A DNA stretch of 64,000 nt from Ruditapes philippinarum. Taxonomy: Eukaryota. The stretch lies in NCBI RefSeq assembly GCF_026571515.1, contig NW_026851649.1:1-64000 (forward strand). The letters are read 5' to 3'. The translations under genes and the position numbers were made by a program. The notes beneath the pieces were generated by a model, which saw only the letters and a program-made list of their open reading frames with translations, had not been told where the DNA came from and did no database searches. Of this stretch, positions 1 through 64,000 are shown in pieces. How positions within the stretch are numbered: the stretch's first letter is position 1; the number at the start of each line of letters is the position of its first letter.

Positions 1-107
1 AATATAACATTTTTAAAAGCAAAAAATTCTTAAAGAGGAGATAACTCTTGAATTAAAGATGCAATTTCATAAAAAAATTTCAGCTCTTTTTGACTAATCA
101 CAAATAA

Positions 108-795
108 TGTTATATTTGCCATGTTTTAAGCCTATTTGTTGCCAACGCAACCAATATTTTTTCAAAATAGGGAGAACAGATAAGACATGCATAATCTCAA
201 GACTGCCATCTACCCATATGTCAAGTTTCATAAAAATATTTCCAGTACTTTTTGAGTTATCACTGGATTCAGTGTATGTGTAAAATTTGCCATATTTTCA
301 GTCTATGTGTTGCCATAGCAACCAGAATTTTCAACATAGGAAGAAAAGAAAAAGACGTGCATAATCTCCAGACTGCCATCTACCCATATTACAAGTTTCA
401 TAAAAATATTTCTATTACTTTTTGCGTTAACACAGGATCCAGTTTATATGTAAAATTTGCCATATTTTCAGTTTATTTGTTGCCATAGCAACCAGAATTT
501 TCAACATAGGAAGAAAAGAAAAAGACGTGCATAATCTCCAGACTGCCATCTACCCATATTTCAAGTTTCATAAAAATATTTCCAGTACTTTTTGCGTTAT
601 CACTGGATCCAGTTTACGTGTAAAATTTGCCATATTTTAAGCCTATTTGTTGCCATAGCAACCAGAAAGCAACCAGAATTTCTACATAGGATGAAAAAAA
701 AAGACGTGCATAATCTCCATACTGCCATCTATCCATATATCAAGTTTCATAAAAATATTTTCAGTACTTTTCAAGTTATTGCGGGATCCAGTTTT
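108..795. repeat. Tandem satellite array, ~170-bp monomer x4 (first monomer degenerate)
   Basis: Direct repetition with period 170 read in the sequence. Each monomer contains the palindromic core TGTTGCCATAGCAACCAGAAT. Confidence 0.85.
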
Positions 796-796
796 G

Positions 797-872
797 TGGA
801 CGGACGGACTGACGGACTGACAGACAGACGGACGGACGGACAGACGGACAGACAGACAGACGGACGGAGGGT
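797..872. repeat. (GGAC[G/A]GAC)n tetranucleotide-derived microsatellite
   Basis: GGACGGACGGACTGACGGACTGACAGACAGACGGACGGACGGACAGACGGACAGACAGACAGACGGACGGA read directly. Confidence 0.9.
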
Positions 873-1446
873 AAACCTAAAGTCCCCTCCGGTAAACCGG
901 TAGGGGACTAATAAAAAGACTGCTCCACTCAGTGAAAATTACCTTTATTATAAATTACAAAGGATATTTATAGAAATTTTCCTGAGTTTTTTGAGTTGAT
1001 GATTAGTGTATTAAATTGAAAAGTTTATGATTCATTTCACTCATCAGGGGATAAGCTGCTTTAAAGAGAACAGTTTGAGAATGATCTTGCAAGGTTTATA
1101 TTTGTCAATTCTTAAAATGCAGAAATTTAAAGTATGAAAACTTTACGACTTTTCATATCATACATGTATATATAACAGAATTTTATGGACCTGGGTGTTT
1201 CCACCTTTTTTAAAGGAAATATTTTAGGTCACCATGCAAACATTAAAGATGTCAAGTAAAATATTAAGTTAAATTTGATATGCCTATGTATTTATCAAGG
1301 AAATTATATTTAAGGACAGTTAAAAAAATTGGTTTTAAAAAGTCATGTTTGTTTGCGAGTCAGGTAATTATGTGATATACCGTAACTTAATTTTAGTTGG
1401 TCAGGCTTTCCTTGATAACTTAGATCAGTAATTTTACCAATTTCTC

Positions 1447-3135
1447 TGTGAGCGACCAATTATAAACAAGAGGGCCATGATGGCCCTAGATCGCTCACCT
1501 GAATTATCAAACTCATCCAAACAATTACCTAGACAAGCATTCTGACCAAGTCTCATGACAGGTGAGTCAAAAATGTGACCACTACAGTGTTAACAAGGAT
1601 TATCCATATTTGAGCAGTGCGACCTAGTTTTTTACCCAGGTGACACATATTCAAACTTGACCTAGAAATCATCAAAACAAACTTTCAGACCAATTTCCAG
1701 GATACTTGGATCAAAATAGTAGCAACTAGAGTGTTAACAAGATTTTTCTATTTTTAGCTCCGGTGACCTAGTTTCACATGCGATTTCGAACTCATCCAAG
1801 CAATTACCTAGACAAACATCCTGACCAAGTTTGATGATAATTGAGTCGAAAATGTGACCACTAGAATGTTAACAAGGTTTTTCCATATTTGGGCGGTGTG
1901 ACCTAGTTTTTCATCCAAGATGACCCATGTTCGATCTTGACTTAGAAATCATCAAAACAAACTTTCAGACCAATTAACAGAATATTTGGATCACAACAGT
2001 AGCCACTAGAGTGTTAACAAGATTTTTTCTATTTTTAGCTCCTGTGACCTAGTTTTTCATCCGAAATGTCCCATGTTCGATTTATTCCCAGCAATGACCT
2101 AGACAAGTTTCCTGACCAAGTTTGATGACAATTGAGTCAAAATTGTGACCACTAGAGTGTTAACAAGGTTTTTCTATTTTTAGCTCCTGTGACCTAGTTT
2201 TTCATCCGAGATGACCCATGTTTCGAACTCATCCGAGCTATCACCTAGACAAGCATCTTGATCAAGTTTGATGATGATTGATGCAAAAATGTGACCGCTA
2301 AAGTGTTAACAAGGTTTTTCTATTTTTTAGCTCTGGTGACCTACTTTTTCATCCGAGATGACCCATGTTCGAACTCATCCAAGCTATCAACTAGATAAGC
2401 ATCCTGACCAAGTTTGATGATGATTGATGCAAAAATGTGACCACTAGAGTGTTCACAAGGTTTTTTCTATTTATAGCTCCGGTGACCTAGTTTTTCATCC
2501 GAGATGACCCATATTCGAACTCATCCGAGCTATTATCTAAACAAGCATCCTGACAAAGTTTGATGATGATTGGGTCAAAAATGTGACCACTAGAGTGTTC
2601 ACAAGGTTTTTCTATTTTTAGCTCCTGTGACCTAGTTTTTCATCAGAGATGACCCATGTTCGAACTCATCCAAGCAATTGACTAGACAAGCATTCTGACC
2701 AAGTTTGATGATGATTGGTTCAAAAATGTGACCACTAGAGTGTTCACAAGGTTTTTCTATTTATAGCTCCTGTGACCTACTTTTTCATCCGAGATGACCC
2801 ATGTTCGAACTCATCCAAGCTATCACCTAGACAAACATCCTGACCAAGTTTGATGATGATTGGGTCAAAAATGTGACCTCTAGAGTGTTCACAAGGTTTT
2901 TCTATTTTTAGCTCTTGTGACCTAGTTTTTCATCCGAGATGACCCATGTTCGAACTCATCCGAGCTTTCAACTAGATAAGCATCCTGACCAAGTTTGATG
3001 ATGATTGAGGCAAAAATGCGACCGCTAGAGTGTTCACAAGTAATTGTGGACGGCCGGACGGACGACGGACGACGGACGACGGACATTCACCGATCCTAAA
3101 AGCTCACCCTGAGCAAGCTCAGGTGAGCTAAAAAA
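1447..3135. mobile_element. Family-B satellite-carrying non-autonomous element, copy 1 (Helentron/HINE-like candidate)
   Basis: The 5' end CAAGAGGGCCATGATGGCCCTAGATCGCTCACCTG matches the 5' end of the second copy at 26161. It is followed by an internal tandem array and a (GGACGGAC/GACGGAC)n microsatellite at 3047-3085. The 3' end is the hairpin AGCTCACCCTGAGCAAGCTCAGGTGAGCT plus an A-run, matching 27424-27438. Confidence 0.6.
1700..3045. repeat. Tandem array, ~146-bp monomer (about 9 copies), preceded by a ~300-bp higher-order variant
   Basis: Marker GTGACCACTAGAGTGTT recurs at about 1848, 2149, 2291, 2437, 2583, 2729, 2873 and 3019. That gives spacing 301, 142, 146, 146, 146, 144 and 146. 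Confidence 0.85.
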
Positions 3136-3578
3136 CAATATGTTAATTTCTATATTTAAGTTTGAAAGATTACAATGTATACCAAAATATAAACAAAGTT
3201 ACTATGATTTATCATAATTATGTTATTACAGCATTCTTACATATAGTTCCCAAAGCAACTTTCAAATATTATTCTTACAAAGTAGGTTATTAAATGGCAT
3301 ATGTTTGAATGATTTGATACACAATAACTTATAAATTTGAGTTTTTTTTTGTTTGTTTGTTTGTTTGTTTTTTTTTCTTCCAGGATTAATTTTCAAACGT
3401 CATTATCAGACCCCTCAGGCAATATGTATATTTAAGTTTTGAAGGGGCCTTATACACATTGCTACATATCTGATCTATTCAGCTACAGGTCTTTTATGTT
3501 GGGTGTATATTTCCATTTTTTCTTATTGTATAGATTTGAAGGGAATGCTTCAATTGTTGAAGATATTACTCAAACAAA

Positions 3579-4481
3579 ATGGTACGAGACAGACTGAAAG
3601 AGTTACAGGAAAAACATGAACAATTTTGCAAGAATGACAACCACCAGACAGAAGGAGGTAAAATTGTCGCACGTTATTCAAACTCTGAAATACAACTTGA
3701 CTTATGTCTCCATAAAGTGACACAAATAAGTAAAAAGATAATCGCAATAACAAATGACGTAGAACATTTAGAGCACCTGCAAAAAGACATCATAGCAAAT
3801 CCATTATTAGATCACAACGAAGTTGTGCGGCTCGAAAGATCGTCTGATGTAATATTCAATACATCGGCTGCGATACAGAAAGAAATAAGTGAATATCGAG
3901 CAGAGGTGGTTCAGATGCAGATGCAAAAGTCTCACGAAATTGTGATTAAGAATCATCTAAACAAATTAGAAAGTGATTTAACAAAAGCGAGAAATGATTT
4001 CAGAGCGGCACAAGTAGATTATATAGAAAAGACCCAAAAATTACATCAGAGGGAGTACGACATAATGACAGGACATGATGATGATCACCATGACGACCAT
4101 GACAAAACCCACTCCCCATTACCTGCAGAGTTCCTAGGTGATTATTTTGTCCAGGCCGAGGATGCAAAAGCAGAACTACGTGAAATCAAGGCTAGAGATA
4201 AGCAGATAAAGAAAGTTGAAGAAAGCGTGATTCAAGTGAATCAACTATTTAAAGAAGTTAATAGTTTATTAAAAGAGCAAGGGGAAAAAATTGATACCAT
4301 AGAGAAACATGTGGAGAACAGTGTGGACTATGTGCAGGAAGCAAATGTTGGATTAAAGCAAGCAAAGAAATACCAGAAAATTACGAGGAAACATAAAATA
4401 TATTGTGTGGGTGTTTTAGTGGCTATATTAGCCGTTACTGTACTTCTTGTTGTCATAGTGATTACTTCTCAAACAGATTAA
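3579..4481 (+). CDS. Syntaxin-1-like Qa-SNARE (t-SNARE), complete and intronless, 300 aa, C-terminal TM anchor
   Basis: The N-terminus MVRDRLKELQ resembles syntaxin-1 MKDRTQELR. The SNARE motif IKARDKQIKKVEESVIQVNQLFKEVNSLLKEQGEKIDTIEKHVENSVDYVQEANVGLKQAKKYQKITRKHKI aligns with syntaxin-1A [72 protein letters not shown]. A hydrophobic tail IYCVGVLVAILAVTVLLVVIVI precedes the stop. The whole protein sits in one ORF. A (GTTT)n run and a TTCTTCCAG acceptor-like site lie upstream (3330-3385), so a 5'UTR intron is possible. Confidence 0.85.
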   Translation: MVRDRLKELQEKHEQFCKNDNHQTEGGKIVARYSNSEIQLDLCLHKVTQISKKIIAITNDVEHLEHLQKDIIANPLLDHNEVVRLERSSDVIFNTSAAIQKEISEYRAEVVQMQMQKSHEIVIKNHLNKLESDLTKARNDFRAAQVDYIEKTQKLHQREYDIMTGHDDDHHDDHDKTHSPLPAEFLGDYFVQAEDAKAELREIKARDKQIKKVEESVIQVNQLFKEVNSLLKEQGEKIDTIEKHVENSVDYVQEANVGLKQAKKYQKITRKHKIYCVGVLVAILAVTVLLVVIVITSQTD

Positions 4482-4639
4482 ATTAACCGATAGATAGCAA
4501 ATATGTGTTTGAACATAAATTATTAAACAAAAAGAAGTGTAAACAAGCAATTATCATAGTATTGCAAGCAATCCATAAGTCCCCTACCGGTTATAACCCC
4601 ATCAACATTCTGAAGGGCCATTTATTGGAAAAGTTCTTT

Positions 4640-5635
4640 AAAAGTGATCACAGGAAACAGTTTTTATGAACAGACAGACAGACGGACTGAAGGACACTCT
4701 AAGTTAATATTTGAAACATCCCTGTTACCAAAATATAACATTATTAAAAGCAAAATTCTTAAAGAGGAGATAACTCTTGAATTAAAGATGCAATTTCATA
4801 AAAAATTTCAGCTCTTTTTGACTTATCACAAATATTGTTATATTTGCCATGATTTAAGCCTATTTGTTGCCAAGGCAACCAATATTTTTTCAATATAGGA
4901 AGAACAGATAAGACATGCATAATCTCAAGACTGCCATCTACCCATAAGTCAAGTTTCATAAAAATATTTCCAGTACTTTTTGAGTTATCACTGGATTCAG
5001 TTTATGTGTAAAATTTGCCATATTTTCAGTCTATGTGTTGCCATAGCAACCAGAATTTTCAACATAGGAAGAAAAGAAAAAGACGTGCATAATCTCCAGA
5101 CTGCCATCTACCCATGTAAAAAAGTTTCATAAAAATATTTCTATTACTTTTTGCGTTAACTCTGGATCCAGTTTATGTGTAAAATTTGCCATATTTTCAG
5201 TCTATTTGTTGCCATAACAACCAGAATTTTCAACATAGGAAGAAAAGAAAAAGACGTGCATAATCTCCATACTGCCATCTATCTATATATCAAGTTTCAT
5301 AAAAATATTTTCAGTACTTTTCAAGTTATCGCGGGATCCAGTTTTGTGGACGGACGGACTGACGGACAGACAGACAGACAGACGGACATCCGGCCGAAAT
5401 GGAATAAGGGGCCATTTCATTTGTTATTTTCTATTGTTTAATAAAGGGCCAATGGCCCCTTACTCTATTGTTAGGGAATGAACTCTATTGTTAGGGAATG
5501 AACTCTATTGTTCTCTTTTGTTCTGTTTACAGTTAGATTGCCCCCTTTCCTTATTCGGTAATGCGGACAGACAGACGGACGGAGGGTAAACCTTAAGTCC
5601 CCTCCGGTAAACCGGTAGGGGACTAATAAAGTACA
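4640..5635. mobile_element. Family-A satellite-carrying element, copy 2 (direct repeat of 1-915)
   Basis: 4730-5010 aligns base-for-base with 3-290. Three ~170-bp monomers run 4838-5340. A microsatellite at 5340-5390 is interrupted by a 170-bp insert carrying 3x GAATGAACTCTATTGTTAGGG (5466-5530) and resumes at 5565-5585. The terminal hairpin AGTCCCCTCCGGTAAACCGGTAGGGGACT lies at 5596-5624. Confidence 0.6.
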
Positions 5636-6272
5636 AACCAACTTGATTTTGATTTCTTTTTTTAAGGTTAAATCAAGTAATCAATAAATACTATAAATGC
5701 AACCTTATAGAAGATATTATTCGCATTTATCATCAGTTTTCAAGAAAAGTCATATGTAACTTATTAAGTTGAGCTGTTTGGAGGAAATCTTCCATTCTTT
5801 TATTATTTTTTTTTGAAAAATTCTAAAGATAAAACTGTCAAGTTTTAGCAACTAGTTTTAGTTTTTAGCAAAATACAAAGCCTTTATTTAGCCTCTTTAT
5901 CATGCAAAACTAAATTAACAAGAGTCATTTATTTCATTTGACTTATCCCATGCATGAATCATGTTGTTTTTGTTTTTTTTAAGTTAAACACAGTTAACAA
6001 TTAACACCCCTCCAAACAAGGAACATGTGCTTTGAAAATTTAACACTCTTAATAATATATTTGAGCTGCGCCATGACAAAACCAACATAGTGCGTTTGCG
6101 CAGCGCAGTCTGATCAGAATCCATGCTGTTTGCAATCAATTTCTCTACTTGTAATAGGGTTTGTAAGCAAACAGCATGGATCCAGCACAGATGCGCAGGG
6201 TGGTCTGGATCCATGCTGGTTGAAAACGCAATATGTTGGTTTTGTGATGGCGTGGCTCAATTATGTACTCAC

Positions 6273-6413
6273 TATTTCTAGAGTTTCAACATCCCCTTTT
6301 ATATCCTCAATAAACTCAGACAGAGTATTGTATATGTCCTCTGCCTGAACCATAGAGCAACTTTCCTGAATCTCACCTCTCTTAATAATATCTTTCACTA
6401 TAGCTATTGGGTC
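6273..6413 (-). CDS. Probable further 3' exon of the same gene
   Basis: Acceptor is TATGTTTTCAG|GAC and donor is GAAATA|GTGAGT. The exon is 141 bp, phase 0. Translation DPIAIVKDIIKRGEIQESCSMVQAEDIYNTLSEFIEDIKGDVETLEI. Confidence 0.4.
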
Positions 6414-6726
6414 CTGAAAACATAATAACACATATAATCATGAAGATGAATATAAATAAGCTCATTAAAAAGTCTTTATTATCATATTCTAAAATCATGA
6501 AAAGTTTAAATAAATTTTATTCTGTAGTGTTTTTAATCTGCTATAAAAACAAAATATCTATAATGGAATATTTAGCATCAGTCATGTTCTAATTGTAAAA
6601 CAGTTCAAGACCCTTTAGAATCAAATAAATTTTCTACATATAGGTCTTACAAAAATGTTGTTTTATCACTGAAAACAGTAAAATAATGCAACCTGAAGTG
6701 AATGTTTTAACTAATTTTTTGTATAC

Positions 6727-6837
6727 CTCATCTTTATCTTCAACACCTGGTTTCCAGCTTATGTATGGTAAAATGTCCACTGTTTCCTTCTCAATGAGAT
6801 CAGCTATGGAAGGAATTATGGAAACATCATGTTCATC
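6727..6837 (-). CDS. Probable further 3' exon of the same gene
   Basis: Acceptor is TTACTATTTTCAG|GAT and donor is GATGAG|GTATAC. The exon is 111 bp, phase 0. Translation DEHDVSIIPSIADLIEKETVDILPYISWKPGVEDKDE. Confidence 0.45.
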
Positions 6838-7639
6838 CTGAAAATAGTAACCAAGACATTTAATTACCAAGCTTAATTTGTACTATTACTCCAGATACAT
6901 ATAGTAGAGTTCTATATGACTAAAAGCCTTAGATAATAACAGTGTTCCCCTTTAAAAGTTCTGTTAAAGGGATTCCACTGAGGGTGTTTTTTTGACGATA
7001 TTGAAAATCATTTCTCTAGAATCTATTTGATGTAGGTCTATACTAATCAATAGGGATGGCAACGAATACCAAAATCAATACTCGAGTACTCGGTCATTTT
7101 TCCGATCGAGTACTCGGTTACTCGGATGATTTCCAATGATCTCACGATATCAACACCGTCTGCATGCTACTTTCGTTTTCTATTTTAATTCATAGAATTC
7201 GTAACTATAAATAGGACTGCAAGAAATACATATATAAATATAAACATAAGAAATGTCAATGGCAACATTTATTATATACCTTCAAATTTTCTCCCTAAAA
7301 TACAGGATGAACTTGAAGCGCAAATACGCTTCAACGGATAGAAAATTCCGTATTATGGTTAGTGACAAATACGGTACGATATATGGAAGTGCCGGACTAT
7401 TTTTGACGTTGGTTCCGATCTTAGCTGTGTATAAACGTAGCATTTGGAAACGGAAACCAAAATTATAAAAGGCGTGTACGGTTTTGCAAAATTACGTATT
7501 CATCCGTTGGTCATAAATTTATTTCTCGACAGCTACATTTCATTTTCTGAAACTTCTTATAGAAGTGAAGTTTAATGAAAATCATTTATAATTCAAACGA
7601 AAAGGTATATAACAAGAGCTGTCAGAAGGACAGCGCGCT

Positions 7640-8530
7640 CGACTTTTTTAGTGCTTGCCTATAAAACAAAACTTTGACAGTTAAGGGCACACAAGACTTT
7701 AACTAGGAATTTCTAAGTACAAATCAAGAAACATTTTCACAGAGTTATCTTCTCTTGCTTACAGATAGGTCTCATGATGGCACATAAGAACTCCAACTTC
7801 CAAAGTAATATCTCAAATGGTTAAGTCAACAAGTGGACAAGAATGAAAATCTTAACTGAGTTTCTAAGTCAAAAAGGGCCATAATTCAAATAAAATCCTT
7901 AACAGAATTACCTTCTCCTGCCCATGTTTTGGGACCATGATGGTAAACAAGTATTCCAACTTTCAAATTAATATCTCAAACAGTTCAGTCAAAAAGTGGA
8001 CTGGTACTAAAAACTTAACCAAGATTCTAAGTCGATAAAAGGCCTTAATTTTTAAAACAAATCCTTGACAGAGTTACCTTCTCTTGCGTACAGATGGGGG
8101 TAATGATGTGAAATAGCATTAAAAGTTTCAAAGCAATATCTCAAAGGGTTAAGGCAATAAGTGGATTTTACCCATATTCAATGTATTTTCTAAGTCAAAA
8201 AGGGGCATAATTCTGTCAAAAACCTTGACAGAGTTATGTCCTCTTGTCTGTTGATGAAGGTCGTGATGGTAAACAAGTATGGTCAGTTTCAAAGCAATAC
8301 CTCCAATGGTTTTGAAATAAAGTGAGGTGGTACAAAAAACTTAACCAAGCTCAATACACTTTCTAAGTCAAAAAAGGGCCATAATTCTGTCAAAAACCTT
8401 GACAGAGTTATGTACTCTTGTCTGTAGATGGAGGTTATGATGGTGAACAAGTATGGTAAGTTTCAAAGCCATACTTGTAATACTTCTGAAATAAAGTGGG
8501 GTGGTACGAAAAACTTAACCAAGGTGTGAC
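7640..8530. repeat. Internal tandem array of the hAT element, ~166-bp monomer (about 5 copies)
   Basis: Marker CTAAGTC(A/G)A(A/T)AAAGGGCC recurs at about 7865, 8029, 8190 and 8362. Confidence 0.8.
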
Positions 8531-8534
8531 GCCA

Positions 8535-8572
8535 ACGCCGACGCTAACGCCGACGCCGACGCCGGGGCGAGT
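8535..8572. repeat. (GACGCC)n-like hexanucleotide microsatellite
   Basis: GACGCCAACGCCGACGCTAACGCCGACGCCGACGCC read directly. Confidence 0.85.
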
Positions 8573-9461
8573 AGGATAGCTCCCCTTTTCATAGAAAAGT
8601 CGAGCTAATAAAAGGACAAATATGTTGTAGCCTATGCATTTTTCTACTCGCAATGTTGGAAAATTGATATTTCGCTCGACCTTCGGTCTCGTAAGATATC
8701 AATTTTTCCACCACGTTTATACAATTAACAAGTTTCGGCTACAAACTGTCTAATAGTTAAAGGTGGTTAAATATCATAAGAGGCCGAATGACGTAAACGA
8801 CACAGGACTGGGTTCAATCCCATACGCGTGTCAAAATGCTGATCGCATCGTTAAACTTACGATATCATATTCACACCTCTGGAAGGATGTTTTGATTGCA
8901 CTTAACAAGTATTTATACAATAGATACGTGTACATTTCCGAATTTCTGAACTAATCTTTCTAAATGGCAAAAAAAAGTAGAAATTATTAATTTTTTTTTT
9001 CGAGTAATCGAATATCAATTTTGTTAACCGATATTCGGACATTCGATCGAGTACTCGGTTAATCGGTTACTCGTTGCCATCCCTACTAATCAAATAATTT
9101 CTGTGCAAAATTTCAGATCATTCCCTCACTCAGCTTTCCAGAATATATATTCTATTTGTGAAGATTGACCCAAGTTTGAGAACTGTTTCAATGCTTTTCA
9201 CTCAATTTTGGCTATGAATAGCACTAAAATATGATTCCTTGTTTATTTCTGAGTATATTTCTTAATTATCTTTTGCATTTAAGTGCCCAAGCTGATCTAT
9301 GTAAGAAATTCAAACTTTATGTTTTGACATATTTGGGATTCAGTGGAGTTACTTTAAATGTAAAAACGTCAAACAATAATAATCAGAATAATAATCTTAA
9401 TATTTGACAGAGTTCAAAACACATGGTAGTTTAAAGAAATTGTGTTTTCACACAATATTAC

Positions 9462-9563
9462 CTGATGCCTGTCCTCTATTGCCACAAAGCTGGTGTATGG
9501 AGTCACTATACTGTGTTTCTTACTCAAGTCAATGATGTACTGTTTCCTCTCATTTTTGATCAC
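9462..9563 (-). CDS. PARP4-like exon (C-terminal region)
   Basis: Acceptor is CACTTACTAG|GTG and donor is CATCAG|GTAATA. The exon is 102 bp. Translation VIKNERKQYIIDLSKKHSIVTPYTSFVAIEDRHQ. The VTPYTSFVAIED motif resembles the VTPLTSMV segment conserved after the VWA domain in the ITIH/VWA5A family. Confidence 0.6.
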
Positions 9564-10115
9564 CTAGTAAGTGAAAAGAATGATAGATAAAATCTTATGT
9601 CAAATTGTGATGAAATTTTCATCGAAACAAATTACAAATTATAAGATGCTGTATAAATCTAAATGGCCATGATGGACCTATCAATGCTAACCTTTAGAGA
9701 AAACTACCTTGCTTATGTTCAATAGAATGTAAACATAATCTGAGCATAAATCAACAAGATACCGTATTTGCATTTAACAACCCCCCCCCCCCCTACTAGC
9801 GCCACAAACCACATATTATAGAAGAAAAAGATCTTAAAATCTTACCTTATAGATTTATAAACCATGATGAATGAGCAATTAACAAAAAACAATTAAGGAC
9901 ACTCCATTAATGTTAAATCATTATAAAAGATAATCCTGTATTATATATATAATCATAATATTCAATGATTTTTTTAATTGAATTGTAACTTAAATTAACA
10001 TATTTTGAAGCATATTTTTATAACCACGACAAAATACGTGCATGACCATGCCATACCATTGTAACTGAGTCGCAAAAGCAGCACAGCAATGTGATATACA
10101 TGTAAATAGATTTAC

Positions 10116-10196
10116 CTGATGTTTGATCCTGTCATCGTCCAGGGTTCCATTCTCATAGTCTGTAATCACTGCCCTAGCTGTTAACTGATGTAACAT
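10116..10196 (-). CDS. PARP4-like exon (C-terminal region; acceptor ambiguous between 10196 and 10184)
   Basis: Donor is CATCAG|GTAAAT. Translation ...LTARAVITDYENGTLDDDRIKHQ. Confidence 0.45.
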
Positions 10197-10482
10197 CTGT
10201 AACATGTTTTATATATTAATATAAAATGAATAGCTTTAAACATTTCAATCAAAAACCACATTCATAAAAAACATAAATGTAGTTTTCTAACAGTGAGTCA
10301 CCAGATTATTGTAGTTCATACACAGACAATGCATAAAAATATATAAGGATGTAACAGCAGACTTTTATTTTATACACATGCAATGCATAGAATTATCCAA
10401 AGATGTAACATAAAAAGGAATATATAATAAAGTTAAGAATAAATTAAATATATTTAAGGTCAATTAGCATGAAGAAAATGCA

Positions 10483-10760
10483 ACAGTCGCTGTGGTGTAG
10501 TGGTTAGTATACTGGACCGGCAATCCAGACACCCGTGGTTCAAGTTCCTGCTGTGCCCAGCCAACTTTTCATGTGACTTTTCTGTCTGTGTATATATATA
10601 TGTGTACAGGCTCCTTACAACAAAATTATACCTTCCTTAAGTGGGCTAGATAGCTTCCTCACATGAAAGAAGTCCATGATGGGATTCCAACCAACAGCTG
10701 CGAAAGAACAAATGATTTGAAGGCAACAAACTTAACCGCTCAGCCAAGGAGGTCCTAATG
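10483..10760 (+). mobile_element. tRNA-derived SINE
   Basis: The 5' head GTCGCTGTGGTGTAGTGGTTAGTATACTGGAC...GTGGTTCAAGTTCC carries tRNA A-box and B-box-like motifs, but does not fold as an intact tRNA. Confidence 0.5.
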
Positions 10761-10855
10761 ATATTGCTGGTTCTTTATTTGATAAAAAGTTTTATCATAT
10801 AAGATCATGACAACTTTGTATTACAGCAACATTAAACAGGTGAAATAAAACTTAC

Positions 10856-10936
10856 TGTTCCAGTTGTTATATTGAGATCCACAGTTGACACCATTGTAGA
10901 TATTTCATTATTACCAACCTTGGCCTTTAGTGTTGC
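10856..10936 (-). CDS. PARP4-like exon (C-terminal region)
   Basis: Acceptor is TTATTTTCAG|GCA and donor is GGAACA|GTAAGT. The exon is 81 bp. Translation ATLKAKVGNNEISTMVSTVDLNITTGT. Confidence 0.5.
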
Positions 10937-11433
10937 CTGAAAATAACATTAATATTGTGCAATATTGGGCTTTCTTTAATATATCTAATGTGTATTATGA
11001 GCTTTCCTATTTGGTAATAAATAAGTTTGTTAAAGGAACACCATTTAGTTTTTTTTTTTTAACATAACATGACTGAATATATTTGGGTATCATTTTATGT
11101 AGGTCTGGACCATTAACTTTTAACTGAAATCAATTTTAGTATAGCATAAAATATCAATTTTAGATTTAATTCAGAGTATCTTTCTATTACCAAGGGGCAT
11201 AACTCTAAACATATAGCTTTCATTATAGTGTCCCTTGTCTAAACAACTGCACCTTGTCATGATAATAAGTATTTCAAGTTTCATGTTGATTACTTTTAAA
11301 ATGTTTGAATTATGAATTAAATTAAAGTTTTTTGCACAACAACAATGCTGTGATAATAATAGCTTGACTTTTTCTTCAAAACAGACAATCTTAAAATGAA
11401 AATGGAACTGTAAGAAATATATAAAGTTCTCAC

Positions 11434-11704
11434 TTGAGTGCAGCTCTCTACAAATCCATACACAACTTGCCGACAACCACTAAATAAACAAGGGATATGA
11501 ATTGGTGCTTGTGTTGGAGGTGTAGCTTTGTCATTGGTCTGCATCCAATCAACATGCACGTTAGTTAAACTTAGTTGGCATGCCTTTTCAAGCTGTGAGA
11601 GTAGTTTCCCTTTCCACTGAGATTTAGTATCAGGATTAAAATGTTGATATGTACCGCCACTTACAGATGAAATACTCCGCAACAAATGATGATTTACTGT
11701 CGAG
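11434..11704 (-). CDS. PARP4-like exon: post-VWA region
   Basis: Acceptor is TTCTTTTAG|C and donor is ACTCAA|GTGAGA. The entry phase (1 nt) completes AGC with the upstream exon. Translation STVNHHLLRSISSVSGGTYQHFNPDTKSQWKGKLLSQLEKACQLSLTNVHVDWMQTNDKATPPTQAPIHIPCLFSGCRQVVYGFVESCTQ. Confidence 0.6.
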
Positions 11705-12129
11705 CTAAAAGAACATGAGGCAATAAAAGTCACGTTTAATACTGTTCAAAATTCACATGCAAGTGGCAAATAACTCCATAAATAGAAGCCAAAGAGCAAC
11801 ATGTTGTGTCCAATAGCAATGGTTGGGGGAGGGGGGGGGGGGGGTGTTAACAACTGTGGCTATATGAAAACAGTGGCTATATGAAAACAGAGGTTTATGC
11901 AATATCTATTTCTTAAAAATTTACTTCTGAATTGTTGAGAAATTCAATATCCACTTACACACACAATGGTTGTAATTATTTCCATGCACATATCTGCCAT
12001 TCAGATAACTAAGTTTTCAATACCCATAAGGGTTCTTACACTGAAATCATTATTGCAGTGTTAATATCAGGGATGGTATTACAAGTACAGATCTTGAAAC
12101 AGTAAAATTAAAGAGAAACACAAAAATAC

Positions 12130-12335
12130 CTGACTCCAAGTGAAAAAATTCTGATTTGCTGAGAAGTTTTCTGAGCAGCCAATAGAATTGAAGATTCCTG
12201 AGTCACATGACCATCAGAGATGAGAAAGAGATTCAGGCAGCTTTGATCAGCAGACGACACTGTAGCAGACGACAATATCTGTGTAGCATGAAGAGGCTCT
12301 AACAATTCTGTGGAACCTAAATTTGCAGACGCTAC
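12130..12335 (-). CDS. PARP4-like exon: VWA domain
   Basis: Acceptor is CATTTACAG|GTA and donor is GTCAG|GTATTT. Translation VASANLGSTELLEPLHATQILSS...LNLFLISDGHVTQESSILLAAQKTSQQIRIFSLGV. The LGSTELLEPL, FLISDGHV and IRIFSLGVG motifs are typical of VWA. Confidence 0.7.
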
Positions 12336-12640
12336 CTGTAAATGAGATACAGTAATCAGTGTTACCTTTACATTGCATACATTTTTTAGCAAAGAAGTAA
12401 TTGACAAAAATTTACCAAATATTTAAAAACTATATGACATATTATATGCCCGACATTTTTCTATTTTTTAAGTTCTATTTAATAGTAAAAGAAAATTATT
12501 TGCTTCAATTTTAGTGTAAATATAAGAGTAAGCACTGTATTGATCGAATTGTGTCAAATGTCTTTAGAACAACCTTCCAGAAATCATGACTACAGTGCAA
12601 TTACAAATATAAAACACTGCCATCTTGCCAAAAATATTAC

Positions 12641-12781
12641 CTGGATGAACTGTTTCGCCAACTGAGAGGAGAAGTTGTTACATGATTGAGGAGATGGAAA
12701 CAATTCTTTATATGTACTACCAAACACAACCAAGTTGAATTTGCACTGCAGCGGTAAATTGTCTATAGCTAACAGGGCCAC
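12641..12781 (-). CDS. PARP4-like exon: VWA domain
   Basis: Acceptor is CTATTTCAG|GTG and donor is ATCCAG|GTAATA. Translation VALLAIDNLPLQCKFNLVVFGSTYKELFPSPQSCNNFSSQLAKQFIQ matches human VWA5A TLILLLKSLPIGCYFNIYGFGSSYEACFPESV. Confidence 0.7.
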
Positions 12782-13317
12782 CTGAAATAGATCAACATTC
12801 ATTGCTTTATAGTTTTAGTTCATGATAAACACATATACAATGTATATTAGAAAAGACAATTATCTCAGTATGTCTGAAAATTAAAACTGGTTGGACAGTT
12901 ATTTATCATGAAATCATACTGAAAACAAAATCATAAATTTTACATTAAGAACTCTTGTATATCCTACCAGTTAACACTTAACCTGCTCAATTTGTGTAAC
13001 TGATTTGCCCAGCTTTAAATTTGAAACAGTCCATTCTAAGTTAAAGGGATTAACATATCAAAAAGACAAAATACAAAGAATTGAGCTACTGAATATACAG
13101 ATCCTGGTCAGACTACAAGGATGTGCCAGGCTTGCCTGGTTCTATACCGGTGACATCGGCTAGTCAGTTTTAGTTCAAGCAGGTTAAGAGTCTTAAAAAT
13201 ATACCATAGGAGAAACATATATATTTTTAGTAGGTAAAAAGTAGAATTTACAATATTTTCCACCATAATTATTCATAAAAACAAATAAAGACATAAAAGA
13301 TTCAATCATGTATTTAC

Positions 13318-13437
13318 CTTCTTGGCCTGTTCCTCAGGTTGGCCTTTCATTGAATTAGACATGTCTAACAGAATAATAATGTTAGCCTCAGTCACAGACT
13401 GTGTCTCAAATTCAGGGTAGAATGTCAGCATACATGC
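13318..13437 (-). CDS. PARP4-like exon: VWA domain start (MIDAS-like DxSxS)
   Basis: Acceptor is TATTACAG|GCA and donor is AAGAAG|GTAAAT. Translation ACMLTFYPEFETQSVTEANIIILLDMSNSMKGQPEEQAKK. ILLDMSNSM is the VWA motif hhhlDxSGSM. Confidence 0.7.
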
Positions 13438-13984
13438 CTGTAATACAAACATGATATACTCAATTCATAAATTAATGTAATACTATACTGTGGTATATTT
13501 TCCTATAGGTAGTGTAGACCAAGAGCTAAACCTTTTAAGAAAATAATCCCCTGAACATATTTATTGATCTAAATATCCATCAAAATGCACCTCTGACAAT
13601 CCAGAGCCAAAAATTAGCATCTTGGGGTGCATGCCCCAGACCTCTACCCCATATAATTCAACATTCCTGTAAATTTAAAATAAGCTATGCCCCTCCTGTA
13701 ATTTTGTTTAAATGTAACAGTAAAGTTTTGCTATATTGGTATAGTCCTAAAAGATAACAACCTTTAGTGTTGAAGATACAGCTCAAATCACTACATATGC
13801 GTGCATAATCTAAACCAAAAGATGAACAACATGCAATTTGAAGCCAAAAATTTTAACTTGTCTGCCAATAATTCATTTTCAAACATTTCTTATCTTTTGA
13901 AAATGACAAAGTTTGTTCTATCTTAAGGTAATTTTCTTGTCTACAAAGTTAAAATGGAAATAACACTAGACTAAAATGTCTTAC

Positions 13985-14119
13985 CTGAGTATTTTCTGTA
14001 GGATGTTTCTCCACCCACATTCTAGGAACATGGATTTCAGCCAGGTATATATACAGCTGGAAACCTTCATCAAATCTGCTCCTTCTGGGAAGGGAGACAA
14101 CTGCTTTTGTTGCTGTTTT
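13985..14119 (-). CDS. PARP4-like exon: VIT-VWA linker
   Basis: Acceptor is AATTCCAG|AAA and donor is ACTCAG|GTAAGA. The exon is 135 bp. Translation KTATKAVVSLPRRSRFDEGFQLYIYLAEIHVPRMWVEKHPTENTQ. A second frame is also open; this one was chosen by phase continuity with the neighbouring exons. Confidence 0.5.
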
Positions 14120-14431
14120 CTGGAATTATAAAGTGAGGAATCAGTAAGTTATATCCATTTCCCTGCTTCCATAACCTTTACCCTGCCAAATTTCTTAAAT
14201 GGATTTGTCCAACTTTGATTTCTAGAACTGTCCATCACCAATTTAAAGAATATTAAGATGTAGATTGAAGTTAGTCAGCCAACCTTTAAATGCCTCGTTC
14301 CGGCAGATTATGGGTTAAACCATTAATCGGTTAAACCATTATTATATTTTACAATATTTGGTGACTATTCAAGGACCAACTTTAATTGCAATTAATATAT
14401 TCAAAATTTAAAAAGAAGCTATCATAATTAC

Positions 14432-14554
14432 CTTCCACTTGACCCTGTGGGATGGTGAAAATATTCTCCTAATGTCAAATGGCATCTCTATGGCAACCAT
14501 TAGAGAAATGTCACATCTCTTGTTGTCAGACACTTTAACAGATTCAGTTGTTGC
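14432..14554 (-). CDS. PARP4-like exon: VIT-VWA region
   Basis: Acceptor is TTCACAG|GCA and donor is GGAAG|GTAATT. Translation ATTESVKVSDNKRCDISLMVAIEMPFDIRRIFSPSHRVKWK. Length 123 bp, phase 0 at both ends. Confidence 0.6.
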
Positions 14555-14989
14555 CTGTGAACATAGAAAATATATAATTTCTATACCAATCAATGTTGAT
14601 GAAAATAAAGAATGCCATTCTTAGCTTTATTAATGAAAAATGGAAATCAGAATAAACATCAAATAATATCAAAACACGAAACCGTACCAATCTGGACAAA
14701 ATCATTAGTCATAATTATGGGAAAATTTCGAAGTATTTACTGACTGAAAAGAGAACCAGCAGACCATGATCAGACAGCATGGCTGGGCAGGCTAACCTTG
14801 GTCAGCACTGGTTGCACAGGTAGAATATGTTGCCACCAGCAGGGTAAGTTATTTTTACTTATTCAATAAATGAAGGTAAATATCAATAATATTGATGCTA
14901 TTTGTTACACTAAGATAATAATTGCTACGTAATTTCTGCTTTATATGAAATTGACTACTACCCTCATGATGAATATATTTGGATGTTTG

Positions 14990-15240
14990 TTTTTTCTGGT
15001 TTTTACTACGATTTTAACACATATTTTGGTCATCACTTCTTTGTGGTCAGACTGTTCAACAGGCTTTTCTGGAAAAATTCCCAGTAATTACCAATTTTTT
15101 CACAACTTACTGACTACTAATCCTGAATGATAATGCTTTCCAAATGATTATTAGACTCAATGTCTGGGTTCAATTGTCACGGACAAATTACGCCTTGACC
15201 AAGGATCAAACTAGCCACCCCTAGATTTTTAATTTAATGC
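14990..15240 (+). mobile_element. SINE family S2, truncated copy
   Basis: The body aligns with 15700-15930 and 21360-21590. Confidence 0.45.
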
Positions 15241-15311
15241 TTTCTCTACAGTGGGACAGACTGGTCCTCAAATATTGATTTATTTCTATAGAAAAAAAAT
15301 GATTTAATCAC

Positions 15312-15476
15312 CTGTGTCTTCTGTGACAGAGCTCCATCTCGTAACCATGGAGCTACTGAAGCTGGAATAGTGAATGCAATTGCCTCCCCTTGGACCTGCA
15401 GCTCTGAGATGTATGTGATCTTGATGAGGACGTCACATTTAGGAGGTAAATTACCAACACTGACTGAGAATACATC
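15312..15476 (-). CDS. PARP4-like exon: VIT domain core
   Basis: Acceptor is TTCTTTTTCAG|GAT and donor is ACACAG|GTGATT. Translation DVFSVSVGNLPPKCDVLIKITYISELQVQGEAIAFTIPASVAPWLRDGALSQKTQ carries the VGNLPP...IKITY...P..VAPW signature of VIT domains in VWA5A/ITIH/PARP4. Confidence 0.75.
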
Positions 15477-15534
15477 CTGAAAAAGAAAATGTTTCAATTA
15501 TGAATTGATAATTCCCCTCTGAAAGAAATTAAAA

Positions 15535-15930
15535 GGGTGGCATGGCTGAGTAGTAAACACTCCAGACTAGTAATATAATGATTGTCAGCTGTGTGGGTTC
15601 AAACTCCATCAGGGGCAAGCCATCGTTTCCAATTAAACTAAAACAAATTTTGTATTATTTTGCATAATCATCTGTGAAAGCAAATTCTTTTTACTTTGTT
15701 TTTTTTCTGCTTTTTAACCCAATTTTGGTAATATTTTGGTGGAAAATCCATTTTCTGAATTTCCTGGATTTCTAAAGAGTAACTACCAATTTTTCTGCAA
15801 GTGACCGACCACTAATTACACATGATTTCTGAATCAGATGTGAGGGATAAATGATGATGAGACTTTATGTCTGAGATCAATTGTAATGGAAAAATTTCAC
15901 CTAGCCCTAGGATTGAATCAGTAACCCTTG
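15535..15930 (+). mobile_element. tRNA-derived SINE, family S2
   Basis: The head GGCATGGCTGAGTAGTAAACACTCC...GTGGGTTCAAACTCCATCAGGGG has A/B boxes. Its body shares TTTTCTGCAAGTGACCGACCA(C/A)TAAT...CATGATTTCTGAATCAG(A/C)TGTGAG(G/A)GA(T/C)AAATGA with 21380-21560 and 14990-15240. Confidence 0.55.
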
Positions 15931-16064
15931 GATTACTTTTATCCGTCACATGGTTAGCAGCAAAACAAAACTACATAAAAACGCTGTTTAATCGGGGAAA
16001 AGTAAGAATTAAACCATTTAAATAATCTAAAAACATGATCAAAGCAGGATAAATCAAATACGTA

Positions 16065-16186
16065 GTTGATGTCTGGATAGGAGAAGGTTTATCCGGTTTG
16101 CTGTGAAAGTGAATCTTGGCTCGCTAAAGCTCGCCAAGATACACTTTCTCGCTCACCGGATAAACCTTCTCCATCCCAACATCAAC
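16065..16186. mobile_element. Palindromic MITE (~120 bp) with ~33-bp TIRs
   Basis: GTTGATGTCTGGATAGGAGAAGGTTTATCCGGT at the left end pairs with ACCGGATAAACCTTCTCCATCCCAACATCAAC at the right end. Confidence 0.7.
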
Positions 16187-16278
16187 CATGTATTCTCTAT
16201 ATCCAACACTCTCCTCCTTGAGTTAAGATGGCAGATTTCTATATTTAGAATGTGATATAAAACACAGATAATTCTTAC

Positions 16279-16370
16279 AGGTGTCTCTTCTTCCATTAGG
16301 TATGCCCCATCACCCCTGGCAACAGCTTCTTTATATTCCTTCCTAGCTTTACTCTTCTCTTTAACTTCAC
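16279..16370 (-). CDS. PARP4-like exon: VIT domain
   Basis: Acceptor is TTTTGTAG|GT and donor is ACACCT|GTAAGA. Translation (G)EVKEKSKARKEYKEAVARGDGAYLMEEETP is the conserved VIT motif K.EYE.A...G.AyLLEe. The 1+2 split codon with the upstream exon closes as GGT. Confidence 0.7.
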
Positions 16371-16755
16371 CTACAAAATGTTAAATGGAAAAATCAATCA
16401 GTAAATCATTTTTACCATTTCAATTTTTGGAATTCTATCATAGCAACTTAAGGTCTTGTCAGTTGAAAATACATATTTTAAAACCTAGAATTACGATATG
16501 AGCTGCCTGAAAGTGTTGATATAAAAGTTGATTACTTCAAATAACTTAACACATTATCAACAAAACAATTATCATGTTATCATTATCATGTTTTCCTAGG
16601 TAAAGCTATCCTTAAATGATTCTTAACCATCAAGTAAATTTACTTTCAGCAATTAATGGGGCCAATCCATCATGGAAACTGCTTGAGTTGGTTGAATTTT
16701 TAGGATTTTATTTCTGAATTATTGTAACTCTTATCAACAATTTTTTAATGTATAC

Positions 16756-16882
16756 CTATCACATGTTTTCCGTTAATGAAAGCCTCAAATCCACATACTG
16801 CTGCTGTATCATCCAATGGGAACACATACTTGGCCTCTATAGCAGTTGTACTGTCATTTCTGTATGCTTGTAGAACCACAAC
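16756..16882 (-). CDS. PARP4-like exon: VIT domain start
   Basis: Acceptor is TATTGATAG|GTT and donor is GTGATAG|GTATAC. Translation VVVLQAYRNDSTTAIEAKYVFPLDDTAAVCGFEAFINGKHVI(G) matches human VWA5A VSATLNYENEEKVPLEAFFVFPMDEDSAVYSFEALVDGKKIV. Confidence 0.75.
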
Positions 16883-16918
16883 CTATCAATATATAAAAGA
16901 TATAGAGAATAATAGGTT

Positions 16919-17035
16919 GGTGCCATGGATTGAGAAAGTTTATCTGGCGAGGCGGAGGAATTTATTGGGGTCGCCTTCGGCTCACCCAATAAATTCCGGA
17001 GCAGAGCCAGATAAACTTTCTCCATCCACGACACC
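16919..17035. mobile_element. Palindromic MITE, same family as 16065-16186
   Basis: GGTGCCATGGATTGAGAAAGTTTATCTGGC at the left pairs with GCCAGATAAACTTTCTCCATCCACGACACC at the right. The core GGAT(A/G)GAGAA(G/A)GTTTATC(C/T)GG is shared with the first copy. Confidence 0.7.
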
Positions 17036-17924
17036 AATCTATTATTCTACTTATCCTGTCACCGTTTTTTTTAAAGAATTTTATTAGGCAAACTACCTTT
17101 AATCACACTATCGGAAAATGTTTCTATATAAACAAAGAAGGCCCGAAGCGTGCATTATTCTACAACAATGCACTCGCCGTTCTTATTATCTCCCTGTGTA
17201 TTTTTACATCGAGGGCGCCATTTTGTTTGAAAAATGTGATAAATAAAAACATTTTTTTGTTGAATTTTGTTGTGAAAACTATCTAGAATGAAAGAAAATG
17301 GTCTAACTAAGAAAATGAATTCGAACAACAATATCTTTTATTGAGTCGTTAACGCTGTACAGACGTTTAAAGTATTGTTTACGTGACGTCATAATGTAGC
17401 GCAAAACAGCACGTGTCAAACAATCTAATCAACTATTTATATGCTGCAAACGAGTAAGTTTTACAATTATTTCACTTTTAATAATTTGTATTTCGCTTGA
17501 AAAATTATAGAGTGAAATAAAATAAACAAAGTTTTATCAACATTTCCAAAATTCGTTATTCTACACACAGAAGATTTAACGACAGTTTTTATATTTTTTT
17601 CTTGAAAAGTAGTCCGGCAAACATGCATACCACATTATCAAGTGCCGTAGATCAGTAAAAATATACGGCACCTTGTTATCGGGCCGAAATTGATACAAGT
17701 GACAGGATAAAAACTATTATATAACAGATAAACCTAAAATGACTGGATGGGAACCCCAGGACTTCAGAACATGATGTTGACTGGGCAGCTGATAAACAAA
17801 CACATGATAATGCTGTCTCAATTTAAACATTATTCATTTTAATTTGTCAGTTTGTTTCTAGGAACTAACAAGTACTGTTGACATAAGAAGAAACATGGTT
17901 GTGGCCCCTGTATGGGCTCAAACC

Positions 17925-18610
17925 TCATTTACACCATGCCATATAGCTTTACCCCATGCCAAAAAGCTTTATATCATACCATATTTCCCTACACCATTCC
18001 ATATAGCTTTACATTATGCCATACAGCTTTACACTATACCATATTGCTTTACACTATGCCATATAGCTTTACACTATGCCATACAGCTTTACACCATGCC
18101 ATATAGCTTTACACTATGCCATATAGCTTTACCCATACCATGTAGCTTTACACCACGCCATATAGCTTAACACCATGTCATATAGCTTTACTCCATGCCA
18201 TATAGTTTTACTCCATGCCATATAGCTTTACACCATATAGCTTTACTCCATGCCATATAGCTTTACACTATGCCATATAGCTTTACTCCATACCATGTAG
18301 CTTTACACCATGCCATATAGCTTAACACTATGTCATATAGCTTTACTCCATGCCATATAGTTTTACTCCATGCCATATAGCTTCACACAATATAGCTTTA
18401 CTCCATGCCATTGCCATTTAGCTTTATCCCATGCCATACAGTCCATGTCATATTTCTTCATATCATGCCATATTTCTTTATCCCTTGCCATATAACTGTA
18501 CACCATGCCATATAGCTTAATCCCATGCCATATTGCTTTATCCCATGTCATATAGCCCATGCCATATTTCTTAATATCATGCCATATTTCTTTTAACCAT
18601 GCCATGTAAC
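17925..18610. repeat. 21-bp minisatellite, consensus CATGCCATATAGCTTTACAC(C/T), about 32 copies
   Basis: Direct tandem repetition, period 21. The periodicity produces the spurious ORFs 17895-18170, 17912-18106 and 18363-18605. Confidence 0.9.
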
Positions 18611-18766
18611 CTTACATGAGTTAAGAGGGTTTGCACACATCACATTATTTCTTAATAATTAATTATGACCAAAACTTTATACTTTTGCATACTGAAAGAC
18701 AAGAATGTATCCTGCATAAAAATAATTCAGATAATGATTTTTATGGTAATATAATAATATACAAAC

Positions 18767-18897
18767 CTTGGCCACCATGTCCATCATTTTTCCTCTGATA
18801 TGTACACTTTTAAGAGGGATATGTTCCTTCTTGTTACCTTGTAATCCTGCTTTAACCTTGGCAAGAGGATCTTGAACATCTTTAATATCTGAGATAT
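18767..18897 (-). CDS. PARP4-like exon: linker into the VIT domain
   Basis: Acceptor is CCTTTTAG|AT and donor is GCCAAG|GTTTGT. Translation (D)ISDIKDVQDPLAKVKAGLQGNKKEHIPLKSVHIRGKMMDMVAK. HIPLKS matches human VWA5A PVPLKS. The phase fits both neighbouring exons. Confidence 0.6.
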
Positions 18898-19437
18898 CTA
18901 AAAGGGAAATAACCTATGTGTTTCTTCTAAAATTATGCAATACAAATACATCTTAATGTGAAATCTTCTGAAATGTATGGGTAACAATCTCGTTTTACTT
19001 AAAATTTAGATAATCTTACTTTTGTATCACCGAAACAATCTGAGATTATGTAAAAATGAAACAATCTACATAAACTGAATAATCTGAAATTATCTAAAAT
19101 GAAGTTTGATTCTTTGTGTGAATCTAATATATGCAAATTAGGTTTCTACTGTATTTCCCGCCATTTACAAGTGAAATTTACAACAAAAGAAGTTTGATAT
19201 ATATATTTATATGAATGTTGTAAAGTCTACTATATGAATGTTGATAAGTCTACTTAGTTACTAGACAATGGAAACGTTCATTCTCCAACTAATGTTAACT
19301 GGATATTTTGTGCTTAAAACTTTTGTTCATGTACCATGATATTGTATATTCAATATGCTATACAAATATATGTTGTAAAGACTATGTACTAAACGTCAAT
19401 AAATCATTTATCTATCTATAATAATGAATTCACTTAC

Positions 19438-19621
19438 CAATATCAGTATTTGAAGAAGTCTGAGGTTGAGTGTCCTGATTTGTGACCTCTAAACCTTTCA
19501 GTACCTGTAGATCTCCATCTCTTATAGTTGGGTGTTCTGTAATATTGTCTCCCGGTAGAGAAAACTCAACCAGGTATTTCACACACTGTTGACTTGGGTT
19601 GTATATAACAAATTCATTATC
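19438..19621 (-). CDS. PARP4-like exon: end of catalytic domain (Glu of triad) plus linker
   Basis: Acceptor is TTGTTTTAG|GAT and donor is GATATTG|GTAAGTG. Translation DNEFVIYNPSQQCVKYLVEFSLPG... matches the PARP signature [22 protein letters not shown]. Confidence 0.7.
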
Positions 19622-20317
19622 CTAAAACAAACAATTTTAAGGTTTAAATGGGTATGCTTCCATAAACATGTTGCATAAAATATATCTTCAAGAATCAAAC
19701 TTAAGAAAAATATAATTCTAACTTAAACAAGAGTGTTAATGCAGTGCTAATGCTCTAGTGTAAAAAATCTCAAGTTAAAAAAAATAACTCCAAAAATATT
19801 TTTTCAGAATTATGCGCCTTGTCTTACCACTGCACATTGTCATAATTGTCCTAATAAGAAAATATTCTAAGTTTTATGTAAATAATTTGAAAATTGATAT
19901 AATGGGCTAAATTTATGTTTTTGCAACAAAGACAACAACACCACAGTAATCAAAAGCTCAACATTTCTTTGAAACAGACAAGCTTAAAATGTATAAATAT
20001 TCATATCCCAAGTGAAACTTTGAACCTATGATGAAAAATTACTTATATGGTTTCTATATCACATTATATCCTATACAGTTCTAAAAAGCACTGATCTGAT
20101 TGGCTGATAAGCATTGATGTCACAAGTTTGCAAGACTACTTGTAGACCCCTAAGATATGTAGACTTGATGGTCATTTCCACATATAACTGCAAGCAAGTC
20201 AAAATATCCTGAAATATCCTGAAGTCAAAACTTCCTTGAGTCAAAACATCCCAAAAACACAATGTTTTGACAATATATCATATAAAATAACAGCCAAAAA
20301 CTTATCCTTAATATTAC

Positions 20318-20501
20318 CTCAAATGAGCTCTGGTTGTCATTTGATGATTTCACACCTTGTACACAGTCAAAACCTTCAGGGGCTGATGTAATAGTGAAGT
20401 CAGTCTGGTACATTTTACAACAGTGTCCTAGAGATACGTTACACAGCAACATAAACCTAGTACCAGTCTGGGAATTTGCTGTAGAGTACTGGGAGCTTTT
20501 T
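20318..20501 (-). CDS. PARP4-like exon: catalytic domain
   Basis: Acceptor is TTATTTCAG|A and donor is TTTGAG|GTAATA. Translation KSSQYSTANSQTGTRFMLLCNVSLGHCCKMYQTDFTITSAPEGFDCVQGVKSSNDNQSSFE matches PARP1 [25 protein letters not shown]...VPLGTGISSGVNDTSL. Confidence 0.7.
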
Positions 20502-21117
20502 CTGAAATAATTTTGAAATACACATGTATATTATTTGATTTTTGATGGGTTATATGGCCATAAACAAAAGCTGCCATTAAGACAGCATACTTGACTATTC
20601 TCAGCGCTTGATAGTAAAACAAGACCTAAAAAAGAGTCAAAATTTTAACAAAATCCATGTTAAGAGTTATTGGCCTTAATCAGTGGCCTTCTATAATGCT
20701 CTAAAATAAGCGTGCAAGTTTTTAACCCATCTCTTATAGTAGTTTTGGAGATACAAACTTCACCAAAGATGACGCTGCCACTGACCCTGGGATGAATTCA
20801 ATAGCTCTCCCTATTCTCTGAATAATTGAGCTAAAGCATCTAAAGCATCTATTTCTCTATGGCAACTTCTGCAACAAGTGCTTGAGTAAGACAGTGTGCC
20901 AAGTTAAGAGTATGGACCTTGGTCAGTGACCTCCTATTATACTCTCAAATAAGTGAGTGAAGTTTCAACTCATTCCCTTCAATAGTTAAGGAGATACTAA
21001 ATTGCACACAAAAATTAACAAGAGTGTGATGCAGACAACAAGGCCTTGGTGAGTACAATAGCTCTCCCTATTTTTTAAATTTTATCGAGTTAAAAAGAGA
21101 TATGACTGTAAACTTAC

Positions 21118-21216
21118 CCAGGATTATCTGAGAAGTATATCCCAGCACCAAGGTTTCCAACATCTGTTCTTGCAACACCCATTTTGTCTGCTACCATATT
21201 GGGCATTAATAAACCC
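21118..21216 (-). CDS. PARP4-like exon: catalytic domain (Tyr of triad, GIYFSD)
   Basis: Acceptor is GTTTGTTTACAG|GGG and donor is CCTGG|GTAAGT. Translation (R)GLLMPNMVADKMGVARTDVGNLGAGIYFSDNPG matches PARP1 [29 protein letters not shown]. Phases join the neighbouring exons. Confidence 0.7.
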
Positions 21217-21329
21217 CTGTAAACAAACAATGATTTACTGAAAAAACATATTTCACTACTCTTTATGTACAGGTCAATTATACTACATGTATAACAAAGA
21301 GCCACAAATATCTTCTTTTATGATCCTGC

Positions 21330-21595
21330 ACAAACAGTTTATTATTGGTATTTTTGTTTGTTTTTCTGTTCATAAGGCCAATTTTACATATGTGTGGTCA
21401 TTTTTCAACAAACACCCACCGAACAGGACTTTTCTGGATAACTAACAAGTAGTCAAAAATTTCTCTGCAAGTGACTGACCAATAATCATCCATGATTTCT
21501 GAATCAGCTGTGAGAGACAAATGACTGTTAGACTCAATTGTCACATTGACTTAGGATCCAACAAGCATCCCCATGAATACTAATCAGATGCTCTC
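21330..21595 (+). mobile_element. SINE family S2, copy
   Basis: The body aligns with 15700-15930. Confidence 0.5.
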
Positions 21596-22338
21596 CCTAT
21601 TGAGCTTTTTGATAATAGGTAAAAGCATGAACAATCAAATCGATATTGCTATTCAATCTCCCTCCCTTCGTCTACATTCTAGAATTTTTATATTCAACAA
21701 AGCAGGTGATGCCCCATACTTCACCAGATTTGTGAAATTGTTTTCTCTGGTTTTCTGGATCATTGGTTCCAAATACTTACAGTGTTGACGGGGTGTGAGT
21801 GATTTGCACACTTGCCCCAAAGTTTGGAAATTTGCTAAATGTATTTCAAATGCAGTCTAAAGCTTGTTTCAATAAAAACTGCAACAATAAAGACATTATT
21901 ATTGAATTAATGCATTATAATTAAACATATTACAGCTTAAAGTACATTTAATATACATTTAGCAAATGATTAAACTGAGAGGGAAATGTCGACTTTACAT
22001 TTCCATGGGGGGAGGGCAAAATTTTAATTGATGCATTTTTTTACTGCAGGGAGTGGGTGGGTATCAAGTGTCCTGGAGGGCAAATGTCCCGTATATCTGA
22101 CAATAACTGAATCTTGTAATGAAGAGTTTATAATATCAGAAAACTGATTATTACACTGTCCCCTAACTTGAGCATTATAATGGGTATGCTAGTGGAAAAT
22201 AAAAATTTAGCTTCTATAATTAAAAAAAATTCCTACTGTTTTCTTTCTTAATGGACATCGCACAAGACATAAATTAAAATGGTACTGAATCTAAAACACA
22301 AAATGATAAAATAAAACTGTCTCAAATATTCAGCAAAC

Positions 22339-22634
22339 CTTGACAAAATTCCAAGCATGTTGTGACAGGGTGAAGCATGACTCAGCAGATTTATATTTCC
22401 CACATCCGACATAAAGTTCACCTCTTCCACAGTCCGCCTGACTCTGTATAAACCATGTATCTTTCCTCTATCTTTAGCTAGCTTCTCTTCCAAGATCTTG
22501 TAAATTTCTGCTGAGTCAGCATCAGACTGGTTTACATATTTTATATGACATCCCATGGCTCTGTATTTAGCAATAACTGTAGTATCAGGGGACCAGTCTG
22601 TGGCTTTACTTACAGCAACAATATCTGATAAAAG
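22339..22634 (-). CDS. PARP4-like exon: PARP catalytic domain N-part (His of catalytic triad)
   Basis: Acceptor is GGGTTTTTATTTTGGACAG|CTT and donor is TCAAG|GTTTGC. Translation includes IKYVNQSDADSAEIYKILEEKLAKDRGKIHGLYRVRRTVEEVNFMSDVGNINLLSHASPCHNMLGILS. This matches PARP1 IKVVDRDSEEAEIIRKYV...[20 protein letters not shown]. Confidence 0.7.
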
Positions 22635-23183
22635 CTGTCCAAAATAAAAACCCAAATTATGTCCAGACAGGTCTTGACTGTAAATGATTTTCAATTAACT
22701 GAATTATTTATAACCTAACTTACATGAATAAACTTTAAAGTCACTTCAAAAACATTAAGCTGGAAGAAAAAGTCATCAATTTTGTCCCAAAATGATAAAA
22801 AAAATTTGCATCATAAGTTGCGTTATTGAGTGTTCTAACATTTTTGCATGCACAAAGCGTTTTACACACTATAGCCATAACTGTTTGAGAAAGACTCCAG
22901 GTGTATTTCTACAATTCCACAATATATGTGTAAGGCAATGCCACTCCCAGTTTGTGAGTTTAACAACCACATTATTATAGACAACTTCTTTATTCAACTT
23001 ATCACAAGTTTAAAATGTTAACCTTTTATAAGGGAGGGCCCACACTAATGCTAATATAACTTTCAGCTCAACCCTTTTTTGTATATTGCATAAAAGTACA
23101 CACGGTTAGATAACAAATAAAATATTTTTTTAACTTTCTTGAGACATATGTACATATATTGCATAACAAGACTTAGCTTTTAC

Positions 23184-23360
23184 CTGACAAAGGTCCTGTT
23201 TACCAATGACTTCTCTTAAAGTCCAATCACTTGACTTCTTAAATTGTTCTTTATGAGGCAAAACCTCATAAAATTCTTCTATAAGCTTGTCCATATCATC
23301 ATCATAGTTGCCTAGTAACTTATCCGTTAATTGAGACAGTATCACTTTCGCTTCAATTAT
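23184..23360 (-). CDS. PARP4-like exon: PARP regulatory (helical) domain
   Basis: Acceptor is TCTCTTGTAG|ATA and donor is TGTCAG|GTAAAA. Translation IIEAKVILSQLTDKLLGNYDDDMDKLIEEFYEVLPHKEQFKKSSDWTLREVIGKQDLCQ. The FYEVLPH motif matches PARP1 FYTLIPH. Length 177 bp, phase 0 at both ends. Confidence 0.6.
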
Positions 23361-24689
23361 CTACAAGAGATAAATAACATTTAGAGTTAAAGTGACATTA
23401 TGCCCATCAAAGTGTAAATGAACAGGTAAAATCAAAGTTACTTGACATTTTGCCATAATCGTGTTCAACCTTTTACTTGTCTATAAAAAACGAATTAATA
23501 ATTCAGGTGACCAACTGAAATTACTGTAAATATAGTTCAGAATATATCAGTAATTTTCAATTCTTAAGAGGAGTGCGGCAGTCTTTTTATAAATAAGGTC
23601 ATTTTTATATTTGCATCATAAACATTTTTCATTATCCATCATTGGTCAATCAACATTATAATAGTCATTCTTTTGAAATATATAACTTATATGAATTAAT
23701 AAAACTTATACTTAATTAACTGAAAAACCAGAAAAAAAGCAAAGATTCATACGGAACTCTTAAAATGGCATCATGTTATAAATTTTTCATACGGCAATAT
23801 ACTGACCCCTTAATTTGAATAGTTATGTCCCAAATATAAAAAAAACCCCAGAAATTCATGTCAGGAAAAAGCGTTATCCTAAAGTTGAAATCCCAATTTA
23901 TATTTTCACATTCCAAACCTGTTTCTTAATAATGCAATATATGGTCCCCACAAAAATTTAGGTTTCACCCATATTAAGTTACCCACCCCCCCCACTCCTG
24001 TTTTTTTTGGAACAGGGACCCTGAAAAATATTATCTAGATAAAATCAACCCCTCTATGTATGTAAACCAAAATCTAATCCCACATACTGAACACCCCAGA
24101 TCTTAAAACTCACTCTGCTTATTTATGTAAACCTTTAAAAACTATGAGACCTTTTTGTCTTAAACAAAACCACTTGCAATTCTTTCTCTTTTGGTTCCTT
24201 AAGACTTTGACTGGATCTTAACCAAAAATTTTTCTCTGTAAAAATACTTCTTTAGAGTTTCCAAGATGGATCAACCTCTGTCAGGGCCTCATTCCAGACT
24301 ATTGAAGTGAGTGCTGCCACCTGGGGGGAAATTTCTTCATTCAAGAGAGATAACTTTCCTATTTTCTATAAAGAACAATGAAAACAAACAACAATTAATC
24401 TTTTAAGAAATCTCTTTTTACAAAAGGCTTACTTCTTATTCAATTTTATGGATAGAAAAGTAAGTTATTATTTTTTGTCAAAAATCTGTAGAGAACAATA
24501 TCTCAGAAAAAAACAAAACTTTTAAGAGTTTTTCTTATAGCTTGAATGAGTTTAACAATCAAAGTAGGACAAAGTGAAAAATTACTAACAGCACAAGAAA
24601 GCATTTACTTACTGAAATTGACATTAATTATACAATGTTCGAAAATTGAAATAAAAATTGTACCATTCTTAAAGTAGCAGATCCAAAGT

Positions 24690-24831
24690 CTTGCACATCT
24701 ACTGATCCTGGTTTACAAGGAACCATACACACAGGTTTGTTGGCATATTGTCTATACAACTGCTCATAACCACTCAGTACCTCCGACACCGTCTGAAAGT
24801 ACCAGACTATTGCCTCGTCTATTTTCACCAC
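24690..24831 (-). CDS. PARP4-like exon: BRCT domain C-terminal part (3' boundary uncertain)
   Basis: Acceptor is TATTGTCAG|GTGGTG. Translation VVKIDEAIVWYFQTVSEVLSGYEQLYRQY resembles the human PARP4 BRCT end HVHIANPDFIWKSIREKRLLDVKNYDPY. Confidence 0.35.
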
Positions 24832-26160
24832 CTGACAATACATGTACATTGTATCAGTACAATAAATACAGGATATGGAATGAGTGTAGGTTTAATACTT
24901 AATTTATTGAACAAGTTGAATAAAATCATATTAAGCGAGCCTCAATAAATTTAGTATTGAATCTACACAAATATAATATTCTGTTTATCACATACATAAA
25001 ATAAGAACGGGAAACTGTTAAAAAGAGCCATATTTCATTAAAGGCCAATGGTGTAGCACTAAAATTAGCGCACTTAAATGCTATGTTTATATATAGCGCA
25101 AATGACGTCACGCCAAAGTGTTATTACAATAGTGTAATATCATTTTTATCAAATAACTTTATTACACTCATGTGCTGCGCTTTATGTGATAAAAGGTATT
25201 TTGAAATAAATCTCTTAACACCAATGAAAACATAAGACATGGAAACAATTTTTTTATTATATACAATTTTGGCCAAAATTTTAAGTTAAAAAGGTCAATA
25301 ACTCCAAAAATATTGCTTTTAGAATTATGCCCCTTGTGTTATAACTGAACATTGTCATGTTAAGATAGTATTCCTATTTACGTGTAAATATACTCCCAAA
25401 ATAGAACAATAAAACAAAAGAAAATGGGTTGGGCAACAAGTTCTAACAACTTTTCATTAATCCCTTCCCAGAAATCTTTGTCTTATAAAGGGTGTTGCTA
25501 TACAGAGGCTGTACTTTAGTATCTAATGCAAAAACAACAAATATTTCAAACTAAATAGACTGGTACCTTATTATTGTCAACTTGAGCATTCTGTGCATAT
25601 AACCTGTACCTGAACTGGCAGTCCAGTCTGGTGGCAACATGTACCTCCAATGCTTCCATTTTCTTTGTCTCCTGTGAATACAACATAAGGTAAATGACAG
25701 TCAAAAACAAAATTCATTTTCAGTTGAATACTTTTTTATAGGAATTGATTTTTTTTTAACTTTTAAATACATCAGTAAAAAAAGAAATGTCCATGGACAG
25801 TGCTCTACTTTACTGAGTGCTGGAAAGTTAAATACATTTGTAAAGGCAACATAGAAAAAAGGGTATAACATTGCAACAAGATAATTTTAGGATTATCTGC
25901 CCTTTTGAAACAGTGCCTTTTTATGGCAATAAACATGTACAATGTATACCAAGTTTAAAGTGAATAGCTTTTATAGTTTCTGAGAAAATAGACCTTAATA
26001 AAACAGTCAGACAATGCTGACGCCAATGCCAAAGAGAGGGTTATGACAAATAGCTTCACATTTTTCCCCCGGAAAAGTGGAAATGACAACAGATACCAGA
26101 GTCTTATAAAACCATCTTTGAAATATTCTAAAATAAGTCTATGCAGTAGGACTAACAAAA

Positions 26161-27438
26161 CAAGAGGGCCATGATGGCCCTGAGGTCGCTCACCTGTATA
26201 TAGGCCCCCCGGAGCCGGGCCAGTTTAAATCCAAGGCTTTTATTTGAACAAACTTGGAAGACACCCATTAGAAGATGTTTCATGATGTTAAGTTTTTACT
26301 ACACACATAAAATGAAAAACATTGCCCCCCCCCTCCCCCCCGTTTAAACCCCAGGGCTTTTATTTGAACAAACTTGGTAGACACCCATAAGAAGATGTTT
26401 CATGCTAAACATCTAAGCTCTAGCTCATTGGGTTTTTCAAAAGAAGATTTTTTAAGTTTTTACTATACACATATAGCAAAAAACAATGACACCCCTGGGG
26501 CGGGGCCAGTTTGCACCCCAGGGCTTTTATTTGAACAAACTTTGTACACACTTACTAGAAGATGTTTCATGCTTAATATCTAAACTCTAGCTCTTTGGGT
26601 TCTTTAAAAGAAGATTTTAAGTTTTTGCTACATTGTATACACAAATAAGGAAAATCAATGACCCCCAGGGGCGGGGCCAATTTTGACCCCAGGGCTTTTA
26701 TTTGAACAAACTTTGTAGACACTCACTAGAAGATGTTTCATGCTTAATATCTAAACTCTAGCTATTTTGGTTTTTTAAAAGAAGATTTTTTTAAGTTTTT
26801 GCTATACACATATAAGGAAATCAATCACCCCCGGGGGAGGGCCAATTTTGACACCAGGGCTTTTATTTGAACAAACTTGGTAGACACCCATTAGAACATG
26901 TTTCATGCTAAATATCTTAGCTCTAGCTCTTTGAGTTCTTTAAAAGAAGATTTTTTAAGTTTTTACTATATGCATATAGGGAAAATCATTACCCCCTAGG
27001 GCGGGGCCAATTTTGACCCAAGGGCTTTTATTTGAACAAACCTGGTAGACACTCATTAGAAGATGTTTCATGCTAAATATCTTAGCTCTAGCTCTTTGGG
27101 TTCTTTAAAAGAAAATTTTTTAAGATTTTGACCCCAGGGCTTTAATTTGAACAAACTTTGTACACACTTACTAGAAGATGTTTCATGCCAAGCTCTTTGA
27201 GTTTTTTAAAAGAAGATATTTAAAGTTTTTTTCTTTTGGTTGCCATGGCAACCAGAGTTCTGCATGGAATTAAATTCTTTGAACAATTTTTAAAGGTGAC
27301 CACCAAAGGAACATTCCTGTGAAGTTTGGATGAAACTGGCTAAGTGGTTTATAAGGAGATGTCATTTAAAGTAAAAGTTTACGGACGGACGACGGACGAA
27401 AAGCGATCACAAAAGCTTTGTGACAGGTGAGCTAAAAA
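26161..27438. mobile_element. Family-B satellite-carrying non-autonomous element, copy 2
   Basis: Same 5' end as copy 1 (CAAGAGGGCCATGATGGCCCTGAGGTCGCTCACCTG). It has an internal ~168-bp tandem array, a (GGACGGAC)n stub at 27380-27400 and the 3' end CAGGTGAGCTAAAAA. The 3' region also contains TGGTTGCCATGGCAACCAGAGTTCTGCATGG, related to the family-A monomer core. Confidence 0.6.
26225..27215. repeat. Tandem array, ~168-bp monomer (about 7 copies, two truncated to 120 bp)
   Basis: Marker GGGCTTTTATTTGAACAAAC recurs at 26233, 26353, 26521, 26691, 26859, 27018 and 27138. Confidence 0.85.
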
Positions 27439-27579
27439 TTTGCTGTTACAGAAACATAAGGCTTTTTAAAATTTTCAACTTATCTCAAGATTATGGAGAC
27501 AGTATTTGTTTGTTAATATCTAATTCATTTTCTAAATCTTTAACAATAACTTTGAGTTTATGTAAGATAAAACATATAC

Positions 27580-27740
27580 CTTATTTATTAGAAGCGCCCA
27601 TTTTGGTAACTGGAAAGTGTCCTCATCAAACTCGGGAGCATTTACATCACCGTATAAGAAGCTAGGATAACTGGACAAGTTTACTGTGACAACCTTCTTC
27701 TTAACAAGCCTTGTACCTCTACCTACTTCATTATGTGTTG
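27580..27740 (-). CDS. Exon of the same unidentified gene
   Basis: Acceptor is TTTTACATAG|CA. Its 2-nt entry closes the split codon with the upstream exon as ACA. Donor is AATAAG|GTATAT. Translation THNEVGRGTRLVKKKVVTVNLSSYPSFLYGDVNAPEFDEDTFQLPKWALLINK. Confidence 0.4.
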
Positions 27741-28350
27741 CTATGTAAAACAAAAAACAAAAATTTTCAATGCCAGCTCATACAATATGTTTTCGCAACA
27801 GTTTAATGTTAATGGCACATTGTGCCTCAGAAATGGATCATTCACTGCAAAAATGAGTTTTATAATGTTCAAATAACTTGGGGCATGGGAGCATGGGGGA
27901 TGAATAATTAAAATGTATGCTTACTTGTTCATTTTGTATTTGAATCCTTACTTTTAGTTACTGTTTATTTGTTATACACAGACTCATTTGACAAAATCTA
28001 GTAACTCTATGTCTGCTTTTACGGAGTAAAATTTTGTACACAAATGACAAATTATTGAAATTTTTTGCCTGGTATCCGGAATATCTATTTTCTGGTTTTA
28101 TAAAGATTTTCATACTATGTAAAAAGAAGGACAAACCAGTAAAGCTTGAAGTCGCCGTATGACTTTTACATTGTTGGTGTGACTTAAAATTTTACTTAGG
28201 TCACAATTATGTTTCATTTAAACTCAAATAATAAAATAAAATAAAATCTTCAGCTTTCTCAAAACTCAATCTTAAATAGATATGTCTAAACAAAAAATAA
28301 TAAAAGAGTTGTCTTCATTCCTTAATTGATGTATCGTAAATAATTCTTAC

Positions 28351-28549
28351 TCTGAATTTTTCCTTTCCCAAACTCCTGATTATTGTTGATGTCCGCTAAC
28401 CTGTATTTGCCAGTATCAAGGAGTCTATTTTTAGTAACACATTGTTGTACATATTTTGGGCTCACCACAGGAATATTATGCCTGTTACACTGCCGTAACT
28501 TGTATGAAATACTTGTGCCTTTCTTGTTGAAAACAACAAAAAATGAAGC
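28351..28549 (-). CDS. Exon of the same unidentified gene
   Basis: Acceptor is TATTTTTCAG|GCT (phase 0) and donor is TTCAGA|GTAAGA (1 nt overhang). Translation ASFFVVFNKKGTSISYKLRQCNRHNIPVVSPKYVQQCVTKNRLLDTGKYRLADINNNQEFGKGKIQ. Confidence 0.4.
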
Positions 28550-29058
28550 CTGAAAAATATAGCAAAAATGAATTGATATTATACATGCAAACATAACTAA
28601 TATTCTGAAATCTTGTAAATTGTTTAAAACCACTGATAGATCATACTCTAACCTTTTATTTGAATAACAATTGATTTAACCACAAACATACTGACATGTG
28701 CTTTTTTGTTAACAAAATTTTGCGGTGAAATTCTTTTTGTATCCACTATAAATCAAATACATGTAATTAGAATAAGACTATTCTATGCATTGAAACAAAA
28801 GAAAACAATTTGTTAGGAAATTCATACCTTCCATATAAAAATCTAAATCTGATATCCCACAATTTCAATAACCAAGTCAATTTCTTTATCCAGTAAACTT
28901 AACAGTTCTTTAGATTTTCCCCACAACAACTGATTCAGGATCAGAAACAAAACTGAACACATCAATAAGTTTGTTAAATTTTCCCTTATGATAATCATGC
29001 TAATTTAGGTAGAAATTGGTGCAAAAGAACAAAACAAGTGAGATTTTTTTTTTGATAC

Positions 29059-29226
29059 CTTCTTGGTGAGGATGTATGATATTACACCTCCATTATCTGT
29101 TATTGTCTTTCTCCATGTACACTTCTCCTTGTATGATGTACATGCCTCAAACTCCAATACAACTGTACAATTAGTGAACACTTTCATCCTAGCACAAAGT
29201 CTGTCATCACTTGCTAAAAATTTCCA
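29059..29226 (-). CDS. Exon of an unidentified minus-strand gene (5' boundary not defined)
   Basis: Open frame ...DDRLCARMKVFTNCTVVLEFEACTSYKEKCTWRKTITDNGGVISYILTKK. Donor is CCAAGAAG|GTATCA, phase 0. Confidence 0.35.
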
Positions 29227-29515
29227 CACATCTCATCTGTTTGATAAAAAGAAAGACAGTGGCAACTATTTTTTATTTGGGAGTTAAAGTCGATGTATTA
29301 AATGTCAACATAATTCAATTTTACAAATGAAGAGGATGTCTAATAACTGAATAAGTCTATTTAGCATAGATTTGTCATTTTCATTTTGTTTGTTTTGTTT
29401 TTCTTTGAGTTCATTGTTGTTACAATAATATGAATTTAAAAGCTTGAGTTTCTTTACCATCTAAAAAAAGTCATCTTTAGTTGATCATTGATCAGTGTTG
29501 ATCTCATAATTTATA

Positions 29516-30351
29516 GGAAGTGGCTAGCCGTACGGCACTCTTCAAAAATATATGGAAGGCGAAAGTGCATATGTTAATTATGACTTTAAGGGAGGATTTT
29601 AGTCAAGAATGTTTACTTTTTAGAGATTAATCGACGTGTTGGCTACAGTAAAGAATTTACTTTGTCATCTCAAGACGTCGAGAAAAAATAGCGTTTGGTT
29701 GCAGTTCAATAACATCAATTGAAATAGTTTACAAAATTTTGATAATAATCCTTTCTTGTTTCATTAACTTTAATTTTTAAACTGAAAAAAAAAAAAACAC
29801 AAAAAACACCGAAAATAATTGTTGTTGGGCTCTGATAATTGCGTCAATTATCGACGGTATAGAAGTTTGTCCATCATTAAGGCAAGTTTGCATTATTAAA
29901 TTATTTTTCCTTTTCACTTTTTTTAATATTCTTTTTATTTATATATTTATTCCTCACCGATCATTATCTATTCGATCCATGTGCTTAATTAATAGATTTA
30001 ACAATTCATCTTTCATACAAATCATAAGCATGAAAATTAAGGACGTTATAACATGCAACTTTGACACTTGATTTTATTAAGATAGATTATACAACGCTTA
30101 CTCTTATTCATGTTTTTGTGTGCAAAATTGCGGAACATCTTTATTAAAGTGAACACACTAGGACAAATGCGGAGATTTGATTACAATCGTTGTTTAAAGA
30201 CACAAAATAACATATGCACTTTCGACTTCCATATAATTTTGAAAAGTGCCGTATGGCTAGCCAATACAGTGTGTACAGGCTAGTCGTACGTGACTCACGT
30301 ACGGCTAGAACTCTTGGCTAGCTGTACGGGCCCGTACGGCTAGCCACTTCC
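29516..30351. mobile_element. MULE-like (Mutator-type) MITE with long TIRs and 9-bp TSD
   Basis: Left TIR GGAAGTGGCTAGCCGTACGGCACTCTTCAAAAATATATGGAAGGCGAAAGTGCATATGTTAATT mirrors 30210-30351. A perfect 9-bp direct repeat TAATTTATA lies at 29507-29515 and 30352-30360. Extra internal copies of the TIR tip (GCCGTATGGCTAGCCA, GTACGGCTAGAACTCTTGGCTAGCTGTACGGGCCCGTACGGCTAGCC) occur at the right end. Confidence 0.75.
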
Positions 30352-32657
30352 TAATTTATAATTGTGATTTACATGTCATTTTACATGACCATTGATTGGA
30401 AATAAAAGTTTTTCTATTCTGTTCTGTCACAAAGATAAAACTGGTATGATATGCAGCAGTATTATAAATTAGTTCATGTAAAAATGTTTAGTAGGTTTGT
30501 TTATCAGTGTTGATGTCAATTTCTATTCTCAGTTTTGTCATTTTTGACCATCGCTACGAACTTACTCCTGGTTTCTCATCTACTCCCAGAACAATGATAT
30601 ACATTGATGCTTCTTTGAAATGTTTGTATGACAAAGTATACAACCTTAATAATTGTTCTTAATGAAACTGTTCCTCATAACGATTTCACAACATTGAGCG
30701 TTGCAAATGGTGATCATTTGTAACGGGGAACAACTCTTCTTCCCTTTTTGTTATGCACGAACAAAACAGATATCGTCATCATCTTCAAATCTCGCAGATC
30801 GTATCGATTTACATATACGTATAATAATGGTATACAATGTATGTAGTGTATCTGCTATAATGTATCGTGTACTGTGATATCGCAGATACTCTGGGTCAGA
30901 GCTGACCCAATTTTTTTTTTTTTTTCATTTATTTGATATTTGAAGTATAACAATATCCCCGTACTGCCTCTTTCTGATCAGCTGACATATTTTTCAACAA
31001 TAACTGACAGTGAAATTATATATAAAAAAAATTATCTTTCAATTCTGCAAATATTATCATTTCAGCTAATAAATGCACCAACTTTTTAAAATTTTACTTG
31101 AATTATTACTATGAATCGAGGACAAATCATTACTGACCCATTTTCCTGTTCTTCAAAATTTCGCAACCACTTTTCAATCAGTTAACAAAATATAAACTGT
31201 ACCACATAAAAAATGTCATACAATGTTAAAATATAATTAGTTCTGTATTTTGGAGAAATTTTGACAAACTCAACTTCAGATAAATGGTAATAAACAATTT
31301 TAACCTAATTATAATGCCGTTTTTCAATCTAGATATTTATTTGCAGTGGTAAAGCTGTCACAATTGGGGTATGGATGTACATTTCAATTTGCATAACAGA
31401 AAAAGCATGTTCTTGTGAAATTTTTAGGATCTTAGGGTCTATATGACCCCATTCTAGTGACTGCTTACTGAAAAGTTATCACAGAGAATGTTTTCCTTGG
31501 TTAAGTGACTGTTACTTTACTGATGTATTACCTTCCAATTAAGAAATGTATGGTAAAATATGTACATATTAAAATTACAGCTTTTGAAGTGCAGTATACA
31601 TTATGACTTCATGATATTGAAACAGTTGTCCAACTTAATATCCATTTCTGCAGACTGACAAAAAACTGAGTCTGTATATCAATTATTTTTAGAAAATTAT
31701 TGCGATTTGTAACTGTGTAAATAAAGGATTAGTGGAAAACACACGTTTTACATATTTTGAACTAATTGCTAGCATTTTCTTTTTTTATCGCCTAAATTGA
31801 CATTGCTGCTGATAAATTTAGTCAAGGGGAATACAAGATGTGCTTACAGTTTGGTTACATGACAAATAAGGTCAAAAATAAAAAATTTCTAGGGGTGATT
31901 GAAAAGTGGTTGTGATTGAAAACTGGCAGTGTGTGGATACAAACATACATATTAACATACAATTCATAGACTTATACCTATAATTTCAAAAACAAAAAAA
32001 AACTACATAAGTATGAAAAACATCCATTTACTCCATATTTCTACTATATATTTTATCATTTCGAATAATAGAAAGAGTATTTCAGATAAAGGGACTGAAA
32101 ATTTAAAGTACATGTATATTCAAAGACATTTTAACATTATTTGGAGAAAGGGAGAATGAAAAAAAGAAGGAGTTTTGAAGTATATTCAAAAATATTTAAC
32201 ATTATTAGGTGTAAAAATAAGGAAAGAGAGAGAAAAAAAACAACAAAGAAAATGTCAGAGAAAAATATACATACACAAACATACACACAGACATTCAAAA
32301 AGATACTTTTTTCCTACATACATACAAAAACATACATACAATCGCAAAAAAAGATACAAACAAACAAAAAAAAGGAACAAGCGAGCTAATTTCAATTAAT
32401 TTTCTTACGTTTTATGGTTTTGAAATTATTTTTAACTTTCTCTTACTGTTGGTTTGTAGGTTAGAGCGTTAAACAAGTTACCCCATTTTTGTTTGTGTGA
32501 TTCAACGTTATCATTTAGAAAAGCAATTTCCTCTTCAATTTGTATTTTCAATAGGAAAAAGTTTTTGAAAATATCAAAAGTTGGTTCATGCTTTCGGTAT
32601 TTCATTTTAAGGATAAAATATTTCATAAGTATGATGATATAATTTACTAAAATACTA

Positions 32658-34517
32658 TTAATATTGTTTTTCAGTTCTCCAAAAAAACACTGTTTCTAAA
32701 TTATATGAGAAAACAATATTGATTGATAAAAGAAAAGAATGTAATTTTGACCATAAATTTTGTACAATAGTACATTCCCAAAAAAGATGGTAAAGCGTTT
32801 CTAAATTGCTACCACAAAAATCACATAGATTTGAATTACAAAGGCTATACTTAAATAACATTGTATTAGTTGGAATAAGTCTATGAATAAATTTGTATTG
32901 AAAATTTCTCAATGACACGTCTGTAGTACTTTTAAATGGAACCATATATATTTTTTGCCAATCCAACTCAGTTTCTATTTCTTTTTCCCATTTCTCTTCA
33001 TTTGTATTTTTGAACCTTTCATCATTTTCAAGTTGAATATTATATAAAAGCTTATTTGTAGATTTTGATTTTTTAACTTTATTTAGGAGTGTATCTTGTA
33101 CTTTGTTATAATTTCTTGTAGATTTCAGACTATTAAGATATCCTTTTGGTATATTATTCACAAGCGTGTAATATTTTAAAAACTCAGCATTTTCCATACC
33201 ATAGATATTTTTAAGGTCTTCAAATTTGTAGAGTTCATTTTTCCTATAATCATATAGATGTTCTAAATATAGAATACCTTTTTGATGCCATGTTTTATAG
33301 TACACCAATTTATTATCAATTTTAATATTCGAATTATTCCATATTATTTGTTTAAGGTTATCTTTTTTATTATTGTGTTCTTGTTGAATATGAAACCATG
33401 ACGAAAGCACATTGTTTACAAATGAATTATGAGGAAAAAGCTTATTGATATCTGATTTCGAAAGATTACAGTCAAATATAAGGTCATTTCCATATTGTTT
33501 TATCTTTTGATTTATAAAAAGTTTCCATAATCCTTTATTGTCCTCATTTATATATCGTTTGACCCAATTTGCCTTTACTGCATTTAAAAAATTATTAATA
33601 TCGATCATTTTTAAACCACCATTTTTAACATTAAGTTTTAATGTTTTACGTTTGATTTTTTCTGGCTTGCCATCCCAAAGAAACAAAAACATTGCTTTAA
33701 TTATTTCTTTTATCTTATTACTTGATGGGTTTTCTAAAACTGAAAATGGATACAACAGTTTAGGTAAGGCAAATGTTTTTATTACCATCACTTTACCCAT
33801 AAGGGTCAGTTTTCTGTGTTGCCATTGTTTTAAGCAAATAAAAAAGTTTCTTAGTTTTGGTTCTAAATTTATATCTGTATTTATTTTGTAATTAGACGAG
33901 AAAAGAATACCTAGAGTTTTTGCTGAATCAGATGTCCAATTGAATTTTTTATATTTACAATGTTCTATATCACTTTTTGTGAGCGATCCCACTCGTAGAA
34001 CTGTGGATTTTTTTGTATTAAGTTTTAAACCAGAGATTTTGCTAAATTCCGTTATGACATATACAAGTTTTTCAAAAGACTTCACTGATCCATCATTAAC
34101 AAATGTTGCATCATCTGCAAAAAAGGATTGCTTTATTGTTTTGTTCGCGATTTCTATTCCTTTAATTTCACTATCTTTTTCTATGAAATTTGATAATATT
34201 TCTATACATAAAATAAATAATGAAGATGATAATGGACATCCCTGACGTACTCCCCTTTCTATATTAAAAGACTCTGAAAAATGTCCATTATTGATAACTA
34301 TACTTGATATATCAGTATAAAAGATTTTAACCCATTTTATAAGATCTTTGCCAAAATTAAATTTATTCAGTGTATCAAATATAAATTGATGGCTTAGACT
34401 GTCGAATGCTTTTTCATAATCAGCAAAGAATAATAAACCCGGTTTATTTTCTTTCTGCAGATGTTCAATAATTTCAAAAATCAGCCTTACATTTTCACCA
34501 ATATATCTATTTTTCAT
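32658..34517 (-). CDS. LINE ORF segment 3: reverse transcriptase and C-terminal domain (619 aa open)
   Basis: GENVRLIFEI...YEKAFDSLSHQF...FADDATFVNDGS... Confidence 0.85.
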   Translation of the reverse strand: MKNRYIGENVRLIFEIIEHLQKENKPGLLFFADYEKAFDSLSHQFIFDTLNKFNFGKDLIKWVKIFYTDISSIVINNGHFSESFNIERGVRQGCPLSSSLFILCIEILSNFIEKDSEIKGIEIANKTIKQSFFADDATFVNDGSVKSFEKLVYVITEFSKISGLKLNTKKSTVLRVGSLTKSDIEHCKYKKFNWTSDSAKTLGILFSSNYKINTDINLEPKLRNFFICLKQWQHRKLTLMGKVMVIKTFALPKLLYPFSVLENPSSNKIKEIIKAMFLFLWDGKPEKIKRKTLKLNVKNGGLKMIDINNFLNAVKANWVKRYINEDNKGLWKLFINQKIKQYGNDLIFDCNLSKSDINKLFPHNSFVNNVLSSWFHIQQEHNNKKDNLKQIIWNNSNIKIDNKLVYYKTWHQKGILYLEHLYDYRKNELYKFEDLKNIYGMENAEFLKYYTLVNNIPKGYLNSLKSTRNYNKVQDTLLNKVKKSKSTNKLLYNIQLENDERFKNTNEEKWEKEIETELDWQKIYMVPFKSTTDVSLRNFQYKFIHRLIPTNTMLFKYSLCNSNLCDFCGSNLETLYHLFWECTIVQNLWSKLHSFLLSINIVFSYNLETVFFWRTEKQY

Positions 34518-34530
34518 AAAACCAGTTTGA

Positions 34531-35883
34531 TTAAAACTTATTATAGACGGCAGAACTTTTTTTTATTCTATTTGAAATTGTTTTTGTTGCAAGTTTATAA
34601 TCAACATTGAGCAAGCTTATTGGTCTCCAATTTGAAATATCTGTAAGATCTTTATCCGGTTTAGGAATAAGGGATATTATTCCTTGTCTTTGAAGTGTTG
34701 TTAATTTTGAAGTATCAAAAGAGTAATTAATGGAAGCTAGATAATAGTCTTTTATGCTATTCCAAAATAATTTATAGAATTCAACTGTTAAACCATCAGA
34801 TCCTGGACTTTTATTATTTTTCATTTCTGATAAAGCTATTTTACATTCATATTCATTAATTTTCCCTTCACATGTGATCTTTTCTTCTTCATTTAATAAT
34901 TTTATATCTGTATCAAAAAAATTAATATTTGAGTTTTGAGAAGTTCTATATCTATACAAACATTCATAAAAGGATTTTTCTTCTTTTAATATTTCTTTTA
35001 TTTCTGTTATTTCTTTATTTTCTACTTTTAATTTATGTATAACTTTTTTCTCGGCTTGTCTTTTTTCTAAGTTTGCAAAATATTTACTATTTTTTTCGTT
35101 ATGTTCTACATGAATAGCTCTTGCTCTTAAAATTGAGCCATTTACACGATATTCATAAATTTCATCAAGTTTTTGTTTTTTTAATAAAATTTCATTTTTT
35201 AACTTATTTTCATCTTCACTTTCTTTATAGGAATCAATTGTTAGTATTTTTTCTTCTAATTGTTTTATTTCATCGATCAAATTTAACTCTTGTTCTTTTT
35301 CTTTCTTTTTCTTAAAACTTGCATAACGTATTGTTTCATTTCTTATTGCACCTTTTATTATTTCCCACAAAGTATTTGGATTTGATGTTTTATTTATTTC
35401 TGCTGTTGTTTGAATAATTTCTTTAATTTGACTTTGATAAACTTCATCTAATAATAAAGCACTGTTCATTTTAAAGTATCCAGGTCCTTTTTGCATTGCA
35501 TTATCATTAAATGTCAAAGTAACTAGAGAATGATCTGTTTTAAAGCCATGTGAAATATTACTTTTTGAAATGATGTTTCTAAGCGAATCGGATATAAGAA
35601 AGTAATCAAGTCTACAGTATATGACTGGTTTTCCATTAGAGTGCCATGTAAATTGCCTCTTTTCAGGGTGTTTAAAACGCCAAATGTCAATTAGATTACA
35701 TGTTTCAATTATGTTTTTTATCTTATCTCTACATTTTCTACTTGTATGAAGATTTCCATTCTTTTTATCCAAAGATGTATTAATTACTGTATTGAAATCG
35801 CCACCGATTAAAATGTTCTTGTCGTCATTTTCAAGAATAAACTTTTCAAGTATATCAAAAATATATATGTTATCATCATTTGG
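34531..35883 (-). pseudogene. LINE ORF segment 2: AP-endonuclease C-part, linker and RT N-terminus (same frame as segment 1; ends at homopolymer frameshift)
   Basis: ...GGDFNTVINTSLDKKNGN...YCRLDYFLISDSL...ISNWRPISLLNVDYKLATKTISNRIKK. Confidence 0.75.
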
Positions 35884-36222
35884 TCAATAAATATTAATCA
35901 TTGTGAAATCCTTGTCATTTATTTTTACATCAATCATTATTAATTTTCCTATAATCAATTCTTTTTTATTTAAAATTTTAATATTACAATCGTTTTTAAT
36001 CAAAAATGCAACGCCTGCTTTGTTAGATTTATTTCCACTGAAAAAATGTGTGCCATTCCATTCATTTTTCAAAGGTTCATATGGATTTGTTAAGTGGGTT
36101 TCTTGTAACATATAAATAGAATATGGTTGTGAATCCAGCCAATTAAATAATTGTTTTCGTTTTTGACTATTTCCTAACCCTCTAACATTTAAAGTAATTA
36201 TTGTAGTTTCCATGAAGAGCAA
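35884..36222 (-). CDS. LINE ORF segment 1: AP-endonuclease N-terminal part (ends at in-frame TGA)
   Basis: MLFMETTIITLNVRGLGNSQKRKQLFNWLDSQPYSIYMLQETHL... Confidence 0.8.
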   Translation of the reverse strand: MLFMETTIITLNVRGLGNSQKRKQLFNWLDSQPYSIYMLQETHLTNPYEPLKNEWNGTHFFSGNKSNKAGVAFLIKNDCNIKILNKKELIIGKLIMIDVKINDKDFTMINIY

Positions 36223-36822
36223 ACCAACCTCATACTTAAAAGTATAAAACCATAATACACAAAAAACAAAACCAGCTCACCTATTAAACTGAAAAAAAAA
36301 ACAATTACGAAAACAAACTGTTGATTGTTTTTCATTTACATGTAATGTGATCCATATATTGCTAACCTCAAAAAAATATACAAAGTAGACTTTAAAAAAG
36401 TGACAGAATTATAAATGCAATTTTATTAAGCAATCAATATATGTGCTCTTTTGCTTACTCTTATTTTTTAACTTTATATAGTATGCTTTTTATTACTTCA
36501 ATATAATAAACTTCAGTAAATAATGCTTCCACAAATAAAACAAAAATATTCTTAATTGGATACATTTAAATGTAAAACTCATGTTAACTTGTTATCTATT
36601 TTATAATTATCCATAGTGTATTTTATTACTAAAATTATTAAAGTTGTTTCTTATACTTTAGAAGTATACATACAATTTCCATGTATATTAGTTTAGTATT
36701 TAACTTTTTTCTTTTTGCTCCGTGGTTTTAAATATTGTACCGCAAAATTCGAAAGTTGTATTGAGAAACAACATAAGTGAGAAAAAATAACCTTTTGAAT
36801 GTGTTCTATTAATAATAGAAAA

Positions 36823-36925
<103 letters not shown>

Positions 36926-37564
36926 CAACAACAACAACAAAAAACACACAAAATACAATCTCTTGCTTATATGCCTTTTAAAGAAAAATGAAAAGTCGAA
37001 AAGAATATAAAATACATACGACATGGATTGTAAAACTAATGGTATTGTTTTTCTATCTATGTCACTTATTTTTCATAAAAAAATCTGAAAAGATTAAAAA
37101 TTATAGTATCAAATATTTTATCATCAATATTAAATACGATAAAGTAACAATTTAACCTTTTGAAAAGTTAGAGTAAAAAACTAACCTTATTATAAAATTT
37201 TTTTGCTGCTACAGTTATACCAGTAATTATTATTAACATTTTAATTTATTACCTGATACCTTATATAAATGTAATTTGTTATTATTTACTGTTTTCTGAA
37301 ATTCTAAAAACGTCAACGTTCGCGAACTGTTGACCGGTCAATAGTTTCGACTGTTTCCCTCGCGTGCTCTGAAGTCATTGACGTCATATCATAGAGGATT
37401 CCCACTTGAAGAGTCCATCGATCTTGATCATAAACCAGACGTGACGTGACATAGTTAAAATATTAAGTTTAATTATTAACATAATATTATGTGCAAAACT
37501 ATTTTCTTGTTCCTTTTTTTCTTCTACAACTACTGTTAAAACAGTAGTTGATCAGGTAATAAAA

Positions 37565-37738
37565 CAGTTATTTCATGCTTGATTTGGGAACAGTCAAACA
37601 ATTGTCCTTCGGTGTCGGGGATAGTGTTTTGAACTGTTGCCCTCGGCCTACGGCCTTGGGCAACAGTTCAAAACACTATCCCCGACACCGAGGGACAATT
37701 GTTTGACTGTTCCCAAATCACATATGAAATAACTGTGT
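37565..37738. repeat. Near-perfect long hairpin (foldback element), arms ~80 bp with a 12-nt loop TCGGCCTACGGCC
   Basis: GGGAACAGTCAAACAATTGTCCTTCGGTGTCGGGGATAGTGTTTTGAACTGTTGCCC pairs with GGGCAACAGTTCAAAACACTATCCCCGACACCGAGGGACAATTGTTTGACTGTTCCC with one mismatch. The outer extension TTATTTCATGCTTGATTT pairs with AAATCACATATGAAATAA. Confidence 0.85.
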
Positions 37739-37739
37739 A

Positions 37740-38240
37740 ATAATATCAACCATTAATCGTCTAGATTTTACCAGTTGGATAACCACACCCTTCAACAAGT
37801 ACCAGAGAGTCATAATATCCGACGACCTGAAATTGAGTACCCATATAAGCAAGATTACTAAGAAGGCAAAGTCTACTCTAGGATTTCTAAGAAGGGACCT
37901 GGAATACGGTCCTGAATCTTGTTGCAAAACAGCATTCCTGTCTCTGATACGCTCTACCCTGGAATATATTTCGATCGTCTGGAATCCATATCTCCAGAGA
38001 GACATTGACTAGCTTGAGAAGGCCCAGAAACAGTCCGCTAGGTTTATTACAGTCGACTTTACCACCAGGTCCCAGTGTGCATCCCACAAATGCTTTGTGA
38101 AACTACAGGTCTCCATTCAAGGACCGAAGGAAAGCAAACAGACTGACGATGTTTTATAAGGTGGTTGGGGGCTTATTTCAGCCCTGCCTTTCCAAGACTA
38201 CTTAATTGACGCCTGTCCGAGTAAACATACGAAGAGTGAA
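37740..38240 (+). mobile_element. CR1/L2-like LINE 3' fragment (RT C-terminal domain), frameshifted
   Basis: Plus-strand translation ...GFLRRDLEYGPESCCKTAFLSLIRSTLEYISIVWNPYLQRDI...LEKAQKQSARFITVDFTTRS... This matches the conserved CR1 tail R.TLEYCS.VW.P....DI..LE.VQRRA.R.I. Confidence 0.6.
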
Positions 38241-38870
38241 GGCTAAGACTATTGAGAATTGTGCTAACAAAACATTAAAAAAACAGATAATAAATCACTC
38301 TAAATGCTTAAATTTAAAGCTGTGCAGTGTAAAACTCTATGTTATAATCATTTTTCCCACGAACAATTGTCGATTGAAATAAATAGAGTGATAGTGTTGC
38401 TCAAGCAAAGATAGTAGACGGCTTTAAACCAGCCTTATTACATTTGGACTAACTCCTCTCTAGCTCCCGTTGCTTATTTCCTGAAATGCAACGTACCATC
38501 CAGGTCCAGATCCAGTAGCCAGTTTATAAATATATCCTACAAGATCTCACACCCAATCTATACTCAAACCTTTCATTCATGAGCTGGTTACTTTTTAATT
38601 GCAGTGCCTCTGTTGTCATCAACTTGTGCGCATAAAGTTTAGTTTCTGATAGACATGTCTGCTGCTGTAAAATGAAAACAATGCATAGGAAAGGATATTT
38701 ACATATGTTAATTATCACTTAATGTAATTTCATACAAATTGCTATTATATACCTTTGAAATCTTAAAGCTCTTGTTATGTGAAAGTCATATGACAATCAC
38801 TTCATTAAACTAAACAGTAGCACTTTGAGATTCTTGATTAGGTTATTTATTTTAAGAAGCCGTACCGCTC

Positions 38871-41800
38871 AAGCCGGTGCTAGGGGGCGTGAGGGATGTT
38901 GCACTTATTCATTATCCCTCATGTACAGACTCATTCACACCGAGTATGCAGTTTTCATGTAATTACATGTATGTTGTGATTAATGTATCACTTTGTTTCC
39001 AGATTTTTTTACAGAAGAGGGTTGTCTTTTTCAAGGATGGAAATAGAGCTGTTTTAATTGTTGAATTTCAGTCAAGTTTCACAGAAATGTTAAATTAAGA
39101 TTAAAGTGTACATATGTGAATAATTTTTATAAAGATATAATTTTTATTTACACTAATTAAGACTTCTTGAATGCTTAGAGGTTTAAAGGTTTGAGAACTG
39201 GTTTGTACACGATATACATGTATATTGCGCGTGATAAGTAACATGTCTATATTTATCTTTGTTGCATTTTTGTGTTTTATATGCATGTTGATATATGTGA
39301 CAATATTGTATGTGTTTATGTATGTTTCCCTGAATAAATCAATATGACAAGCGCTGAGCAAGATTCAGGGCCTGGCCCTGAGTTTCTGTGTTTAACACGT
39401 TTTGTTCTTAGGCGGAATCTGCCGCTCGGGTAACTTTGAACGTGGCGCGAGATCAGCGCGTATGTAACAATCTGCCGATATTCTGACTGAGCCGATGGGA
39501 GTGGCCCTGGAAAGTAGACAGTGACGCCGAGAATAAATACTTAATTTGATGCATGAGCCCTAGCGCGTAGTGGGGCAATTTGCTCTTTTCAAATAATACA
39601 CATTGAAAACAACGATCTGTAAAATATATTTCAGGTAGGATTCGAAATTAAACCTATGATTAAAATCCACACTAGCTTCCGTTGTTAATAGAAATCCCGC
39701 CAAGAAAATATTGTCTTATAGGAAATCTATCTGTCATGGAGTTTAATCTCTCTAAACGCTAAGCCAAAAACACAAACATATCTTACATGGACGCAATCTT
39801 GACTCTCATTCATCATGTTCATCGGCCAAAACCTTGGACTCGACATCTAATACATGATTTATTGTCATCGAGTGGTATGAAAATAAATATTTCATGAGTG
39901 GCGGTAGCCACGAGTGAAATATGGTAATTTTCATGCCACAAGATGAAAATAAATCATGTAATTATAGAAAAACTTGAATTTTCTGTTTATTATATACATT
40001 TTTCACTTTTTTTGGGATAATATTTGAAAGACTTTCCCTTAAATTTTCTGTACTGGCAGCATTTAAAAGAAAGTAGTCCGGCAAGACACCAGTGAAAATA
40101 CGGAAAATATGTTTCACTGCAGTGAAAAATAATTTTTACAGTGAAAATACGGAAAATGAAAATACGCATTTTATTTCATCAATATTTCTCAATATTTCAT
40201 TTATAAGTATATAATAAAACACTTGTATTCGATAGATTGACAGAACACAGGCGGATTTGAGCTACTTTATATCACCTTAATATTATATATGATATAGAGA
40301 GCATTGAGCGAATCTCAAAAACAAAACTTGTAATTTATAGTAATTGAACATACATTTTGATAGGACTATTATACTTATCATGTTTTTATGCAGTTCTACA
40401 TCAACTTAAACCTAGTTTTAACTCCAGTCAGACAATTCATATACTATAGTCTGTCCCATCAAATTTGAACATTCCATTTTTTATTTAATATAATAGTAAA
40501 ATCATTTAAAAATAATGTCATGTTAACCCTGACGTCAATATCTCTAGGCATGTTTTTCATTTTTTCCATAAAATTATATTTTTTCCCGTTGACTTACGTT
40601 GTAACCTGACGTGACGTCCATTTCAAAATGGCGGCGCCCATACAGACGTCATTTAGGGTTCGTCTCACAATTAGCGTGAACTGTACTCGGTTATTATAAA
40701 AAATTGATTATTCTTATTTACTTACTGATCAATAGCTAAATGTTATCATTGAAATGAAAAATGAGAACAAAGTTGGTGTCAAAAAGGCAATTTTAATAAA
40801 ATAATCAATTTAAAACACTTTGAAGTGAAATATCAGTAGAGTCTAACCGCTTTTTAAATTATAACACACAAAGATTTATATAATCATATAATTACCATGA
40901 TATACTGTCGTATTTTATATCATTAAGAGAAGTGATTTGATTAGATAGCGTTTCAATCAAGCGAATACCGCAACGCGTCGTAGGGGAACGGGAACACTAA
41001 CTAGAAGACTAAAAAACTAGTTCTTCGCTGATTAATGTTTAATTTAAATAATTCTGTAGTTGTCTGAAAACTGTCTATTAGTATGTATCACGTCTATTTA
41101 AAAATAATTAAATTAACCAGGACTGATGGGATTCAAAAATTTGTTACCCTTCTTATTTTTTATAGACTTTCTCCAGAGCAATAACCAAAAATAATACACA
41201 AATTATTAAAAAATAATGTTCTTAAAAATAAAGTTAAGTAATAAAATATCAGACAAAATATTATTTTCGATCTTAATCGTCTCTCCATTTTCGATACATC
41301 AAACCATTATATTAATTATCACTTATCTATTTTTTTCATATAAAAGTTATTATGCTGTACAGTACGTTACAACCTAAACTTTATCTTTATCTTATCAATA
41401 AGAAAGCCATCATGTATGATTGCATGGATTAGTTCGAAATCAGCAACAGAATTACTCTTTAGATGAAAACACCTCCAATCCAAAATAACATTTTTGTTTG
41501 TTTTATAAAAAATGAAAAACAAGATATCAAGTTAAGTCTTAAAAAGAATATCAGATGATAATGTTTGGAAAATTTGAGGTCCTTAAGTATGCCAATAGGC
41601 CAAGTTAAATAAAGCACTGTCCCATACTTCACAAACAGTTGAACAAGCTTAGACCATTAAAGCAAATACAGGCTTTTTTTCTTCGCAACCCCACGATACA
41701 TATTCTTTTGAATATGGACGATACAAACAAATACAATCATTGGAGTCAAGCCCCCCCCCCCCAAACTTGGCACAAACATTCACTGGACCATAGCCTCTGT

Positions 41801-42889
41801 AACAGCATGCTTAATCTTAAATTTCCTGTTACCATGGCAACGGGGGACATCTCAAAATTGCCAAAATCACTATTTTGCATTGTTTTTTCCATCAAAACTG
41901 TTTTCAAAGTTTTGCAACTTCTCAATGGATTGAGATAGAGTAAAAGGCTTATCAGTGTTGGTGACACGTTACCTTACGATCGACCTAAGGCCATTTTTAG
42001 CCTGTCACATGTCCTAAATTTTCAGGGAAATGAGAGGGGCTGCCGCCCCCTTCAAATCCCCGAAACTGAAGGGGGGTACATTCCCCTTCTGGCAACCCCT
42101 TGATGTACATTTTAAATAGTGGGCGCCGCCGAAAAAGTGATCCCTTTTTTATCAACATTTCTCAAACTAAAAACAGTGTTTGGGGCCTAACTAGAGCATA
42201 TTTACACTGTTTGATTCCTGAAAGGAGGGGGGGGGGGGCGAAAAGTCATCAAAACACGTCTATATGAGATTAAGAGGTTTATTGGTAATGTTGTTTATAT
42301 TCATATAAAAGTATGTTTTCAAATGAATAAAGAATTAAAGTTAAAAAAATACGTAACATTTTTTAAATCAGGTTATACTATTTATTAACATTTTTACTAA
42401 ATACTTTACTTAATCTTAATATATGTAATATTACATGTAGCTTGTCATGTGGTTCAGTACTATCCCTTTACATAAAAAGTCATATGAGTGTGTGGATTAG
42501 TTGGAAATCAGTAACGTATTTATCTGTTTTACAAAGAAAGCGAAATTTGATGAAGATAATGAATTTCGATTATTAAAGGTGTTCATCTAATAAAAAGGGG
42601 CTTGAATGAAGTTTTGGCCTCCATTACTCCGTTATCTCTGTTTAACAAACTCAATGAAACCGAATTTTGCAGCTTTAAACTACTTGCTTTTGCTTTTATT
42701 GCTCTTAAAGGATCTGCCCTTTCCAGAATTTTATTTATATTGGAGTTCTACTATAATAGAGAAAATCAGAATCCCTAAAGAAAGGCCAACACAGCAAAAT
42801 AGAAAATGTTGCAGGTTCGGTTTGATTGAGACTGTACATGCACGGTACTGGAAAGTGCATGTTACCGTCCACGCCCCTAGCACCGGCTT
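38871..42889. mobile_element. 4.0-kb element bounded by ~75-bp terminal inverted repeats, no transposase ORF (non-autonomous DNA transposon candidate)
   Basis: Left end AAGCCGGTGCTAGGGGGCGTGAGGGATGTTGCACTTATTCATTATCCCTCATGTACAGACTCATTCACACCGAG. The reverse complement of 42806-42889 reads AAGCCGGTGCTAGGGGCGTGGACGGTAACATGCACTTTCCAGTACCGTGCATGTACAGTCTCAATCAAACCG. No clear TSD is visible. Confidence 0.5.
42290..42590. repeat. Left unit of a ~1.8-kb tandem segmental duplication (partner at 44078-44385)
   Basis: About 300 bp at ~90% identity (TTGTTTATATTCATATAAAAG(T/C)ATGTTTTCAAATGAATAAAGAATTAAA...GTGTTCA). The downstream motif CTTAAAGGATCT(G/A)CCCT(T/C)TCCAGAATT is also duplicated at 42706 and 44546. 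Confidence 0.8.
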
Positions 42890-44077
42890 TAAAAGAATTC
42901 TACATTTAATAATGGTAATGATGAAATTTAAAATTTAGAAACCTCCGCAGATGTGTACATACGGTGGTTATTATGGAACCTTCAATATGTCACGGTACTG
43001 CAATGTCATGAAAAGCGGCGTATGGCCCCCAAGTAAAGGAATGCGTGTGCTGTAAGCGAGAAATCAATTAGCGGAACTAAATAAAATAAAATTTTGGAAG
43101 GGGATCTGAGGTTATGAAACTTGCATATAACAGACAAGACTTAAAAAGACAAAACCGTCAATTAAAAGACAAAACTAAATTAATTATTCTTTTCTATGTC
43201 ATTTGTTGAGCCTTACGTCTTATGTATTATAATGTAATTTATATTTCACCGGGTATTTTCATTAATATACAAAATTGAAAAAAGGAATCAGAAAGTCTAA
43301 TTTAAAATTTGTATGTGAAATATTGAAACGAAAAGAACGCATTTGTATGTGCCAGGTACCAGTCCGAGTTGCAAACCTCATCAGTCAGTCAATCTCGTCT
43401 GAAAGATATGATCATTTATTTGGACAGCAACATCAATATTTTTCTCCATTTACTGGTCTCATTGGCCTCCCATGCATAACAAAAGTAAACATCACTTAAT
43501 CGACTTACATACATATGTAATATCATTCAATGAAATACTAAATTCAAAATTTATAGGTTACCTTTTGGCAGGTAAAATTCGGGTCGGACCTTGGATCCGT
43601 ATCTACATGACTTTATAAATGCAATTCCATATCACTTTAGTCCCAAATACATTTATGCAGTTCATATGGTATTTTATATTATTTTGTATTATTCTTTATT
43701 TTATTTGAATCTGTATTTTATCTTATTTTGTTTTATTCTTAATTTTATTCCTTATTTTTTTTGAATCTGTATTTATTTATTTTTGACACAGCAATAAAAA
43801 AATGAAGTTAATCTCCTGCCAAAAATAATGGACAAGACAACTGATAAATACGTATTAATGTAAAGCATGCATAAGGAACGGGAAAATATTGTTTAATTAT
43901 TGTTTTATAAAGTTTGCCCTCTCATAATTGTCATTCTTTCTCATATTTTATTTTGGTAGTATCTCAAAAAGCATAATATTTTAGTATTAAACCTGTGTCA
44001 AATGTGTGTGCACTTGAATTTGTAATTGCTTGTTACATAAATTTTATGAGCTCTTATTGTTTTGTTATTTGTTAATG

Positions 44078-44385
44078 CTGTTTATATTCATATAAAAGCA
44101 TGTTTTCAAATGAATAAAGAATTAAAATTGAATTAATTACGTAACATTTTTTAAATCAGGTTATACTATTTATTAATCTTTTTACTAAATACTTAACTTA
44201 ATCTTAATATACGTAATATTACATGTAGCTTGTCATTAATTTAGTTCAGTACTATCCCTTTACATAGAAAGTCATATGATTGTGGTGTGGATTAGTTGGA
44301 AATCAGTTACGTATTTATCTGTTTTACAAAGAAAGCGAAATATGACGAAGATAATTTATTTCGATTATTGAAGGTGTTCACCCAA
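44078..44385. repeat. Right unit of the tandem segmental duplication
   Basis: See 42290-42590. Confidence 0.8.
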
Positions 44386-45272
44386 TTTCGCCGCCACCGA
44401 TAGAGGGCGCTTTGACGTCATAGTAACGCTATTAATTTTAAAAATAATGCCGCAGAAGTAAAGCTTACTTATCTACATATTTTATACCAAAAATCATCAA
44501 GATCTGAGATGTTGTCAACTTTCGGTCGGAAAGAAGCGAGCTACCTTAAAGGATCTACCCTCTCCAGAATTATATTATAAAAATTCAACAGCAAAGGTCT
44601 ATAAAGGACAGAATATAATTTTATGACAAATTGATATAATCATGCCTACAAGGTAATTTACATCTGCATTGAAATTATTCAAAACATCTGACATCTGATG
44701 TCACTATAATATCTACATAACTTTATACATATCATCTGATTTACTTAATTACCTTTGACCTGTAGATAAATTAAATATTTTGAGATAACAGATATTTTAA
44801 AAACTATCATTTTAATACCTATTAGATATTGTTAGGGAATCTGCGTAGACAGTAACTTGGGCAAAGCAGAGATAAATCCGATCGAAGAAAACTAGGCAAC
44901 GACAAGGTACACGCTTTACTTGACTTTTTATTGTTGCTTTCTTTTTTCCGGACATGATCAATAATTGTTTTACCTAAATTGATTTAATTCAAGAATTATT
45001 GGATTTTAGAATTTTTAGATTTAATAAAAGTTATGGAAAACAATGTTTGGAATTCAAGCCTTCAATGTAATCAAATTCATAACAAATACAATTTTATTGT
45101 CATCTGCTAACTTGTATTAAGCAGTTTACATTTTTTATTTTATTCCTTTCATTTATTTATTATGGTGTTTATTTTTAACTTATTTTAATTATTTTTCCCA
45201 ATTACCACTTACCTTGATCAATTTCCTATTTTCTGATCAAATCATACGGACCTTTTTGTGTTGTAGGCAAAT

Positions 45273-45401
45273 ATGTTCTACAATCTAGCAAAATTGACGC
45301 TTATCACTTTAGTTTCGAACTACATCGATGCATATGAATTTAAGATTGATCTTCCAGATAGTGCGAAGTCTGAAATTGAAACATGCATTCAAAGGTCTAG
45401 A
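45273..45401 (+). CDS. Tyrosinase-like gene exon 1 (start codon, signal peptide)
   Basis: MFYNLAKLTLITLVSNYIDAYEF... has a hydrophobic N-terminal signal. Donor is TCTAGA|GTAAGT. Confidence 0.6.
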
Positions 45402-45655
45402 GTAAGTTTAACTCTATTTATCTATATTTATTTATTACAAAAAGTAGCATCAATCTGTTTTGATATTCTTAAATAAGTAATGATAAGTTAAAATACGTAC
45501 ATCTTACTTACAGTGTGAGATTGCTATGTCCATAAACAGGTATCTCCTATAATATAATCACATAAATATTATAATTATTATTTTGATAATTGTAAAGTAT
45601 TGTTCCAACAAAGTGTCTGTATCAAGTAATTATCATTTTAATTTATGATTTAAAG

Positions 45656-45777
45656 ATGTCACCGGCTATAGATCGGCAAGCAGAAATGGCTTGTGGCCAT
45701 GAATATTTCGAGAAACTTGGGCCAAACAATCTTACAGATGATGATTGGGCAATTTTTGAAGAAGTGAAGGATGACAG
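45656..45777 (+). CDS. Tyrosinase-like gene exon 2
   Basis: Acceptor is TTTAAAG|ATG and donor is GACAG|GTTCTT. Translation MSPAIDRQAEMACGHEYFEKLGPNNLTDDDWAIFEEVKDD. Phase 0 to 2. Confidence 0.5.
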
Positions 45778-45909
45778 GTTCTTATAACATTCTATAAATA
45801 TTCTAAACATCTGATCATATATTTGTTGTTATTATTATTATCATTATTACATTTACTTTCAAACCTTGGTCATTCAATTGACGTATATCTCACATTGTTG
45901 CAATTTTAG

Positions 45910-46018
45910 TTTCGGCCACACGCCTCCATCCTTTGGCATAAGCATAAGACGAGAAGTTCGCACATTGTCAGAGGTCGAATGGCAAAATGTGGTAGACGTT
46001 TTCCGAGAATTATACGAT
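45910..46018 (+). CDS. Tyrosinase-like gene exon 3
   Basis: Acceptor is AATTTTAG|T and donor is TACGAT|GTAAGT. Translation (S)FGHTPPSFGISIRREVRTLSEVEWQNVVDVFRELYD matches the conserved tyrosinase R.E.R.LS..E...f..A motif. Confidence 0.65.
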
Positions 46019-46907
46019 GTAAGTCTAGTTCCAAAGTTATTGATCTCATAGATATCCTTTGTTTAAAACCAGGAATATTTCACCGAGCATAATTTCGTGA
46101 ACACTTATAAATGCTACAATTCCTAGGAATTCGATTTTCAATGCCAAATTTGAGATGATTAATAATGCAAAAGATGATGCTATGGTTAAAAAAGTGTCGT
46201 TTTAAACATGAAAAATGCCATTTGCTAAATGTAATTACACACAGCTGTACACTTTTATTACAGTTCTCGGTATATTCGTTACAATGAAGAAATTTAACAG
46301 CAAAACATATACATTTATAAAACTTTTATAACATAATATTTTACTCCTGAAATCAAAGTTTTCTTAGTTTAATCATTGCACTTTTTAATTAAAAGTAGGC
46401 CAATAAAACATAAGAACTATGAAAAGTTTAAACGAATTCTATTTTACAATTTTCGTTTTGCCTTTATGTCAAGATATGTTACAATTATAACATTTAAATA
46501 TGGTATGTTGTTAAGTCGTTTCTGAACTAATATCCTTCACAATATTTCTAGATATTTTATAAATATTTTTATTTGAACTATAGAACGTTCTAATTTTCAA
46601 AACGTGAACAATATTTTTATTTATAGGTATGATACAGGATAAGAACAAAATGTACAGTATTCAGAGCATTTTTTGTGAATTTATATTTCATATTCTTATC
46701 ATAGGGTGTATATAGGGTTATAGAATTTTAAGCAATCGTATTTCCTTTGAAATGTTGCTCCTTCAAATAGAAACATTTTAAGGATAGCTACATTTGCAAG
46801 TGCATTTGTGTTGCCTGTGTGAAAGAATATTTCATTCTCAAATAATTCTTATCATTTGGCATTTTAATGTTGTACTTATTTATCAAGCACCTTTCTCTTC
46901 CTTGCAG

Positions 46908-47008
46908 ACAGGAGTTCTTCAATCATTTGGACGTTTGCATGGGAAGGTGAAATTAAGGGCTCACAAGGGAGGTGCATTTTTACCATGGCACCGGGTCTTC
47001 CTTGCTCA
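46908..47008 (+). CDS. Tyrosinase-like gene exon 4: CuA copper-binding site
   Basis: Acceptor is TTCCTTGCAG|ACA and donor is GCTCA|GTAAGT. Translation TGVLQSFGRLHGKVKLRAHKGGAFLPWHRVFLA has three His with the tyrosinase CuA spacing (H..., AH, FLPWHR). Confidence 0.8.
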
Positions 47009-47183
47009 GTAAGTAATAGGCTTCGAAAATCTGTCTTGAATAATTCTAAATGAATTTTGAAATGACAGATTTATTGTTTTAAATTCTTTAACAAAACAGG
47101 ACATTGTTCTAATTTCCTTGAGATAATAATAAGATGGAGACTCCACTTGTTTATGCCCTTTTATGATATTTTTAACATTGAAG

Positions 47184-47457
47184 CTTTGAACAAGAAATGA
47201 AGAAAATTAACCCGAGTGTATCCTTACCTTACTGGGACTATACAATTGACACAGAAATAGTTCAACCTTTTGAAGCTGTGTTGTGGACGCCATGCTTTTT
47301 TGGAGAAAAAACCGGTACTGTCAGATCAGGTTCTTTCAAATTAATGTACGGTGCTCATGGCTCCGTTCTGTCGAGGAAACTGGCGGATAAGGCATATTCT
47401 ACAAGGTTGATCAACAAAAGAGACATTCAAAACTTAAAAGGGTTTTGTAGTTTTAAG
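47184..47457 (+). CDS. Tyrosinase-like gene exon 5
   Basis: Acceptor is ACATTGAAG|C. The split codon CA+C gives His. Donor is TTTAAG|GTATGT. Translation (H)FEQEMKKINPSVSLPYWDYTIDTEIVQPFEAVLWTPCFFG... PYWDW/Y is the canonical tyrosinase motif between CuA and CuB. Confidence 0.75.
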
Positions 47458-47914
47458 GTATGTGATTATTTGATAATATTTACAATTCCATATGGACAGC
47501 TAATATTTTATCATTCGAAGATTGGCAATAAAAATCATTTATATTCAATATTTAATTGTTCGTCACCGATTTATGTGTTTGCTAAGACAATCATTAAGTT
47601 TTATACATAGTTAGATATTAGTAATACAATCTTTTTTTTACGAATATCTGTTGATATTAATGCCTAGATAAAGATATTCAAAATGTGTACAATGGGTGTC
47701 ATTGAAAAAAAACCATATAAAACTGCTTTGTTGGAGCTAGGAAAATTATAGTAACAAAGTCTATCACATCTGAATAAAATAAAGAAATGGTATGATTAAA
47801 CATGGCGATTGTATTAAGACATCCAAACATTTTGATCTGGCAGGTGCAGATATCATATGGCTCATATAATCTCGTGACAAAGTACAGTAAAAAAACAGTA
47901 TCTGTTTATTTTAG

Positions 47915-48102
47915 GACATAACAACGGGCATTTTAGAAGATAAAAATGAACGTAATCTTGAAACTCTACACGATAGCGTACATGACTACATTGGAGGAGA
48001 TATGGGTGTTGTTGAAAACTCGGCGTACGATCCGATATTTTGGTTTCATCATGCATTTATTGACTATATATGGGAGTCATTTAGGGAGCATCAGACAGAA
48101 AA
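47915..48102 (+). CDS. Tyrosinase-like gene exon 6: CuB copper-binding site
   Basis: Acceptor is TGTTTATTTTAG|GAC and donor is GAAAA|GTATAT. Translation DITTGILEDKNERNLETLHDSVHDYIGGDMGVVENSAYDPIFWFHHAFIDYIWESFREHQTE matches the CuB signature H..H.Y.GG.M......DPiFw.HH..vD. Confidence 0.8.
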
Positions 48103-49238
48103 GTATATATCTATTTGAGGTTTCTGTGTTATGTCAACGATGTCAGTGTATATGAAAACTTTAATTTCTACAAGTGCAACGAAATAGAGGATATTTGTTT
48201 GTTTGTGTGTAAGATGAAATTTTATTTCATCGAGTGAGCTTTAAAAACAGTATTCTCACGAGTGGCGTAAAATTCTCACAAGATTAAAGATTACATCTTA
48301 CACAACAAACAAACAAATATTCTTTTTATTTTGTGCTTAAAAACAAGTTTAAATTAATTTCCTGAATATCAACTTGAATATTAAAATCTGTTTCCTCAAC
48401 TTGTAGCCTCGATTTCAGACAAAATTCTCATAAATAAAAGTAGTCTTGAGCTAAAAAATAAGTTTAAATATCATAAGAAGGAATACTTACTCGTGGATTG
48501 TAGAAAACAATAATTAATTGTTGACATATGCGCATTCATTCAATAAGCGACTAGGAAATTTGAAGACAGGAATTATTTGAAAGACTGTCTCATGAACGTT
48601 TGGTTATTTACTCATCCTTCGGGGGGCAGATGACTGTCATTGATTTTACTCAGTTTTACAGTTATTGCTAGTAAGACCTAAGATATGCCAAAATGTCATC
48701 AAGAGCACCTTTGCATGATGTGTAATTAACAGACAGTTACGAAAAAAAATTAAAAAAAGGTAGAGCGGTAAATTGAATGAAGTGAAGTATGTTTTCTCTC
48801 TTTGATAACGTTTGAAATTTAATTTACTTATCAATTACAGCTTTGCTTTGCTCTAATCAGTCCTATATATGTTAGAATTATAAGAATAAATTGAAGTGAG
48901 GTACCACATGGGGAAAATCTTAAGAAATAGTCTCTTCATTGAAAAGTGTGAAATTATATTATGATAATTTTCACTTTGAAATTATCAAATATGATTTTCA
49001 CGGATAAACCAGTTATCCACTCAAAAGCATAAAATAAATGTATGTAATTCATTGTTGATTTGTGATAAAAAAAATGATGAAGAAATAGCTCTACTTTGTC
49101 AATGATTCTTTAGCAAATTGCATTTTTAAAGTATTAAGTGTACGAAACATTTATTTTTCAGGTATTACTTTCCGTCTACAATTCCGAAACTATAGAACTT
49201 TTTGCTGTATTGTTATAATCGTTATAGTATTATTTTAG

Positions 49239-49660
49239 TTGTGGCCACATAGACATTGAAACAGATTACAGGCCAAAAGATGACATTGGATGGAAGAACA
49301 TTATAGGACAAGGCCACGAAGATGCATTATTTGGTTATAGCCACTTGAAGACAGTAGATGGACTCTGGCGGAATTGGACACAAATGTTTTATAAATATGA
49401 GCCCCAACCTGCCTGTGACAGTACGTGCAGTGGAGAGTATCTTTACTGCGATGACCAAAAACGATGTTTATCTCGAACAGTAGAGGCTTGTAAAAAGGAA
49501 TTCTCGACACGAAATAAACGTGAAGTGAATGTCACAGATCAGCTTGTACCACAAATACCTTGTGAATCTGGGACGAAAATAGTAGGTCTTAAAGGCGACG
49601 GTAGGACAATAAAAACATCTAAAGAGGAATGTGAAAAGATTTTGCAAAGCAAAGAACAGA
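49239..49660 (+). CDS. Tyrosinase-like gene exon 7: Cys-rich C-terminal ectodomain
   Basis: Acceptor is TATTTTAG|T and donor is GAACAGA|GTAAGT. Phases are consistent with exons 6 and 8. Translation ...DGLWRNWTQMFYKYEPQPACDSTCSGEYLYCDDQKRCLSRTVEACKKEF... Confidence 0.65.
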
Positions 49661-50077
49661 GTAAGTCTTTCATTGCCCTTTTTTTATTTAAATTTGTTTG
49701 ACATGCAAAGGTTTCTAATACATTAAAAATAATCGAAAAAAGTTTTTTATCCAATGCAATAAACTGACAATTCTTCGTAAAATGCAGAGAATTTGCTTCC
49801 ATTAGTACAATTCAAAATCTATCAATGATATGTCAAACGTTTTATATAAACGAGGGTATTAAGAATTGATCATTTTTACAAAACAAGGTCCAAATACCTT
49901 TTTTTATACGAAGAATCACCATTTCAGTTTATGTTACCTAAATTTGTATCGCATTACAGATAGTTTTCTAAAAGAGATCTAAAATTAAGTAAAGTATATT
50001 GTTTGACACTTGCTTATGTATTTTTACTGCCATGCCAAATTATTTCATTATAAGATATTTTTGTTACAATTTTATAG

Positions 50078-50208
50078 TTGCAGAAGAACCCAGACAGGAA
50101 GAAAGTAAAAATACATCTGCTAAAAATTTTGGATTTGTTACACTTGGAGCGGTTGCTTCTATTGGATTTGTAGTAATAGTGAGGCAAATTAGAAAGAGAA
50201 GGAGTTAA
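50078..50208 (+). CDS. Tyrosinase-like gene exon 8: transmembrane anchor, short basic cytoplasmic tail and stop
   Basis: Acceptor is TTTTATAG|TT. Translation (I)AEEPRQEESKNTSAKNFGFVTLGAVASIGFVVIVRQIRKRRS* has a hydrophobic 18-residue helix followed by RQIRKRRS. Confidence 0.65.
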
Positions 50209-50344
50209 CTATGATAATATAACTCGCAAATGAATTATTTTCATCTTATCTTTGATAATGTTGTACATACAAGAAATATTTAACACGTGTTAATCCGATC
50301 TATCTCGACAAGCCAATCATATGAATTTAATTTTGCATGCTCCG

Positions 50345-50392
50345 GATTTATGAACTTTGGTGTGTGCGTGCGTGTGTGTGTGTGCGTGTGTG
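50345..50392. repeat. (GT)n/(GTGC)n microsatellite
   Basis: GGTGTGTGCGTGCGTGTGTGTGTGTGCGTGTGTGTAT read directly. Confidence 0.9.
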
Positions 50393-51304
50393 TATATTGT
50401 TTTTCCCATTTGTTTGGTTAGCTGTTAATGATGTCTGACATAATGTCCGGTTTCTTATATGTAAATTTATAATTGTATGTTAAGGTGCAAGAGCTATATT
50501 TACATTGAGACGCAATTTTGAATGAACAGAAACCGATATCTAAAATCATATTAAAACAGCTAAGTTTTGTGCAATTCTTAAAACTGGCTTTTTTAGGTAT
50601 TTACTATTTTTGTTATGGTTGTCACACATTCGTGAGAAATCTTGTGTGAGGGCTTCATCTAGTTACAAATGTCTTTGTCAACAGCATTAGCAAAGTGTTT
50701 GGTAAAATTCGTGAATGATGGTAAATCCTAATCAATAAACATGTATGTATTTTAATACTTTGACTTATGTATTCATTATTTTCCTCATTGTAAATAGTTT
50801 TAATAAAGTCTCTACAAGTCTAGTGTCTGTTTTTTGTAGTAAAAAAACTACAATTCCTAGTTCTAAGCAACTTAATTTTGCTCTCCATATTTCATTTAGT
50901 GTAGTTAATTTTGCTCAACGAGTAAGTTAATCTTTGTGAGAAAAGCACAGAACAAATAAAAATCTTAATGCAGATGCGCCAAAAGGCAATATCATTTTAA
51001 ATCTATCAAATTAGACCTGAAATTTGTAAAAAGTACTATGGCCTCTTTCATAATTAATACTGACTTTTGAAGTGTTTGTAATATCTGGTAACGTTATCGG
51101 GTCAGGTCCAAATCAATTGCAGCGCGAAACATTTATGCAGTTTGTAGAGTGTTGTTATATTGTACTGGTGCACCGAGATCATTGATCCTAGCACATTTAG
51201 TTGTGAAAGTTGAACATCGCAGGCTTGAGAGGTGTTTTCACGTTAACATTACCTCTCTTTAACAGATAATTTATTCCAGCAATTTTAGTGTTGAAGATTG
51301 AATT

Positions 51305-51375
51305 CCGCTTGTAGATACTAGGGGGCGTGGGAGAGTCACATATTTACAATATCCCTCATGAACAGACTCAATTTA
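51305..51375. repeat. Solo copy of the terminal module of the 38871-42889 element
   Basis: CTAGGGGGCGTGGGAGAGTCACATATTTACAATATCCCTCATGAACAGACTCAATTTAA aligns with 38876-38945. Confidence 0.6.
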
Positions 51376-52544
51376 ATAAATCAGGGAGACACACAATCAA
51401 GAAAAAAGAAAAAAATGAAAACGATAAACAGTTGAAAATAATGCAGACTCGGCTTCGTCGGCTTCGTCCATGAACAGGCTTAATCCAATTAAGTATTTAT
51501 GGTCTACAGCCATATTTAATTCTTATAAAATAACTTAATATGAATTTAAATTATTTAACACTGTATGATTAAAGAGTTTGAGGAAGATTTGTTATAATAT
51601 TGCTTGGCATTTTCCTTGAAAGGCTGTCAAGCAGTTCACCAGTACATGTACTAGCTAGTTGCCTCCACATTTGCAATGAACTGATTGCGGTGGTGATGAT
51701 GCTGATAGTGATTTGTACATTTCAGACCAAGATAAGATTTACTCATGCTGGGCAACTGAGACCAATTAAGGTATCCACTGCCGAGTGGTTAAGGTCTTAG
51801 ACTTTGAATTTTTGACCACTTTTCTCTCATCACTGTTTGTTGTAATCCCGCCTGTGACTTAGAATTCTTTAATGTATGGAAGGTATCAAGAAAACTTACA
51901 GAAGGTTGGTAGTTCCACTCGTGTGTCAGAAGTTGTCGAGATGGGGCATCTGAGGTCTTCCTTAATCAGTAAAGCTAGAAAGTCATTTGACCTTTGAAAT
52001 ACCGGTGTGACATAAAAAAACCAACTGTGGTGTCAATGTTCAAGTCAAGTCCAGTATCCTATTGGCAAAACCATACACAACACCTTTGTTAACATCATTA
52101 TTCTATATCTTTAAGGTATTTTATTTTCACCTCAGCTATTGATTTTAATCACATACGAAAATTAGGGTTGTACTTGAAAATAAACACTTGATTTGCACCT
52201 GTGTTTAGTTAGTTGTTTTTCTCACAGCGTTTAATTTATCGTTCAGTAATAGTCAAACGCTTCTAAGAAAATAAGGATATAAACAGCTTATAAAGTGAAC
52301 GAGTGTCGCAGTATTTGTCCCACTTTTCGGTTTATTGAGAAAGCTTTTATTTGAAATCTTCTGATTTTCTCTTTCGCTTGAACTGTCTTCAGTATCGTTC
52401 ACATTATATTATTCTTTAGCTAATTGTTTTATATAAATAAGAATTAAGCCTTATTTATGTTGATATCATTGTATAAACACAACTCAATTTAAGGTATGTT
52501 TAGTGCGGAATACTGTTAGGGCCATAATGGTTATACTTTTTAAT

Positions 52545-52792
52545 CCAGACGGCGACAATGCGACAGTGCGAAAGTGCGATGACGACAATACGACAGTGCG
52601 ATGACAATAATACAACATTGCGATGACGACAATACGACATTGCAAAGCCGACAGTGTGATAATGCAATGTCGAACATACGATAGTGCGATAGTACATCGC
52701 ACTGTCGTTTTGTCATCATCGCTCTGTCGTATTGTCGTCATAGCACTGTCGTTTTGTGGTCATCGCAATGTCGAATTGTCGCCCTCTGGACT
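52545..52792. repeat. Palindromic minisatellite / foldback: ~22-bp unit (GACGACAATACGACAGTGCGAT)n on the left arm, reverse-complement units on the right arm
   Basis: CCAGACGGCGACAATGCGACAGTGCGAAAGTGCGATGACGACAATACGACAGTGCGATGAC... mirrors ...GTCATCGCACTGTCGTTTTGTGGTCATCGCAATGTCGAATTGTCGCCCTCTGG. Confidence 0.8.
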
Positions 52793-53949
52793 ATATAGTG
52801 ATTTACATGAAAGAATATGGGGAAATAATTTTACTTTTGTCAATAGATTTCTTTCTTCTTTTTTTTTGTTTCTTTTCTTTTTATATACTGAAAACATCTA
52901 ATTTAAAAGTAAATTACAAATTAATAAAAATAACGTTTCTATTTTAAATACTATCTTTTTGATAATGTTTTTGGGACTTTATATATATATTGTATCTTAT
53001 TCTCAGAGTAAGGGCTAAACAGAATATGTGATGGTTTAGTTTAATAATATTTTATTGTATAAATATACACACAATTACAATTTCATATTTTTACTGACAT
53101 AATCAAGTGTACATACAAATAGGTTGGGCCAAAAGTTCTAACAACATTATCTTGGGCCCTTCTTTGAGGTTAGTCAGAAATAAGTTTATGTTATTTGAAT
53201 GAAGTTGTATGATATCAAATACTTATCAATTTCAGTTTTAAGTAATTTTCAGGAACTAATTTTAACAAATGTTATATATGTAAATAAGAATAAATCGAGA
53301 GAAATGAGAAATTAAAAGAAAAAAAAATTATATAAAAAAAGAAATGTAGATAAGCATTATAATAAAAATATGATACTAAGAATGATTTAATTAAGTTATT
53401 TAAATATTTTAAATGTATTAAGTTTAAGTTTCAAAAGTTAATAGTGTTCCATTTAAAGTTATATATGGCTTTTGAATTAAGTGTTTTAAGCATCAAATTT
53501 TGAGAAAAAGGAATATATTATAGAATGAAATAATAAAATTATTGTTTCATGTAGTTACAAAAACAGCAAAAATATATATAGATAAATAAATACGAAGATA
53601 TTCACCGCACAAAATCCTGTTTAATCTTAAAGTACTGTTTCAGCAGTAAAATGATTGGATTTTATTCAATTAAATCTCTTGCTTGATTTAATAAAAGTCT
53701 GTACCTTATAAAAAGAATTTCATTTTCGGATTCAGAACGCCCTTCTATTCCAAACAAAAGTTTTCGTACACTAAGACACTTAGAGGATGAAAAGATCTTG
53801 TGTTTAAAAACAATGTTCGTCTTTGTTCACTGTATTATTTGCATTTAAATAAATAGTGTTCTGAATTTTCAATGTTTGCTCCACATATACAAGATGGACT
53901 GGAAACAATGTGCTTATCATATAAATCCGAATTAAGGTTATTGCAGTTG

Positions 53950-56720
53950 TTTCTTAAACGAGTATGATGTACTGTAGAGAAGCGTTCACCTTTAATGAAA
54001 AATGAAGGAACCGATGGGGATTTAAATATTTTTTTAATGTTTGCTTTAAAGGAACGGAGGGATTCTGATTCACGTATTTTAATTGGAAGTTTATTCCATT
54101 GTTGTAGTGCTGATGGTAAAACGGATTTCGAAAAAATGTCTGTTCTTCTGACAATTGATGCTTAGTCTTTACTGTTTGTTAAAGAATATGGGTTTTCATG
54201 TGCATATTTCACAGATGGGGGAAATAATTGCATTAAATAAAGTGGTACCTAATAAATTGTTTTTGCCTTTGTATATTAAAAATAATTTTTGAATATGTCT
54301 CCCATCTGAAAGCGAAACCCAACCTATTTCTGTTAATAATGTTTGTATAGTAACGGATTTTGTCAATTCTGTAACAACACTGGCAGCTTCATATTGATAT
54401 TTTTCTAATGTTTCTTTCTCGTATTGCGCACAGTTATCACAGACTAACGATGAGTATTCTAAATGTGGACGTAAATATGATACATATATATTATTAAGTG
54501 ATTCTCTTTTAATTTTGAATTTGAGCATTTTCATGGAACCGAGTATTTTAGAGGCTTTAGATACTATGTTAGATATATGTTGATGCCAAGACCAATCTTG
54601 ACTAAATGTGACCCCAAGATGTTTATGATGTTTGACAAAATTGAGTTGTACATTATCAAAAAATAATTGTGTATGATCATATTAAAAAAAAATTAAAAAA
54701 AGATTGCTTCGGTTTTTGCCGAATTGAAATTGACTAACCATTGCTTAGACCATCTTGTTATTGTCGCTAGATCCTTTTTTAACGTTTCTTCCATAAAGGT
54801 TATGTTTTTTGAGGACACAGAAAGAGAACTGTCGTCTGCGAAAAAAAGAGTCTAGTAATACTTAAGAGTGAGTCTGCTATGTCATTGACATATATTAAAA
54901 ATAATAATGGACCAAGTACTGAGCCTTGAGCAACGCCCCCTTCTAAAGAAGAAAATGTCAAAGATACGAAAACTTTTTGGGTTCTGTTATTTAAGTAGTC
55001 TTTTAACCATGTATTTAGTTTCCCTTGTATACCGTATTGCTTTACTTTGAAGATAAGACCAGAATGCCAAACTCTATCGAATGCTTTAGAAATGTCACAA
55101 AAAATAACACAAGTAGATTCTTTGCTGTCAAATGTTTTGCAAATTTGGTTATATATATCAATAAGTTGATACTCTGTAGAATGACCTGGCATAAACCCGG
55201 ATTGATTTTGATATATTAAAGAATTTGTATGGAGATAATTATAGAAATGTTTAAAAATTATGCGTTCCATTATTTCACCAACACAGCTTATTAATGAAAT
55301 TGGTCTATAATTTGATGGTTCGTCTTTATTAACCTTTTTAAAAAGAGGCATAACATGTACCAGTTTCCAACTGCTAGGATAATAACCTTCATTTTACGAA
55401 TAATTAAAAAGTATAGACAGTGGAATAAGTTTCTTTCAACATTTTATGGCTTATTTCGTCTAGTCCAGAAACTTTATTTATAACTAAATTTGTTAATACA
55501 TCTTTTATTTCTTGTTCACAAACATTAAAGTTTTCTAGTCTTGAATTTGCATTAAAACTAAAGTCTTGAAGTTGGGTATGTGAATCATCCAACTGTGAGA
55601 TTGAACTGAAGAAGGAGTTTAAAGTATTGGCTTTGTCTAAGTCTGATAAGGAGAATGTGTCATTATTATTTCTTAAAGGTGGTATAGAATCGTTTTCAGC
55701 TGAATTATTCTATCTAACATTTTAACTTTTTTCCAATATTGTCGAGGGTTTGAGCTATTGAGATCATGCAAAGAAAATTCTTAACTATTGTATAATAACT
55801 CTTTTGCGTTTTTCCGTTTTTCTTCATATTGTTTACTTTGTTTCGAATGTGTTTATATTAAGTCCAATCTGATGTTTTATTACTGTTTATTGCCTTGTGA
55901 AATAATCTGTCTCTCTGCCTTAAGCTTTTACGAATATTTCTGTTAAACCATGGCTTATCTTTTGGCCAAATTAATGCAAAATACGACGGGATGCACTGAT
56001 TAACTAAATCCATGAATTCTGATGTAAAAATATTGCAAGCTTCATTTATATTTTAATTATTAATAAAGGTCCAGTCAGTATCTCTTATTAAATTATTGAG
56101 TTTAACAAAATCTGCTTTTTTATAGTTCCAAATTTTCCTTTTAAATTTGAATCGAAATCAACCTTTAAATAAGCTAATGTTTCATAATGGTCACTTATTT
56201 CATTATCTGTTTCAAAAACTCCTGAATCAAAAACTTGAATATTGTTTGTTAATGCGATAGGCTCGAGAAGAGTTTGCGAATTATGGATTACCCTAGTCGG
56301 GCTATTAATAATATTTTTCATGCTATTTGTCAACAGTGTTTCTTTCAATTTATGATTTTGCATCTTGAGCTGATTTTCATTTACATCTCCTACTAATATT
56401 AAGTGTTGTTTGTGTTCCAGAGCCATTCCTAAGCATGAGTTTAATTTGTCCAAAAAGTCAAATCTATACTGAGGAGGTCTATATAATGACATAATTTAAT
56501 AAGTCTGATTTTTATCTTTTATTTCAACCCAAATAGAATCAGGAACTATATTTTCAAAGGAGACAACGCAATTGGGTCTAAGAAAAGATGAAACGTAAAC
56601 AAGAATCCCTCCCGAGCGACACGACTTATCTTTACGAAACATTAAATTAAAACCCGATAATTGTAATTCTTTATCTTCAATATTAGAATCTAATTTGGTC
56701 TCAGTAAAACATAACACATA
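53950..56720 (-). pseudogene. Degenerate CR1/L2-like LINE copy (APE + RT, multiple frameshifts)
   Basis: Minus-strand ORF fragments are APE at 56717-56088 (LCFTETKLDS..., LILVGDVNEN). RT lies at 55592-54800 (NYRPISLISCVGEIMERII...SKAFDRVWHSGLIFKVKQYGIQGKL...GVAQGSVLGPLLFLIYVND). The RT tail lies at 54534-54196 (RPHLEYSSLVC...LEKYQYEAASVV). Confidence 0.75.
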
Positions 56721-57399
56721 GTTTATTAGTTTATTAGTTTATTTCAGTCTCTTTCATATGCATACATATATACATAAAACATATTAAAAATTGATAAAAA
56801 GTACATATGACCATTCTACAATAGAATTATAAGAGACTATATCATGTATATACTTATCATTATCCATTTACAATTGATAGTTAGTTCCTATTGTTAACAG
56901 TAAAGATACATTATAAGAACATTTTACATCATAAAAGTTAGATTATCCCCACTGACCTTCAATAAAAAATAAATGAAGAAATGCTGTAAGATATTTTGAT
57001 AATAAATCTCTAAGTGTTCTAAAAAGTGGCACTATTCCGCAAATTTAATAAAATTATATCACCCATGGTCAGACCATGGATGATTGGTCAGTGGTGATAT
57101 TCTATACATTAGTAGATAAAACAACTTATCATGTTTAAAACAGATATGTTTCATTTGTACCATACAAATTACTATCATCACATGTGTACAATAAAATTTA
57201 CTATCATGTACTACGAGTATAAGCACCGATCATCTGAAAAAGATGTTAAAAGACTATACTAAAATTAATTTAAAAAAGAAACTAAAACACTAAGTGGTCT
57301 GAAAAACCTTAACTTGTACAATATATTGTAGCGGAGTTGAAGAATATTGTAACAGGTTTTTGGCTGTGACTTTAACAATATCAATGTTGGAGAGAATAA

Positions 57400-60300
57400 A
57401 TACAAGTTTATCTTTCATCAGAGAGGTCAACAAATTCTGGGCCTTATGTTACGTGCTTTTTCTAACATAGGTAACCTAATGTGCTCATATGCATTACAAG
57501 ATAAATAATACATGTTTTTTACATTCAACTGTAATTTTACATATTGGACATATCCTACTGTCAACAGCAATGTTTTCATATCTTACCAGTTTCAAGCTTA
57601 ATGGGAGCTACTCCACATCTGAATTTGGCTAGTGCAGACATGTGTTTACGTGGCAAATATAGTTTACAATAATTTTTTCAGTTTTATAATCATTTTTTAA
57701 CAACTTATAGGTTCTTAATTTATTACCACCATTCCCATTTAGACTAACATTCCTATTAAGCTTAGCTATCCATTCATCTTTATAACAATGACATACATTT
57801 TTGAACAACTTTTTTCACAAAAGACTTAGATGAGACTGTTGCACAACCACGTGCATACTCTACTAAATTTAACTTTTTCCATATATTATTAAATATAAAT
57901 TGCCAGTTTTTTACACCTATTGCTGCTTCTTGCGCAAACAAGTAGAAAAGATCTTATAATTAACTCTATTTACATCCATTCTAACAAATCTATGCCATTG
58001 TTGACATACAGATCTCCATTGTTTCACATGTGTAGGCTGCCAAAGCTAATTCTCCATATAAAGCTGCTGTATGGTGTATACCGCCCTACCCCAGATAAAA
58101 ACGCATTGCCTATTTCTGTATCGCATCAATGCAGGAGAATGACTTATTACCCCAAATAGAAGCACCATATGAAATGACTGGCCAAACCATTGAATCATAC
58201 AATTTAACAAATACATCAATATGGCATGGACCCTAATGCTTTTGATTTGGCAATAAGTAACCCCCAGTGCTCTACCTGCACTTTGAGCTATACATTTAGC
58301 GGTCTTATTATAATCAAGAAACTCATCAAGTAACAGACCAAGGTAAGTATATGTGTCCTACAAGTTTTTAGACTATGATCACCACATGTGAAGACAAATG
58401 AGGATCTGCTGGCCGACTGCGACCCTAAAGTGAATAATGTTGCTCTTTATCATGATTTACAATCATAGCATTTGATGTACACCATTTAACAAAACATTAA
58501 GCATAAGTTGAAGATCATTTTCAGTTTCAGCTACAAGAAAAATGTTCATCAGCATATAATAAAATGCAAACCTTATCATTATCTATATCAATTCCTTTAC
58601 CAATAGCTTTAATTTTTACAACAAGATCATCTATAAACAAATTAAACAATAAAGGAGATAACGAACACCCTGTCGGAGCCCACATTTTTACATCGAACCA
58701 TTCTGTTGTAAGGCTATTTATCCTTACACAAGATGAAACTGAGTTATATAATGACTGTATTGCTGTAACATATTACCATGGAAACGCTTATTATCTAATT
58801 TGTTCCATAACAATGATCTGTCGATAAAGTCATATGCCTTACGGAAATCAAATGAATGCACAAAAGGTTGATAAATTTCTGTTTCTTTCTAGTTTCTACA
58901 ATATTAGTTAAAGATGATAAATGATCAATGGTACTAGGCGACCTTTCCTAAAACCATTTTGCTCATCACTGAGTATATTATTAGATTCTGCCATTTTGAT
59001 AAACGGTTATTCAAAATTGTACAGTATATCTTATACATGGTGCAAGACAATGACAAGCCTCTATATGACAATGGATCTCTTGGATCTACAGTACTTTATT
59101 TCGGTATAGGGCTTATTATATATCTTATTCCATGCAGAAGGAATAATTCCTTTTGAAAAACAGATATTATACAAAATATGAAGAAAAACACGGAGCAATC
59201 ATTTTTCAAGATTTCCATAGGTATATATTATCACAACCCCAGGCTTTACCATTTTTAGCCTGTTTTGACCGCATTAAACACTTCTAAGATAGATATATTG
59301 TCGTTAAAATTTCTGTATTGTCATTCATATGATTACCACTAGGCACAAAATTTCCAGTATTTGTAGTATTAGGACTATTAAAAAGCTTGCTAAAATCATT
59401 TTTCCATTTCTCAAGAACAGTGTTAACATCATTTGAAACACCATGTTCAGTAATAACTTCCATAGGTATTTGTCTACTTCTTGACTGTGAAACACCTACC
59501 CTGCCAATGGTTTTCCAAAATTCAGTCTGGTTACTTTTGCAATCTGACAATAAATCATTTTGCAAACCTACCCAGTATTGACGCTTGCTTTGCTGTACCG
59601 CCTTATCAAAATTCTTTCTCGCAGAAATAAACCGAGATTTAAGTACTGATTTTTCAGCACGCATATTACATTTAAGCCAGTTGCTTTCAGCATCGCAGAC
59701 AGTATTCCAAAGGCAAAGATAAGTTGTTATTCCACCATGGTTTCCCTATTTTTCTTTTCTTATTAGACGTTCTACTGTTAACTTTAATATTCTTAAATGG
59801 AACTTTACTATACATTTCATGCCTAATATTATGACAAATATCTGCATATGCAGTATCTACATCACTTAGCTCTTGTAAACTTTGTTCTAGTTTAAAAATA
59901 CATTGGTGAATACTATTTATTACATCATCTGAACACATAAAATTTTCGGGAATACCCTTTAAATCAAACTTATCAATTGTAACATTGGCATTATGACTTC
60001 TGTCGGGTTGTTCCGCAGGGTTTTCACATGAATTCCCTAACTGCACAGTCCATGATAATACAGAGTGATCCGGAATAGACACAGCAGACAAACCATTCAC
60101 TGTACTTATCTCATCTATAAGCTGTGTAGACCTTTTGACTGTGAAGTTAGAAAATCTATGCAAATACTCGTGTTGAACTAAGCAATAGTCCACTACAGAA
60201 CATCCTTTAGTGGATACAGAGGTAAAATCATTGTTATCACTATTTCTACCATTAAGAACACACATATTACTGTCAATAAGAAAATCTATTAAAACAATCA

Positions 60301-60890
60301 CCATACATATTTGACTTATAATCAACAATATCTCTTTCAGGTAAAATTATCAACACCAACAATGTAATCAAAATTATCACCAATACGACTATTTAAATCC
60401 CCGCATATGAATAACATGCATCATTTTGAAAACATATAGATACCAGCTAAAAGATTGTCATAAAATCCTGTACATCAGTTTGTCTTGACGAATTAATAGG
60501 TGGTAAGTAGCATACACAAGCATAAAATTTTTCATTTGAGATTTTACTTTCAAATTTCAACCATAAAATACCATCAAAACTGTCTTCAACAATATTAATG
60601 TCATACAGGTTTAATAAATCATCTTTAATAGAAGAAACCCACACCCCCTGACCCTGATCTTGCATTAACATGAATATTTTTTCTATTATTTCCAAACCAG
60701 GAGTAACCAGATAAATTTATATAGCATCATTATCTCTAAGATGTGACTGAACTATAACCTAAAATATCAAATCTAAAAATAGAGCACATTGTTCCCCTAA
60801 CATAAAAATTATCACTATTTTTGCACAACACTCCAACCATTAACGTTTCAAAACCTATTTCTGGCCTATCTTCCCTTTGCTGCCATCCCC

Positions 60891-60935
<45 letters not shown>

Positions 60936-61400
60936 TTTGGTAACCACGACCTCTGGCTTGTCCTCTTCCCCTTGAACCCTGACCCTGTTCGACCACCTAT
61001 TGTTCACATCTTGTCTATCTGGGCCGCGAGGTGCCAGCAATTATTATTAGAAGATCTACGCACATCGGCAGGGTTTGTCATTATAATTTGAATCTCGAAT
61101 TCCTACTATTATCACTTTTTCTCTCTGCACTTAAAAAATTTGAAGTGTCAGCACGATTATTCGCGATTTATCACTTCTGTCGTTATGAAACACGCGCGAT
61201 TTCCTTTTACTGATAGGGTACCAAACCCCTGTTTACCGCCCTAATCACCGCCCGAAAGTGTATTGCCGCCACTCTTTCTTCCTTGGATTGGTCCTGATGA
61301 ATGAAGATCTCATGAAATAATGCATCAGTTTCTAAAACAATTTCCTTAATATACTCAAATTTATGGCGTATGCTTCTAATGTTTAGTGAATAAGTGACAG
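57400..61400 (-). pseudogene. Degenerate CR1-like LINE copy interrupted near its 5' end by an insertion carrying a 46-nt poly-A tract
   Basis: APE N-terminus at 61404-61207 (YSLNIRSIRHKFEYIKEIVLETDA) and APE at 60695-59687 (YLPPINSS..., GCSVVDYCLV...PDHSVLSW). The linker is at 59664-59284 (WKNDFSKLFN). The RT remnant near 58700-58550 on minus reads SPTGCSLSPLLFNLFIDDL. Confidence 0.6.
60890..60935 (-). repeat. 46-nt poly-A tract (poly-T on plus), the tail of a short retroposed insertion at about 60936-61040
   Basis: An uninterrupted T46 run on the plus strand. It creates the spurious poly-K ORFs 60736-61040. Confidence 0.8.
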
Positions 61401-61744
61401 ACAATTTTCCTTGCTAAAAATAGGACCTGGGTTTTGATTCTTCATCTCCAGAAAGTTTTAAAATTTGTGCAAAATAACTAAGTGAATAAAACATAATAGA
61501 TTACACAACAGTATAAATGGACTGTAACATACCACACTGTAATCTTTACCTTTTTCACTTAACAAACTTACTTTACGTTTTTGACCAGTTGATTTTTTGA
61601 CCCCCGAATTAAAATAATATATTACTATGAGAATCACAAATTAACTATACCCTTAAGGCTAATGCAGGTTTTAAAAGCGTTATAATAACACGGGTTAAAA
61701 AGAGCAAGAGTCGCTTGAGGCTGATATCCTGGAATTTCAAGATT

Positions 61745-61860
61745 TGTTAGGCGTGAGGGATGTTGCACTTATTCATTATCTCTCATGTACAGACTCAATC
61801 AAACCGAGTTTGCAATTCTTATGCAATTTTGTTGTGATTAATCACTTTTTTTCCAGAATT
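61745..61860. repeat. Solo copy of the same terminal module (longer, includes GTTGTGATTAAT...TTTCCAG tail)
   Basis: AGGCGTGAGGGATGTTGCACTTATTCATTATCTCTCATGTACAGACTCAATCAAACCGAGTTTGCA...GTTGTGATTAATCACTTTTTTTCCAG aligns with 38885-39005. Confidence 0.65.
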
Positions 61861-63299
61861 TTGTGATGAAAAACAGGCTGAAAAATTGCATTATTAGTAT
61901 AAGTGAAACAGTTGTATGATTAATAGAAAAACGGCCAATTCTACTGTATGAATAGACGGAGCGTTTTCGTATGAACTGCTGACTGTTATTGAATGACCCC
62001 ACAGATGCTCACCATGCCATAATATCATTACCCATTAGGATATATGTAAAGCATTAGTACATAAAAGACAAGCATAAACGGGGTCATTGAGTTAACAGAT
62101 AAGTCAGATATGTAGTGGAATAACATAAAAACTATACATCATCATATTAATAATAAACAACAAAAACAAAAGTAAATAAAAGTTAACAAAGTTGAACATA
62201 TTTGACGATAGGGGAATAGGGGACAGTAATCTTAAAACATTTTTAAAAAACTATATTTATTATACAAGTTCAGAATAACGTAGAGTTATTAGGTGTACCC
62301 ACTATTTACAGATTGTTTACTTTTTGTTCAGTTAATGACGAAAACAAAACAAGCTTATAGTTGACCTATCTAAGACAGTTTAAGCTATTTTTATGCTAAG
62401 TATATTTAAACAAAAATATATACTTCTCTCTTTAAACAAATTGCTAAAAGTTATAGCATAGGCTCTATCTATGAAATTTGAACTAATTCCTTTATTACTT
62501 ATTAATTCATTTATTATTTTTTAGCCTTTTCTATTTAATTACATTATATTTTATCAGTTAATAGTTACTTAAATAAAGTAATAGATTACAAAGTAAAAAT
62601 GTAAACACATAATAAACTGTTCCGGTCAATCTTTCTGTTCGAAAAGACAAGACAAAAAATCAAAACAACAATACATATATCCATATTAACATGTATTAAA
62701 ACATGCTTGTCCACATTCAAAGTTACCGGTCTTAATTAATTGTTATGAAATTTCCAGTTCAATAACTATTCAAATAAGGCTGAAGCTATTAAATCGGGCC
62801 CTGTTATTTTTCAGCCATGTAAACATGTATATAGTTAACGTACTTTTTTACTGCATCTCTGAGGAAATGCGTTAAATAACTAATAAAAGTAATACGGTTA
62901 TATATTTTTGACTGGCATTTTTACGTAAGGTAAATGCTAATTTCGAGTAAAGCCAGTAATAAGCATGAAGCAAAAATACAAACACAAGATAATTTGAGTT
63001 GGTCTGTCAGTCTATTATATAGCAGAATATCGCTATTACCGTTGTGTAGTTCTTTTATGATAACATAATTATATAGTAAATATTTAATATGTTGATTTTA
63101 AAAACCTTTACAATGTGGTGAAAAAAATTGCATTTAAGAATTGTATAGGATAACATGATTATGGTAAGACAAGACGTCTACATGTTATATATAGGTTTTT
63201 GATTTTTTACCGGTAATACTGATTTCTAAAAATAGATTGATTAGATGTTAACAATAAGGACATTACAATGTAAATAAACACAGGAACGTGTATAGATGA

Positions 63300-63760
63300 C
63301 AGTTTTGTATTATCTACGAAAACGTTGGTGTGTAGATTCCTGGTTCTTCACCGGCTCTGATTTTTTCAATGGAGTCCATGTTTTTGATGTGAACTTTTAT
63401 TTCTTGGTCACCTTTTTTCATAGTTTCATATATGTTAGCACCGGCAACCTATGTTTTCAACAGTTTGCCTTCTCTTTTAAGTTTTCTGGCTTCGTATCCT
63501 ATCTGCTCTCTCCTTCTCGTCAGAGAGTCCTGTACGAATATGCCACTCGGAAGTGATTTCCTTGCATTGAAGAGCCTGTGTCGAGGTTTTGAGTTCGTAA
63601 TTTTTACGATAACTCGTCTGTTTACTGTAACATCACTCCTCTACTTTTCCAACCGATGGACTTTGTCTATATCATTTTCATTTAAATTCAGATCAATCTT
63701 GTTTGCATAATCTAAGATCTTTCTTTCAACGTTTTCGTGAGCATCTCCTGTGTAATGGAG
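63300..63760 (-). pseudogene. LINE ORF1 fragment of L1/Tx1 type (Transposase_22-like), frameshifted
   Basis: Minus-strand translation ...NDIDKVHRLEK / SDVTVNRRVIVKITNSKPRHRLFNARKSLPSGIFVQDSLTRRREQIGYEARKLKREGKLLKT. It resembles the conserved ORF1p C-terminus (RAHRLG...RPIIVKF....k..il...r.l....i.i.eDls...r..R..l). Confidence 0.5.
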
Positions 63761-64000
63761 AGTTGAGTGGAGTAAAATAATTTTCGCAGTAAAGTCCTGT
63801 TTCCGTTTCAGTTTCGATGATTTGTTTTAATTTGTATTTTTGTGTATTATATTTACTTGCCTGGTTTGGAGAAGATTTATTTCTTTTTCGCTTTACTTTA
63901 TTTTTTCCAGGCATAAGCAGATGTGGAAATATATATATTAGCAAATGAAAAGTCAACTTATTTGCTGTTGAAATAGTTCATTTAAAAACAAAAGAAATTA

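Follow-up and report, generated by a model that had tools for sequence, protein, structure and literature searches.

A syntaxin-like gene that lies between two direct copies of a rolling-circle element in Ruditapes philippinarum was very probably there before them, as an ancestral gene nested in another gene, and the elements around it were added later by separate insertions. We analyzed a stretch of 64,000 nucleotides (referred to here as the window), near the start of which these features are found (see the table). According to this reconstruction, the segment would lie within an intron of a PARP4-like host gene (minus strand), and this intron would hold a functional syntaxin-like Qa-SNARE gene on the opposite strand, whose one-exon coding sequence and intronic location would both be ancestral and older than the split between Ruditapes and Mercenaria. 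Two copies of one element family (A1 and A2) and one copy of another (B) would be much younger arrivals, each a separate insertion into A/T-rich DNA near the gene: A1 2.7 kb upstream of it, B 444 bp upstream of its ATG and possibly inside its 5'-UTR intron, and A2 starting ~60 bp past the stop codon, just after an ATTAAA hexamer. A sequence-only reading of the same DNA had proposed that the gene arrived as a retrogene or was brought in by the flanking elements. Neither route agrees with the synteny in Mercenaria mercenaria or with the self-contained A2 and B, which leave the gene outside.

Table. Features of the window discussed in the text. Coordinates are given on the plus strand; a strand is given where one was assigned.
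Feature	Position	Strand	Description
HINE family A, copy A1	1-912	-	truncated by window start
A1 170-bp satellite	114-798		4.0 units
A1 microsatellite	798-868		(GGAC/AGAC)n
A1 IR	881-892		AGTCCCCTCCGG
A1 5' subTIR	897-909		CCGGTAGGGGACT
A1 5' terminus	912		...AAT
HINE family B, complete	1465-3135	-	satellite, subTIRs, palindrome
B 3' terminus	1465		AACAAG
B 3' palindrome	1472-1486		GGGCCATGATGGCCC; z -2.5
B 3' subTIR	1493-1502		GCTCACCTGA
B satellite	1510-3040		145 bp, 8.6 units at 1785-3040; period-290 array from 1510
B microsatellite	3045-3084		(GACGGAC)n
B IR	3101-3114		terminal hairpin after microsatellite
B 5' subTIR	3116-3129		AGCTCAGGTGAGCT; A-run next
Candidate acceptor of the sequence-only reading	3381-3383	+	TTCTTCCAG; sequence only
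Candidate 3' splice site of 5'-UTR intron	3511-3533	+	ttccattttttcttattgtatag, followed by A; sequence comparison
Syntaxin-like Qa-SNARE CDS	3579-4481	+	300 aa, ATG to TAA; intact ORF
ATTAAA hexamer	4522-4527	+	sole poly(A)-signal hexamer between stop codon and A2
HINE family A, copy A2	4542-5627	-	repeats, subTIR pair; 3' end inferred
A2 3' subTIR	4578-4590		AGTCCCCTACCGG
A2 171-bp satellite	4842-5348		3.0 units
A2 microsatellite, in two parts	5349-5387 and 5565-5585		(GGAC/AGAC)n
MITE-like insertion, 177 bp	5388-5564	.	~20-nt imperfect terminal inverted repeats
A2 IR	5596-5607		
A2 5' subTIR	5612-5624		
A2 5' terminus	5627		
Host-gene exon	6723-6846	-	…YFQDEHDVSIIPSIADLIEKETVDILPYISWKPGVEDKDEV…; 83% nt vs Mercenaria L001 18468-18591
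Host-gene exon	9459-9563	-	VIKNERKQYIIDLSKKHSIVTPYTSFVAIEDR; 86% aa vs Mercenaria L001 19716-19829
Host-gene exon	10107-10199	-	QMLHQLTARAVITDYENGTLDDDRIKHQ; 84% aa vs Mercenaria L001 20481-20585
ORF	28322-28633	-	weak BRCT_2 match below Pfam cut-off

The orthologue in Mercenaria (P0003; 70% aa) is a 915-nt single coding exon, and lies within an intron of a minus-strand gene that encodes 3164 aa with BRCT, PARP, VIT, and VWA domains. In both clams, the syntaxin gene sits in the equivalent intron of this PARP4-like gene and in matching orientation, with three host exons in matching order. The sequence-only reading had itself named a single-exon orthologue at the syntenic site of a related species as an observation that would count against a retrogene or captured origin, and this is what Mercenaria has. 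Further along the window, an ORF weakly resembling BRCT_2 fits the N-terminal BRCT of the host protein, which would place the 5' region of the host gene near 28.6 kb. Small genes nested on the opposite strand in a large host intron, at a position conserved between genera, are known, and nothing about this arrangement is unusual. Members of the syntaxin-like family tend to nest in introns of unrelated host genes; a second clade of paralogues (clade 2) has its Mactra member inside a CoA-transferase gene, and in Dreissena a CoA-transferase gene lies ~9 kb downstream of the clade-2 paralogue.

Between the window gene and that of Mercenaria, synonymous sites are saturated (pS 0.76; pN 0.164), and omega is about 0.08 between the window gene and a further family member (L006). 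The synteny and the saturated synonymous sites indicate that the gene is old and under purifying selection, while A1 and A2 are only ~5% apart. Since the gene was in place before Ruditapes and Mercenaria split, the elements are later insertions and not its carriers.

The reading frame is complete and uninterrupted, as the sequence-only reading had it, and is identical to RefSeq XP_060575273.1 ("syntaxin-like", Ruditapes philippinarum); the locus is an ordinary one, annotated already. Its product has what defines a Qa-SNARE of the syntaxin type, namely a 0-layer glutamine, a Habc bundle, and a basic stretch followed by a TM anchor. The SNARE motif matches Pfam PF05739 (1.4e-12, residues 236-287), and the 0-layer glutamine, Q234 in EQGEKID, aligns with ESQGEMID of Stx1A and is invariant in 18 homologues. 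The Habc bundle (~32-164) is modeled by AF2 as helices at 32-73, 79-112, and 117-164 (pLDDT 82-94), and a Foldseek comparison of this modeled Habc with those of Stx1A and squid syntaxin gave TM scores of 0.84-0.91 and rmsd values of 1.5-2.2 A. The N-peptide reads MVRDRLxEL, with D4, R5, L6, and E8 invariant across 18 family members. At the C-terminus, the basic KKYQKITRKHK precedes IYCVGVLVAILAVTVLLVVIVI in a TM anchor at ~275-296, and the AF2 helix runs unbroken to residue 298. The protein would be a plasma-membrane-type t-SNARE, with an N-peptide that binds an SM protein and a Q234 that takes its place in a four-helix bundle.

In these respects (DRLxEL, Habc, SNARE motif with 0-layer glutamine, basic juxtamembrane stretch, C-terminal TM anchor) the protein resembles the plasma-membrane Qa-SNAREs syntaxin-1A (PDB 3c98, 1ez3, 4jeu), squid syntaxin (Habc, 1s94), and yeast Sso1/Sso2. 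Unlike syntaxin-1A, it has a clade-specific, disordered linker rich in His and Asp (residues 165-190, GHDDDHHDDHDKTH) and an N-terminal domain that falls below the Pfam threshold (PF00804, 20.7 bits; cut-off 26.7). Its best solved relative is syntaxin-1A (2.7e-18), but a score of only ~70 bits, ~20% identity, and the separate clustering of the family indicate that it is not a syntaxin-1 orthologue. In a profile search, only 37 library representatives scored below 1e-30, and general syntaxins reached ~120 bits. The name "syntaxin-1A-like" is attached to family members despite their non-orthology.

The family groups Qa-SNAREs that are syntaxin-like, encoded in a single coding exon, and separate from syntaxin-1; it occurs in bivalves and has a close relative in a chiton. 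All loci covered by the exon-structure survey have a single coding exon: Dreissena L003 and L004, Mercenaria L005, Mactra L010, L006, L008, L009, and R. philippinarum L002. A multi-exon parent did not turn up among them, the closest retrieved paralogues all being of this kind. Within the family, the clade with the His/Asp-rich linker is so far known from Ruditapes, Mercenaria, and presumed venerid contigs, and is under purifying selection. The sequence-only reading had expected a lineage-specific SNARE paralogue; a divergent and lineage-restricted clade is indeed seen, while the recent retrogene or captured origin attached to that expectation is not upheld. On another contig, of 759 kb, R. philippinarum carries the gene a second time (XP_060569858/9, 96% aa).

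The same reading had called the gene intronless, which holds for its coding sequence. A polypyrimidine-YAG candidate acceptor is found 4-50 nt before the ATG at 11/11 family loci, and in the window gene it would place the start of the coding exon at 3534, which leaves 45 nt ahead of the ATG. For the clade-2 paralogue of R. philippinarum, RefSeq models an isoform, X1, that is the X2 protein with MTETDVSSKS in front, in keeping with use of the acceptor present in that locus (L002). Judging from this conserved signal, the gene probably does have an intron, predicted in its 5' UTR. The more distant acceptor at 3381-3383 is possible, yet its position is not conserved at other family loci. At the other end of the gene, ATTAAA lies ~15 nt ahead of the inferred A2 boundary and may mark the poly(A) site.

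The two copies of family A and the single family-B element had been recognized before, as had the co-linearity and shared orientation of the former, and their limits can now be drawn at 1-912, ~4542-5627, and 1465-3135. A1 and A2 align between 1-615 and 4732-5344 with 95.0% identity over 616 columns (BLAST E = 0), and no family-A copy besides these two was found in a self-comparison of the 64 kb. In both, an identical terminal hairpin follows the microsatellite, which in A2, but not in A1, is split by the MITE-like insertion. The 3' end of A1 falls outside the window. A2 reaches further left than the 4640 given previously, with an 18-nt inverted repeat (4575-4592 pairs with 5610-5627, 94%); its 3' terminus would be the AACAAG at 4542, placed there by analogy with B since AACAAG is common to both, or 4542-4731 could alternatively be the remnant of an older element. 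In B, the inverted repeats at 1493-1502 and 3119-3128 pair at 10/10 positions.

Described earlier as Helitron-type satellite carriers, A and B are rolling-circle elements and, more precisely, non-autonomous Helentron-type elements (HINEs), as their subTIRs, hairpins, and microsatellites indicate. HINEs carry a subterminal inverted repeat of 11-15 nt close to each end, and A2 and B both have such a pair; the anatomy of A and B agrees with published definitions (PMC7492417, PMC4067079). The 5' hairpins of A1, A2, and B have folding energies of -10.2 to -11.8 kcal/mol (z about -5; 0 shuffles folded as well). On the element strand, the microsatellites read (GTCC/GTCT)n and (GTCCGTC)n and adjoin an IR complementary to the 5' subTIR. 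An identical 5' end, consisting of a T-rich flank followed by ATTAGTCCCCTACCGG-IR-(GTCY)n, is present in six unrelated marine metagenomic contigs, and T-rich flanks adjoin the 5' ends of A1, A2, and these metagenomic copies. No TSD was seen at the putative boundaries of the HINEs, and among the ORFs of 90 aa or more in the window, none encodes the Rep, helicase, or endonuclease of an autonomous partner.

The closest known system is Cg_HINE of Crassostrea gigas, with satellites of the Cg170/BIV160 type (PMC7492417, PMC4067079, PMC5139131). Shared features are the 5' subTIR with a complementary IR hairpin, the (GTCY)n microsatellite, tandem repeats of 145-175 bp, the 3' subTIR, the 3' palindrome (in B), T-rich flanks with no TSD seen, and dispersal in gene-rich DNA. 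The elements described here differ from Cg_HINE in their sequence families, their venerid clam host, and the weak 3' palindrome of family A. They can also be likened to DINE-1-like elements (HINE group). A third element, at 26158-27440, pairs termini of the B type with a BIV160-like satellite, showing the type of modularity described for oyster HINEs. All eight of the HINEs in host-gene introns of the two clams (8/8) share the orientation of the host.

HINEs with satellites are spaced a few kilobases apart in the Ruditapes and Mercenaria loci. In Mercenaria, too, the gene has a B-type element on its upstream side and a HINE with a 170-bp satellite on its downstream side, in matching orientation, and the 3' palindrome GGGCCATGATGGCCC of B is kept in the Mercenaria copy as AGGACCATGATGGTCCT. 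We infer that the B-like elements of the two species are independent, a coincidence in HINE-dense DNA together with separate insertion, because the elements are ~70% alike although neutral sites are saturated, and because the Mercenaria copy adjoins a repeat that is missing at the Ruditapes site. An insertion preference or some shared history may nevertheless lie behind the placement of HINEs in both clams.

How the family came to have a single coding exon is a separate question. The founder of the family could have been a retrocopy of a canonical multi-exon plasma-membrane syntaxin that gained a non-coding exon ahead of its CDS. This founding would date back to heterodont bivalves at the latest and possibly, in view of the relatives in Pinctada and chiton, to molluscs, and DNA-level duplication would account for the copies that followed, among them the venerid clade in the PARP4-like intron. 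Such ancient retroposition is compatible with an ancestral nested gene and bears on deep origin only. We regard it as a tentative possibility, and rather an unlikely one. Old retrogenes typically have a single coding exon with an acceptor before the ATG, as every retrieved member does, and the distance of the family from syntaxin-1, described above, also fits; however, no hallmarks can survive so long, and the introns could equally well have been lost in some other way. That the acceptor near the ATG is kept in both clades would favor DNA-based over RNA-based spread after founding. The vertebrate STX11 and STX19, generally regarded as old derived copies, likewise have their whole CDS in one exon after a non-coding exon. 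They have no TM anchor and are anchored to lipid via Cys-rich tails, whereas a TM helix is present in the clam protein, and the origins are independent.

A much less probable alternative is that a Helentron captured the syntaxin gene and mobilized it as cargo, giving rise to this copy or to the second one in R. philippinarum. Replication would have started from the 5' end of A2, read through its weak 3' terminator, and ended on reaching the 3' palindrome of either B or A1. The polarity is correct for such an event, as A1, B, and A2 are all co-oriented and the 5' end of A2 and the 3' end of B or A1 bracket the gene, and the A2 palindrome is weak (5-bp stem only, z -1.1). The second copy may be taken in the same sense, as its ~12/300 aa differences look high for alleles at the omega given above. 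However, the locus is ancestral, A2 and B each carry a complete subTIR pair of their own with the gene outside both, and the flanks of A1 and A2 beyond the 5' terminus are unrelated, the kind of independence that the sequence-only reading had said would speak against its proposal. The segment 3140-4640 occurs only once in the window, and the copy on the other contig may be a haplotig or a segmental duplicate, for which the Dreissena pair, sitting within a duplication that spans at least 20 kb, is a precedent. It is similarly improbable that the whole block from the 5' end of A2 through the syntaxin gene to the 3' end of B or A1 acted as a composite Helentron whose read-through made the XP_060569858/9 copy.

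Least credible of all is a recent retrogene, i.e., a spliced multi-exon syntaxin mRNA reverse-transcribed and inserted in the Ruditapes lineage, since the uninterrupted CDS and a non-LTR retrotransposon with an RT ORF in the window are outweighed by the equally structured syntenic orthologue with saturated synonymous sites, the acceptor-like signal near the ATG as in all paralogues, the lack of a multi-exon parent among the retrieved loci, and the lack around the gene of a poly-A tract (only A-run A5, at 4529) or of a TSD above chance (longest upstream/downstream common words 8-mers, 3 against 1.5 expected; shuffle maximum 11). Old retrogenes lose poly-A and TSD, so the missing marks exclude only a recent event.

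With an ancestral nested gene and later, separate HINE insertions as the preferred reading, a gene bracketed by direct rolling-circle copies can arise in HINE-dense bivalve DNA without capture. Current understanding is unchanged by this locus unless the second Ruditapes copy is a transduction product; if the composite Helentron were real, it would mean that a whole functional gene was recently mobilized by a non-autonomous Helentron in an animal.

The sequence-only reading of the first 5.7 kb listed an alignment between two family-A copies (A1 and A2), the satellite of a family-B element (B), and an open reading frame of 300 aa (3579-4481), and all of these are present. The encoded protein matches RefSeq XP_060575273.1 ("syntaxin-like [Ruditapes philippinarum]", 72.5-kb contig) exactly. 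It contains a SNARE domain (1.4e-12) and a C-terminal TM tail, and both its 0-layer Q234 and its N-peptide residues D4-R5-L6-E8 are invariant in 18 homologues. In the AF2 model (pLDDT 73), the Habc bundle is predicted with confidence, residues 165-190 form a disordered linker rich in His and Asp, and the SNARE and TM segments make up a single long helix; Foldseek matched the model to Sso1 and to rat and squid syntaxin-1 Habc domains (TM 0.84-0.91). Identity to syntaxin-1A is only ~20% (~70 bits). The protein is predicted to be a plasma-membrane-type Qa-SNARE and not a syntaxin-1 orthologue.

An orthologue of this gene (P0003, 70% aa identity, one 915-nt exon) is present in Mercenaria mercenaria, where it lies in a minus-strand host gene whose 3164-aa product contains BRCT, PARP, VIT, and VWA domains and is therefore referred to as PARP4-like. 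In a BLAST comparison of the window with this Mercenaria locus (L001), the syntaxin CDS and then three host exons were found in co-linear order, and a weak BRCT match in the minus-strand ORF at 28322-28633 would fit the host N-terminus. Protein-database searches with the three Mercenaria-conserved host exons matched short ENA fragments only, and those with three long minus-strand host ORFs had no matches. Between the Ruditapes and Mercenaria genes, pS is 0.76 (Nei-Gojobori; saturated) and pN is 0.164, while omega is ~0.08 between the window gene and the closer sequence at locus L006. The saturated pS and low pN, together with the synteny, indicate that the gene has been intact and constrained here far longer than the 5% divergence between A1 and A2 allows. 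The earlier suggestion of a retrogene that landed here, or of capture by a rolling-circle element, is not supported, as the Mercenaria orthologue occupies the syntenic site with one coding exon, an observation that the sequence-only reading had itself named as refuting. L001 also carries 44 copies of an 80-bp tandem repeat (14365-17938) in the interval separating the syntaxin gene from the following host exon; the matching interval of the window has only ~1-2 related units (6246-6419).

Coordinates of conserved segments and repeats in the window and in Mercenaria L001
Feature	Window	L001	Strand	Description
Syntaxin CDS	3599-4462	10021-10884		73% nt
Host exon	6723-6846	18468-18591	minus (window)	83% nt
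Host exon	9459-9563	19716-19829	minus (window)	86% aa
Host exon	10107-10199	20481-20585	minus (window)	84% aa
HINE, A1	1-912		minus (host sense)	170/171-bp satellite, 4.0 units
HINE, B	1465-3135		minus (host sense)	145-bp repeat, 8.6 units; (GACGGAC)n microsatellite
HINE, A2	4542-5627		minus (host sense)	170/171-bp satellite, 3.0 units
HINE	about 7850-8615		minus (host sense)
HINE	26158-27440		minus (host sense)	165-bp satellite
HINE		2311-2760	host sense
HINE		5806-7135	host sense
HINE		12190-12915	host sense
Minisatellite	17928-18605			20-bp, ~32 units
Non-LTR retrotransposon ORFs	32658-36222		minus
Non-LTR retrotransposon ORFs	54196-56492		minus
Second RT fragment	54800-55351
Non-LTR retrotransposon ORFs	59284-60328		minus	no Pfam match

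Read on the minus strand, families A and B match the layout of a non-autonomous Helentron (HINE). In published HINE/DINE-1-like elements, a 5' subterminal inverted repeat (subTIR) lies 2-4 nt inside the terminus, and an inverted repeat complementary to it (IR) and a (GTCY)n microsatellite come next; tandem repeats occupy the centre, a palindrome comes after the 3' subTIR, which is 38-60 bp away from the 3' end, and insertion is into T-rich targets without TSD (PMC4067079, PMC7492417). In both A copies, the satellite is followed by a (GGAC/AGAC)n microsatellite and then by 39 nt of terminal sequence that the two have in common without a difference, and the copies are co-linear at 95% identity (1-615 vs. 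4732-5344). Satellite monomers are 95% alike between matching units of A1 and A2 vs. 81-87% within one array, so both arrays derive from one master array. An 18-nt inverted repeat pairs 4575-4592 with 5610-5627 in A2, and a perfect 10-nt repeat pairs 1493-1502 with 3119-3128 in B. The 5' subTIR/IR hairpins of all three elements fold at -10 to -12 kcal/mol (z about -5); the 3' palindrome of B is GGGCCATGATGGCCC (z -2.5), and that of A2 is weak (z -1.1). Every B monomer (1751-2923) also contains TTTTTAGCTCCTGTGACCT, which has ~79% complementarity to AGCTCAGGTGAGCTAAAAA from the 5' subTIR region of B, hinting that the satellite unit may be derived from, or mimic, the element terminus. A 177-bp MITE-like insertion (5388-5564) lies within the A2 microsatellite and is not in A1; its terminal inverted repeats are imperfect and ~20 nt long, and a 20-bp x2.5 repeat lies between them.

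In a metagenome scan with the A subTIR, six marine contigs shared a 5' end consisting of a T-rich flank, ATTAGTCCCCTACCGG, a loop, the IR, TAGGTTT, and (GTCY)n, with likeness to family A confined to that end; this sets the 5' termini of A1 and A2 at 912 and 5627. The flanks of A1 and A2 past these termini have no similarity, and a tandem or segmental duplication as the origin of the two copies was therefore rejected. The sequence that a B-type copy in Mercenaria has in common with B starts at AACAAGAGG, placing the B 3' terminus at ~1465. AACAAG of this terminus recurs in A2 at 4542, at about equal distance from the 3' subTIR, where the 3' end of A2 would thus lie by analogy. A2 and B are self-contained elements, and the syntaxin-like ORF is outside both.

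HINEs also surround the Mercenaria gene: one of B type lies 2.9 kb upstream and one with a 169-bp satellite 1.3 kb downstream, both oriented as in Ruditapes. Orthology of the two B-type elements was rejected, as neutral sites are saturated yet the B arrays are ~70% alike; in addition, the flanks are unalignable and the Mercenaria copy adjoins a repeat that is missing from the Ruditapes site and recurs at L001 8920-9025. Satellite arrays are dense in both regions: 21 kb of L001 has four, and the window has five within its first 28 kb. On this combined evidence, the HINEs near the Mercenaria gene are regarded as probably independent insertions, to which a common insertion preference for A/T-rich gene flanks possibly contributed. 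Eight satellite-carrying HINEs were seen in PARP4-like host introns, five of them from the window and three from Mercenaria. Each ends on the right with its microsatellite and 5' hairpin and therefore lies on the host sense strand, a possible orientation bias.

The single coding exon recurs at all family loci with retrieved DNA. In a plain NJ tree (no bootstrap), the window protein, the second Ruditapes copy, P0002-P0004, and P0011 form one clade, sister to clade 2, the closest paralogue clade (~50% identical). Clade 2 has one coding exon at every locus with retrieved DNA, namely two Dreissena polymorpha loci within a duplication spanning at least 20 kb, Mactra antiquata, the Mercenaria copy in L005, and R. 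philippinarum L002, as does a more distant relative at L008 and L009. A polypyrimidine tract and YAG precede the ATG by 4-50 nt at 11/11 loci. At L002, the acceptor agrees with the RefSeq isoform model, since isoform X1 equals MTETDVSSKS plus isoform X2 and the genomic "SKS-M" directly follows CAG. A likely layout for the family would be a first exon (non-coding or alternatively coding), an intron, and one exon with the whole CDS. The window counterpart is a candidate acceptor tattgtatag/A (3533/3534), near where similarity to L006 starts (3516), with TTCTTCCAG at 3383, proposed in the sequence-only reading, as an alternative candidate. L006 was also considered as a transcript and rejected, because SINE-like DNA and an acceptor-like tract upstream identify it as genomic; neither L006 nor L007 provides evidence of expression.

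Around the gene itself, there is one ATTAAA (4522) and a longest A-run of 5 between the stop codon and A2, the flanks on its two sides share no word longer than 8 nt, with 8-mers within the range expected by chance, and the segment 3140-4640 occurs once within the window. Rfam and tRNA scans gave no matches, and literature searches on Helitron capture of bivalve genes and on intronless or retrogene syntaxins found nothing specific. A second R. philippinarum protein (XP_060569858/9, 759-kb contig) is 96% identical, with ~12 substitutions; this number of replacements looks high for alleles at omega ~0.08, and the protein may be a recent paralogue. That read-through from the A2 5' end to the 3' end of B or A1 copied the gene is possible in principle with all three HINEs co-oriented, and we consider it very improbable.

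The clade-2 gene is nested in a minus-strand CoA-transferase gene (PF01144, OXCT1-like) in Mactra antiquata L010, and a CoA-transferase gene lies ~9 kb downstream of the clade-2 copy in Dreissena L004. Because clade 2 sits in or near this gene and not the PARP4-like host, the venerid clade arose via dispersed duplication, and the near-ATG acceptor kept in both clades would favour a DNA-level over an RNA-level event. The CoA-transferase association is also a second case of the family lying antisense within or beside a conserved host gene. In D. polymorpha, the clade-2 gene occurs twice (L003 and L004; CM035917, CM035924) with identical protein in co-linear blocks at 93-98% identity, with dS 0.089 and dN 0 between the CDSs. 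In Mercenaria L005, the dispersed copy LOC128558241 encodes a protein with degenerate-looking substitutions; immediately downstream, at 13493-13738, the C-terminal third of the syntaxin-like CDS is partially duplicated in tandem.

The HINE at 26158-27440 has termini near-identical to family B (left AACAAGAGGGCCATGATGGCCCT…TCGCTCACCTG, right …GTGACAGGTGAGCTAAAAA) and a distinct satellite, to which the published BIV160 primer aligns at 27127-27147 (3 mismatches), so HINE termini and satellite cargo are modular. One of the non-LTR elements is near full length, with ORFs of 619 and 413 aa that contain RVT_1 and zf-RVT, and two adjoining 22-bp arrays at 52561-52781 are mutual reverse complements (CGACAATACGACAGTGCGATGA / CATCGCACTGTCGTATTGTCGT).

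A profile search of 1.84 billion representatives returned 37 below 1e-30, the named relatives including two proteins of Pinctada imbricata (KAK3091753, KAK3091974) and one, called "syntaxin-like", of the chiton Liolophura sinensis (XP_064605674), so the family reaches beyond heterodont bivalves; the His/Asp-linker clade so far comprises Ruditapes, Mercenaria, and contigs of presumed venerid origin. The earlier interpretation was right as to element type, uninterrupted CDS, and lineage-restricted paralogue, but its link between the elements and the origin of the gene is not supported. The locus contains an ancient, nested syntaxin-like gene that is already annotated and has a single coding exon, and the HINE insertions around it are later.

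Follow-up and report, generated by a model that had tools for sequence, protein, structure and literature searches.

The non-autonomous Cg_HINE elements of the oyster Crassostrea gigas (Helitron-N2_CGi as well as N2C_CGi) are built in the order 5' subTIR, IR, GTCY-type microsatellite, variable or core segment, tandem repeats of 140-180 bp, 3' subTIR, and palindrome, and for Cg_HINE group 2 a combination of related flanks with unrelated repeats has been described (PMC7492417; PMC8268682). In the DINE-1/HINE elements of Drosophila, mites, and mosquitoes, the subTIRs are 12-15 bp long and an IR lies at a distance of 3-22 bp from the 5' one; further parts are a microsatellite, central repeats, and a 3' stem-loop. 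The boundaries carry T-runs of 2-5 nt, TT is preferred, and the target is left unmodified (PMC4067079).

Further bivalve elements, compared here by their descriptions, are pearl (CvA/CvE/CvG) of Crassostrea virginica, DTC84 of Donax trunculus, and MgE of Mytilus galloprovincialis. Their core consists of at most about 6 repeats, each about 160 bp long; one end of the array bears an ACGG/ACTG-type microsatellite, the flanking modules have terminal or subterminal inverted repeats, and the monomers contain a conserved palindrome or box. Pearl and DTC84 were first described as MITEs, and it is this original description, with an AA duplication, in which the group differs from the elements reported here. 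Finally, hitchhiking (GTCY)n microsatellites are known from MINE-2 of Lepidoptera (Coates et al. 2011, cited in PMC3879986). As far as the citing paper describes these insect elements, the microsatellite adjoins one terminal module as it does here, and no sequence relation is apparent.

Modular elements on the minus strand

The window, i.e. the whole analysed stretch of 64 kb from a venerid clam genome, contains exactly five copies of such elements in a single shared orientation, as determined by a mismatch-tolerant scan. The host is placed among venerid clams, a syntaxin ORF being 96% identical to Ruditapes philippinarum. All five copies are short, non-coding, located within positions 1-27438, and equipped with a small satellite-DNA array. 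These five elements (A1, A2, B1, B2, and C) lie on the minus strand and very probably represent three families of HINEs, which are derived from Helentron rolling-circle transposons and are non-autonomous. The first-pass annotation had described four elements in two families with a terminus, an array, a GGAC microsatellite, and a hairpin. This arrangement is real, and the modular build of the A and B copies was confirmed with Tandem Repeats Finder (TRF), motif positions, and folds; a fifth element at 7612-8613, representing family C, had been missed. The suggested derivation from Helentrons is supported, as the architecture agrees in each part with the definition published for HINE/Cg_HINE, with all substructures present and in the published order (definitions from the literature, sequences and folds from the window). 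The 5' and 3' labels, however, had been inverted: the published HINE convention places the elements on the minus strand, where the supposed 3' hairpin corresponds to 5' subTIR and IR together, and the supposed 5' palindrome of family B, although indeed palindromic, is the 3' terminator ending in CTCTTGT.

On the plus strand, each element reads as a terminus, a tandem array of 145-171 bp units, a GGAC-type microsatellite (GACGCC in C), a hairpin, and an A-run. On the element strand, a short T-run is followed by the 5' subTIR, a nearby complementary IR forming a hairpin with the subTIR, and the (GTCY)n-type microsatellite. Then come the array, an inverted second copy of the subTIR, a short palindrome, and the terminal sequence CTCTTGT (B and C) or GCTTGT (family A). 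Only B2 has a conserved core between microsatellite and array. The features are as follows.

Family A, copy A1
1..917, minus strand: HINE copy A1, its 3' side truncated at position 1 of the window; shares 95% identity with A2 over 616 bp
881..909, minus strand: hairpin of 5' subTIR (909->895) and complementary IR (893->881), with T-run terminus 910-917; DNA fold -11.8 kcal/mol, z -4.63
798..868, minus strand: microsatellite, (GTCY)n on the element strand, (GGAC)n on the plus strand; TRF period 4, 17.8 copies
114..798, minus strand: central tandem repeats, 170 bp x 4.0; TRF 87% matches

Family A, copy A2
4544..5630, minus strand: HINE copy A2, apparently complete, carrying a foreign insertion of 177 bp
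5596..5630, minus strand: 5' hairpin 5596-5624 and TTTATT terminus 5625-5630; fold -11.8 kcal/mol, z -4.60
5349..5583, minus strand: microsatellite (5349-5388 and 5566-5583) split by nested insertion 5389-5565; TRF 5349-5387; the A1/A2 alignment breaks here
4842..5348, minus strand: central tandem repeats, 171 bp x 3.0; TRF
4544..4592, minus strand: 3' end with subTIR copy 4578-4592 (exact match) and terminal region ending in GCTTGT, probably at 4544

Family B, copy B1
1466..3135, minus strand: HINE copy B1, 145-bp cargo, complete, 1670 bp; both termini read directly
3101..3135, minus strand: 5' end with T6 run 3130-3135, subTIR AGCTCACCTGAGC (3129->3117), and IR (3114->3101); fold -10.2 kcal/mol, z -4.55
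3048..3085, minus strand: microsatellite (GTCC/GTCG)n; TRF 3057-3084 and sequence reading
1510..3040, minus strand: central tandem repeats, 145 bp x about 10; TRF
1466..1504, minus strand: 3' end with subTIR copy GCTCACCTGA 1493-1502, palindrome GGGCCATCATGGCCC 1473-1487, and terminal CTCTTGT 1466-1472; fold -7.5 kcal/mol, z -2.7; alignable with C. gigas Box 2

Family B, copy B2
26160..27438, minus strand: HINE copy B2, 165-bp cargo, complete, 1279 bp
27407..27438, minus strand: 5' end with T5 run 27434-27438, subTIR AGCTCACCTG (27433->27424), and alternative hairpin TCACAAAGCTTTTGTGA 27407-27423; fold -4.8 kcal/mol, z -2.15
27382..27399, minus strand: microsatellite (GTCC/GTCG)n, read from sequence
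27225..27381, minus strand: conserved core adjoining the microsatellite, corresponding to C. gigas Box 3, with which it can be aligned, as with copies from Mytilus and Saccostrea
26348..27224, minus strand: central tandem repeats, 165 bp x about 5; TRF
26160..26199, minus strand: 3' end with subTIR copy GCTCACCTGT 26188-26197, palindrome 26167-26181, and terminal CTCTTGT 26160-26166; fold -8.8 kcal/mol, z -2.8; Box 2 alignment

Family C
7612..8613, minus strand: HINE copy C, third family, complete, 1002 bp
8578..8613, minus strand: 5' end with TTTTATT terminus 8607-8613, subTIR AGCTCGACTTTTC (8606->8594), and IR (8590->8578); fold -8.1 kcal/mol, z -4.79
8528..8564, minus strand: microsatellite, (GACGCC)n on the plus strand; TRF period 6, 6.2 copies
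7739..8523, minus strand: central tandem repeats, 163-174 bp, about 4.5 units; TRF rows 7739-8165 and 8187-8523
7612..7648, minus strand: 3' end with subTIR copy GCTCGACTTTT 7637-7647, palindrome GCTGTC..GACAGC 7618-7634, and terminal CTCTTGT 7612-7618; fold -5.5 kcal/mol, z -1.4

The subTIR copies at the 5' and 3' ends form a perfect inverted repeat measuring 15 nt in family A, 10 nt in B1 and B2, and 11 nt in C (3' copy with 8596-8606). They co-vary, with an own pair for each of the three families, and even B1 and B2 differ in this way, the tenth base being A at either end of the former and T at either end of the latter. Likewise, the 3' palindromes of B, C, and C. gigas Box 2 differ in sequence but remain palindromic between the conserved GAGCG and CTCTTGT. 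The 5' hairpins of A (-11.8 kcal/mol, z -4.6), B1 (-10.2, z -4.55), and C (-8.1, z -4.8) fold far better than shuffled sequence; the hairpin of B2 is weaker (-4.8, z -2.15).

In family A, AGTCCCCTCCGGTAAACCGGTAGGGGACT is found at 881-909 and 5596-5624, exactly where the first-pass annotation had placed it, and each A1 monomer contains the palindromic box GTTGCCATAGCAACCAG. The previously proposed start of A2 at 4640 makes the element too short, as a perfect 15-nt inverted repeat of hairpin arm 5610-5624 lies at 4578-4592. The 3' palindrome of A2 is not significant (fold z -0.94), and the exact 3' boundary of family A, near 4544, is therefore proposed by analogy with families B and C. In all DNA examined, the nested insertion at 5389-5565 occurs once, and families A (A2) and C are each represented by one complete copy.

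Family B and its oyster counterparts

In B1 and B2, the motif positions of the first-pass annotation were likewise confirmed: ACAAGAGGGCCATGATGGCCCT is present at 1466-1487 and 26160-26181, and CGCTCACCTG at 1492-1501 and 26187-26196 is mirrored by CAGGTGAGCT at 3120-3129 and 27424-27433. The start of B1, formerly given as 1447, was corrected to 1466, and 14 complete copies found in other bivalve DNA are laid out in the same way. In B2, the canonical IR is replaced by an alternative hairpin, a variant that also occurs in contigs L012, L047, and L009.

The sequence common to B1 and B2 is restricted to 42 bp at one end and to the microsatellite and last 15 bp at the other. Monomers 66-74% identical to the array units were found in contigs L073, L077, and L023 for B1 and in L043, L084, L027, L026, L016, and L070 for B2. 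The first ~570 bp of the B1 array, nearest the 3' end, are organised as 290-bp dimers (TRF). The core of B2 at the same time constitutes one monomer of a second repeat type; it has 80% identity to a unit arranged in tandem in L084 and shares box GTTGCCATGGCAACCAG with the family A monomers. Two repeat types in a row are found in some elements here as in some C. gigas elements. The idea that satellites are swapped inside a conserved chassis was right, but this had already been described for Cg_HINE group 2.

The module order of the window elements is that of Cg_HINE, and in family B the similarity extends to sequence: ends and core align to Boxes 1, 2, and 3 of Helitron-N2_CGi/N2C_CGi. The B1 subTIR AGCTCACCTGAGC matches C. 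gigas Box 1 at 13/13 positions, TCAGGTGAGCGAT is likewise a 13/13 match, and the terminal CCTCTTGT is identical. Differences concern the host, a venerid clam instead of an oyster, and the palindrome, which is GGGCCATCATGGCCC in family B and GGCCCATGGGCC in C. gigas. With six words tried, the window monomers shared no 11-13-mers with 52 C. gigas satellite consensus sequences, and families A and C had no sequence match to Boxes 1-5. B-like 5' ends are present in Mytilus and Saccostrea, and the 5' end of family A can be aligned well with a copy from Mytilus galloprovincialis. With DINE-1/HINE, the window elements have the structure, the boundary T-runs, TT, and the unmodified target in common, but no sequence similarity.

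Dispersal and insertion sites

The termini are not confined to these loci; confinement would be expected if satellite arrays had been copied by segmental duplication with the end motifs as part of the block. Such duplication could account for A1 and A2, which are 4.7 kb apart, in the same orientation, and 95% identical. Their similarity, however, ends sharply at the hairpin terminus (915/5630, right after hairpin and AATAAA), and the downstream flanks are unrelated. The 22-nt terminus of family B was found exactly in 93 public contigs, 87 from metagenomes and 6 being host-contaminant contigs of bacterial assemblies. Clustering of the 87 metagenome copies together with B1 and B2 yielded 24 groups by interior and 81 mutually unrelated ones by upstream flank; the latter leave segmental duplication hardly any probability. 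The 22-mer query did not include the subTIR, yet in 78 of the 87 metagenome copies the 22-mer is followed by it at a constant distance (chance expectation 0.6%). Sixteen family B copies are complete (14 on other contigs plus B1 and B2); they measure 474-2128 bp and have common end modules. Of the 93 copies, 23 have internal arrays, whose periods form clusters at 138-149 and 161-166 bp.

For Helentron derivatives, a T-rich or TT target without duplication is expected, as shared by Cg_HINE and the window elements. CTCTTGT is adjoined by T in 73 of 87 copies and the next base is T in 58 of 87, with a background of 31% T; the flanks are thus T-rich instead of showing the A|T preference considered in the first-pass annotation. 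A target-site duplication was not found: the longest word common to both flanks was 4.1 nt, compared to 4.2 nt in mismatched controls.

These observations bear on an interpretation as tandem-repeat-containing MITEs, i.e. deletion derivatives of a cut-and-paste DDE transposon with the inverted repeats as TIRs and an AA/TT target-site duplication. Inverted repeats of 10-15 nt do lie near both ends of each element, and both junction flanks are A/T-rich, a composition interpreted in the DTC84 paper as a putative AA duplication. Yet the ends are asymmetric, the distance between repeat and terminus being 5-8 nt on one side and about 26-34 nt on the opposite side, with the IR hairpin and microsatellite at one end and the palindrome and CTCTTGT at the other. 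Moreover, no duplication is seen beyond the T-run, and such structures have been re-assigned to Helentrons, with autonomous partners in a mite, Culex, and Drosophila (PMC4067079). A MITE origin is therefore improbable.

Slightly less probable still are non-autonomous elements of canonical Helitrons rather than of Helentrons. Repbase files the C. gigas counterparts (Helitron-N2_CGi) under DNA/Helitron, and canonical Helitrons likewise have a palindrome near the 3' end, do not duplicate the target, and are presumed to move by a rolling-circle mechanism. However, they have TC at the start and CTRR at the end, no subTIRs, and an insertion site between A and T (PMC4067079), whereas the window elements start with T(n)AGCTC or T(n)AGTCC, end with CTCTTGT, possess subTIRs, and occupy T-rich sites.

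The right end of every copy on the plus strand, CTAAAAA or CTAATAAA, could also be read as the poly(A) tail or signal (A-run/AATAAA) of SINE-like plus-strand retroposons. But the length of this run is essentially fixed (5 nt in 11 of the 16 complete copies), a flanking direct repeat was not found, and a conserved hairpin directly precedes the A-run, with its arm inverted at the other end. Retroposition is accordingly extremely unlikely.

Search for an autonomous partner and possible mode of spread

Autonomous Helentrons with more than 95% identical ends are known for DINE-1 and mite HINEs (PMC4067079), but none for the window elements. Neither in the 64-kb window nor in the first 93 fetched contigs was a Rep or helicase found, and the Helitron-like gene clusters retrieved from Mytilus, Saccostrea, Argopecten, and one further assembly are not bounded by the ends of the window elements. 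It is therefore the structure of the ends, together with the literature, on which the assignment to Helentrons as opposed to another rolling-circle lineage is based. The elements do not constitute a new type but are new members of lineages known before from oysters, mussels, and other clams.

From knowledge of the Helitron/Helentron superfamily, the following mechanism can be proposed. A Rep/helicase(/endonuclease) protein encoded elsewhere would recognise and nick the 5' end. One strand would be peeled off in 5'->3' direction until the 3' palindrome and terminal sequence are reached, and would subsequently be re-inserted at a T-rich site without duplication of the target. Array length may later drift by slippage or unequal exchange, and new cargo may be acquired by end bypass or template switching, which would lead to identical ends with unrelated monomers as in B1 and B2. 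Whatever lies between the end modules, here a satellite-like array, would be copied passively, and this may be how short satellite arrays get scattered through gene-rich DNA.

Anatomy and orientation of the elements

An exhaustive mismatch-tolerant scan (Hamming distance) of the 64 kb window located exactly five copies of HINEs, i.e. non-autonomous Helentron derivatives, all in one orientation. The first-pass annotation had described families A and B as sharing a modular architecture of terminus, satellite array, GGAC-type microsatellite, and hairpin. All motifs quoted there were recovered at their positions by sequence reading and motif scans, and this architecture was confirmed for the four copies listed; the division into two families held for A and B, whereas a third family, C, with a fifth element at 7612-8613, had been overlooked. 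The observation is thus correct and far beyond chance, and its interpretation in terms of HINEs is right in substance.

HINE copies of the window, with internal arrays according to Tandem Repeats Finder
1-917, minus strand: A1, family A, cut by the window start; array at 114-798, 170 bp x 4
1466-3135, minus strand: B1, family B; array at 1510-3040, 145 bp, partly as 290-bp dimers
4544-5630, minus strand: A2, family A; array at 4842-5348, 171 bp x 3
7612-8613, minus strand: C, family C; in order ACAAGAG, palindrome, far-end mirrored motif, 163-174 bp monomers, (GACGCC)n, hairpin, AATAAAA
26160-27438, minus strand: B2, family B; array at 26348-27224, 165 bp x about 5

Four arrays fall into the coordinates annotated at first pass. 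The monomers measure 170-171 bp in family A (170 bp at first pass), 145 bp in B1, and 165 bp in B2 (146 or 168 bp at first pass). On the plus strand, each of these four arrays is followed by a GGAC/GACG/AGAC microsatellite. In the published convention, the 5' end consists of a subterminal inverted repeat (subTIR), a complementary inverted repeat (IR) and a microsatellite, the middle of tandem repeats, and the 3' end of a second subTIR and, after it, a palindrome (Thomas et al. 2014, PMC4067079; Vojvoda Zeljko et al. 2020, PMC7492417). According to this module order, the five elements lie on the minus strand and the 5' and 3' labels of the first-pass annotation were swapped. Finding five of five copies within 1-27438 on the minus strand is only weakly unusual at n=5 (2 x 1/32).

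Read on the element strand, the copies open at their 5' terminus with T(n)AGCTC or T(n)AGTCC and close at their 3' terminus with CTCTTGT or GCTTGT. The 5' subTIR is present in all five copies and starts 5-8 nt after the initial T of the T-run. B1 begins with T6, AGCTCACCTGAGC, TT, GCTCAGGGTGAGCT, (GTCC/GTCG)n and the 145-bp array, after which TTCAGGTGAGCG, ATCTA, GGGCCATCATGGCCC, and CTCTTGT complete the element. The microsatellite after the 5' module, a classic hitchhiker in this element class in its (GTCY)n form, is (GTCY)n or (GTCG)n in A1, A2, B1, and B2 and (GGCGTC)n in C. Central tandem repeats of 145, 165, 170, and 163-174 bp are found in all copies in uniform orientation. In self-comparison, 616 bp of A1 align to A2 at 95% identity. 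B1 and B2 have only a 42-bp end, the microsatellite, and the final 15 bp in common.

The 3' subTIR is complementary to the 5' subTIR, forming perfect inverted repeats of 15 nt in A2, 10 nt in both B1 and B2, and 11 nt in C. The end-module pairs in the window are TTTTTAGCTCACCTGAGC...GGGCCATCATGGCCCTCTTGT, TTTATTAGTCCCCTACCGG...AACCGGTAGGGGACT...GCTTGT, and TTATTAGCTCGACTTTTC...GCTGTCCTTCTGACAGCTCTTGT. Since the family A subTIR, AGTCCCCTACCGG(TT), has a perfect inverted 15-mer copy at 4578-4592, A2 reaches to about 4544 and not merely to 4640, where its start had been placed. The family C subTIR, AGCTCGACTTTTC, has a perfect 11-nt inverted copy at 7637-7647.

Two irregularities were observed in A2. 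Its microsatellite is interrupted at 5389-5565 by a foreign 177-bp segment that contains a 20-bp x 2.5 repeat as well as an inverted repeat (AATGGAATAAGGGGCCATT / AATGGCCCCTTACTCTATT) and a palindrome (AAGGGCCAATGGCCCCTT); this segment is single-copy across the window and all fetched contigs. In the 3' part, a short second GGAC/AGAC microsatellite remnant followed by ACACTCT lies at 4669-4695. It resembles the microsatellite-plus-spacer of an unrelated element in a metagenome contig (L021) and may have been left by a chimeric element or by an older one.

An IR complementary to the 5' subTIR, which in elements of the DINE-1 and Cg_HINE type lies 1-22 nt away, forms a hairpin in A, B1, and C; in B2, an alternative small hairpin takes its place.

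Folding of end structures, computed as single-stranded DNA (z relative to shuffled sequence)
5' hairpin of A: -11.8 kcal/mol, z -4.6
5' hairpin of B1: -10.2 kcal/mol, z -4.55
5' hairpin of C: -8.1 kcal/mol, z -4.8
5' hairpin of B2 (alternative): -4.8 kcal/mol, z -2.15
3' palindromes of B1 / B2: -7.5 / -8.8 kcal/mol, z -2.7 / -2.8
3' palindrome of C: -5.5 kcal/mol, z -1.4
3' palindrome of A (A2): fold not significant, z -0.94

The subTIR pairs are family-specific. Within family B, position 10 of the repeat is A in both subTIRs of B1, and both subTIRs of B2 have T there. Between a conserved GAGCG and CTCTTGT, the sequence differs among B, C, and the end box (Box 2) of the related oyster element but is palindromic in all three. 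Matched subTIR pairs and palindromes kept in structure are small signs of constraint.

Copies outside the window, target sites, and element class

A search for the termini beyond these loci, proposed as a check at first pass, gave a clear result for family B. Its 22-nt terminus occurs in 93 external contigs, 87 from a metagenome scan and six from a scan of bacterial and archaeal genomes. In 78 of the 87 metagenome copies, the subTIR, which lies outside the 22-nt query, follows at a constant distance of 5 nt with no more than one mismatch, against a chance rate of 0.6%. When these 87 copies are clustered together with B1 and B2, their upstream flanks form 81 unrelated groups and their interiors 24. 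Segmental duplication, by which the termini would be confined to the loci of the window, is ruled out by these copies, their flanks, and their interiors. The suggested satellite swapping inside a conserved chassis is right, and the pattern is already described for the group 2 elements of oyster.

Sixteen family B copies are complete (14 external ones plus B1 and B2) and measure 474-2128 bp. All sixteen have the T-run, subTIR, IR or alternative hairpin, TTGTGA and microsatellite, usually together with a conserved core. Internal arrays were found in 23 of the 93 external copies, with periods clustering at 138-149 and 161-166 bp, the size classes of B1 and B2, and several contigs carry monomers with 66-74% identity to the B1 and B2 monomers. 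Mobility into multiple contexts is demonstrated for family B; for families A and C, the relatives are only similar 5' modules in a fetched bivalve Helitron-like locus (L099) and in L021. Termini of A and C were absent from the scanned viral contigs and bacterial genome contigs and from the 87 family B metagenome contigs.

The six contigs from bacterial assemblies (L088-L093: NZ_WACP01000036.1; JBEVXV010000203/836/1263/955; JBEVVR010000144) have 35-42% GC. Four belong to a Sedimenticola MAG, one to a MAG of Candidatus Thiodiazotropha, a symbiont of lucinid clams, and the last, of very low coverage, to a Paenibacillus assembly. All six are probably DNA of bivalve hosts that contaminated the bacterial assemblies. 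A protein encoded on one of the metagenome contigs has exclusively bivalve proteins among its named relatives (35-51% identity).

The base adjoining CTCTTGT is T in 73 of the 87 copies and the next one is T in 58, compared with a background of 31% T. In complete copies, the flanks share words of 4.1 nt, versus 4.2 nt in mismatched controls, and the terminal T-run is 5 nt long in 11 of 16. Insertion takes place at T-rich sites, with TT as the putative target dinucleotide, without target-site duplication, and not with the A|T preference that had been suggested. These flanks and T-runs disfavor both a duplication-making transposase and a poly(A) retroposon. A SINE or other retroposon would further be expected to have a poly(A) or simple-repeat tail of variable length and a target duplication of 5-15 bp; here, the A-run keeps a length of about 5 nt, and the flanks contain no direct repeat. 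A cut-and-paste MITE agrees with the presence of inverted repeats, but these are subterminal and asymmetric, and no duplication extends beyond the T-run of the element itself. A canonical Helitron, with 5' TC, 3' CTRR, and insertion between A and T, has different termini.

Relatives among bivalve elements and the search for an autonomous partner

The closest match of family B among known elements is Helitron-N2 of C. gigas, whose end boxes (Helitron-N2_CGi/N2C_CGi) were taken from Supplementary Table S3 of Tunjic-Cvitanic et al. 2021 (PMC8268682). Box 1 at the start agrees with the family B subTIR at 13 of 13 positions, followed by the IR and TTTT. For Box 2 at the end, family B has an identical TCAGGTGAGCGAT, a palindrome, and an identical terminal CCTCTTGT. 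Box 3, located between microsatellite and repeats, aligns with the core of B2, whereas B1 lacks it; families A and C match none of the three boxes. Similar B-type 5' modules are present in one contig each of Saccostrea cucullata and Mytilus galloprovincialis, and a further Mytilus copy is closely alignable with the 5' module of family A. Family A also has the spacer GGTTTACC and the microsatellite in common with the different element in L021.

In oyster elements, related flanks enclose unrelated repeats (group 2), and two repeat types can occur in a row (PMC7492417). The latter pattern is also seen in B2, where one monomer of a second type, at 27225-27381, comes directly after the 165-bp array. 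This monomer contains a palindromic box, GTTGCCATGGCAACCAG, common to the family A monomers and several external copies; boxes or palindromes conserved inside monomers have been reported for oyster elements (PMC7492417) and for DTC84. The elements of the window are new species-specific members of bivalve HINE lineages already described, and the combination of same ends with different satellites is already published.

Six short words from the window monomers were absent from 52 C. gigas satellite consensus sequences, and none of the window motifs was present in the legible supplements of the Cg_HINE paper. A full-text literature search with monomer and terminus sequences returned no relevant paper, the matches being unrelated primers. 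In B1, TTTTTAGCTC, the 5'-terminal 10-mer of the element itself, recurs in opposite orientation in six monomers (at 1751, 2032, 2177, 2324, 2615, and 2905, plus strand). A derivation of the B1 monomers from the 5' end of the element was rejected, as related 145-bp monomers in other species lack TTTTTAGCTC; judged by these sequences, its recurrence is probably a coincidence.

An autonomous Helentron partner would combine Rep, a PIF1 helicase, and an APE endonuclease with the same termini. No Rep or helicase was found in the window, where a Pfam query of all but the LINE at 32.6-36.3 kb matched a SNARE domain, a PARP catalytic exon, a weak BRCT domain, and a reverse transcriptase. ORF scans of the 93 family B contigs likewise revealed neither protein, and tblastn of these contigs with Helentron Rep and helicase motifs (Thomas 2014 supplements) yielded noise only. 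A protein database search with concatenated motifs retrieved bivalve PIF1-like and Helitron_like_N proteins. In six Helitron-like loci fetched on this basis (L094-L099), HINE ends occur only as separate unrelated neighboring insertions, and the gene clusters are not bounded by HINE ends of the window type.

Helitron-like gene clusters in fetched loci (Mytilus galloprovincialis and an ENA assembly)
L094, 5269-15623
L099, 4176-12054
L098, 4075-11434

These three clusters encode an OTU/Herpes_teg_N protease, DUF6570, Helitron_like_N and PIF1, with no endonuclease gene called. An upstream repeat common to two Mytilus copies was considered as an element end and rejected, being a separate abundant repeat. 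As a partner was likewise not linked in the published oyster study and none was linked here, the assignment to Helentrons is based on the structure of the ends and on homology to elements so classified.

Genomic surroundings, proposed mechanism, and implications

Genes and other features of the window
3579-4481, plus strand: intronless syntaxin-like ORF, 300 aa, SNARE domain; 96% identity to a Ruditapes philippinarum protein, 70% to a Mercenaria protein
17928-18605: 20-bp minisatellite TTTACACCATGCCATATAGC, about 32 copies at 76% matches, with periodicities of 34 and 54 bp nested in it
20228-20530 and 28325-28675, minus strand: exon-like ORF with PARP catalytic domain (E 1e-9) and weak BRCT match
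32435-36276, minus strand: non-LTR retrotransposon, nearly intact LINE as judged from ORFs only (413 and 619 aa)
36826-36921: perfect (TA)48 run
52544-52790: 22-bp unit, CGACAATACGACAGTGCGATGA, repeated about 6 times and facing an array of 4 reverse-complement units; foldback of about 250 nt, -84.6 kcal/mol, z -12.9
53838-56495, minus strand: degraded non-LTR retrotransposon, Pfam RVT_1 match at 54803-55393
58049-60716, minus strand: degraded non-LTR retrotransposon
60893-60938: T46 run

The identities of the syntaxin ORF assign the window to a venerid clam, R. philippinarum or a near relative of it, and not to an oyster. The ORF is flanked by HINEs, B1 ending 444 bp upstream of its ATG and A2 lying 63 bp past its stop codon. 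AATAAA motifs are provided by the HINE ends when these are read on the plus strand. The two PARP-related loci suggest a multi-exon gene on the minus strand, and if this reading holds, B2 (26160-27438) probably lies in an intron of this gene, in the same orientation.

The HINEs are modular, with matched inverted repeats that co-vary and a palindrome conserved in structure. They have inserted many times at unrelated T-rich sites without duplication, and their cargo is passive and interchangeable. From established knowledge of Helitron and Helentron transposition, a Rep/helicase protein supplied in trans would nick at the 5' module and displace a strand, terminate at the 3' palindrome and terminal sequence, and the displaced strand would integrate at a T-rich site. 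Array length could change via slippage or unequal exchange, and cargo may be replaced via end bypass or template switching.

The kept end sequences are the 13-nt subTIR, GAGCG, the palindrome (constant in structure, variable in sequence), and the terminal CTCTTGT, compared across a venerid clam, the lucinid hosts of symbiont MAGs, a mussel, and oysters; behind one identical 22-mer stand at least 24 interiors. The divergence of bivalves is on the order of 500 million years. It is a speculative proposition, and a rather doubtful one, that family B, and probably family A, has kept nearly constant end modules through the most ancient divergences among extant bivalves, with the cargo replaced many times. 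If true, either one Helentron Rep lineage would have been active throughout some 500 million years, or horizontal transfer among marine bivalves would have occurred repeatedly. The 145-bp and 165-bp cargo classes are common to several species at 66-74% identity, so that satellite families would in this case have been inherited or transferred together with the transposon. The mildly novel point is confined to how little the end modules differ between venerid, lucinid-associated, mussel and oyster copies despite cargo turnover.

With five elements from three families in 28 kb, the window is a compact example of rolling-circle transposons scattering short satellite arrays into gene-rich DNA. In annotations of venerid clam genomes, such arrays should be labeled as HINE cargo and not as free satellites. 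Modestly new is the occurrence of oyster and mussel lineages with nearly identical end modules in a venerid clam. The 22-mer retrieves dozens of bivalve copies with varied cargo from public metagenomes, and it thereby provides a handle for the missing autonomous partner and for distinguishing vertical descent from horizontal transfer.

What the first reader, a model, noticed from the sequence alone, without database searches (positions are those of the whole stretch)
3579..4481. Divergent syntaxin with a His/Asp-rich insert in the Habc-SNARE linker
Between the predicted Habc region and the SNARE motif the protein carries TGHDDDHHDDHDKTHSPLP. This 12-residue D/H cluster is absent from canonical syntaxin-1/2/3 linkers. 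It looks like a metal-binding (Zn/Ni/Cu) or pH-sensing patch placed in the hinge that controls the open/closed conformation. The SNARE layer region and TM anchor are intact, so the protein is probably functional.
Basis: seen in the sequence. Interest (0 to 1): 0.55.

Follow-up and report, generated by a model that had tools for sequence, protein, structure and literature searches.

The report
Clam syntaxin paralogue with acidic linker
This is an intact, selectively maintained, intronless extra copy of a membrane-fusion protein (syntaxin) found only in molluscs; its odd Asp/His-rich stretch replaces the normal hinge at the same length, is typical of venerid clams, and is only mildly unusual.

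Summary
The 300-aa ORF at 3579-4481 (+) and its Asp/His cluster (aa 166-178, nt 4074-4112) are real. It is not an insert. Between the conserved TG and P-A-x-F anchors there are 16 residues, exactly as in rat and canonical mollusc syntaxin-1. It is also not a syntaxin-1 orthologue. It is 25-29% identical to canonical syntaxin-1, whereas true mollusc orthologues are about 61-67% identical to a flatworm syntaxin-1 query. It belongs to a mollusc-only family with one coding exon in bivalves, against at least six exons over ~40 kb for canonical Mya syntaxin. The N-peptide, Habc bundle, all 16 SNARE layers with Q234, and the TM anchor are intact. pN is far below pS (dN/dS about 0.08-0.09), so it is functional. 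The acidic linker is shared by four relatives (Ruditapes, Mercenaria, two unnamed). Only two of its five His are conserved; the other three arose recently by single-base changes. AlphaFold predicts a disordered linker, but predicts the canonical linker helix in a matched control. Most likely it is a flexible acidic spacer that has lost the L165/E166 latch helix. A metal or pH sensor is possible but weakly supported. Low-to-moderate interest.

The parts
3579..4481 (+). Complete single-exon coding sequence of a 300-aa syntaxin-like Qa-SNARE, stop codon included
   Evidence: ORF. Best PDB sequence match is rat syntaxin-1A, E=2.7e-18 over aa 41-274. 96% identical to NCBI 'syntaxin-like [Ruditapes philippinarum]'.
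3579..3617 (+). N-peptide MVRDRLKELQEKH (aa 1-13); the D4-R5-L6-x-E8 motif matches the SM-protein-binding N-peptide of plasma-membrane syntaxins
   Evidence: V2, D4, R5, L6 and E8 are invariant in 22 family members. D4 and R5 are invariant, and L6 nearly so, in the alignment with canonical mollusc MTKDRLAAL and rat MKDRTQEL.
3681..4070 (+). Habc three-helix bundle (aa 35-164)
   Evidence: AlphaFold helices 35-73, 79-112 and 117-164, with 10-residue-block pLDDT mostly 85-96. Foldseek: syntaxin-1A Habc 1ez3 TM 0.84-0.87; squid 1s94_B TM 0.91, rmsd 1.5 Å. Pfam Syntaxin PF00804 scores only 20.7 bits, below the 26.7 cut-off.
4071..4142 (+). Habc-SNARE linker (aa 165-188), containing the Asp/His cluster H166-H178 (nt 4074-4112) and the conserved PLPAEF anchor
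   Evidence: pLDDT below 50 and no helix at 165-182, whereas a matched control on canonical Mya syntaxin predicts a linker helix 164-172. Within the clade the linker is 72-83% identical, but only 16-27% identical to paralogues.
4206..4364 (+). SNARE motif layers -7 to +8 (aa 210-262), with zero-layer Q234
   Evidence: Layer-by-layer comparison with rat syntaxin-1A: every layer is hydrophobic or small, and Q234 matches Q226. Pfam SNARE domain is above its cut-off.
4365..4463 (+). Polybasic juxtamembrane segment KKYQKITRKHK (aa 263-273) and hydrophobic tail anchor IYCVGVLVAILAVTVLLVVIVI (aa 274-295)
   Evidence: Read directly from the translation. It aligns with the juxtamembrane and TM region of canonical syntaxins.
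1510..3040 (.). Tandem array with a 145-bp period (about 10 units), 0.5 kb upstream of the gene; the Mercenaria orthologous locus has a matching array upstream
   Evidence: TRF. blastn of L001 5889-7135 against window 1524-3135, about 70% identity.
9459..10199 (-). Two conserved minus-strand exons (9459-9563 and 10107-10199) of the large opposite-strand host gene that encloses the Mercenaria orthologue
   Evidence: 84-86% amino-acid identity to L001 minus-strand fragments. The Mercenaria host gene encodes 3164 aa with BRCT/PARP/VIT/VWA domains and spans the whole locus.

Best explanation
The ORF encodes a functional, tail-anchored Qa-SNARE (t-SNARE) of the plasma-membrane syntaxin type. It belongs to a mollusc-specific, intron-poor paralogue family that coexists with the canonical multi-exon syntaxin-1 gene. 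In bivalves the family has a single coding exon, which suggests a retrocopy origin followed by DNA-level duplication (inferred). The Asp/His cluster is the venerid-clam version of the Habc-SNARE linker. It has the same length and about the same net negative charge as the canonical linker, but it has lost the hydrophobic positions (rat L165, M168, L169 become D173, K176, T177) that form the short linker helix latching syntaxin-1 closed. The linker is therefore most likely a disordered acidic tether, and the protein is less firmly closed (more readily 'open') than syntaxin-1. It still keeps the N-peptide for Sec1/Munc18 binding and the R/I pair that Munc13 contacts in syntaxin-1. The extra His residues are recent single-base derivatives of Asp and Pro codons in an Asp-rich tract, not an ancestral metal site. 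Shown: family placement, integrity, purifying selection, linker length, clade conservation, predicted disorder. Inferred: retrocopy origin, weakened closed state, role in exocytosis.
For: Domain integrity. No length difference from the canonical linker. Separate family: 25-29% identity to canonical syntaxin-1, against 61-67% identity of mollusc orthologues to a flatworm syntaxin-1 query. The NJ tree groups it with mollusc-only proteins from Pinctada, chiton, Haliotis and Patella. Mya and Haliotis cracherodii each have both types. Gene structure: one coding exon in the window, Mercenaria, Dreissena (two copies) and Pinctada (a tandem pair), and two in Haliotis, against at least six exons over ~40 kb for canonical Mya. 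Selection: pN 0.12-0.21 against pS 0.67-0.76 (at or near saturation) within the clade, dN/dS about 0.08-0.09 where it can be estimated. Synteny with Mercenaria. Clade-typical linker. Codon-level origin of the His residues (GAC to CAC, CCT to CAT, CCA to CAA to CAT). Loss of the linker helix in a like-for-like AlphaFold comparison. Roles of L165/E166 and R151/I155 in syntaxin-1: PMC8728020.
Against: There is no expression evidence: the two short contigs carrying relatives are genomic or of unknown type. The linker is as conserved as the folded domains within the clade (72-83%). That is more than a pure spacer needs, so it may bind a partner or ligand. AlphaFold used only 22 sequences (pTM 0.43), so open versus closed cannot be read from the model. 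Position-by-position equivalence with L165/E166 rests on an alignment at about 27% identity, although it is anchored on both sides. The tree is a rough NJ tree without support values. Retrocopy hallmarks (poly-A remnant, target-site duplications) were not sought and would be long decayed.
Confidence: 0.72

Rival explanations
1. The Asp/His patch is a specific metal-binding (Zn/Ni/Cu, or low-affinity Ca) or pH-sensing switch. Metal binding or His protonation would neutralise the acidic hinge and change the open/closed balance or a partner interaction.
For: The cluster is far denser than chance (1 in 200,000 shuffles). The linker is as conserved as the folded domains within the clade, and H166 and H178 are in all five sequences. 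Five His among six Asp would shift net charge from about -5 towards 0 on acidification (arithmetic on the sequence). The position coincides with the hinge that matters in syntaxin-1.
Against: Three of the five His are not conserved: they are D/P/Q in Mercenaria, P0004 and P0002. The His-rich state is therefore recent and confined to the Ruditapes lineage. The region is predicted disordered. Unrelated Qa-SNAREs independently show D/H-rich linkers, for example P0102 EHHDNHHDDDDDTDE, as expected of compositional drift in acidic low-complexity linkers. No literature on His-rich syntaxin linkers was found.
Confidence: 0.13
2. The linker composition is neutral low-complexity drift with no effect on the open/closed equilibrium; the protein works like any syntaxin-1-type t-SNARE.
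For: D, H, P and Q interconvert by single base changes in a GAY/CAY/CCN tract. Linker length and sequence vary widely across the family: -9 in Pinctada, -2 in the sister paralogues, +1 in Mercenaria.
Against: Within the clade the linker is 72-83% identical while synonymous sites are at or near saturation, so it is under constraint. The canonical linker helix is predicted in the control but not here.
Confidence: 0.1
3. It is a dead retrocopy (processed pseudogene) of a syntaxin gene whose open frame survives by chance.
For: The coding sequence is intronless. In Mercenaria it lies inside an unrelated opposite-strand gene. It is flanked by satellite arrays, and LINE reverse-transcriptase remnants lie in the window.
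Against: The full-length ORF is intact in at least five sequences whose synonymous sites are at or near saturation, with pN only 0.12-0.21. The position is syntenic in two genera. Every functional landmark is retained.
Confidence: 0.02
4. It is the clam's ordinary syntaxin-1 orthologue that has acquired an insertion (the literal reading of the finding's title).
For: The best PDB and Pfam matches are to syntaxin-1A, and NCBI names some relatives 'syntaxin-1A-like'.
Against: There is no length difference. Identity to canonical syntaxin-1 is 25-29%, while canonical mollusc syntaxins share a near-identical linker with rat. Canonical and divergent genes coexist in Mya and Haliotis, and their gene structures differ.
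Confidence: 0.02

Closest known systems
Syntaxin-1A / canonical invertebrate 'syntaxin' (Qa.IV plasma-membrane syntaxins; PDB 3C98, 1EZ3, squid 1S94)
   Same: It has the same architecture: N-peptide with the DR..E motif, Habc bundle (TM 0.84-0.91), a linker of identical length between the TG and PAxF anchors, a Q-SNARE motif with all layers, a polybasic juxtamembrane segment and a TM anchor. The equivalents of R151 and I155 (R158, I162) are kept.
   Different: Identity is only 25-29%. The equivalents of L165/E166/M168/L169 are D/H/K/T, and no linker helix is predicted. It has a single coding exon, against at least six over ~40 kb. It is a paralogue that coexists with the canonical gene.
Bivalve 'syntaxin-1A homolog / syntaxin-1A-like' paralogues (P0005-P0019: Mercenaria, Ruditapes, Mactra, Dreissena, Mya)
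   Same: Identity is 42-53%. They share the MVRDRLAE N-peptide, the intronless coding sequence (Dreissena) and the SNARE and TM organisation, and belong to the same mollusc-only clade.
   Different: Their linker is Gly/Ser/Ala-rich (TGNEAGGSATVDPSNIQAVF), two residues shorter, and lacks both the Asp/His tract and the PLP motif. Linker identity to the window protein is only 16-27%.
Retrogene-derived paralogues nested in host-gene introns
   Same: The coding sequence is intronless while the canonical relative is multi-exon. In Mercenaria the gene lies inside a large opposite-strand PARP/VIT/VWA gene. LINE reverse-transcriptase remnants lie nearby.
   Different: The event is old (family-wide in bivalves) and no poly-A or target-site duplication was examined. 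The gastropod relative has one intron, so stepwise intron loss is an alternative origin.
Acidic or His-rich low-complexity linkers in other Qa-SNAREs (e.g. P0102 fragment; jellyfish syntaxin-7-like P0154)
   Same: D/H- or D-rich stretches lie just N-terminal to the SNARE motif.
   Different: These are unrelated syntaxin subfamilies and independent origins. They show that this linker is prone to such composition.

Membership tests
Syntaxin / Qa-SNARE | SNARE motif with a glutamine at the zero layer and hydrophobic heptad layers -7 to +8 | tested here: met
   Pfam PF05739 scores 47.8 bits against a 26.8 cut-off. Q234 matches Q226, and all 16 layers are hydrophobic or small.
Syntaxin / Qa-SNARE | N-terminal three-helix Habc domain | tested here: met
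   AlphaFold predicts three helices with block pLDDT mostly 85-96. Foldseek gives TM 0.84-0.91 to the syntaxin-1A and squid Habc domains. Caveat: Pfam PF00804 scores 20.7 bits, below its 26.7 cut-off.
Syntaxin / Qa-SNARE | C-terminal tail anchor preceded by a basic juxtamembrane segment | tested here: met
   KKYQKITRKHK followed by a 22-residue hydrophobic stretch, aa 263-295. Judged from the sequence only; no TM predictor was run.
Plasma-membrane (Qa.IV) syntaxins | N-peptide (DRxxEL-type) for Sec1/Munc18 binding | tested here: met
   MVRDRLKEL. D4, R5, L6 and E8 are invariant in the family and align with canonical MTKDRLAAL and MKDRTQEL. Binding itself cannot be tested here.
Syntaxin-1 orthologue group | High identity to bilaterian syntaxin-1 and placement inside that clade | tested here: not met
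   Identity to rat and canonical mollusc syntaxin is 24-29%. Canonical mollusc proteins are 61-67% identical to flatworm syntaxin-1. The NJ tree places it in a separate mollusc-only clade.
Syntaxin-1 orthologue group | Multi-exon gene structure | tested here: not met
   The window has a single coding exon, as do Mercenaria, Dreissena and Pinctada. Canonical Mya has at least six exons over ~40 kb.
Syntaxin-1 closed-conformation switch | Amphipathic linker helix carrying L165/E166 (the LE latch) | tested here: not met
   The aligned residues are D173/H174, and M168/L169 become K176/T177. No helix is predicted and pLDDT is below 50, whereas the control predicts helix 164-172. This is a prediction, not a measurement.
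Syntaxin-1 closed-conformation switch | R151/I155 pair contacted by the Munc13 MUN domain | tested here: met
   R158 and I162 align with R151 and I155. I162 is nearly invariant in the family. Their role is taken from PMC8728020.
Dedicated His-based metal-binding site | The liganding His residues are conserved across orthologues | tested here: not met
   Only H166 and H178 are conserved. H170, H171 and H174 are D/P/Q in relatives.
Dedicated His-based metal-binding site | Measured metal affinity | not testable with these tools
   This needs ITC, NMR or IMAC retention of a recombinant linker.
Retrogene | Intronless copy of a multi-exon parent at an unrelated locus | tested here: met
   The Mercenaria orthologue is nested in an opposite-strand PARP/VIT/VWA gene.
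Retrogene | Poly-A remnant and target-site duplications | not tested
   Given saturated synonymous divergence these would be expected to have decayed. Only ATTAAA signals downstream were noted.

The most novel reading that the evidence does not exclude
Molluscs carry an undescribed, intron-poor family of syntaxin-1-like t-SNAREs that keep the Munc18 N-peptide and the Munc13 RI contact but have dispensed with the LE latch helix. They would be naturally 'open' syntaxins serving a specialised secretory route. In venerid clams the hinge has become an Asp/His patch that makes opening, or a partner interaction, sensitive to pH or to Zn2+/Ca2+.
Probability: 0.1. Interest if true: 0.6.

Novelty: new member of a known kind. 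Interest (0 to 1): 0.27.

Why it matters
If the linker really abolishes the closed state, these proteins would be natural counterparts of the engineered 'open syntaxin' (L165A/E166A) mutant. They could be used to ask how exocytosis is regulated without that latch. Otherwise the main value is for annotation. Proteins labelled 'syntaxin-1A-like/homolog' in bivalve genomes are not syntaxin-1 orthologues; they form a separate, intronless, mollusc-specific family. The full-text searches made here found no description of that family.

Tried and rejected
1. Expression evidence. The contig carrying P0002 (L005) is genomic: it aligns 63 nt upstream of the ATG and carries a SINE-like repeat. The nature of L006 is unknown. 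Exact-sequence look-ups of the window protein, P0001, P0005 and P0018 found nothing. As a result dN/dS against the 96%-identical Ruditapes protein could not be computed.
2. A second syntaxin copy in the window: none.
3. Literature. Searches on intronless or mollusc syntaxin, bivalve SNARE expansion, Ruditapes syntaxin, lineage-specific Qa-SNAREs and His-rich syntaxin linkers returned nothing relevant. PMC9993606 concerns Stx7 only.
4. Open versus closed state from the AlphaFold model. Rejected as uninformative: pTM is 0.43, and the model matches closed syntaxin-1 (3C98) only over the Habc domain.
5. dS for most pairs is saturated, so only pN against pS and two finite ratios are reported.
6. 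Naming the host gene from the window alone was not attempted beyond two conserved exons.

Full report
**Observation**

Window 3579..4481 (+) is one uninterrupted 300-codon ORF.
- Its ATG is the first after an in-frame stop at 3558, with A at -3 and G at +4.
- The quoted string TGHDDDHHDDHDKTHSPLP is aa 164-182, nt 4068-4124.
- From H166 to H178, 11 of 13 residues are Asp or His. Only 1 of 200,000 shuffles of the protein reached that density.

The cluster is therefore real and non-random. No other syntaxin-like sequence occurs in the 64-kb window.

**It is a complete syntaxin**

- Pfam SNARE (PF05739) scores 47.8 bits against a cut-off of 26.8. Pfam Syntaxin (PF00804) reaches only 20.7 bits against 26.7.
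- The best solved-structure relatives by sequence are all rat syntaxin-1A, E=2.7e-18 over aa 41-274.
- AlphaFold on a 22-sequence family alignment gives a confident three-helix Habc bundle: helices 35-73, 79-112 and 117-164, with block pLDDT mostly 85-96.
- That bundle superposes on syntaxin-1A Habc (1EZ3, TM 0.84-0.87) and squid Habc (1S94_B, TM 0.91, rmsd 1.5 Å).
- All sixteen SNARE layers are hydrophobic or small, and the zero layer is Q234.
- The N-terminus MVRDRLKEL keeps the D-R-L-x-E pattern. It is invariant across the family and shared with canonical mollusc MTKDRLAAL.
- A polybasic segment and a 22-residue hydrophobic anchor end the protein.

**It is not an insert**

HMMER aligns the stretch to rat syntaxin-1A with no gap: TGHDDDHHDDHDKTHSPLPAEF against TGRTTTSEELEDMLESGNPAIF. 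MAFFT alignment with canonical syntaxins of Mya, oyster, scallop, Haliotis and Octopus gives the same result. Sixteen residues separate the conserved TG and P-A-x-F anchors in both.

The canonical segment is itself acidic (five D/E), against six Asp here. What changed is composition:
- The positions aligned with rat L165, E166, M168 and L169 are D173, H174, K176 and T177.
- The positions aligned with R151 and I155 are retained as R158 and I162.
- In syntaxin-1, L165A/E166A opens the linker, and R151/I155 is the contact for the Munc13 MUN domain (PMC8728020).

**It is not the syntaxin-1 orthologue**

- The protein is 24-29% identical to rat and canonical mollusc syntaxin.
- Canonical mollusc syntaxins are 61-67% identical to a flatworm syntaxin-1 query, and their linker is nearly identical to the rat one.
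- An exhaustive HMMER scan of 1.84 billion representatives found only four proteins below 1e-30.
- Every named protein among the nearest outgroups is molluscan: Pinctada, the chiton Liolophura, Haliotis and Patella.
- A rough NJ tree without support values groups all of these apart from the syntaxin-1/2/3-like cluster.
- Mya arenaria and Haliotis cracherodii each have both a canonical and a divergent gene.

**Gene structure and context**

The coding sequence is a single exon in the window and in several relatives:
- Mercenaria: 915 nt.
- Dreissena: two segmentally duplicated copies on different chromosomes, with flanks mostly 93-98% identical.
- Pinctada: a tandem pair.

The Haliotis relative has two coding exons. 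Canonical Mya syntaxin spans about 40 kb with at least six coding exons. A retrocopy origin is the simplest reading, but it is an inference.

The window is collinear with the Mercenaria locus:
- a 145-bp tandem array upstream;
- the gene itself (73% nucleotide identity);
- two minus-strand exons downstream (84-86% amino-acid identity).

In Mercenaria these exons belong to a 3164-aa BRCT/PARP/VIT/VWA gene whose range encloses the syntaxin gene on the opposite strand.

**Functional constraint**

Within the clade (window, P0002, Mercenaria P0003, P0004) synonymous sites are at or near saturation (pS 0.67-0.76), while pN is 0.12-0.21. Where it can be estimated, dN/dS is 0.08-0.09. All ORFs are intact. 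A pseudogene is excluded.

**How typical the linker is**

All four closest relatives share GH(D/E)D..DD.DK(T/I)H(S/T)PLPAEFLG.
- The Asp content (6-7 acidic residues) and His166 and His178 are conserved.
- The internal His are not: the counts are 5, 5, 4, 3 and 2.
- The codon alignment shows how the internal His arose: GAC to CAC (D to H), CCT to CAT (P to H), and CCA to CAA to CAT (P to Q to H).
- The His-rich state is therefore recent and confined to the Ruditapes lineage.

Within the clade the linker is 72-83% identical, comparable to Habc (65-91%) and the SNARE motif (63-78%). Against the sister paralogues it is only 16-27% identical. It is therefore constrained within the clade and free between clades.

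Linker length varies across the family: -9 in Pinctada, -2 in the sister paralogues, +1 in Mercenaria. Unrelated Qa-SNAREs show independent D/H-rich linkers, for example P0102 EHHDNHHDDDDDTDE and a jellyfish syntaxin-7-like protein.

**Structure of the linker**

AlphaFold gives coil with pLDDT below 50 for aa 165-188. A control used the same procedure and alignment depth on canonical Mya syntaxin. It predicts a short helix at 164-172 (the NDELEEMLE segment) with a block pLDDT of 73. The canonical latch helix thus appears to be replaced by a disordered acidic tract. The global open or closed state cannot be read from the model (pTM 0.43).

**Mechanism**

Most likely (about 0.7) this is a working t-SNARE of a mollusc-specific paralogue family. 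Its hinge would be a flexible acidic tether lacking the LE latch, which predicts a weaker closed state. N-peptide/SM-protein binding and the RI contact are retained.

On its own I rate the 'more open' sub-claim at about 0.35-0.4, because it rests on alignment and prediction. A dedicated metal or pH switch (about 0.13) is not excluded. H166 and H178 and the unexpected conservation of a disordered segment argue for it. The non-conservation of three His and the convergent compositional drift elsewhere argue against it.

**Novelty and verdict**

The protein is already in NCBI as an automatic 'syntaxin-like' model, 96% identical. None of the full-text searches run here turned up a description of the family or its linker. 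It is a new member of a known kind.

The title claim, a divergent syntaxin with an insert, is only half right. The feature is lineage-typical, the same length as the canonical linker, and mostly compositional. Interest is low to moderate, at 0.27.

Noticed in passing
window 1510-3040; L001 5889-7135: A tandem array with a 145-bp period (about 10 units, 85% internal matches) lies 0.5 kb upstream of the syntaxin gene. A matching array (about 70% identity) lies upstream of the Mercenaria orthologue. Short pieces of its flanks recur at window 26157-26195 and 27264-27438, so it may be part of a satellite-bearing mobile element and not strictly orthologous DNA.
   Followed up: partly
window 114-798 and 4842-5348; microsatellites at 822-865, 4672-4687, 5364-5387, 5565-5580: Two direct arrays of the same 170-bp repeat bracket the syntaxin gene and its 145-bp array. 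Each array is adjacent to an (A/G)GAC tetranucleotide microsatellite. From memory, this resembles the tandem-repeat-containing MITE/Helitron-like elements described in bivalves; that was not tested.
   Followed up: partly
window 9459-9563 (-) and 10107-10199 (-): Two conserved exons encode VIKNERKQYIIDLSKKHSIVTPYTSFVAIEDR and LQMLHQLTARAVITDYENGTLDDDRIKHQ. They belong to a large opposite-strand gene that in Mercenaria encodes a 3164-aa BRCT/PARP/VIT/VWA (PARP4-like) protein and encloses the syntaxin gene. Nesting in the window itself could not be shown, because only 3.5 kb lies to the left of the gene.
   Followed up: partly
window 32658-35772 (-) and 54800-56492 (-): Non-LTR retrotransposon remnants: ORFs with reverse transcriptase (RVT_1), zf-RVT and endonuclease (Exo_endo_phos_2) domains. 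The first lies in a very AT-rich stretch (25% GC).
   Followed up: partly
L003 and L004 (Dreissena polymorpha, two chromosomes): Identical 301-aa intronless syntaxin-like genes sit on two different chromosomes, with flanks mostly 93-98% identical over several kb. This is either a recent inter-chromosomal segmental duplication or an assembly artefact.
   Followed up: partly
L007 3001-3891 and 5539-6402 (Pinctada imbricata): Two divergent intronless syntaxin-like genes (P0027 and P0026) lie in tandem 1.6 kb apart, so the family also expands by local duplication.
   Followed up: no
P0102 (ENA fragment, 140 aa), P0113, P0154: Unrelated Qa-SNAREs (syntaxin-7-like by similarity) carry Asp/His- or Asp-rich stretches immediately N-terminal to the SNARE motif, for example EHHDNHHDDDDDTDE. 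This is an independent recurrence of the same compositional theme.
   Followed up: partly
L005 9-118; window 15159-15227, 15813-15936, 21483-21545: A tRNA-like, SINE-type repeat upstream of the P0002 gene has several copies in the window.
   Followed up: no
window 3340-3382 and 3510-3534: Two polypyrimidine-plus-AG motifs (ttttttttcttccag, ttttcttattgtatag) lie just upstream of the ATG and look like splice acceptors. This suggests the single coding exon may be preceded by a 5' UTR intron. There is no transcript evidence.
   Followed up: no

Follow-up and report, generated by a model that had tools for sequence, protein, structure and literature searches.

PARP4 is an ADP-ribose-adding enzyme located in the vault particles of vertebrates. 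The human protein (vault PARP) is available as reference in the PDB entries 11jf, 9bw6 and 9bw7 (full length) and 8sx1 and 8swy (catalytic region), and it is docked in the vault by MINT, the MVP-interaction domain (residues 1562-1724; PMC12280208). Both PARP3 and PARP4 carry an H-Y-E triad but are MARylating enzymes (Frigon & Pascal 2023, PMC10711553). Human PARP4 makes only mono-ADP-ribose, the cause being a disrupted acceptor site: Thr at the position of PARP1 K903, an acidic Glu-Asp pair that precedes the catalytic Glu and would clash with the phosphates of the acceptor, a polar residue at the PARP1 M890 position, a short loop without H826, and Lys at human position 516 (PMC10711553). The acceptor-site Lys is needed by PARP1 and PARP2 for chain elongation, and mutation of PARP1 K903 to Ala yields a mono-transferase; PARP3 too has Lys at this position (K421) (PMC10711553). 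The NCBI name for the orthologs is "protein mono-ADP-ribosyltransferase PARP4."

The 64-kb window, that is, the whole stretch of Ruditapes philippinarum DNA analysed here, carries on its minus strand what we take, at a probability of about 85%, to be the first 26 exons, or 5′ two-thirds, of an ordinary invertebrate PARP4 (vault PARP) ortholog, probably mono-ADP-ribosylating, which continues past the window. The exons run from 29187 to 6273, span 23 kb, and are all joined in a single open frame of 1273 codons with neither stop nor frameshift; the 25 junctions are without exception GT-AG, and the introns measure 298 to 2624 nt (median 552). The introns are rich in repeats. A phmmer search of PDB sequences aligned the joined protein with human PARP4 (11jf_P) at an E-value of 1.8e-243 in one collinear stretch (query 1-1219 versus chain 3-1213), a result far beyond chance that bears out the first-pass annotation in its identification of a PARP4-type gene. 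The next families, ITIH4 (1.4e-15) and PARP2 (1.7e-12), lie far behind, and the named top database matches are all PARP4. The best full-length relative is KAL3858028.1 of Sinanodonta woodiana, a "hypothetical protein" of 2293 aa (UniRef "Poly [ADP-ribose] polymerase"), which is 51% identical and collinear over model residues 1-1263; further close relatives are found in amphioxus and in the bivalve Solemya velum.

Pfam analysis of the joined protein returned VIT (7e-39), PARP (3.5e-25), VWA_3 (6e-22), VWA (6.6e-12), and BRCT_2 (3.9e-08), with BRCT, PARP, VIT, and VWA exceeding the curated cut-offs in that order. The WGR and helical (HD) regions gave no Pfam detection in this protein and were assigned by collinearity with human PARP4 3-569 and with Sinanodonta. 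The proposed order of BRCT, helical regulatory region, ART, VIT, and vWA in one gene is thus upheld by Pfam and the collinear alignments, and it is the architecture of Sinanodonta and of human PARP4, which shares the BRCT, WGR region, HD, ART, linker, VIT, vWA, and post-vWA parts over residues 3-1213. By analogy with the human enzyme, the BRCT domain would bind RNA or other nucleic acid, the ART fold would bind NAD+ in its donor site and pass ADP-ribose to protein targets, and the VIT and vWA domains would mediate protein contacts. PARP1, PARP2, and PARP3 have in common with this protein the N-terminal BRCT-WGR-HD-ART layout, the triad, and Lys at the K903 position, but their similarity is far weaker, and here there are no zinc fingers, a VIT-vWA module follows the ART fold, and the acceptor-site residues are of PARP4 type.

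The 5′ boundary previously given, 24831, is the acceptor of exon 5, and 6273 is the last base of exon 26; this span contains 21 of the 25 junctions rather than the 18 that had been counted. The exons at 27.6-29.2 kb, the membership of which had been left undecided, belong to the same gene: they encode Met1, the BRCT domain, and the linker with the beginning of the WGR-equivalent region, and their collinearity begins at residue 10 of Sinanodonta PARP4 and residue 3 of human PARP4. The predicted start codon that they supply settles the 5′ end. Exon 1 (29059..29187) contains this ATG (29187-29185) and the first half of the BRCT domain (MKVFTNCTVV...ILTKK), Pfam BRCT/BRCT_2 covering residues 1-93, and ends at the donor AAG/GTATCA. 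The second half and the beginning of the BRCT-WGR linker are in exon 2 (28351..28549; acceptor TTTTTCAG, donor AGA/GTAAGA), which ends in phase 1 and is matched by tblastn to several PARP4 homologs. Exon 3 (27580..27740) continues through the linker into the WGR-equivalent region (...SSYPSFLYGDVNAPEFDEDTFQLPKWALLINK) and is collinear with Sinanodonta INLASHPSFLHGDPDGPEFDEGRYELAKWAVL, an alignment that backs acceptor 27740. Exon 4 (25567..25671) had been overlooked, leaving the earlier exon set incomplete; its 35 aa of WGR-equivalent strands (ETKKMEALEVHVATRLDCQFRYRLYAQNAQVDNNK) are bounded by acceptor TTGTATTCACAG and donor AAG/GTACCA in phase 0-0, match Sinanodonta LVQALEIHAHPSGNLQSGQGKFRLFAQGAVMDKNN, and close a gap of approximately 35 aa relative to human PARP4. 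The WGR-equivalent region ends in exon 5 (24664..24831; VVKIDEAIVWYFQTVSEVLSGYEQLYRQYANK...), identified by tblastn to a coral homolog and by the Sinanodonta alignment, with donor 24663 picked by length match to homologs. Exon 6 (24276..24365) encodes the first helices of the HD, or "PARP regulatory," domain (...EEISPQVAALTSIVWNEALTE); it has a tblastn match, ELSPDVAAFVELLWTEAL, and its donor is the only one both stop-free and phase-0. Junctions 2-3, 5-6, and 6-7 are putative, having been assigned from homology and splice signals alone.

The motifs quoted in the first-pass annotation lie on the minus strand as placed, in exon 7 (FYEVLPH; 23184..23360), exon 8 (NLLSHAS; 22339..22634), exon 9 (GIYFSD; 21118..21216), and exon 11 (DNEFVIY; 19438..19621). 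Exon 7, which continues the HD helices, can be aligned with 8sx1, a crystal construct of human PARP4, and matches the HD profile with an i-E-value of 8.4e-08. In the model, the helical-domain segment WxEA...FYxxLPH has 43 aa, whereas 37 of the 44 homologs have 59-60 aa there; it is full-length in Sinanodonta, and the model is likewise 16-17 aa shorter than human PARP4. This shortfall reflects either a micro-exon absent from the model or a lineage deletion. A 39-nt AG...GT piece on the same strand (23442..23480; TSKRLNTIMAKCQ), kept outside the main model, raises the HD profile score from 30.5 to 34.7 bits and would leave an 81-nt intron; it is a candidate exon in which we have low confidence. 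The helical-domain gap, an in-frame TAG (23363-23361) immediately upstream of the exon 7 acceptor, the repeat-rich introns, and the failure to find a PARP4 tail in the window are features that a decaying pseudogene copy of PARP4 might display, but this interpretation is very improbable against 1273 codons without stop or frameshift, splice sites that are all canonical, and the retention of the catalytic, DxSxS, and other family-invariant motifs.

The ART fold begins in exon 8, after the end of the HD, and the catalytic residues His429 (exon 8, codon 22379-22377, in LLSHAS), Tyr469 (exon 9, codon 21137-21135, in GVARTDVGNLGAGIYFSD), and Glu539 (exon 11, codon 19615-19613, in FEDNEFVIY) align with the H, Y, and E of human PARP4 in the crystal-structure sequences, so the triad is intact, as had been claimed. 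Exon 10 (20318..20501) encodes the central ART strands, and its acceptor at 20501 preserves the invariant 11-residue Tyr-to-Tyr spacing. In the catalytic region the loop lengths are those of human PARP4, the alignment having a single one-residue gap. The His429 motif is aligned with human "PLLHGS"; where the human enzyme has H-G-S, H-A-S is found here, the usual invertebrate form and the commonest among the scanned PARP4-family sequences (34 HAS, 33 HGS, 23 HSS).

From the intact triad a poly-ADP-ribosylating enzyme rather than a mono-ART had been predicted, and this step fails, given that human PARP3 and PARP4 possess H-Y-E yet are mono-transferases (PMC10711553). The product is most likely mono-ADP-ribose, a prediction by analogy that is made because the Glu-Asp pair preceding the catalytic Glu (FEDNE; human E544/D545), an Asn where the human enzyme has N471 and PARP1 has M890, and the short loop without a PARP1-H826 equivalent are all retained. 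Two acceptor-site features are changed: human T484 is replaced by Lys476 (codon 20500-20498, exon 10), at the position of PARP1 K903, and the equivalent of human K516 is Thr. Since Lys476 would restore a PARP1-like acceptor contact and the K516 equivalent is Thr, the mono-only activity is uncertain. Sinanodonta has Thr at the Lys476 position, and across 137 sequences of the PARP4 family this residue is T in 94, A in 20, and K in two, the latter being the gastropods Lottia and Candidula. That the enzyme makes poly(ADP-ribose) nevertheless appears unlikely: the triad and a Lys this rare, at a position where Ala renders PARP1 a mono-transferase (PMC10711553), speak for it, but PARP3 is a mono-transferase even with Lys at K421, and the other acceptor-site features of PARP4 are in place.

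The ART fold ends in exon 11, which also encodes the first part of the linker to the VIT domain; exon 12 (18767..18897) encodes the remainder (DISDIKDVQDPLAKVKAGLQ) and the VIT start. This linker, termed "N-terminal" and "long" in the first-pass annotation, is in fact located between the catalytic and VIT domains and comprises 62 aa (18% acidic, 10% Gln, 11% basic), or 67 aa when its limits are drawn slightly wider, a length inside the family range of 53-70 aa in 32 homologs. Its quoted text, SSNTDIDISDIKDVQD, is obtained with acceptor 18897, which is backed by Sinanodonta DIDITDVKNIQDPLSKVKAGLQG, and not with the alternative acceptor 18888. The repeat DIDISDIK had been regarded as a local duplication, but Sinanodonta carries SDIDITDVKNIQDPLSKVKAGLQG in the same place (linker motif DIDI(S/T)D(I/V)K), so the sequence is conserved rather than recently duplicated. 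Sinanodonta also shares the exon-4 segment.

Because exons 11 and 12 share the linker between them, ART and VIT are tied into one transcript. Some VIT-vWA proteins lack a PARP domain, among them ITIH1-4 (inter-alpha-trypsin inhibitor heavy chains) and VWA5A, and the ITIH chains match the vWA part (E 1.4e-15), so that a PARP-like gene upstream of a separate ITIH/VWA5A-like VIT-vWA gene might be envisaged. Such a division is improbable in the extreme: exon 11 joins the catalytic Glu to the linker start and exon 12 joins the remaining linker to the first VIT strands, none besides these two having been placed between ART and VIT; Sinanodonta conserves the junction sequence; and the human PARP4 alignment crosses the boundary as a single stretch. 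A secreted VIT-vWA protein of the ITIH/VWA5A type, which lacks the BRCT and PARP parts, was rejected as a candidate, the VIT exons being in frame with the ART exons. The VIT domain continues through exons 13-15 (16882-16756, 16370-16279, and 15476-15312), where tblastn identities to PARP4 homologs are 60-80%. Exons 16 and 17 (14554-14432, 14119-13985) encode the stretch joining VIT and vWA (…AEIHVPRMWVEKHP…), as aligned with Sinanodonta and human PARP4. The vWA domain, with the DxSxS motif (LDMSNSM) that human PARP4 also has, occupies exons 18-21 (13437-13318, 12781-12641, 12335-12130, and 11704-11434) and is followed by the conserved post-vWA region in exons 22-24 (10936-10856, 10196-10116, and 9563-9462; …MLHQLTARAVITDYENG…YTSFVAIE…).

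Exon 25 (6727..6837; …PSIADLIEKETVDILPYISWKPGVEDKDE) is matched by tblastn to many PARP4 tails, with E-values down to 1e-05. With exon 26 (6273..6413), the first helix of the helical region after "PYxxW," the coding pieces found in the window end; this exon scores an E-value of 0.039 by itself, and it lies within the continuous Sinanodonta alignment reaching model residue 1263. It is followed directly by a full-consensus donor, GTGAGT, at 6272, and read-through would give LEI/VST and a TAA stop at 6266-6264 (feature 6264..6272, minus strand). All but a few of the best 31 full-length-like relatives extend approximately 100 to more than 1000 aa beyond the matched region. In Sinanodonta, the gene of which occupies 162 kb compared with the 23 kb spanned by the present 26 exons, approximately 1000 further residues comprise a ubiquitin-like domain (Pfam 2.2e-13), a disordered stretch, and a MINT-like end, none of which is encoded in the window; human MINT likewise has no counterpart there. 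With 12 homolog tails as tblastn queries, no match was obtained below 6264, and a MINT profile, which scored the Sinanodonta C-terminus at 2e-4 and 5.8e-07 prior to inclusion of that sequence in the profile, matched nothing at an E-value below 1 when run on the six-frame translation of the window. An intronless syntaxin-like t-SNARE gene of 300 aa (Pfam SNARE 1.4e-12) lies at 3579..4478 on the plus strand; it is a neighbour separate from PARP4, convergent with it or nested in it. A repeat with inverted arms stands directly after the TAA.

The stop three codons past exon 26, the AATAAA motifs present within the 400 nt read beyond it, and the convergent syntaxin gene ending at 4478 together make a short 1276-aa product possible. 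The gene would then be complete in the window and would encode a PARP4 without the ubiquitin-like and MINT domains, not docked in vaults; consistent with this, 1-6263 yielded no further PARP4 exon by tblastn or the MINT profile, and two database homologs, P0134 (1267 aa) and P0136 (1243 aa), end at similar lengths. We consider this ending possible but doubtful in view of the donor, the long tails of most relatives, and the Sinanodonta alignment, which is still running where the window sequence stops; the two short homologs may be gene predictions that were cut short. Introns commonly harbour intronless genes, and the syntaxin gene could lie in a PARP4 intron. The PARP4 gene probably continues beyond the left window edge via the donor at 6272.

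The locus adds one more PARP4 to the known family and leaves knowledge of vaults and PARPs unchanged. Its value is modest: an exon model, checked by hand, for an invertebrate PARP4, with an overlooked exon added and the 5′ end settled. A common shortcut is also corrected, in that an intact H-Y-E triad alone does not predict poly-ADP-ribose synthesis. It is rather improbable that this gene represents either a mollusc PARP4 that has regained or kept the chain-elongation Lys (shared by only two gastropod PARP4s in 137) and could extend chains, or the short 1276-aa form, which, if real, would lack the vault-docking domain and act outside vaults. A few mollusc PARP4s, in having Lys where PARP1 has K903, do provide a cheap natural test of which acceptor-site changes confine PARP4 to mono-ADP-ribosylation.

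The window is AT-rich (G+C approximately 25-36%), and its minus strand carries short open stretches split by repeat-rich DNA, which gives it the appearance of an animal gene. Twenty-five conserved peptide cores were positioned in frame and every frame-keeping GT...AG pair between neighbors was enumerated; most splice junctions had one clear solution with good signals, while the remainder were decided by how well their length and sequence matched those of homologs. The initial joined model possessed 25 exons and 1238 codons. A gap of approximately 35 residues relative to human PARP4 led to a search that revealed a missed exon, now exon 4 (25671-25567, minus strand; acceptor TTGTATTCACAG, donor AAG followed by GTACCA, phase 0-0). 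The final model consists of 26 exons running from 29187 to 6273 on the minus strand, with 1273 codons, zero stops, and 25 introns of 298-2624 nt, all of which are GT-AG. The first-pass annotation left it undecided whether the exons at 27.6-29.2 kb belong to this gene; they do, as they align with the PARP4 of the mussel Sinanodonta woodiana from residue 10. These exons encode Met1 (MKVFTNCTVV, which matches the N-terminus kept in the PARP4 of many species), along with the BRCT domain and the first part of the WGR-equivalent region.

Pfam analysis of the translated model reveals, in order, BRCT (residues 1-93), PARP catalytic, VIT, and vWA domains, all of which exceed the curated cut-offs. Among PDB sequences, full-length human PARP4 aligns in a single stretch (query 1-1219, chain 3-1213; E 1.8e-243), the next families being ITIH4 (1.4e-15) and PARP2 (1.7e-12). 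The domain order and the human alignment show that the gene is real and was correctly named PARP4. One could instead envisage two genes, one for a PARP and a separate one for an ITIH-like protein; this is excluded in practice, since exons 11 and 12 each hold parts of two adjoining modules and the PARP4 alignment is continuous. A pseudogene copy is likewise unlikely, as all 1273 codons are clean and invariant motifs are retained. A large protein collection gave PARP4 matches of 44-55% identity in corals, vertebrates, a crinoid, and Lingula, and an exhaustive search of representatives, seeded with the Lingula homolog (P0122), yielded full-length relatives. The closest is the 2293-aa protein of the freshwater mussel S. 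woodiana (KAL3858028.1), which aligns collinearly with model residues 1-1263 at 51% identity, followed by amphioxus and then the bivalve Solemya velum. By these matches alone, the source would probably be a bivalve that lacks near relatives among database sequences.

The linker between the catalytic (ART) fold and VIT comprises 62 aa (18% acidic, 10% Gln, 11% basic), counted from the last ART strand to the first VIT strand. It had been described as long, N-terminal, and locally duplicated, and none of these properties is borne out. By a slightly wider measure it spans 67 aa, inside the range of 53-70 aa found in 32 homologs, and it lies between ART and VIT rather than at the N-terminus. The supposed duplication, DIDISDIK, straddles the exon 11/12 junction and is present only if acceptor 18897 is used rather than 18888; Sinanodonta carries SDIDITDVKNIQDPLSKVKAGLQG at the equivalent place, which supports acceptor 18897 and indicates a conserved element rather than a local duplication.

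The helical domain (HD) and the WGR region are weak points of the model. The HD segment from WxEA to FYxxLPH measures 43 aa, whereas 37 of 44 homologs have 59-60 aa, a deficit of 16-17 aa relative to nearly all of them. Within the corresponding gap region (23361-23480, minus strand) an in-frame TAG immediately precedes exon 7. The in-frame text upstream of that exon, FDGHNVTLTLNVIYLL, has a homolog-collinear look, but it includes a stop codon and an intron would not fit, and it was rejected as coding sequence. An AG...GT piece of 39 nt in intron 6 (23480-23442, minus strand; TSKRLNTIMAKCQ) adds 4.2 bits to the profile score and is a weak candidate for a micro-exon. The Pfam WGR and PARP_reg profiles gave zero matches in the model and in Sinanodonta alike, so that both assignments rest on collinearity.

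At the 3′-end, exon 26 finishes with ...ETLEI, after which comes GTGAGT; the reading frame ends three codons on (TAA 6266-6264, minus strand). AATAAA motifs occur within 400 nt downstream of this stop, and a repeat with inverted arms (…CAGCATGGATCCAG…TGGATCCATGCTG…; 5990-6263, minus strand) begins directly after it. Most full-length relatives extend from approximately 100 to more than 1000 aa beyond the region matched by the model. In Sinanodonta this tail comprises a ubiquitin-like domain (2.2e-13), a lengthy disordered segment, and a domain at the C-terminus. The last of these is putatively MINT, the domain that docks human PARP4 onto repeats 3-5 of MVP (PMC12280208). The evidence is moderate and comes from an iterated profile only, which recognized the domain (2e-4 and 5.8e-07) prior to the domain's inclusion in the model; a direct phmmer search of PDB sequences with the C-terminal 195 aa did not match PARP4. 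As a looser iteration had caught a bacterial VIT protein, a stricter rerun was used.

None of these pieces of the Sinanodonta tail was found within the 64-kb window. A tblastn search for C-terminal exons below 6264, using the tails of three database homologs (P0121-P0123), ten full-length relatives, Sinanodonta, and human, returned noise only; the human C-terminal sequence used matches a database PARP4 at 2.9e-88. The MINT profile likewise gave no match with E <1 in the six-frame translation of the window. Convergent with the PARP4 3′-end is an intronless gene for a syntaxin-like t-SNARE of 300 aa (3579-4478, plus strand; Pfam SNARE 1.4e-12) with a C-terminal membrane anchor. A complete, short PARP4 gene inside the window is doubtful; we favor, at a probability of roughly two in three, a PARP4 that continues past the window, in which case the syntaxin-like gene is possibly nested in one of its introns.

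The tails of several homologs (P0126, P0127, P0133, P0137, P0135, P0141, P0123), as distinct from the window, contain segments of proteins that are abundant in the cytosol. One of these, the C-terminal half of 14-3-3, is found in the amphioxus PARP4 tail (E 7e-31) and weakly in two other homologs; exon 26 of the present gene was tested for 14-3-3 likeness with no match. The first ~55 residues of actin occur in four invertebrate PARP4 tails (E 1e-9 to 1e-12), and because these belong to different 50%-identity clusters, simple gene-fusion errors are argued against. Invertebrate PARP4 tails further include ubiquitin-like domains and a substrate-binding piece of HSP70.

Copies of non-LTR retrotransposons carrying reverse-transcriptase ORFs (RVT_1 2.5e-21, 1.9e-25) lie on the minus strand at 32658-36222, with the PARP4 start approximately 3.5 kb downstream, and at 54196-56492 and 59284-60328. 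Tandem arrays are found at 114-798 (period 170 bp), 1510-3040 (145/290 bp), and 4842-5348 (171 bp), as well as within PARP4 intron 12 (17928-18605; 20 bp) and intron 3 (26348-27224; 165 bp). The 170- and 171-bp arrays, one at each end of the stretch from 1 to 5.4 kb, are related, and both terminate in (GACA/GGAC)n runs. Plus-strand open stretches at 47197-47610 and 49345-49701 contain tyrosinase-like text (LPYWDY) that suggests another gene; neither has a Pfam match at E <=0.001. Neither Rfam nor tRNA scanning of the window gave a match.

The catalytic triad is intact, as had been noted: His429 (LLSHAS), Tyr469 (GIYFSD), and Glu539 (FEDNEFVIY) occupy the H-Y-E positions of the human crystal-structure sequences. 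The Ala following His429 is not odd, since H-A-S is equally common in the scanned PARP4-family sequences (34, against 33 for H-G-S and 23 for H-S-S). The step from this triad to poly-ADP-ribosylation fails, however, because PARP3 and PARP4 are MARylating enzymes despite H-Y-E (Frigon & Pascal, NAR 2023; PMC10711553). Structures of human PARP4 reveal an acceptor site rendered non-functional by five features: T484 replaces PARP1 K903, N471 replaces M890, K516 protrudes into the site, E544/D545 are placed to clash with acceptor phosphates, and the loop is short, without an equivalent of H826 (PMC10711553). The clam protein retains the Glu-Asp pair (FEDNE) and the Asn (VGNLG), and its loop is as short as the human one, as the catalytic-region alignment has one single-residue gap only. 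It differs in having Thr in place of K516 and Lys476 (codon 20498-20500, minus strand) in place of T484, thereby carrying the residue of PARP1 K903. Across the PARP4 family (n=137) this position is T in 94, A in 20, and K in two, both gastropods (Lottia and Candidula). Lys476 does not hinge on an uncertain splice site: acceptor 20495, the alternative, was rejected because it would break the Tyr-to-Tyr spacing, which is 11 residues in 137 of 137 matched family members.

PARP3 is a mono-transferase though it carries the equivalent Lys (PMC10711553), and this, together with the retained acceptor-site features, leads us to predict that the clam PARP4 is a mono-ADP-ribosyltransferase; that it might achieve some elongation of ADP-ribose chains is quite improbable. 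The gene is an ordinary invertebrate PARP4, a member of a known family, and Lys476 is its sole mildly unusual feature.

Follow-up and report, generated by a model that had tools for sequence, protein, structure and literature searches.

A tandem-repeat array in a probable Helentron-derived element nested within a hAT-type miniature transposon of the clam Ruditapes philippinarum

Features of the locus and structure of the outer element

The analysed window is a 64,000-nucleotide stretch of Ruditapes philippinarum DNA (contig NW_026851649.1, forward strand). It contains an intronless syntaxin-like open reading frame at 3579–4481, the product of which shares 96% identity with a protein of Ruditapes philippinarum and has its next-best named matches in Mercenaria. 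At 7051–9085 lies a composite transposable element of 2,035 bp, which can be divided into an outer hAT-type miniature element and an inner unit of 996 bp. The left arm of the outer element (7051–7611, plus strand) is 561 bp long, non-coding, and aligns with positions 401–976 of the metagenome contig L004, on which a second copy of the hAT family is located. The right arm (8608–9085, plus strand) has a length of 478 bp and aligns with positions 968–1502 of the same contig. The outer element without the insert (7051–7611 joined to 8608–9085) is 1,039 bp long.

The outer element is terminated by the inverted repeat TAGGGATGGCAACGA at 7051–7065 on the plus strand and by its complement at 9071–9085 on the minus strand. 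The two repeats are complementary to each other in 15 of 15 positions, and the similarity extends to approximately 20 bp with one mismatch. Even with up to three mismatches allowed, the 64-kb window has no match to the sequence other than these two. The inverted ends have the YARNG start of the hAT superfamily. They begin with TAGGGATG, eight bases that match one end of the maize Ac element, TAGGGATGAAA. The element is flanked by two identical copies of the 8-bp target-site duplication CTAATCAA, the left at 7043–7050 and the right at 9086–9093; the chance of the same 8-mer standing on both flanks is about 1.5e-5. The subterminal palindrome CGAGTACTCGG forms a pair at 7083–7093 and 7107–7117 on the left side and is present once within the right arm, at 9048–9058. 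These are its only positions in the window, which amount to six hits over both strands, compared with 0.04 expected. The palindromes are putative transposase-binding repeats. The duplication, the 15-bp inverted repeats, and the subterminal palindrome had all been claimed in an earlier note on this DNA, and each is present at 7051–9085 as described there.

None of the nine window ORFs of at least 130 amino acids matches a transposase, and no Rep/helicase is among them. The ORFs of the hAT arms have no match in Pfam, and the arms contain neither a transposase remnant nor coding capacity. Searches with Rfam and ARAGORN identified no structured RNA or tRNA-derived part. Exact-protein look-ups of the ORFs at 3579–4481, 7253–7468, 8763–8954, 8435–8653, and 6634–6870, and of the Ruditapes syntaxin P0001, found none of them on record and yielded neither an orthologous locus nor an empty site of the hAT insertion.

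Related elements were identified by a metagenome scan with the terminal inverted repeat and the subterminal motif, which returned three contigs carrying related hAT families with unrelated interiors; the same scan gave zero hits in the prokaryote genome collection and zero in the viral collection. One related element, at 745–1552 of contig L003, has its own 8-bp duplication, AAATTTAG. Together with CTAATCAA in the window and TTATATAG around the L004 copy, this makes three perfect 8-bp duplications at three independent sites, two of which fit the pattern nTnnnnAn. In each of the four related elements, those on contigs L001 to L004, the GAGTACTCG motifs stay within the subterminal 100 bp. Common ends and a common motif combined with differing interiors are the pattern expected if one shared transposase mobilises different deletion derivatives. 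There is no long ORF in contigs L001 to L003, and neither an autonomous hAT partner nor the dimerisation domain was found in the window or in the contigs examined.

The assignment of the outer element to the hAT class as a non-autonomous transposon is supported by its sequence features, because it combines 8-bp duplications, TAGGGATG ends, and subterminal GAGTACTCG motifs with a lack of coding capacity. The earlier note had proposed the same identity, and the duplications at the three sites, the ends, the non-coding arms, and the second copy bear it out. The window element resembles Ds of the maize Ac/Ds system and animal hAT MITEs in its 8-bp duplication, short inverted ends, repeated subterminal motifs, lack of a transposase, and presence in multiple copies. 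The subterminal motif of the window element is the 10-bp palindrome CGAGTACTCG, whereas that of Ac consists of hexamers, and, unlike the Ds-type elements compared, the window copy is interrupted by the inner unit. The hAT family with TAGGGATGGCAACGA ends and CGAGTACTCG subterminal palindromes may be uncatalogued.

Inner unit and its tandem array

Helentrons are a kind of Helitron-like rolling-circle transposon with an endonuclease of their own. Their non-autonomous derivatives are called HINEs, the anatomy of which has been described for Cg_HINE (PMC7492417) and DINE-1/HINE (PMC4067079). HINEs of the present kind have, enclosed by their terminal structures, a microsatellite and a short array of tandem repeats of roughly 160 bp. 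The inner unit of the window element (7612–8607, minus strand) contains all the published HINE parts in canonical order and, judged by this anatomy, is a HINE. The order on the minus strand is 5′ subTIR, inverted repeat, microsatellite, central repeats, 3′ subTIR, and 3′ stem-loop. The boundaries of the unit follow from this published anatomy and from the absence of the unit from the L004 hAT copy.

The 5′ subTIR of the inner unit (GCTCGACTTTTC on the minus strand, 8594–8605) begins 2 nt inside the 5′ end. It is followed 3 nt downstream by an inverted repeat complementary to it, GAAAAGGGGAGC on the minus strand (8579–8590). The subTIR and the adjacent inverted repeat are predicted to fold into a hairpin with an energy of −9.7 kcal/mol (z −2.6), and 3 of 200 shuffled sequences were as stable. 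The microsatellite, a (GGCGTC)n run on the minus strand that reads (GACGCC)n in the plus orientation, occupies positions 8528–8564 directly after the array; it stands between the 5′ flank and the repeats, as in Cg_HINE. The 3′ subTIR (AAAAGTCGAGC on the minus strand, 7637–7647) is complementary to the 5′ subTIR in 11 of 11 positions and is located about 25 nt from the 3′ terminus. Read on the plus strand, GCTCGACTTTT (7637–7647) and AAAAGTCGAGC (8595–8605) form an inverted pair that encloses both the array and the microsatellite. The 3′ hairpin, GCTGTC-cttct-GACAGC on the minus strand and GCTGTC-agaag-GACAGC on the plus strand, spans positions 7618–7634 and ends 6 nt before the 3′ terminus; by itself it is energetically unexceptional (z −0.6). 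The 3′ terminus reads ...CTCTTGT on the minus strand, so that ACAAGAG precedes the hairpin on the plus strand. Written as motifs, the termini are TAGCTCGACTTTTC ... AAAAGTCGAGC ... GCTGTCCTTCTGACAGCTCTTGT. The (GACGCC)n microsatellite, the inverted pair, and the hairpin at 7618–7634 had been left out of the earlier reading of this locus.

The central tandem repeats of the HINE (7651–8527, minus strand) are built of five monomers of 160–174 bp, the last of which is shortened, and a degenerate partial unit at 7651–7721. Tandem Repeats Finder and a repeat finder placed the monomer starts at 7722, 7885, 8051, 8211, and 8385; successive starts are 163, 166, 160, and 174 bp apart, and the array amounts to approximately 4.9 monomers. 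The fourth and fifth monomers are 87% identical in the alignment, whereas all other comparisons between monomers give identities of 60–71%. The array is short and diverged, unlike a homogeneous satellite. The earlier note had described about five monomers of a 166-bp satellite; the five units and their approximate length stand, but the label "satellite" is generous, because most of the monomers share so little of their sequence.

Among the closest described counterparts in layout is Cg_HINE of Crassostrea gigas (Repbase Helitron-N*_CGi). Its left flank has a 5′ subTIR of 11–12 bp, a complementary inverted repeat 1–12 bp away, and a GTCK-type microsatellite; central tandem repeats of approximately 145–180 bp follow, and the right flank contains a 3′ subTIR as well as a palindrome (PMC7492417). 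The inner unit at 7612–8607 consists of the same modules in the same order. Each integrates at a TT within T-rich sequence, makes no target duplication, and occurs in other transposons. The host of Cg_HINE is an oyster, whereas that of the inner unit is a venerid clam, and the monomers of the inner unit are more diverged from each other (60–87%). No match to 7612–8607 was found in the supplementary material of the Cg_HINE paper (PMC7492417).

The DINE-1/HINE elements, non-autonomous Helentrons known from insects and mites (Thomas et al. 2014, PMC4067079), resemble the inner unit in having subTIRs a few nucleotides from the 5′ end, an inverted repeat beside the 5′ subTIR, a microsatellite, repeats in the centre, and a stem-loop on the 3′ side. 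They share with it the preference for insertion at TT. Their boundaries were confirmed by paralogous empty sites (PMC4067079), as are those of the inner unit. The distance of about 25 nt from the 3′ subTIR to the 3′ terminus in the inner unit differs from the 38–60 nt in mite HINEs (PMC4067079), and there is no sequence similarity between DINE-1/HINE and 7612–8607. DTC84 of Donax trunculus and pearl of Crassostrea virginica are like the inner unit in layout: their core repeats number at most five, the array has a microsatellite on one side, and the flanks contain short inverted repeats (PMC3879986). They were initially taken for MITEs that make a putative AA duplication (PMC3879986) and were later re-read as HINEs. 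Elements that bear tandem repeats have long been known from bivalves such as clams and oysters, as have Helitron-linked satellites. Literature searches for the strings of the terminal inverted repeat, the monomer, and the subTIR returned nothing relevant. Both the hAT and the HINE families are probably new, each within an already known kind.

Relatives of the inner unit are present elsewhere on L004 and in the window. The region 5099–5683 of L004 contains a HINE 3′ end, ACAAGAGCTGTCAGTAGGACAGCACGCTCAAC, which is 87% identical to window positions 7605–7657. Its monomers, at 5339–5683, are 71–76% identical to those of the window and run to the end of the contig. The distance between this HINE and the hAT copy on L004 is 3.6 kb, and no hAT element surrounds it. 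The array-bearing unit is, by these comparisons, a mobile family in its own right, separate from the hAT element, because a related 3′ end and related monomers are found on L004 outside hAT sequence. A further diverged HINE 3′ end is located at approximately 20560–20622 of the window. The array carriers at 1466 and 26160 of the window have a 3′ end with ACAAGAG and a palindrome, in common with the 7612–8607 unit and the one at L004 5099. They also contain a (GACG/GGAC)n microsatellite, and their 5′ ends read ...GCTA followed by an A-run. By the structure of their carriers, all the tandem arrays in the window travel with putative Helentron-type non-autonomous elements.

Second copy of the hAT family and the insertion junction

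Contigs L004 and L005 were found by a protein-space search with the 71-residue product of the left-arm ORF at 7253–7468, which matched two entries of a single JGI metagenome, spuriously annotated as "hypothetical proteins"; the same kind of search with the right-arm ORF gave no match. L005 contains an internal fragment of the window hAT family. Positions 401–1502 of L004 form a second full copy of the family, with identical ends, different flanks, and its own perfect duplication, TTATATAG. A chance inverted repeat or an assembly artefact as the source of the window element was ruled out, since this independent copy with its own duplication exists. Once 7612–8607 is taken out of the window element, the two copies agree in 93.4% of aligned columns. 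The L004 copy contains neither the inner unit nor any tandem repeat. The comparison covers two full copies of the family, that in the window and that on L004, the latter being a metagenome contig that may come from a related species rather than from the same genome. Within the window, a search for the ends with up to three mismatches and blastn of 6900–9250 at E<1e-3 detected no other hAT copies, and blastn of the same region at E up to 10 gave just short, chance-level matches.

In the L004 copy, the two arms meet at the very point at which the insert splits the window copy. The uninterrupted sequence on L004 is AAAAGGTATTTAATAAAAGGAAAAATAT (also given as AAAAGGTATTTAATAAAAGG), and the corresponding junction in the window is AAAAGGTATATA, the 996-bp insert, and ATAAAAGGACAAATAT (the right side also given as ATAAAAGG). 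Excision of 7612–8607 in silico makes the window element colinear with L004, with one substitution, zero duplicated bases, and zero leftover bases. The insertion site, read on the strand of the insert, is CCTTTTAT^TATATACC, that is, T^T in a T-rich context without a target-site duplication, defined to ±1 nt owing to a shared AA. Such a site is characteristic of Helentron and HINE insertions (PMC7492417, PMC4067079).

Origin of the array

We propose, with a probability of about 0.88, that the locus consists of two unrelated non-autonomous DNA transposons, one nested in the other: a HINE inside a hAT miniature element. A hAT transposase acting in trans would have moved the miniature element of approximately 1 kb by a cut-and-paste mechanism, producing the CTAATCAA duplication. 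The enzyme is expected to recognise the TAGGGATGGCAACGA ends together with the CGAGTACTCG palindromes. A Helentron Rep/helicase would have copied the 996-bp HINE into T^T in the middle of the hAT element without duplicating the target. The tandem repeats would have arrived ready-made in the HINE, a vector of the class to which the carriers of the other window arrays belong. We attribute the repeats to a Helitron-like vector because the array lies inside a complete HINE that is missing precisely from the L004 copy. Both mobilising enzymes are deduced from the terminal structures of the two elements, because their autonomous hAT and Helentron partners were not found.

The earlier note had regarded the array as the content of the hAT element itself and, with it, the hAT element as a further vector that spreads tandem repeats next to Helitron-like elements. 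Neither claim is supported by the comparison with L004: the array sits in the separately bounded HINE at 7612–8607, which that copy lacks, and its carrier is of the Helentron type, as are the carriers of the other window arrays. The same note had named other copies lacking the array as the finding that would overturn its reading in favour of an expansion in place after insertion. Such a copy is what the comparison yielded, and the fallback explanation proved wrong as well. An expansion in situ was rejected, since the array is enclosed in a complete HINE. That the array is native to the hAT family, or expanded in place after insertion independently of Helitron-like elements, is in keeping with its location between the hAT ends. 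It is nevertheless extremely improbable, as the family member on L004 is without the array to the nucleotide, the full set of HINE terminal structures brackets the array, and related monomers with a matching 3′ end occur outside the hAT element. Subterminal repeats, a hairpin, and a microsatellite in canonical order are not something that expansion in situ would create. Equally improbable is a history in which the HINE was already part of the ancestral hAT family and was then precisely excised or deleted from the L004 copy. Excision of Helitrons has been reported in some systems, and just one copy without the HINE is on hand; however, such a loss would need nucleotide-precise cuts at the two ends of the HINE, with no footprint, and a single insertion event is the simpler account. 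Insertions of HINEs into other transposons are, moreover, already known: Vojvoda Zeljko et al. 2020 reported them for Cg_HINE, mostly into DNA transposons (PMC7492417).

The nested arrangement leaves room for a later step, in which the composite of hAT ends and internal HINE was mobilised as a unit by the hAT transposase, so that the array was moved secondarily. The composite has kept its hAT ends, subterminal motifs, and duplication intact, and its length of 2,035 bp is well inside the size range that hAT transposases move. The present data place the HINE insertion neither before nor after the integration of the hAT element. Against this, there is no second composite in the window, the sole other full member of the family, on L004, is without the HINE, and exact look-ups of the ORFs that span the junctions gave no match; the space searched for a second composite was very small. 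We consider mobilisation of the composite unlikely, although it is clearly less far-fetched than a native array or a precise loss. If it did take place, cut-and-paste transposition would be an occasional second-order vector of Helentron-borne arrays, and a composite subfamily would be present in the clam genome.

The insertion of a HINE into a hAT miniature element, which we favour, removes the apparent second route of satellite dispersal and agrees with existing descriptions in oysters and clams. For the annotation of repeats, it means that the termini of an inner HINE, namely the subTIR pair, the microsatellite, and the 3′ hairpin, should be sought before an array is named the "cargo" of the transposon around it. 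The nesting would be an ordinary transposon-in-transposon event and not a novel mode of spreading satellites.

Orientation of the HINE-like array carriers and a possible nested element

Six carriers of tandem arrays that resemble Helentron-derived non-autonomous elements (HINEs) are located in the window, at positions 1–~912, 1466–~3136, ~4720–5600, 7612–8607, ~20565 onward, and 26160–~27437. All six share one orientation, with the 3′ end to the left and, to the right, the 5′ end together with the microsatellite. Local duplication could account for this, as could a bias towards one orientation inside a gene or intron. The segment 4734–4842 is nearly identical to positions 1–110.

In the HINE-like copy at 4842–5387, an insert of ~175 bp (5388–~5565) divides the (GGAC/GACA)n microsatellite. 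The insert reads CCGGCCGAAATGG...CCTTATTCGGTAATGC and contains a 20-bp repeat in 2.5 copies (5462–5512). Past the insert, the microsatellite and 5′ flank of the HINE-like copy continue from ~5566. The insert may be another small nested element.

Two HINE-like elements flank an intronless syntaxin/SNARE open reading frame of 300 amino acids on the forward strand (3579–4481), which is 96% identical to a "syntaxin-like" protein of Ruditapes philippinarum. This reading frame may represent a retrogene or a lineage-specific paralogue.

Other repeats in the window

A palindromic, foldback-like array occupies positions 52545–52785, where CGACAATACGACAGTGCGATGA, a 22-bp unit repeated ~6 times, gives way without a spacer to ~4 reverse-complement copies; the array is flanked by CCAGACGGCGACAAT and ATTGTCGCCCTCTGG. 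The minisatellite at 17928–18605 is built from ~32 copies of the 20-bp unit TTTACACCATGCCATATAGC, and also shows higher-order periods of 34 and 54 bp. Non-LTR retrotransposon remnants, at 32658–35772 and 54800–56492, are on the reverse strand, and their open reading frames have matches to reverse transcriptase, zf-RVT, and endonuclease domains. An interspersed repeat at 42755–43151 is shared, with 75% identity, with positions 3453–3847 of the metagenome contig L004, and this sequence similarity supports an origin of L004 from a related bivalve genome.

hAT-type relatives on metagenome contigs

An isolated fragment of the hAT-family interior, ~120–150 bp long and 90% identical to window positions 7332–7451, is present at ~920–1062 of contig L005. 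The fragment contains a small hairpin (CCGTATT...AATACGG), and no hAT ends were found nearby. It represents either a decayed copy of the hAT family or sequence of other origin that the family has captured.

Related hAT-type miniature elements are located in contigs L001 (780–~860), L002 (28–~1180), and L003 (745–1552), the last of which has the 8-bp duplication AAATTTAG. The interiors of the three elements are unrelated. Their end TAGGGATGGCAACGAGTACTCG, which is also that of the hAT element in the window, and their clustered GAGTACTCG repeats suggest a hAT lineage that is widespread in marine invertebrates, the transposase of which recognises TAGGGATGGCAACGAGTACTCG ends.
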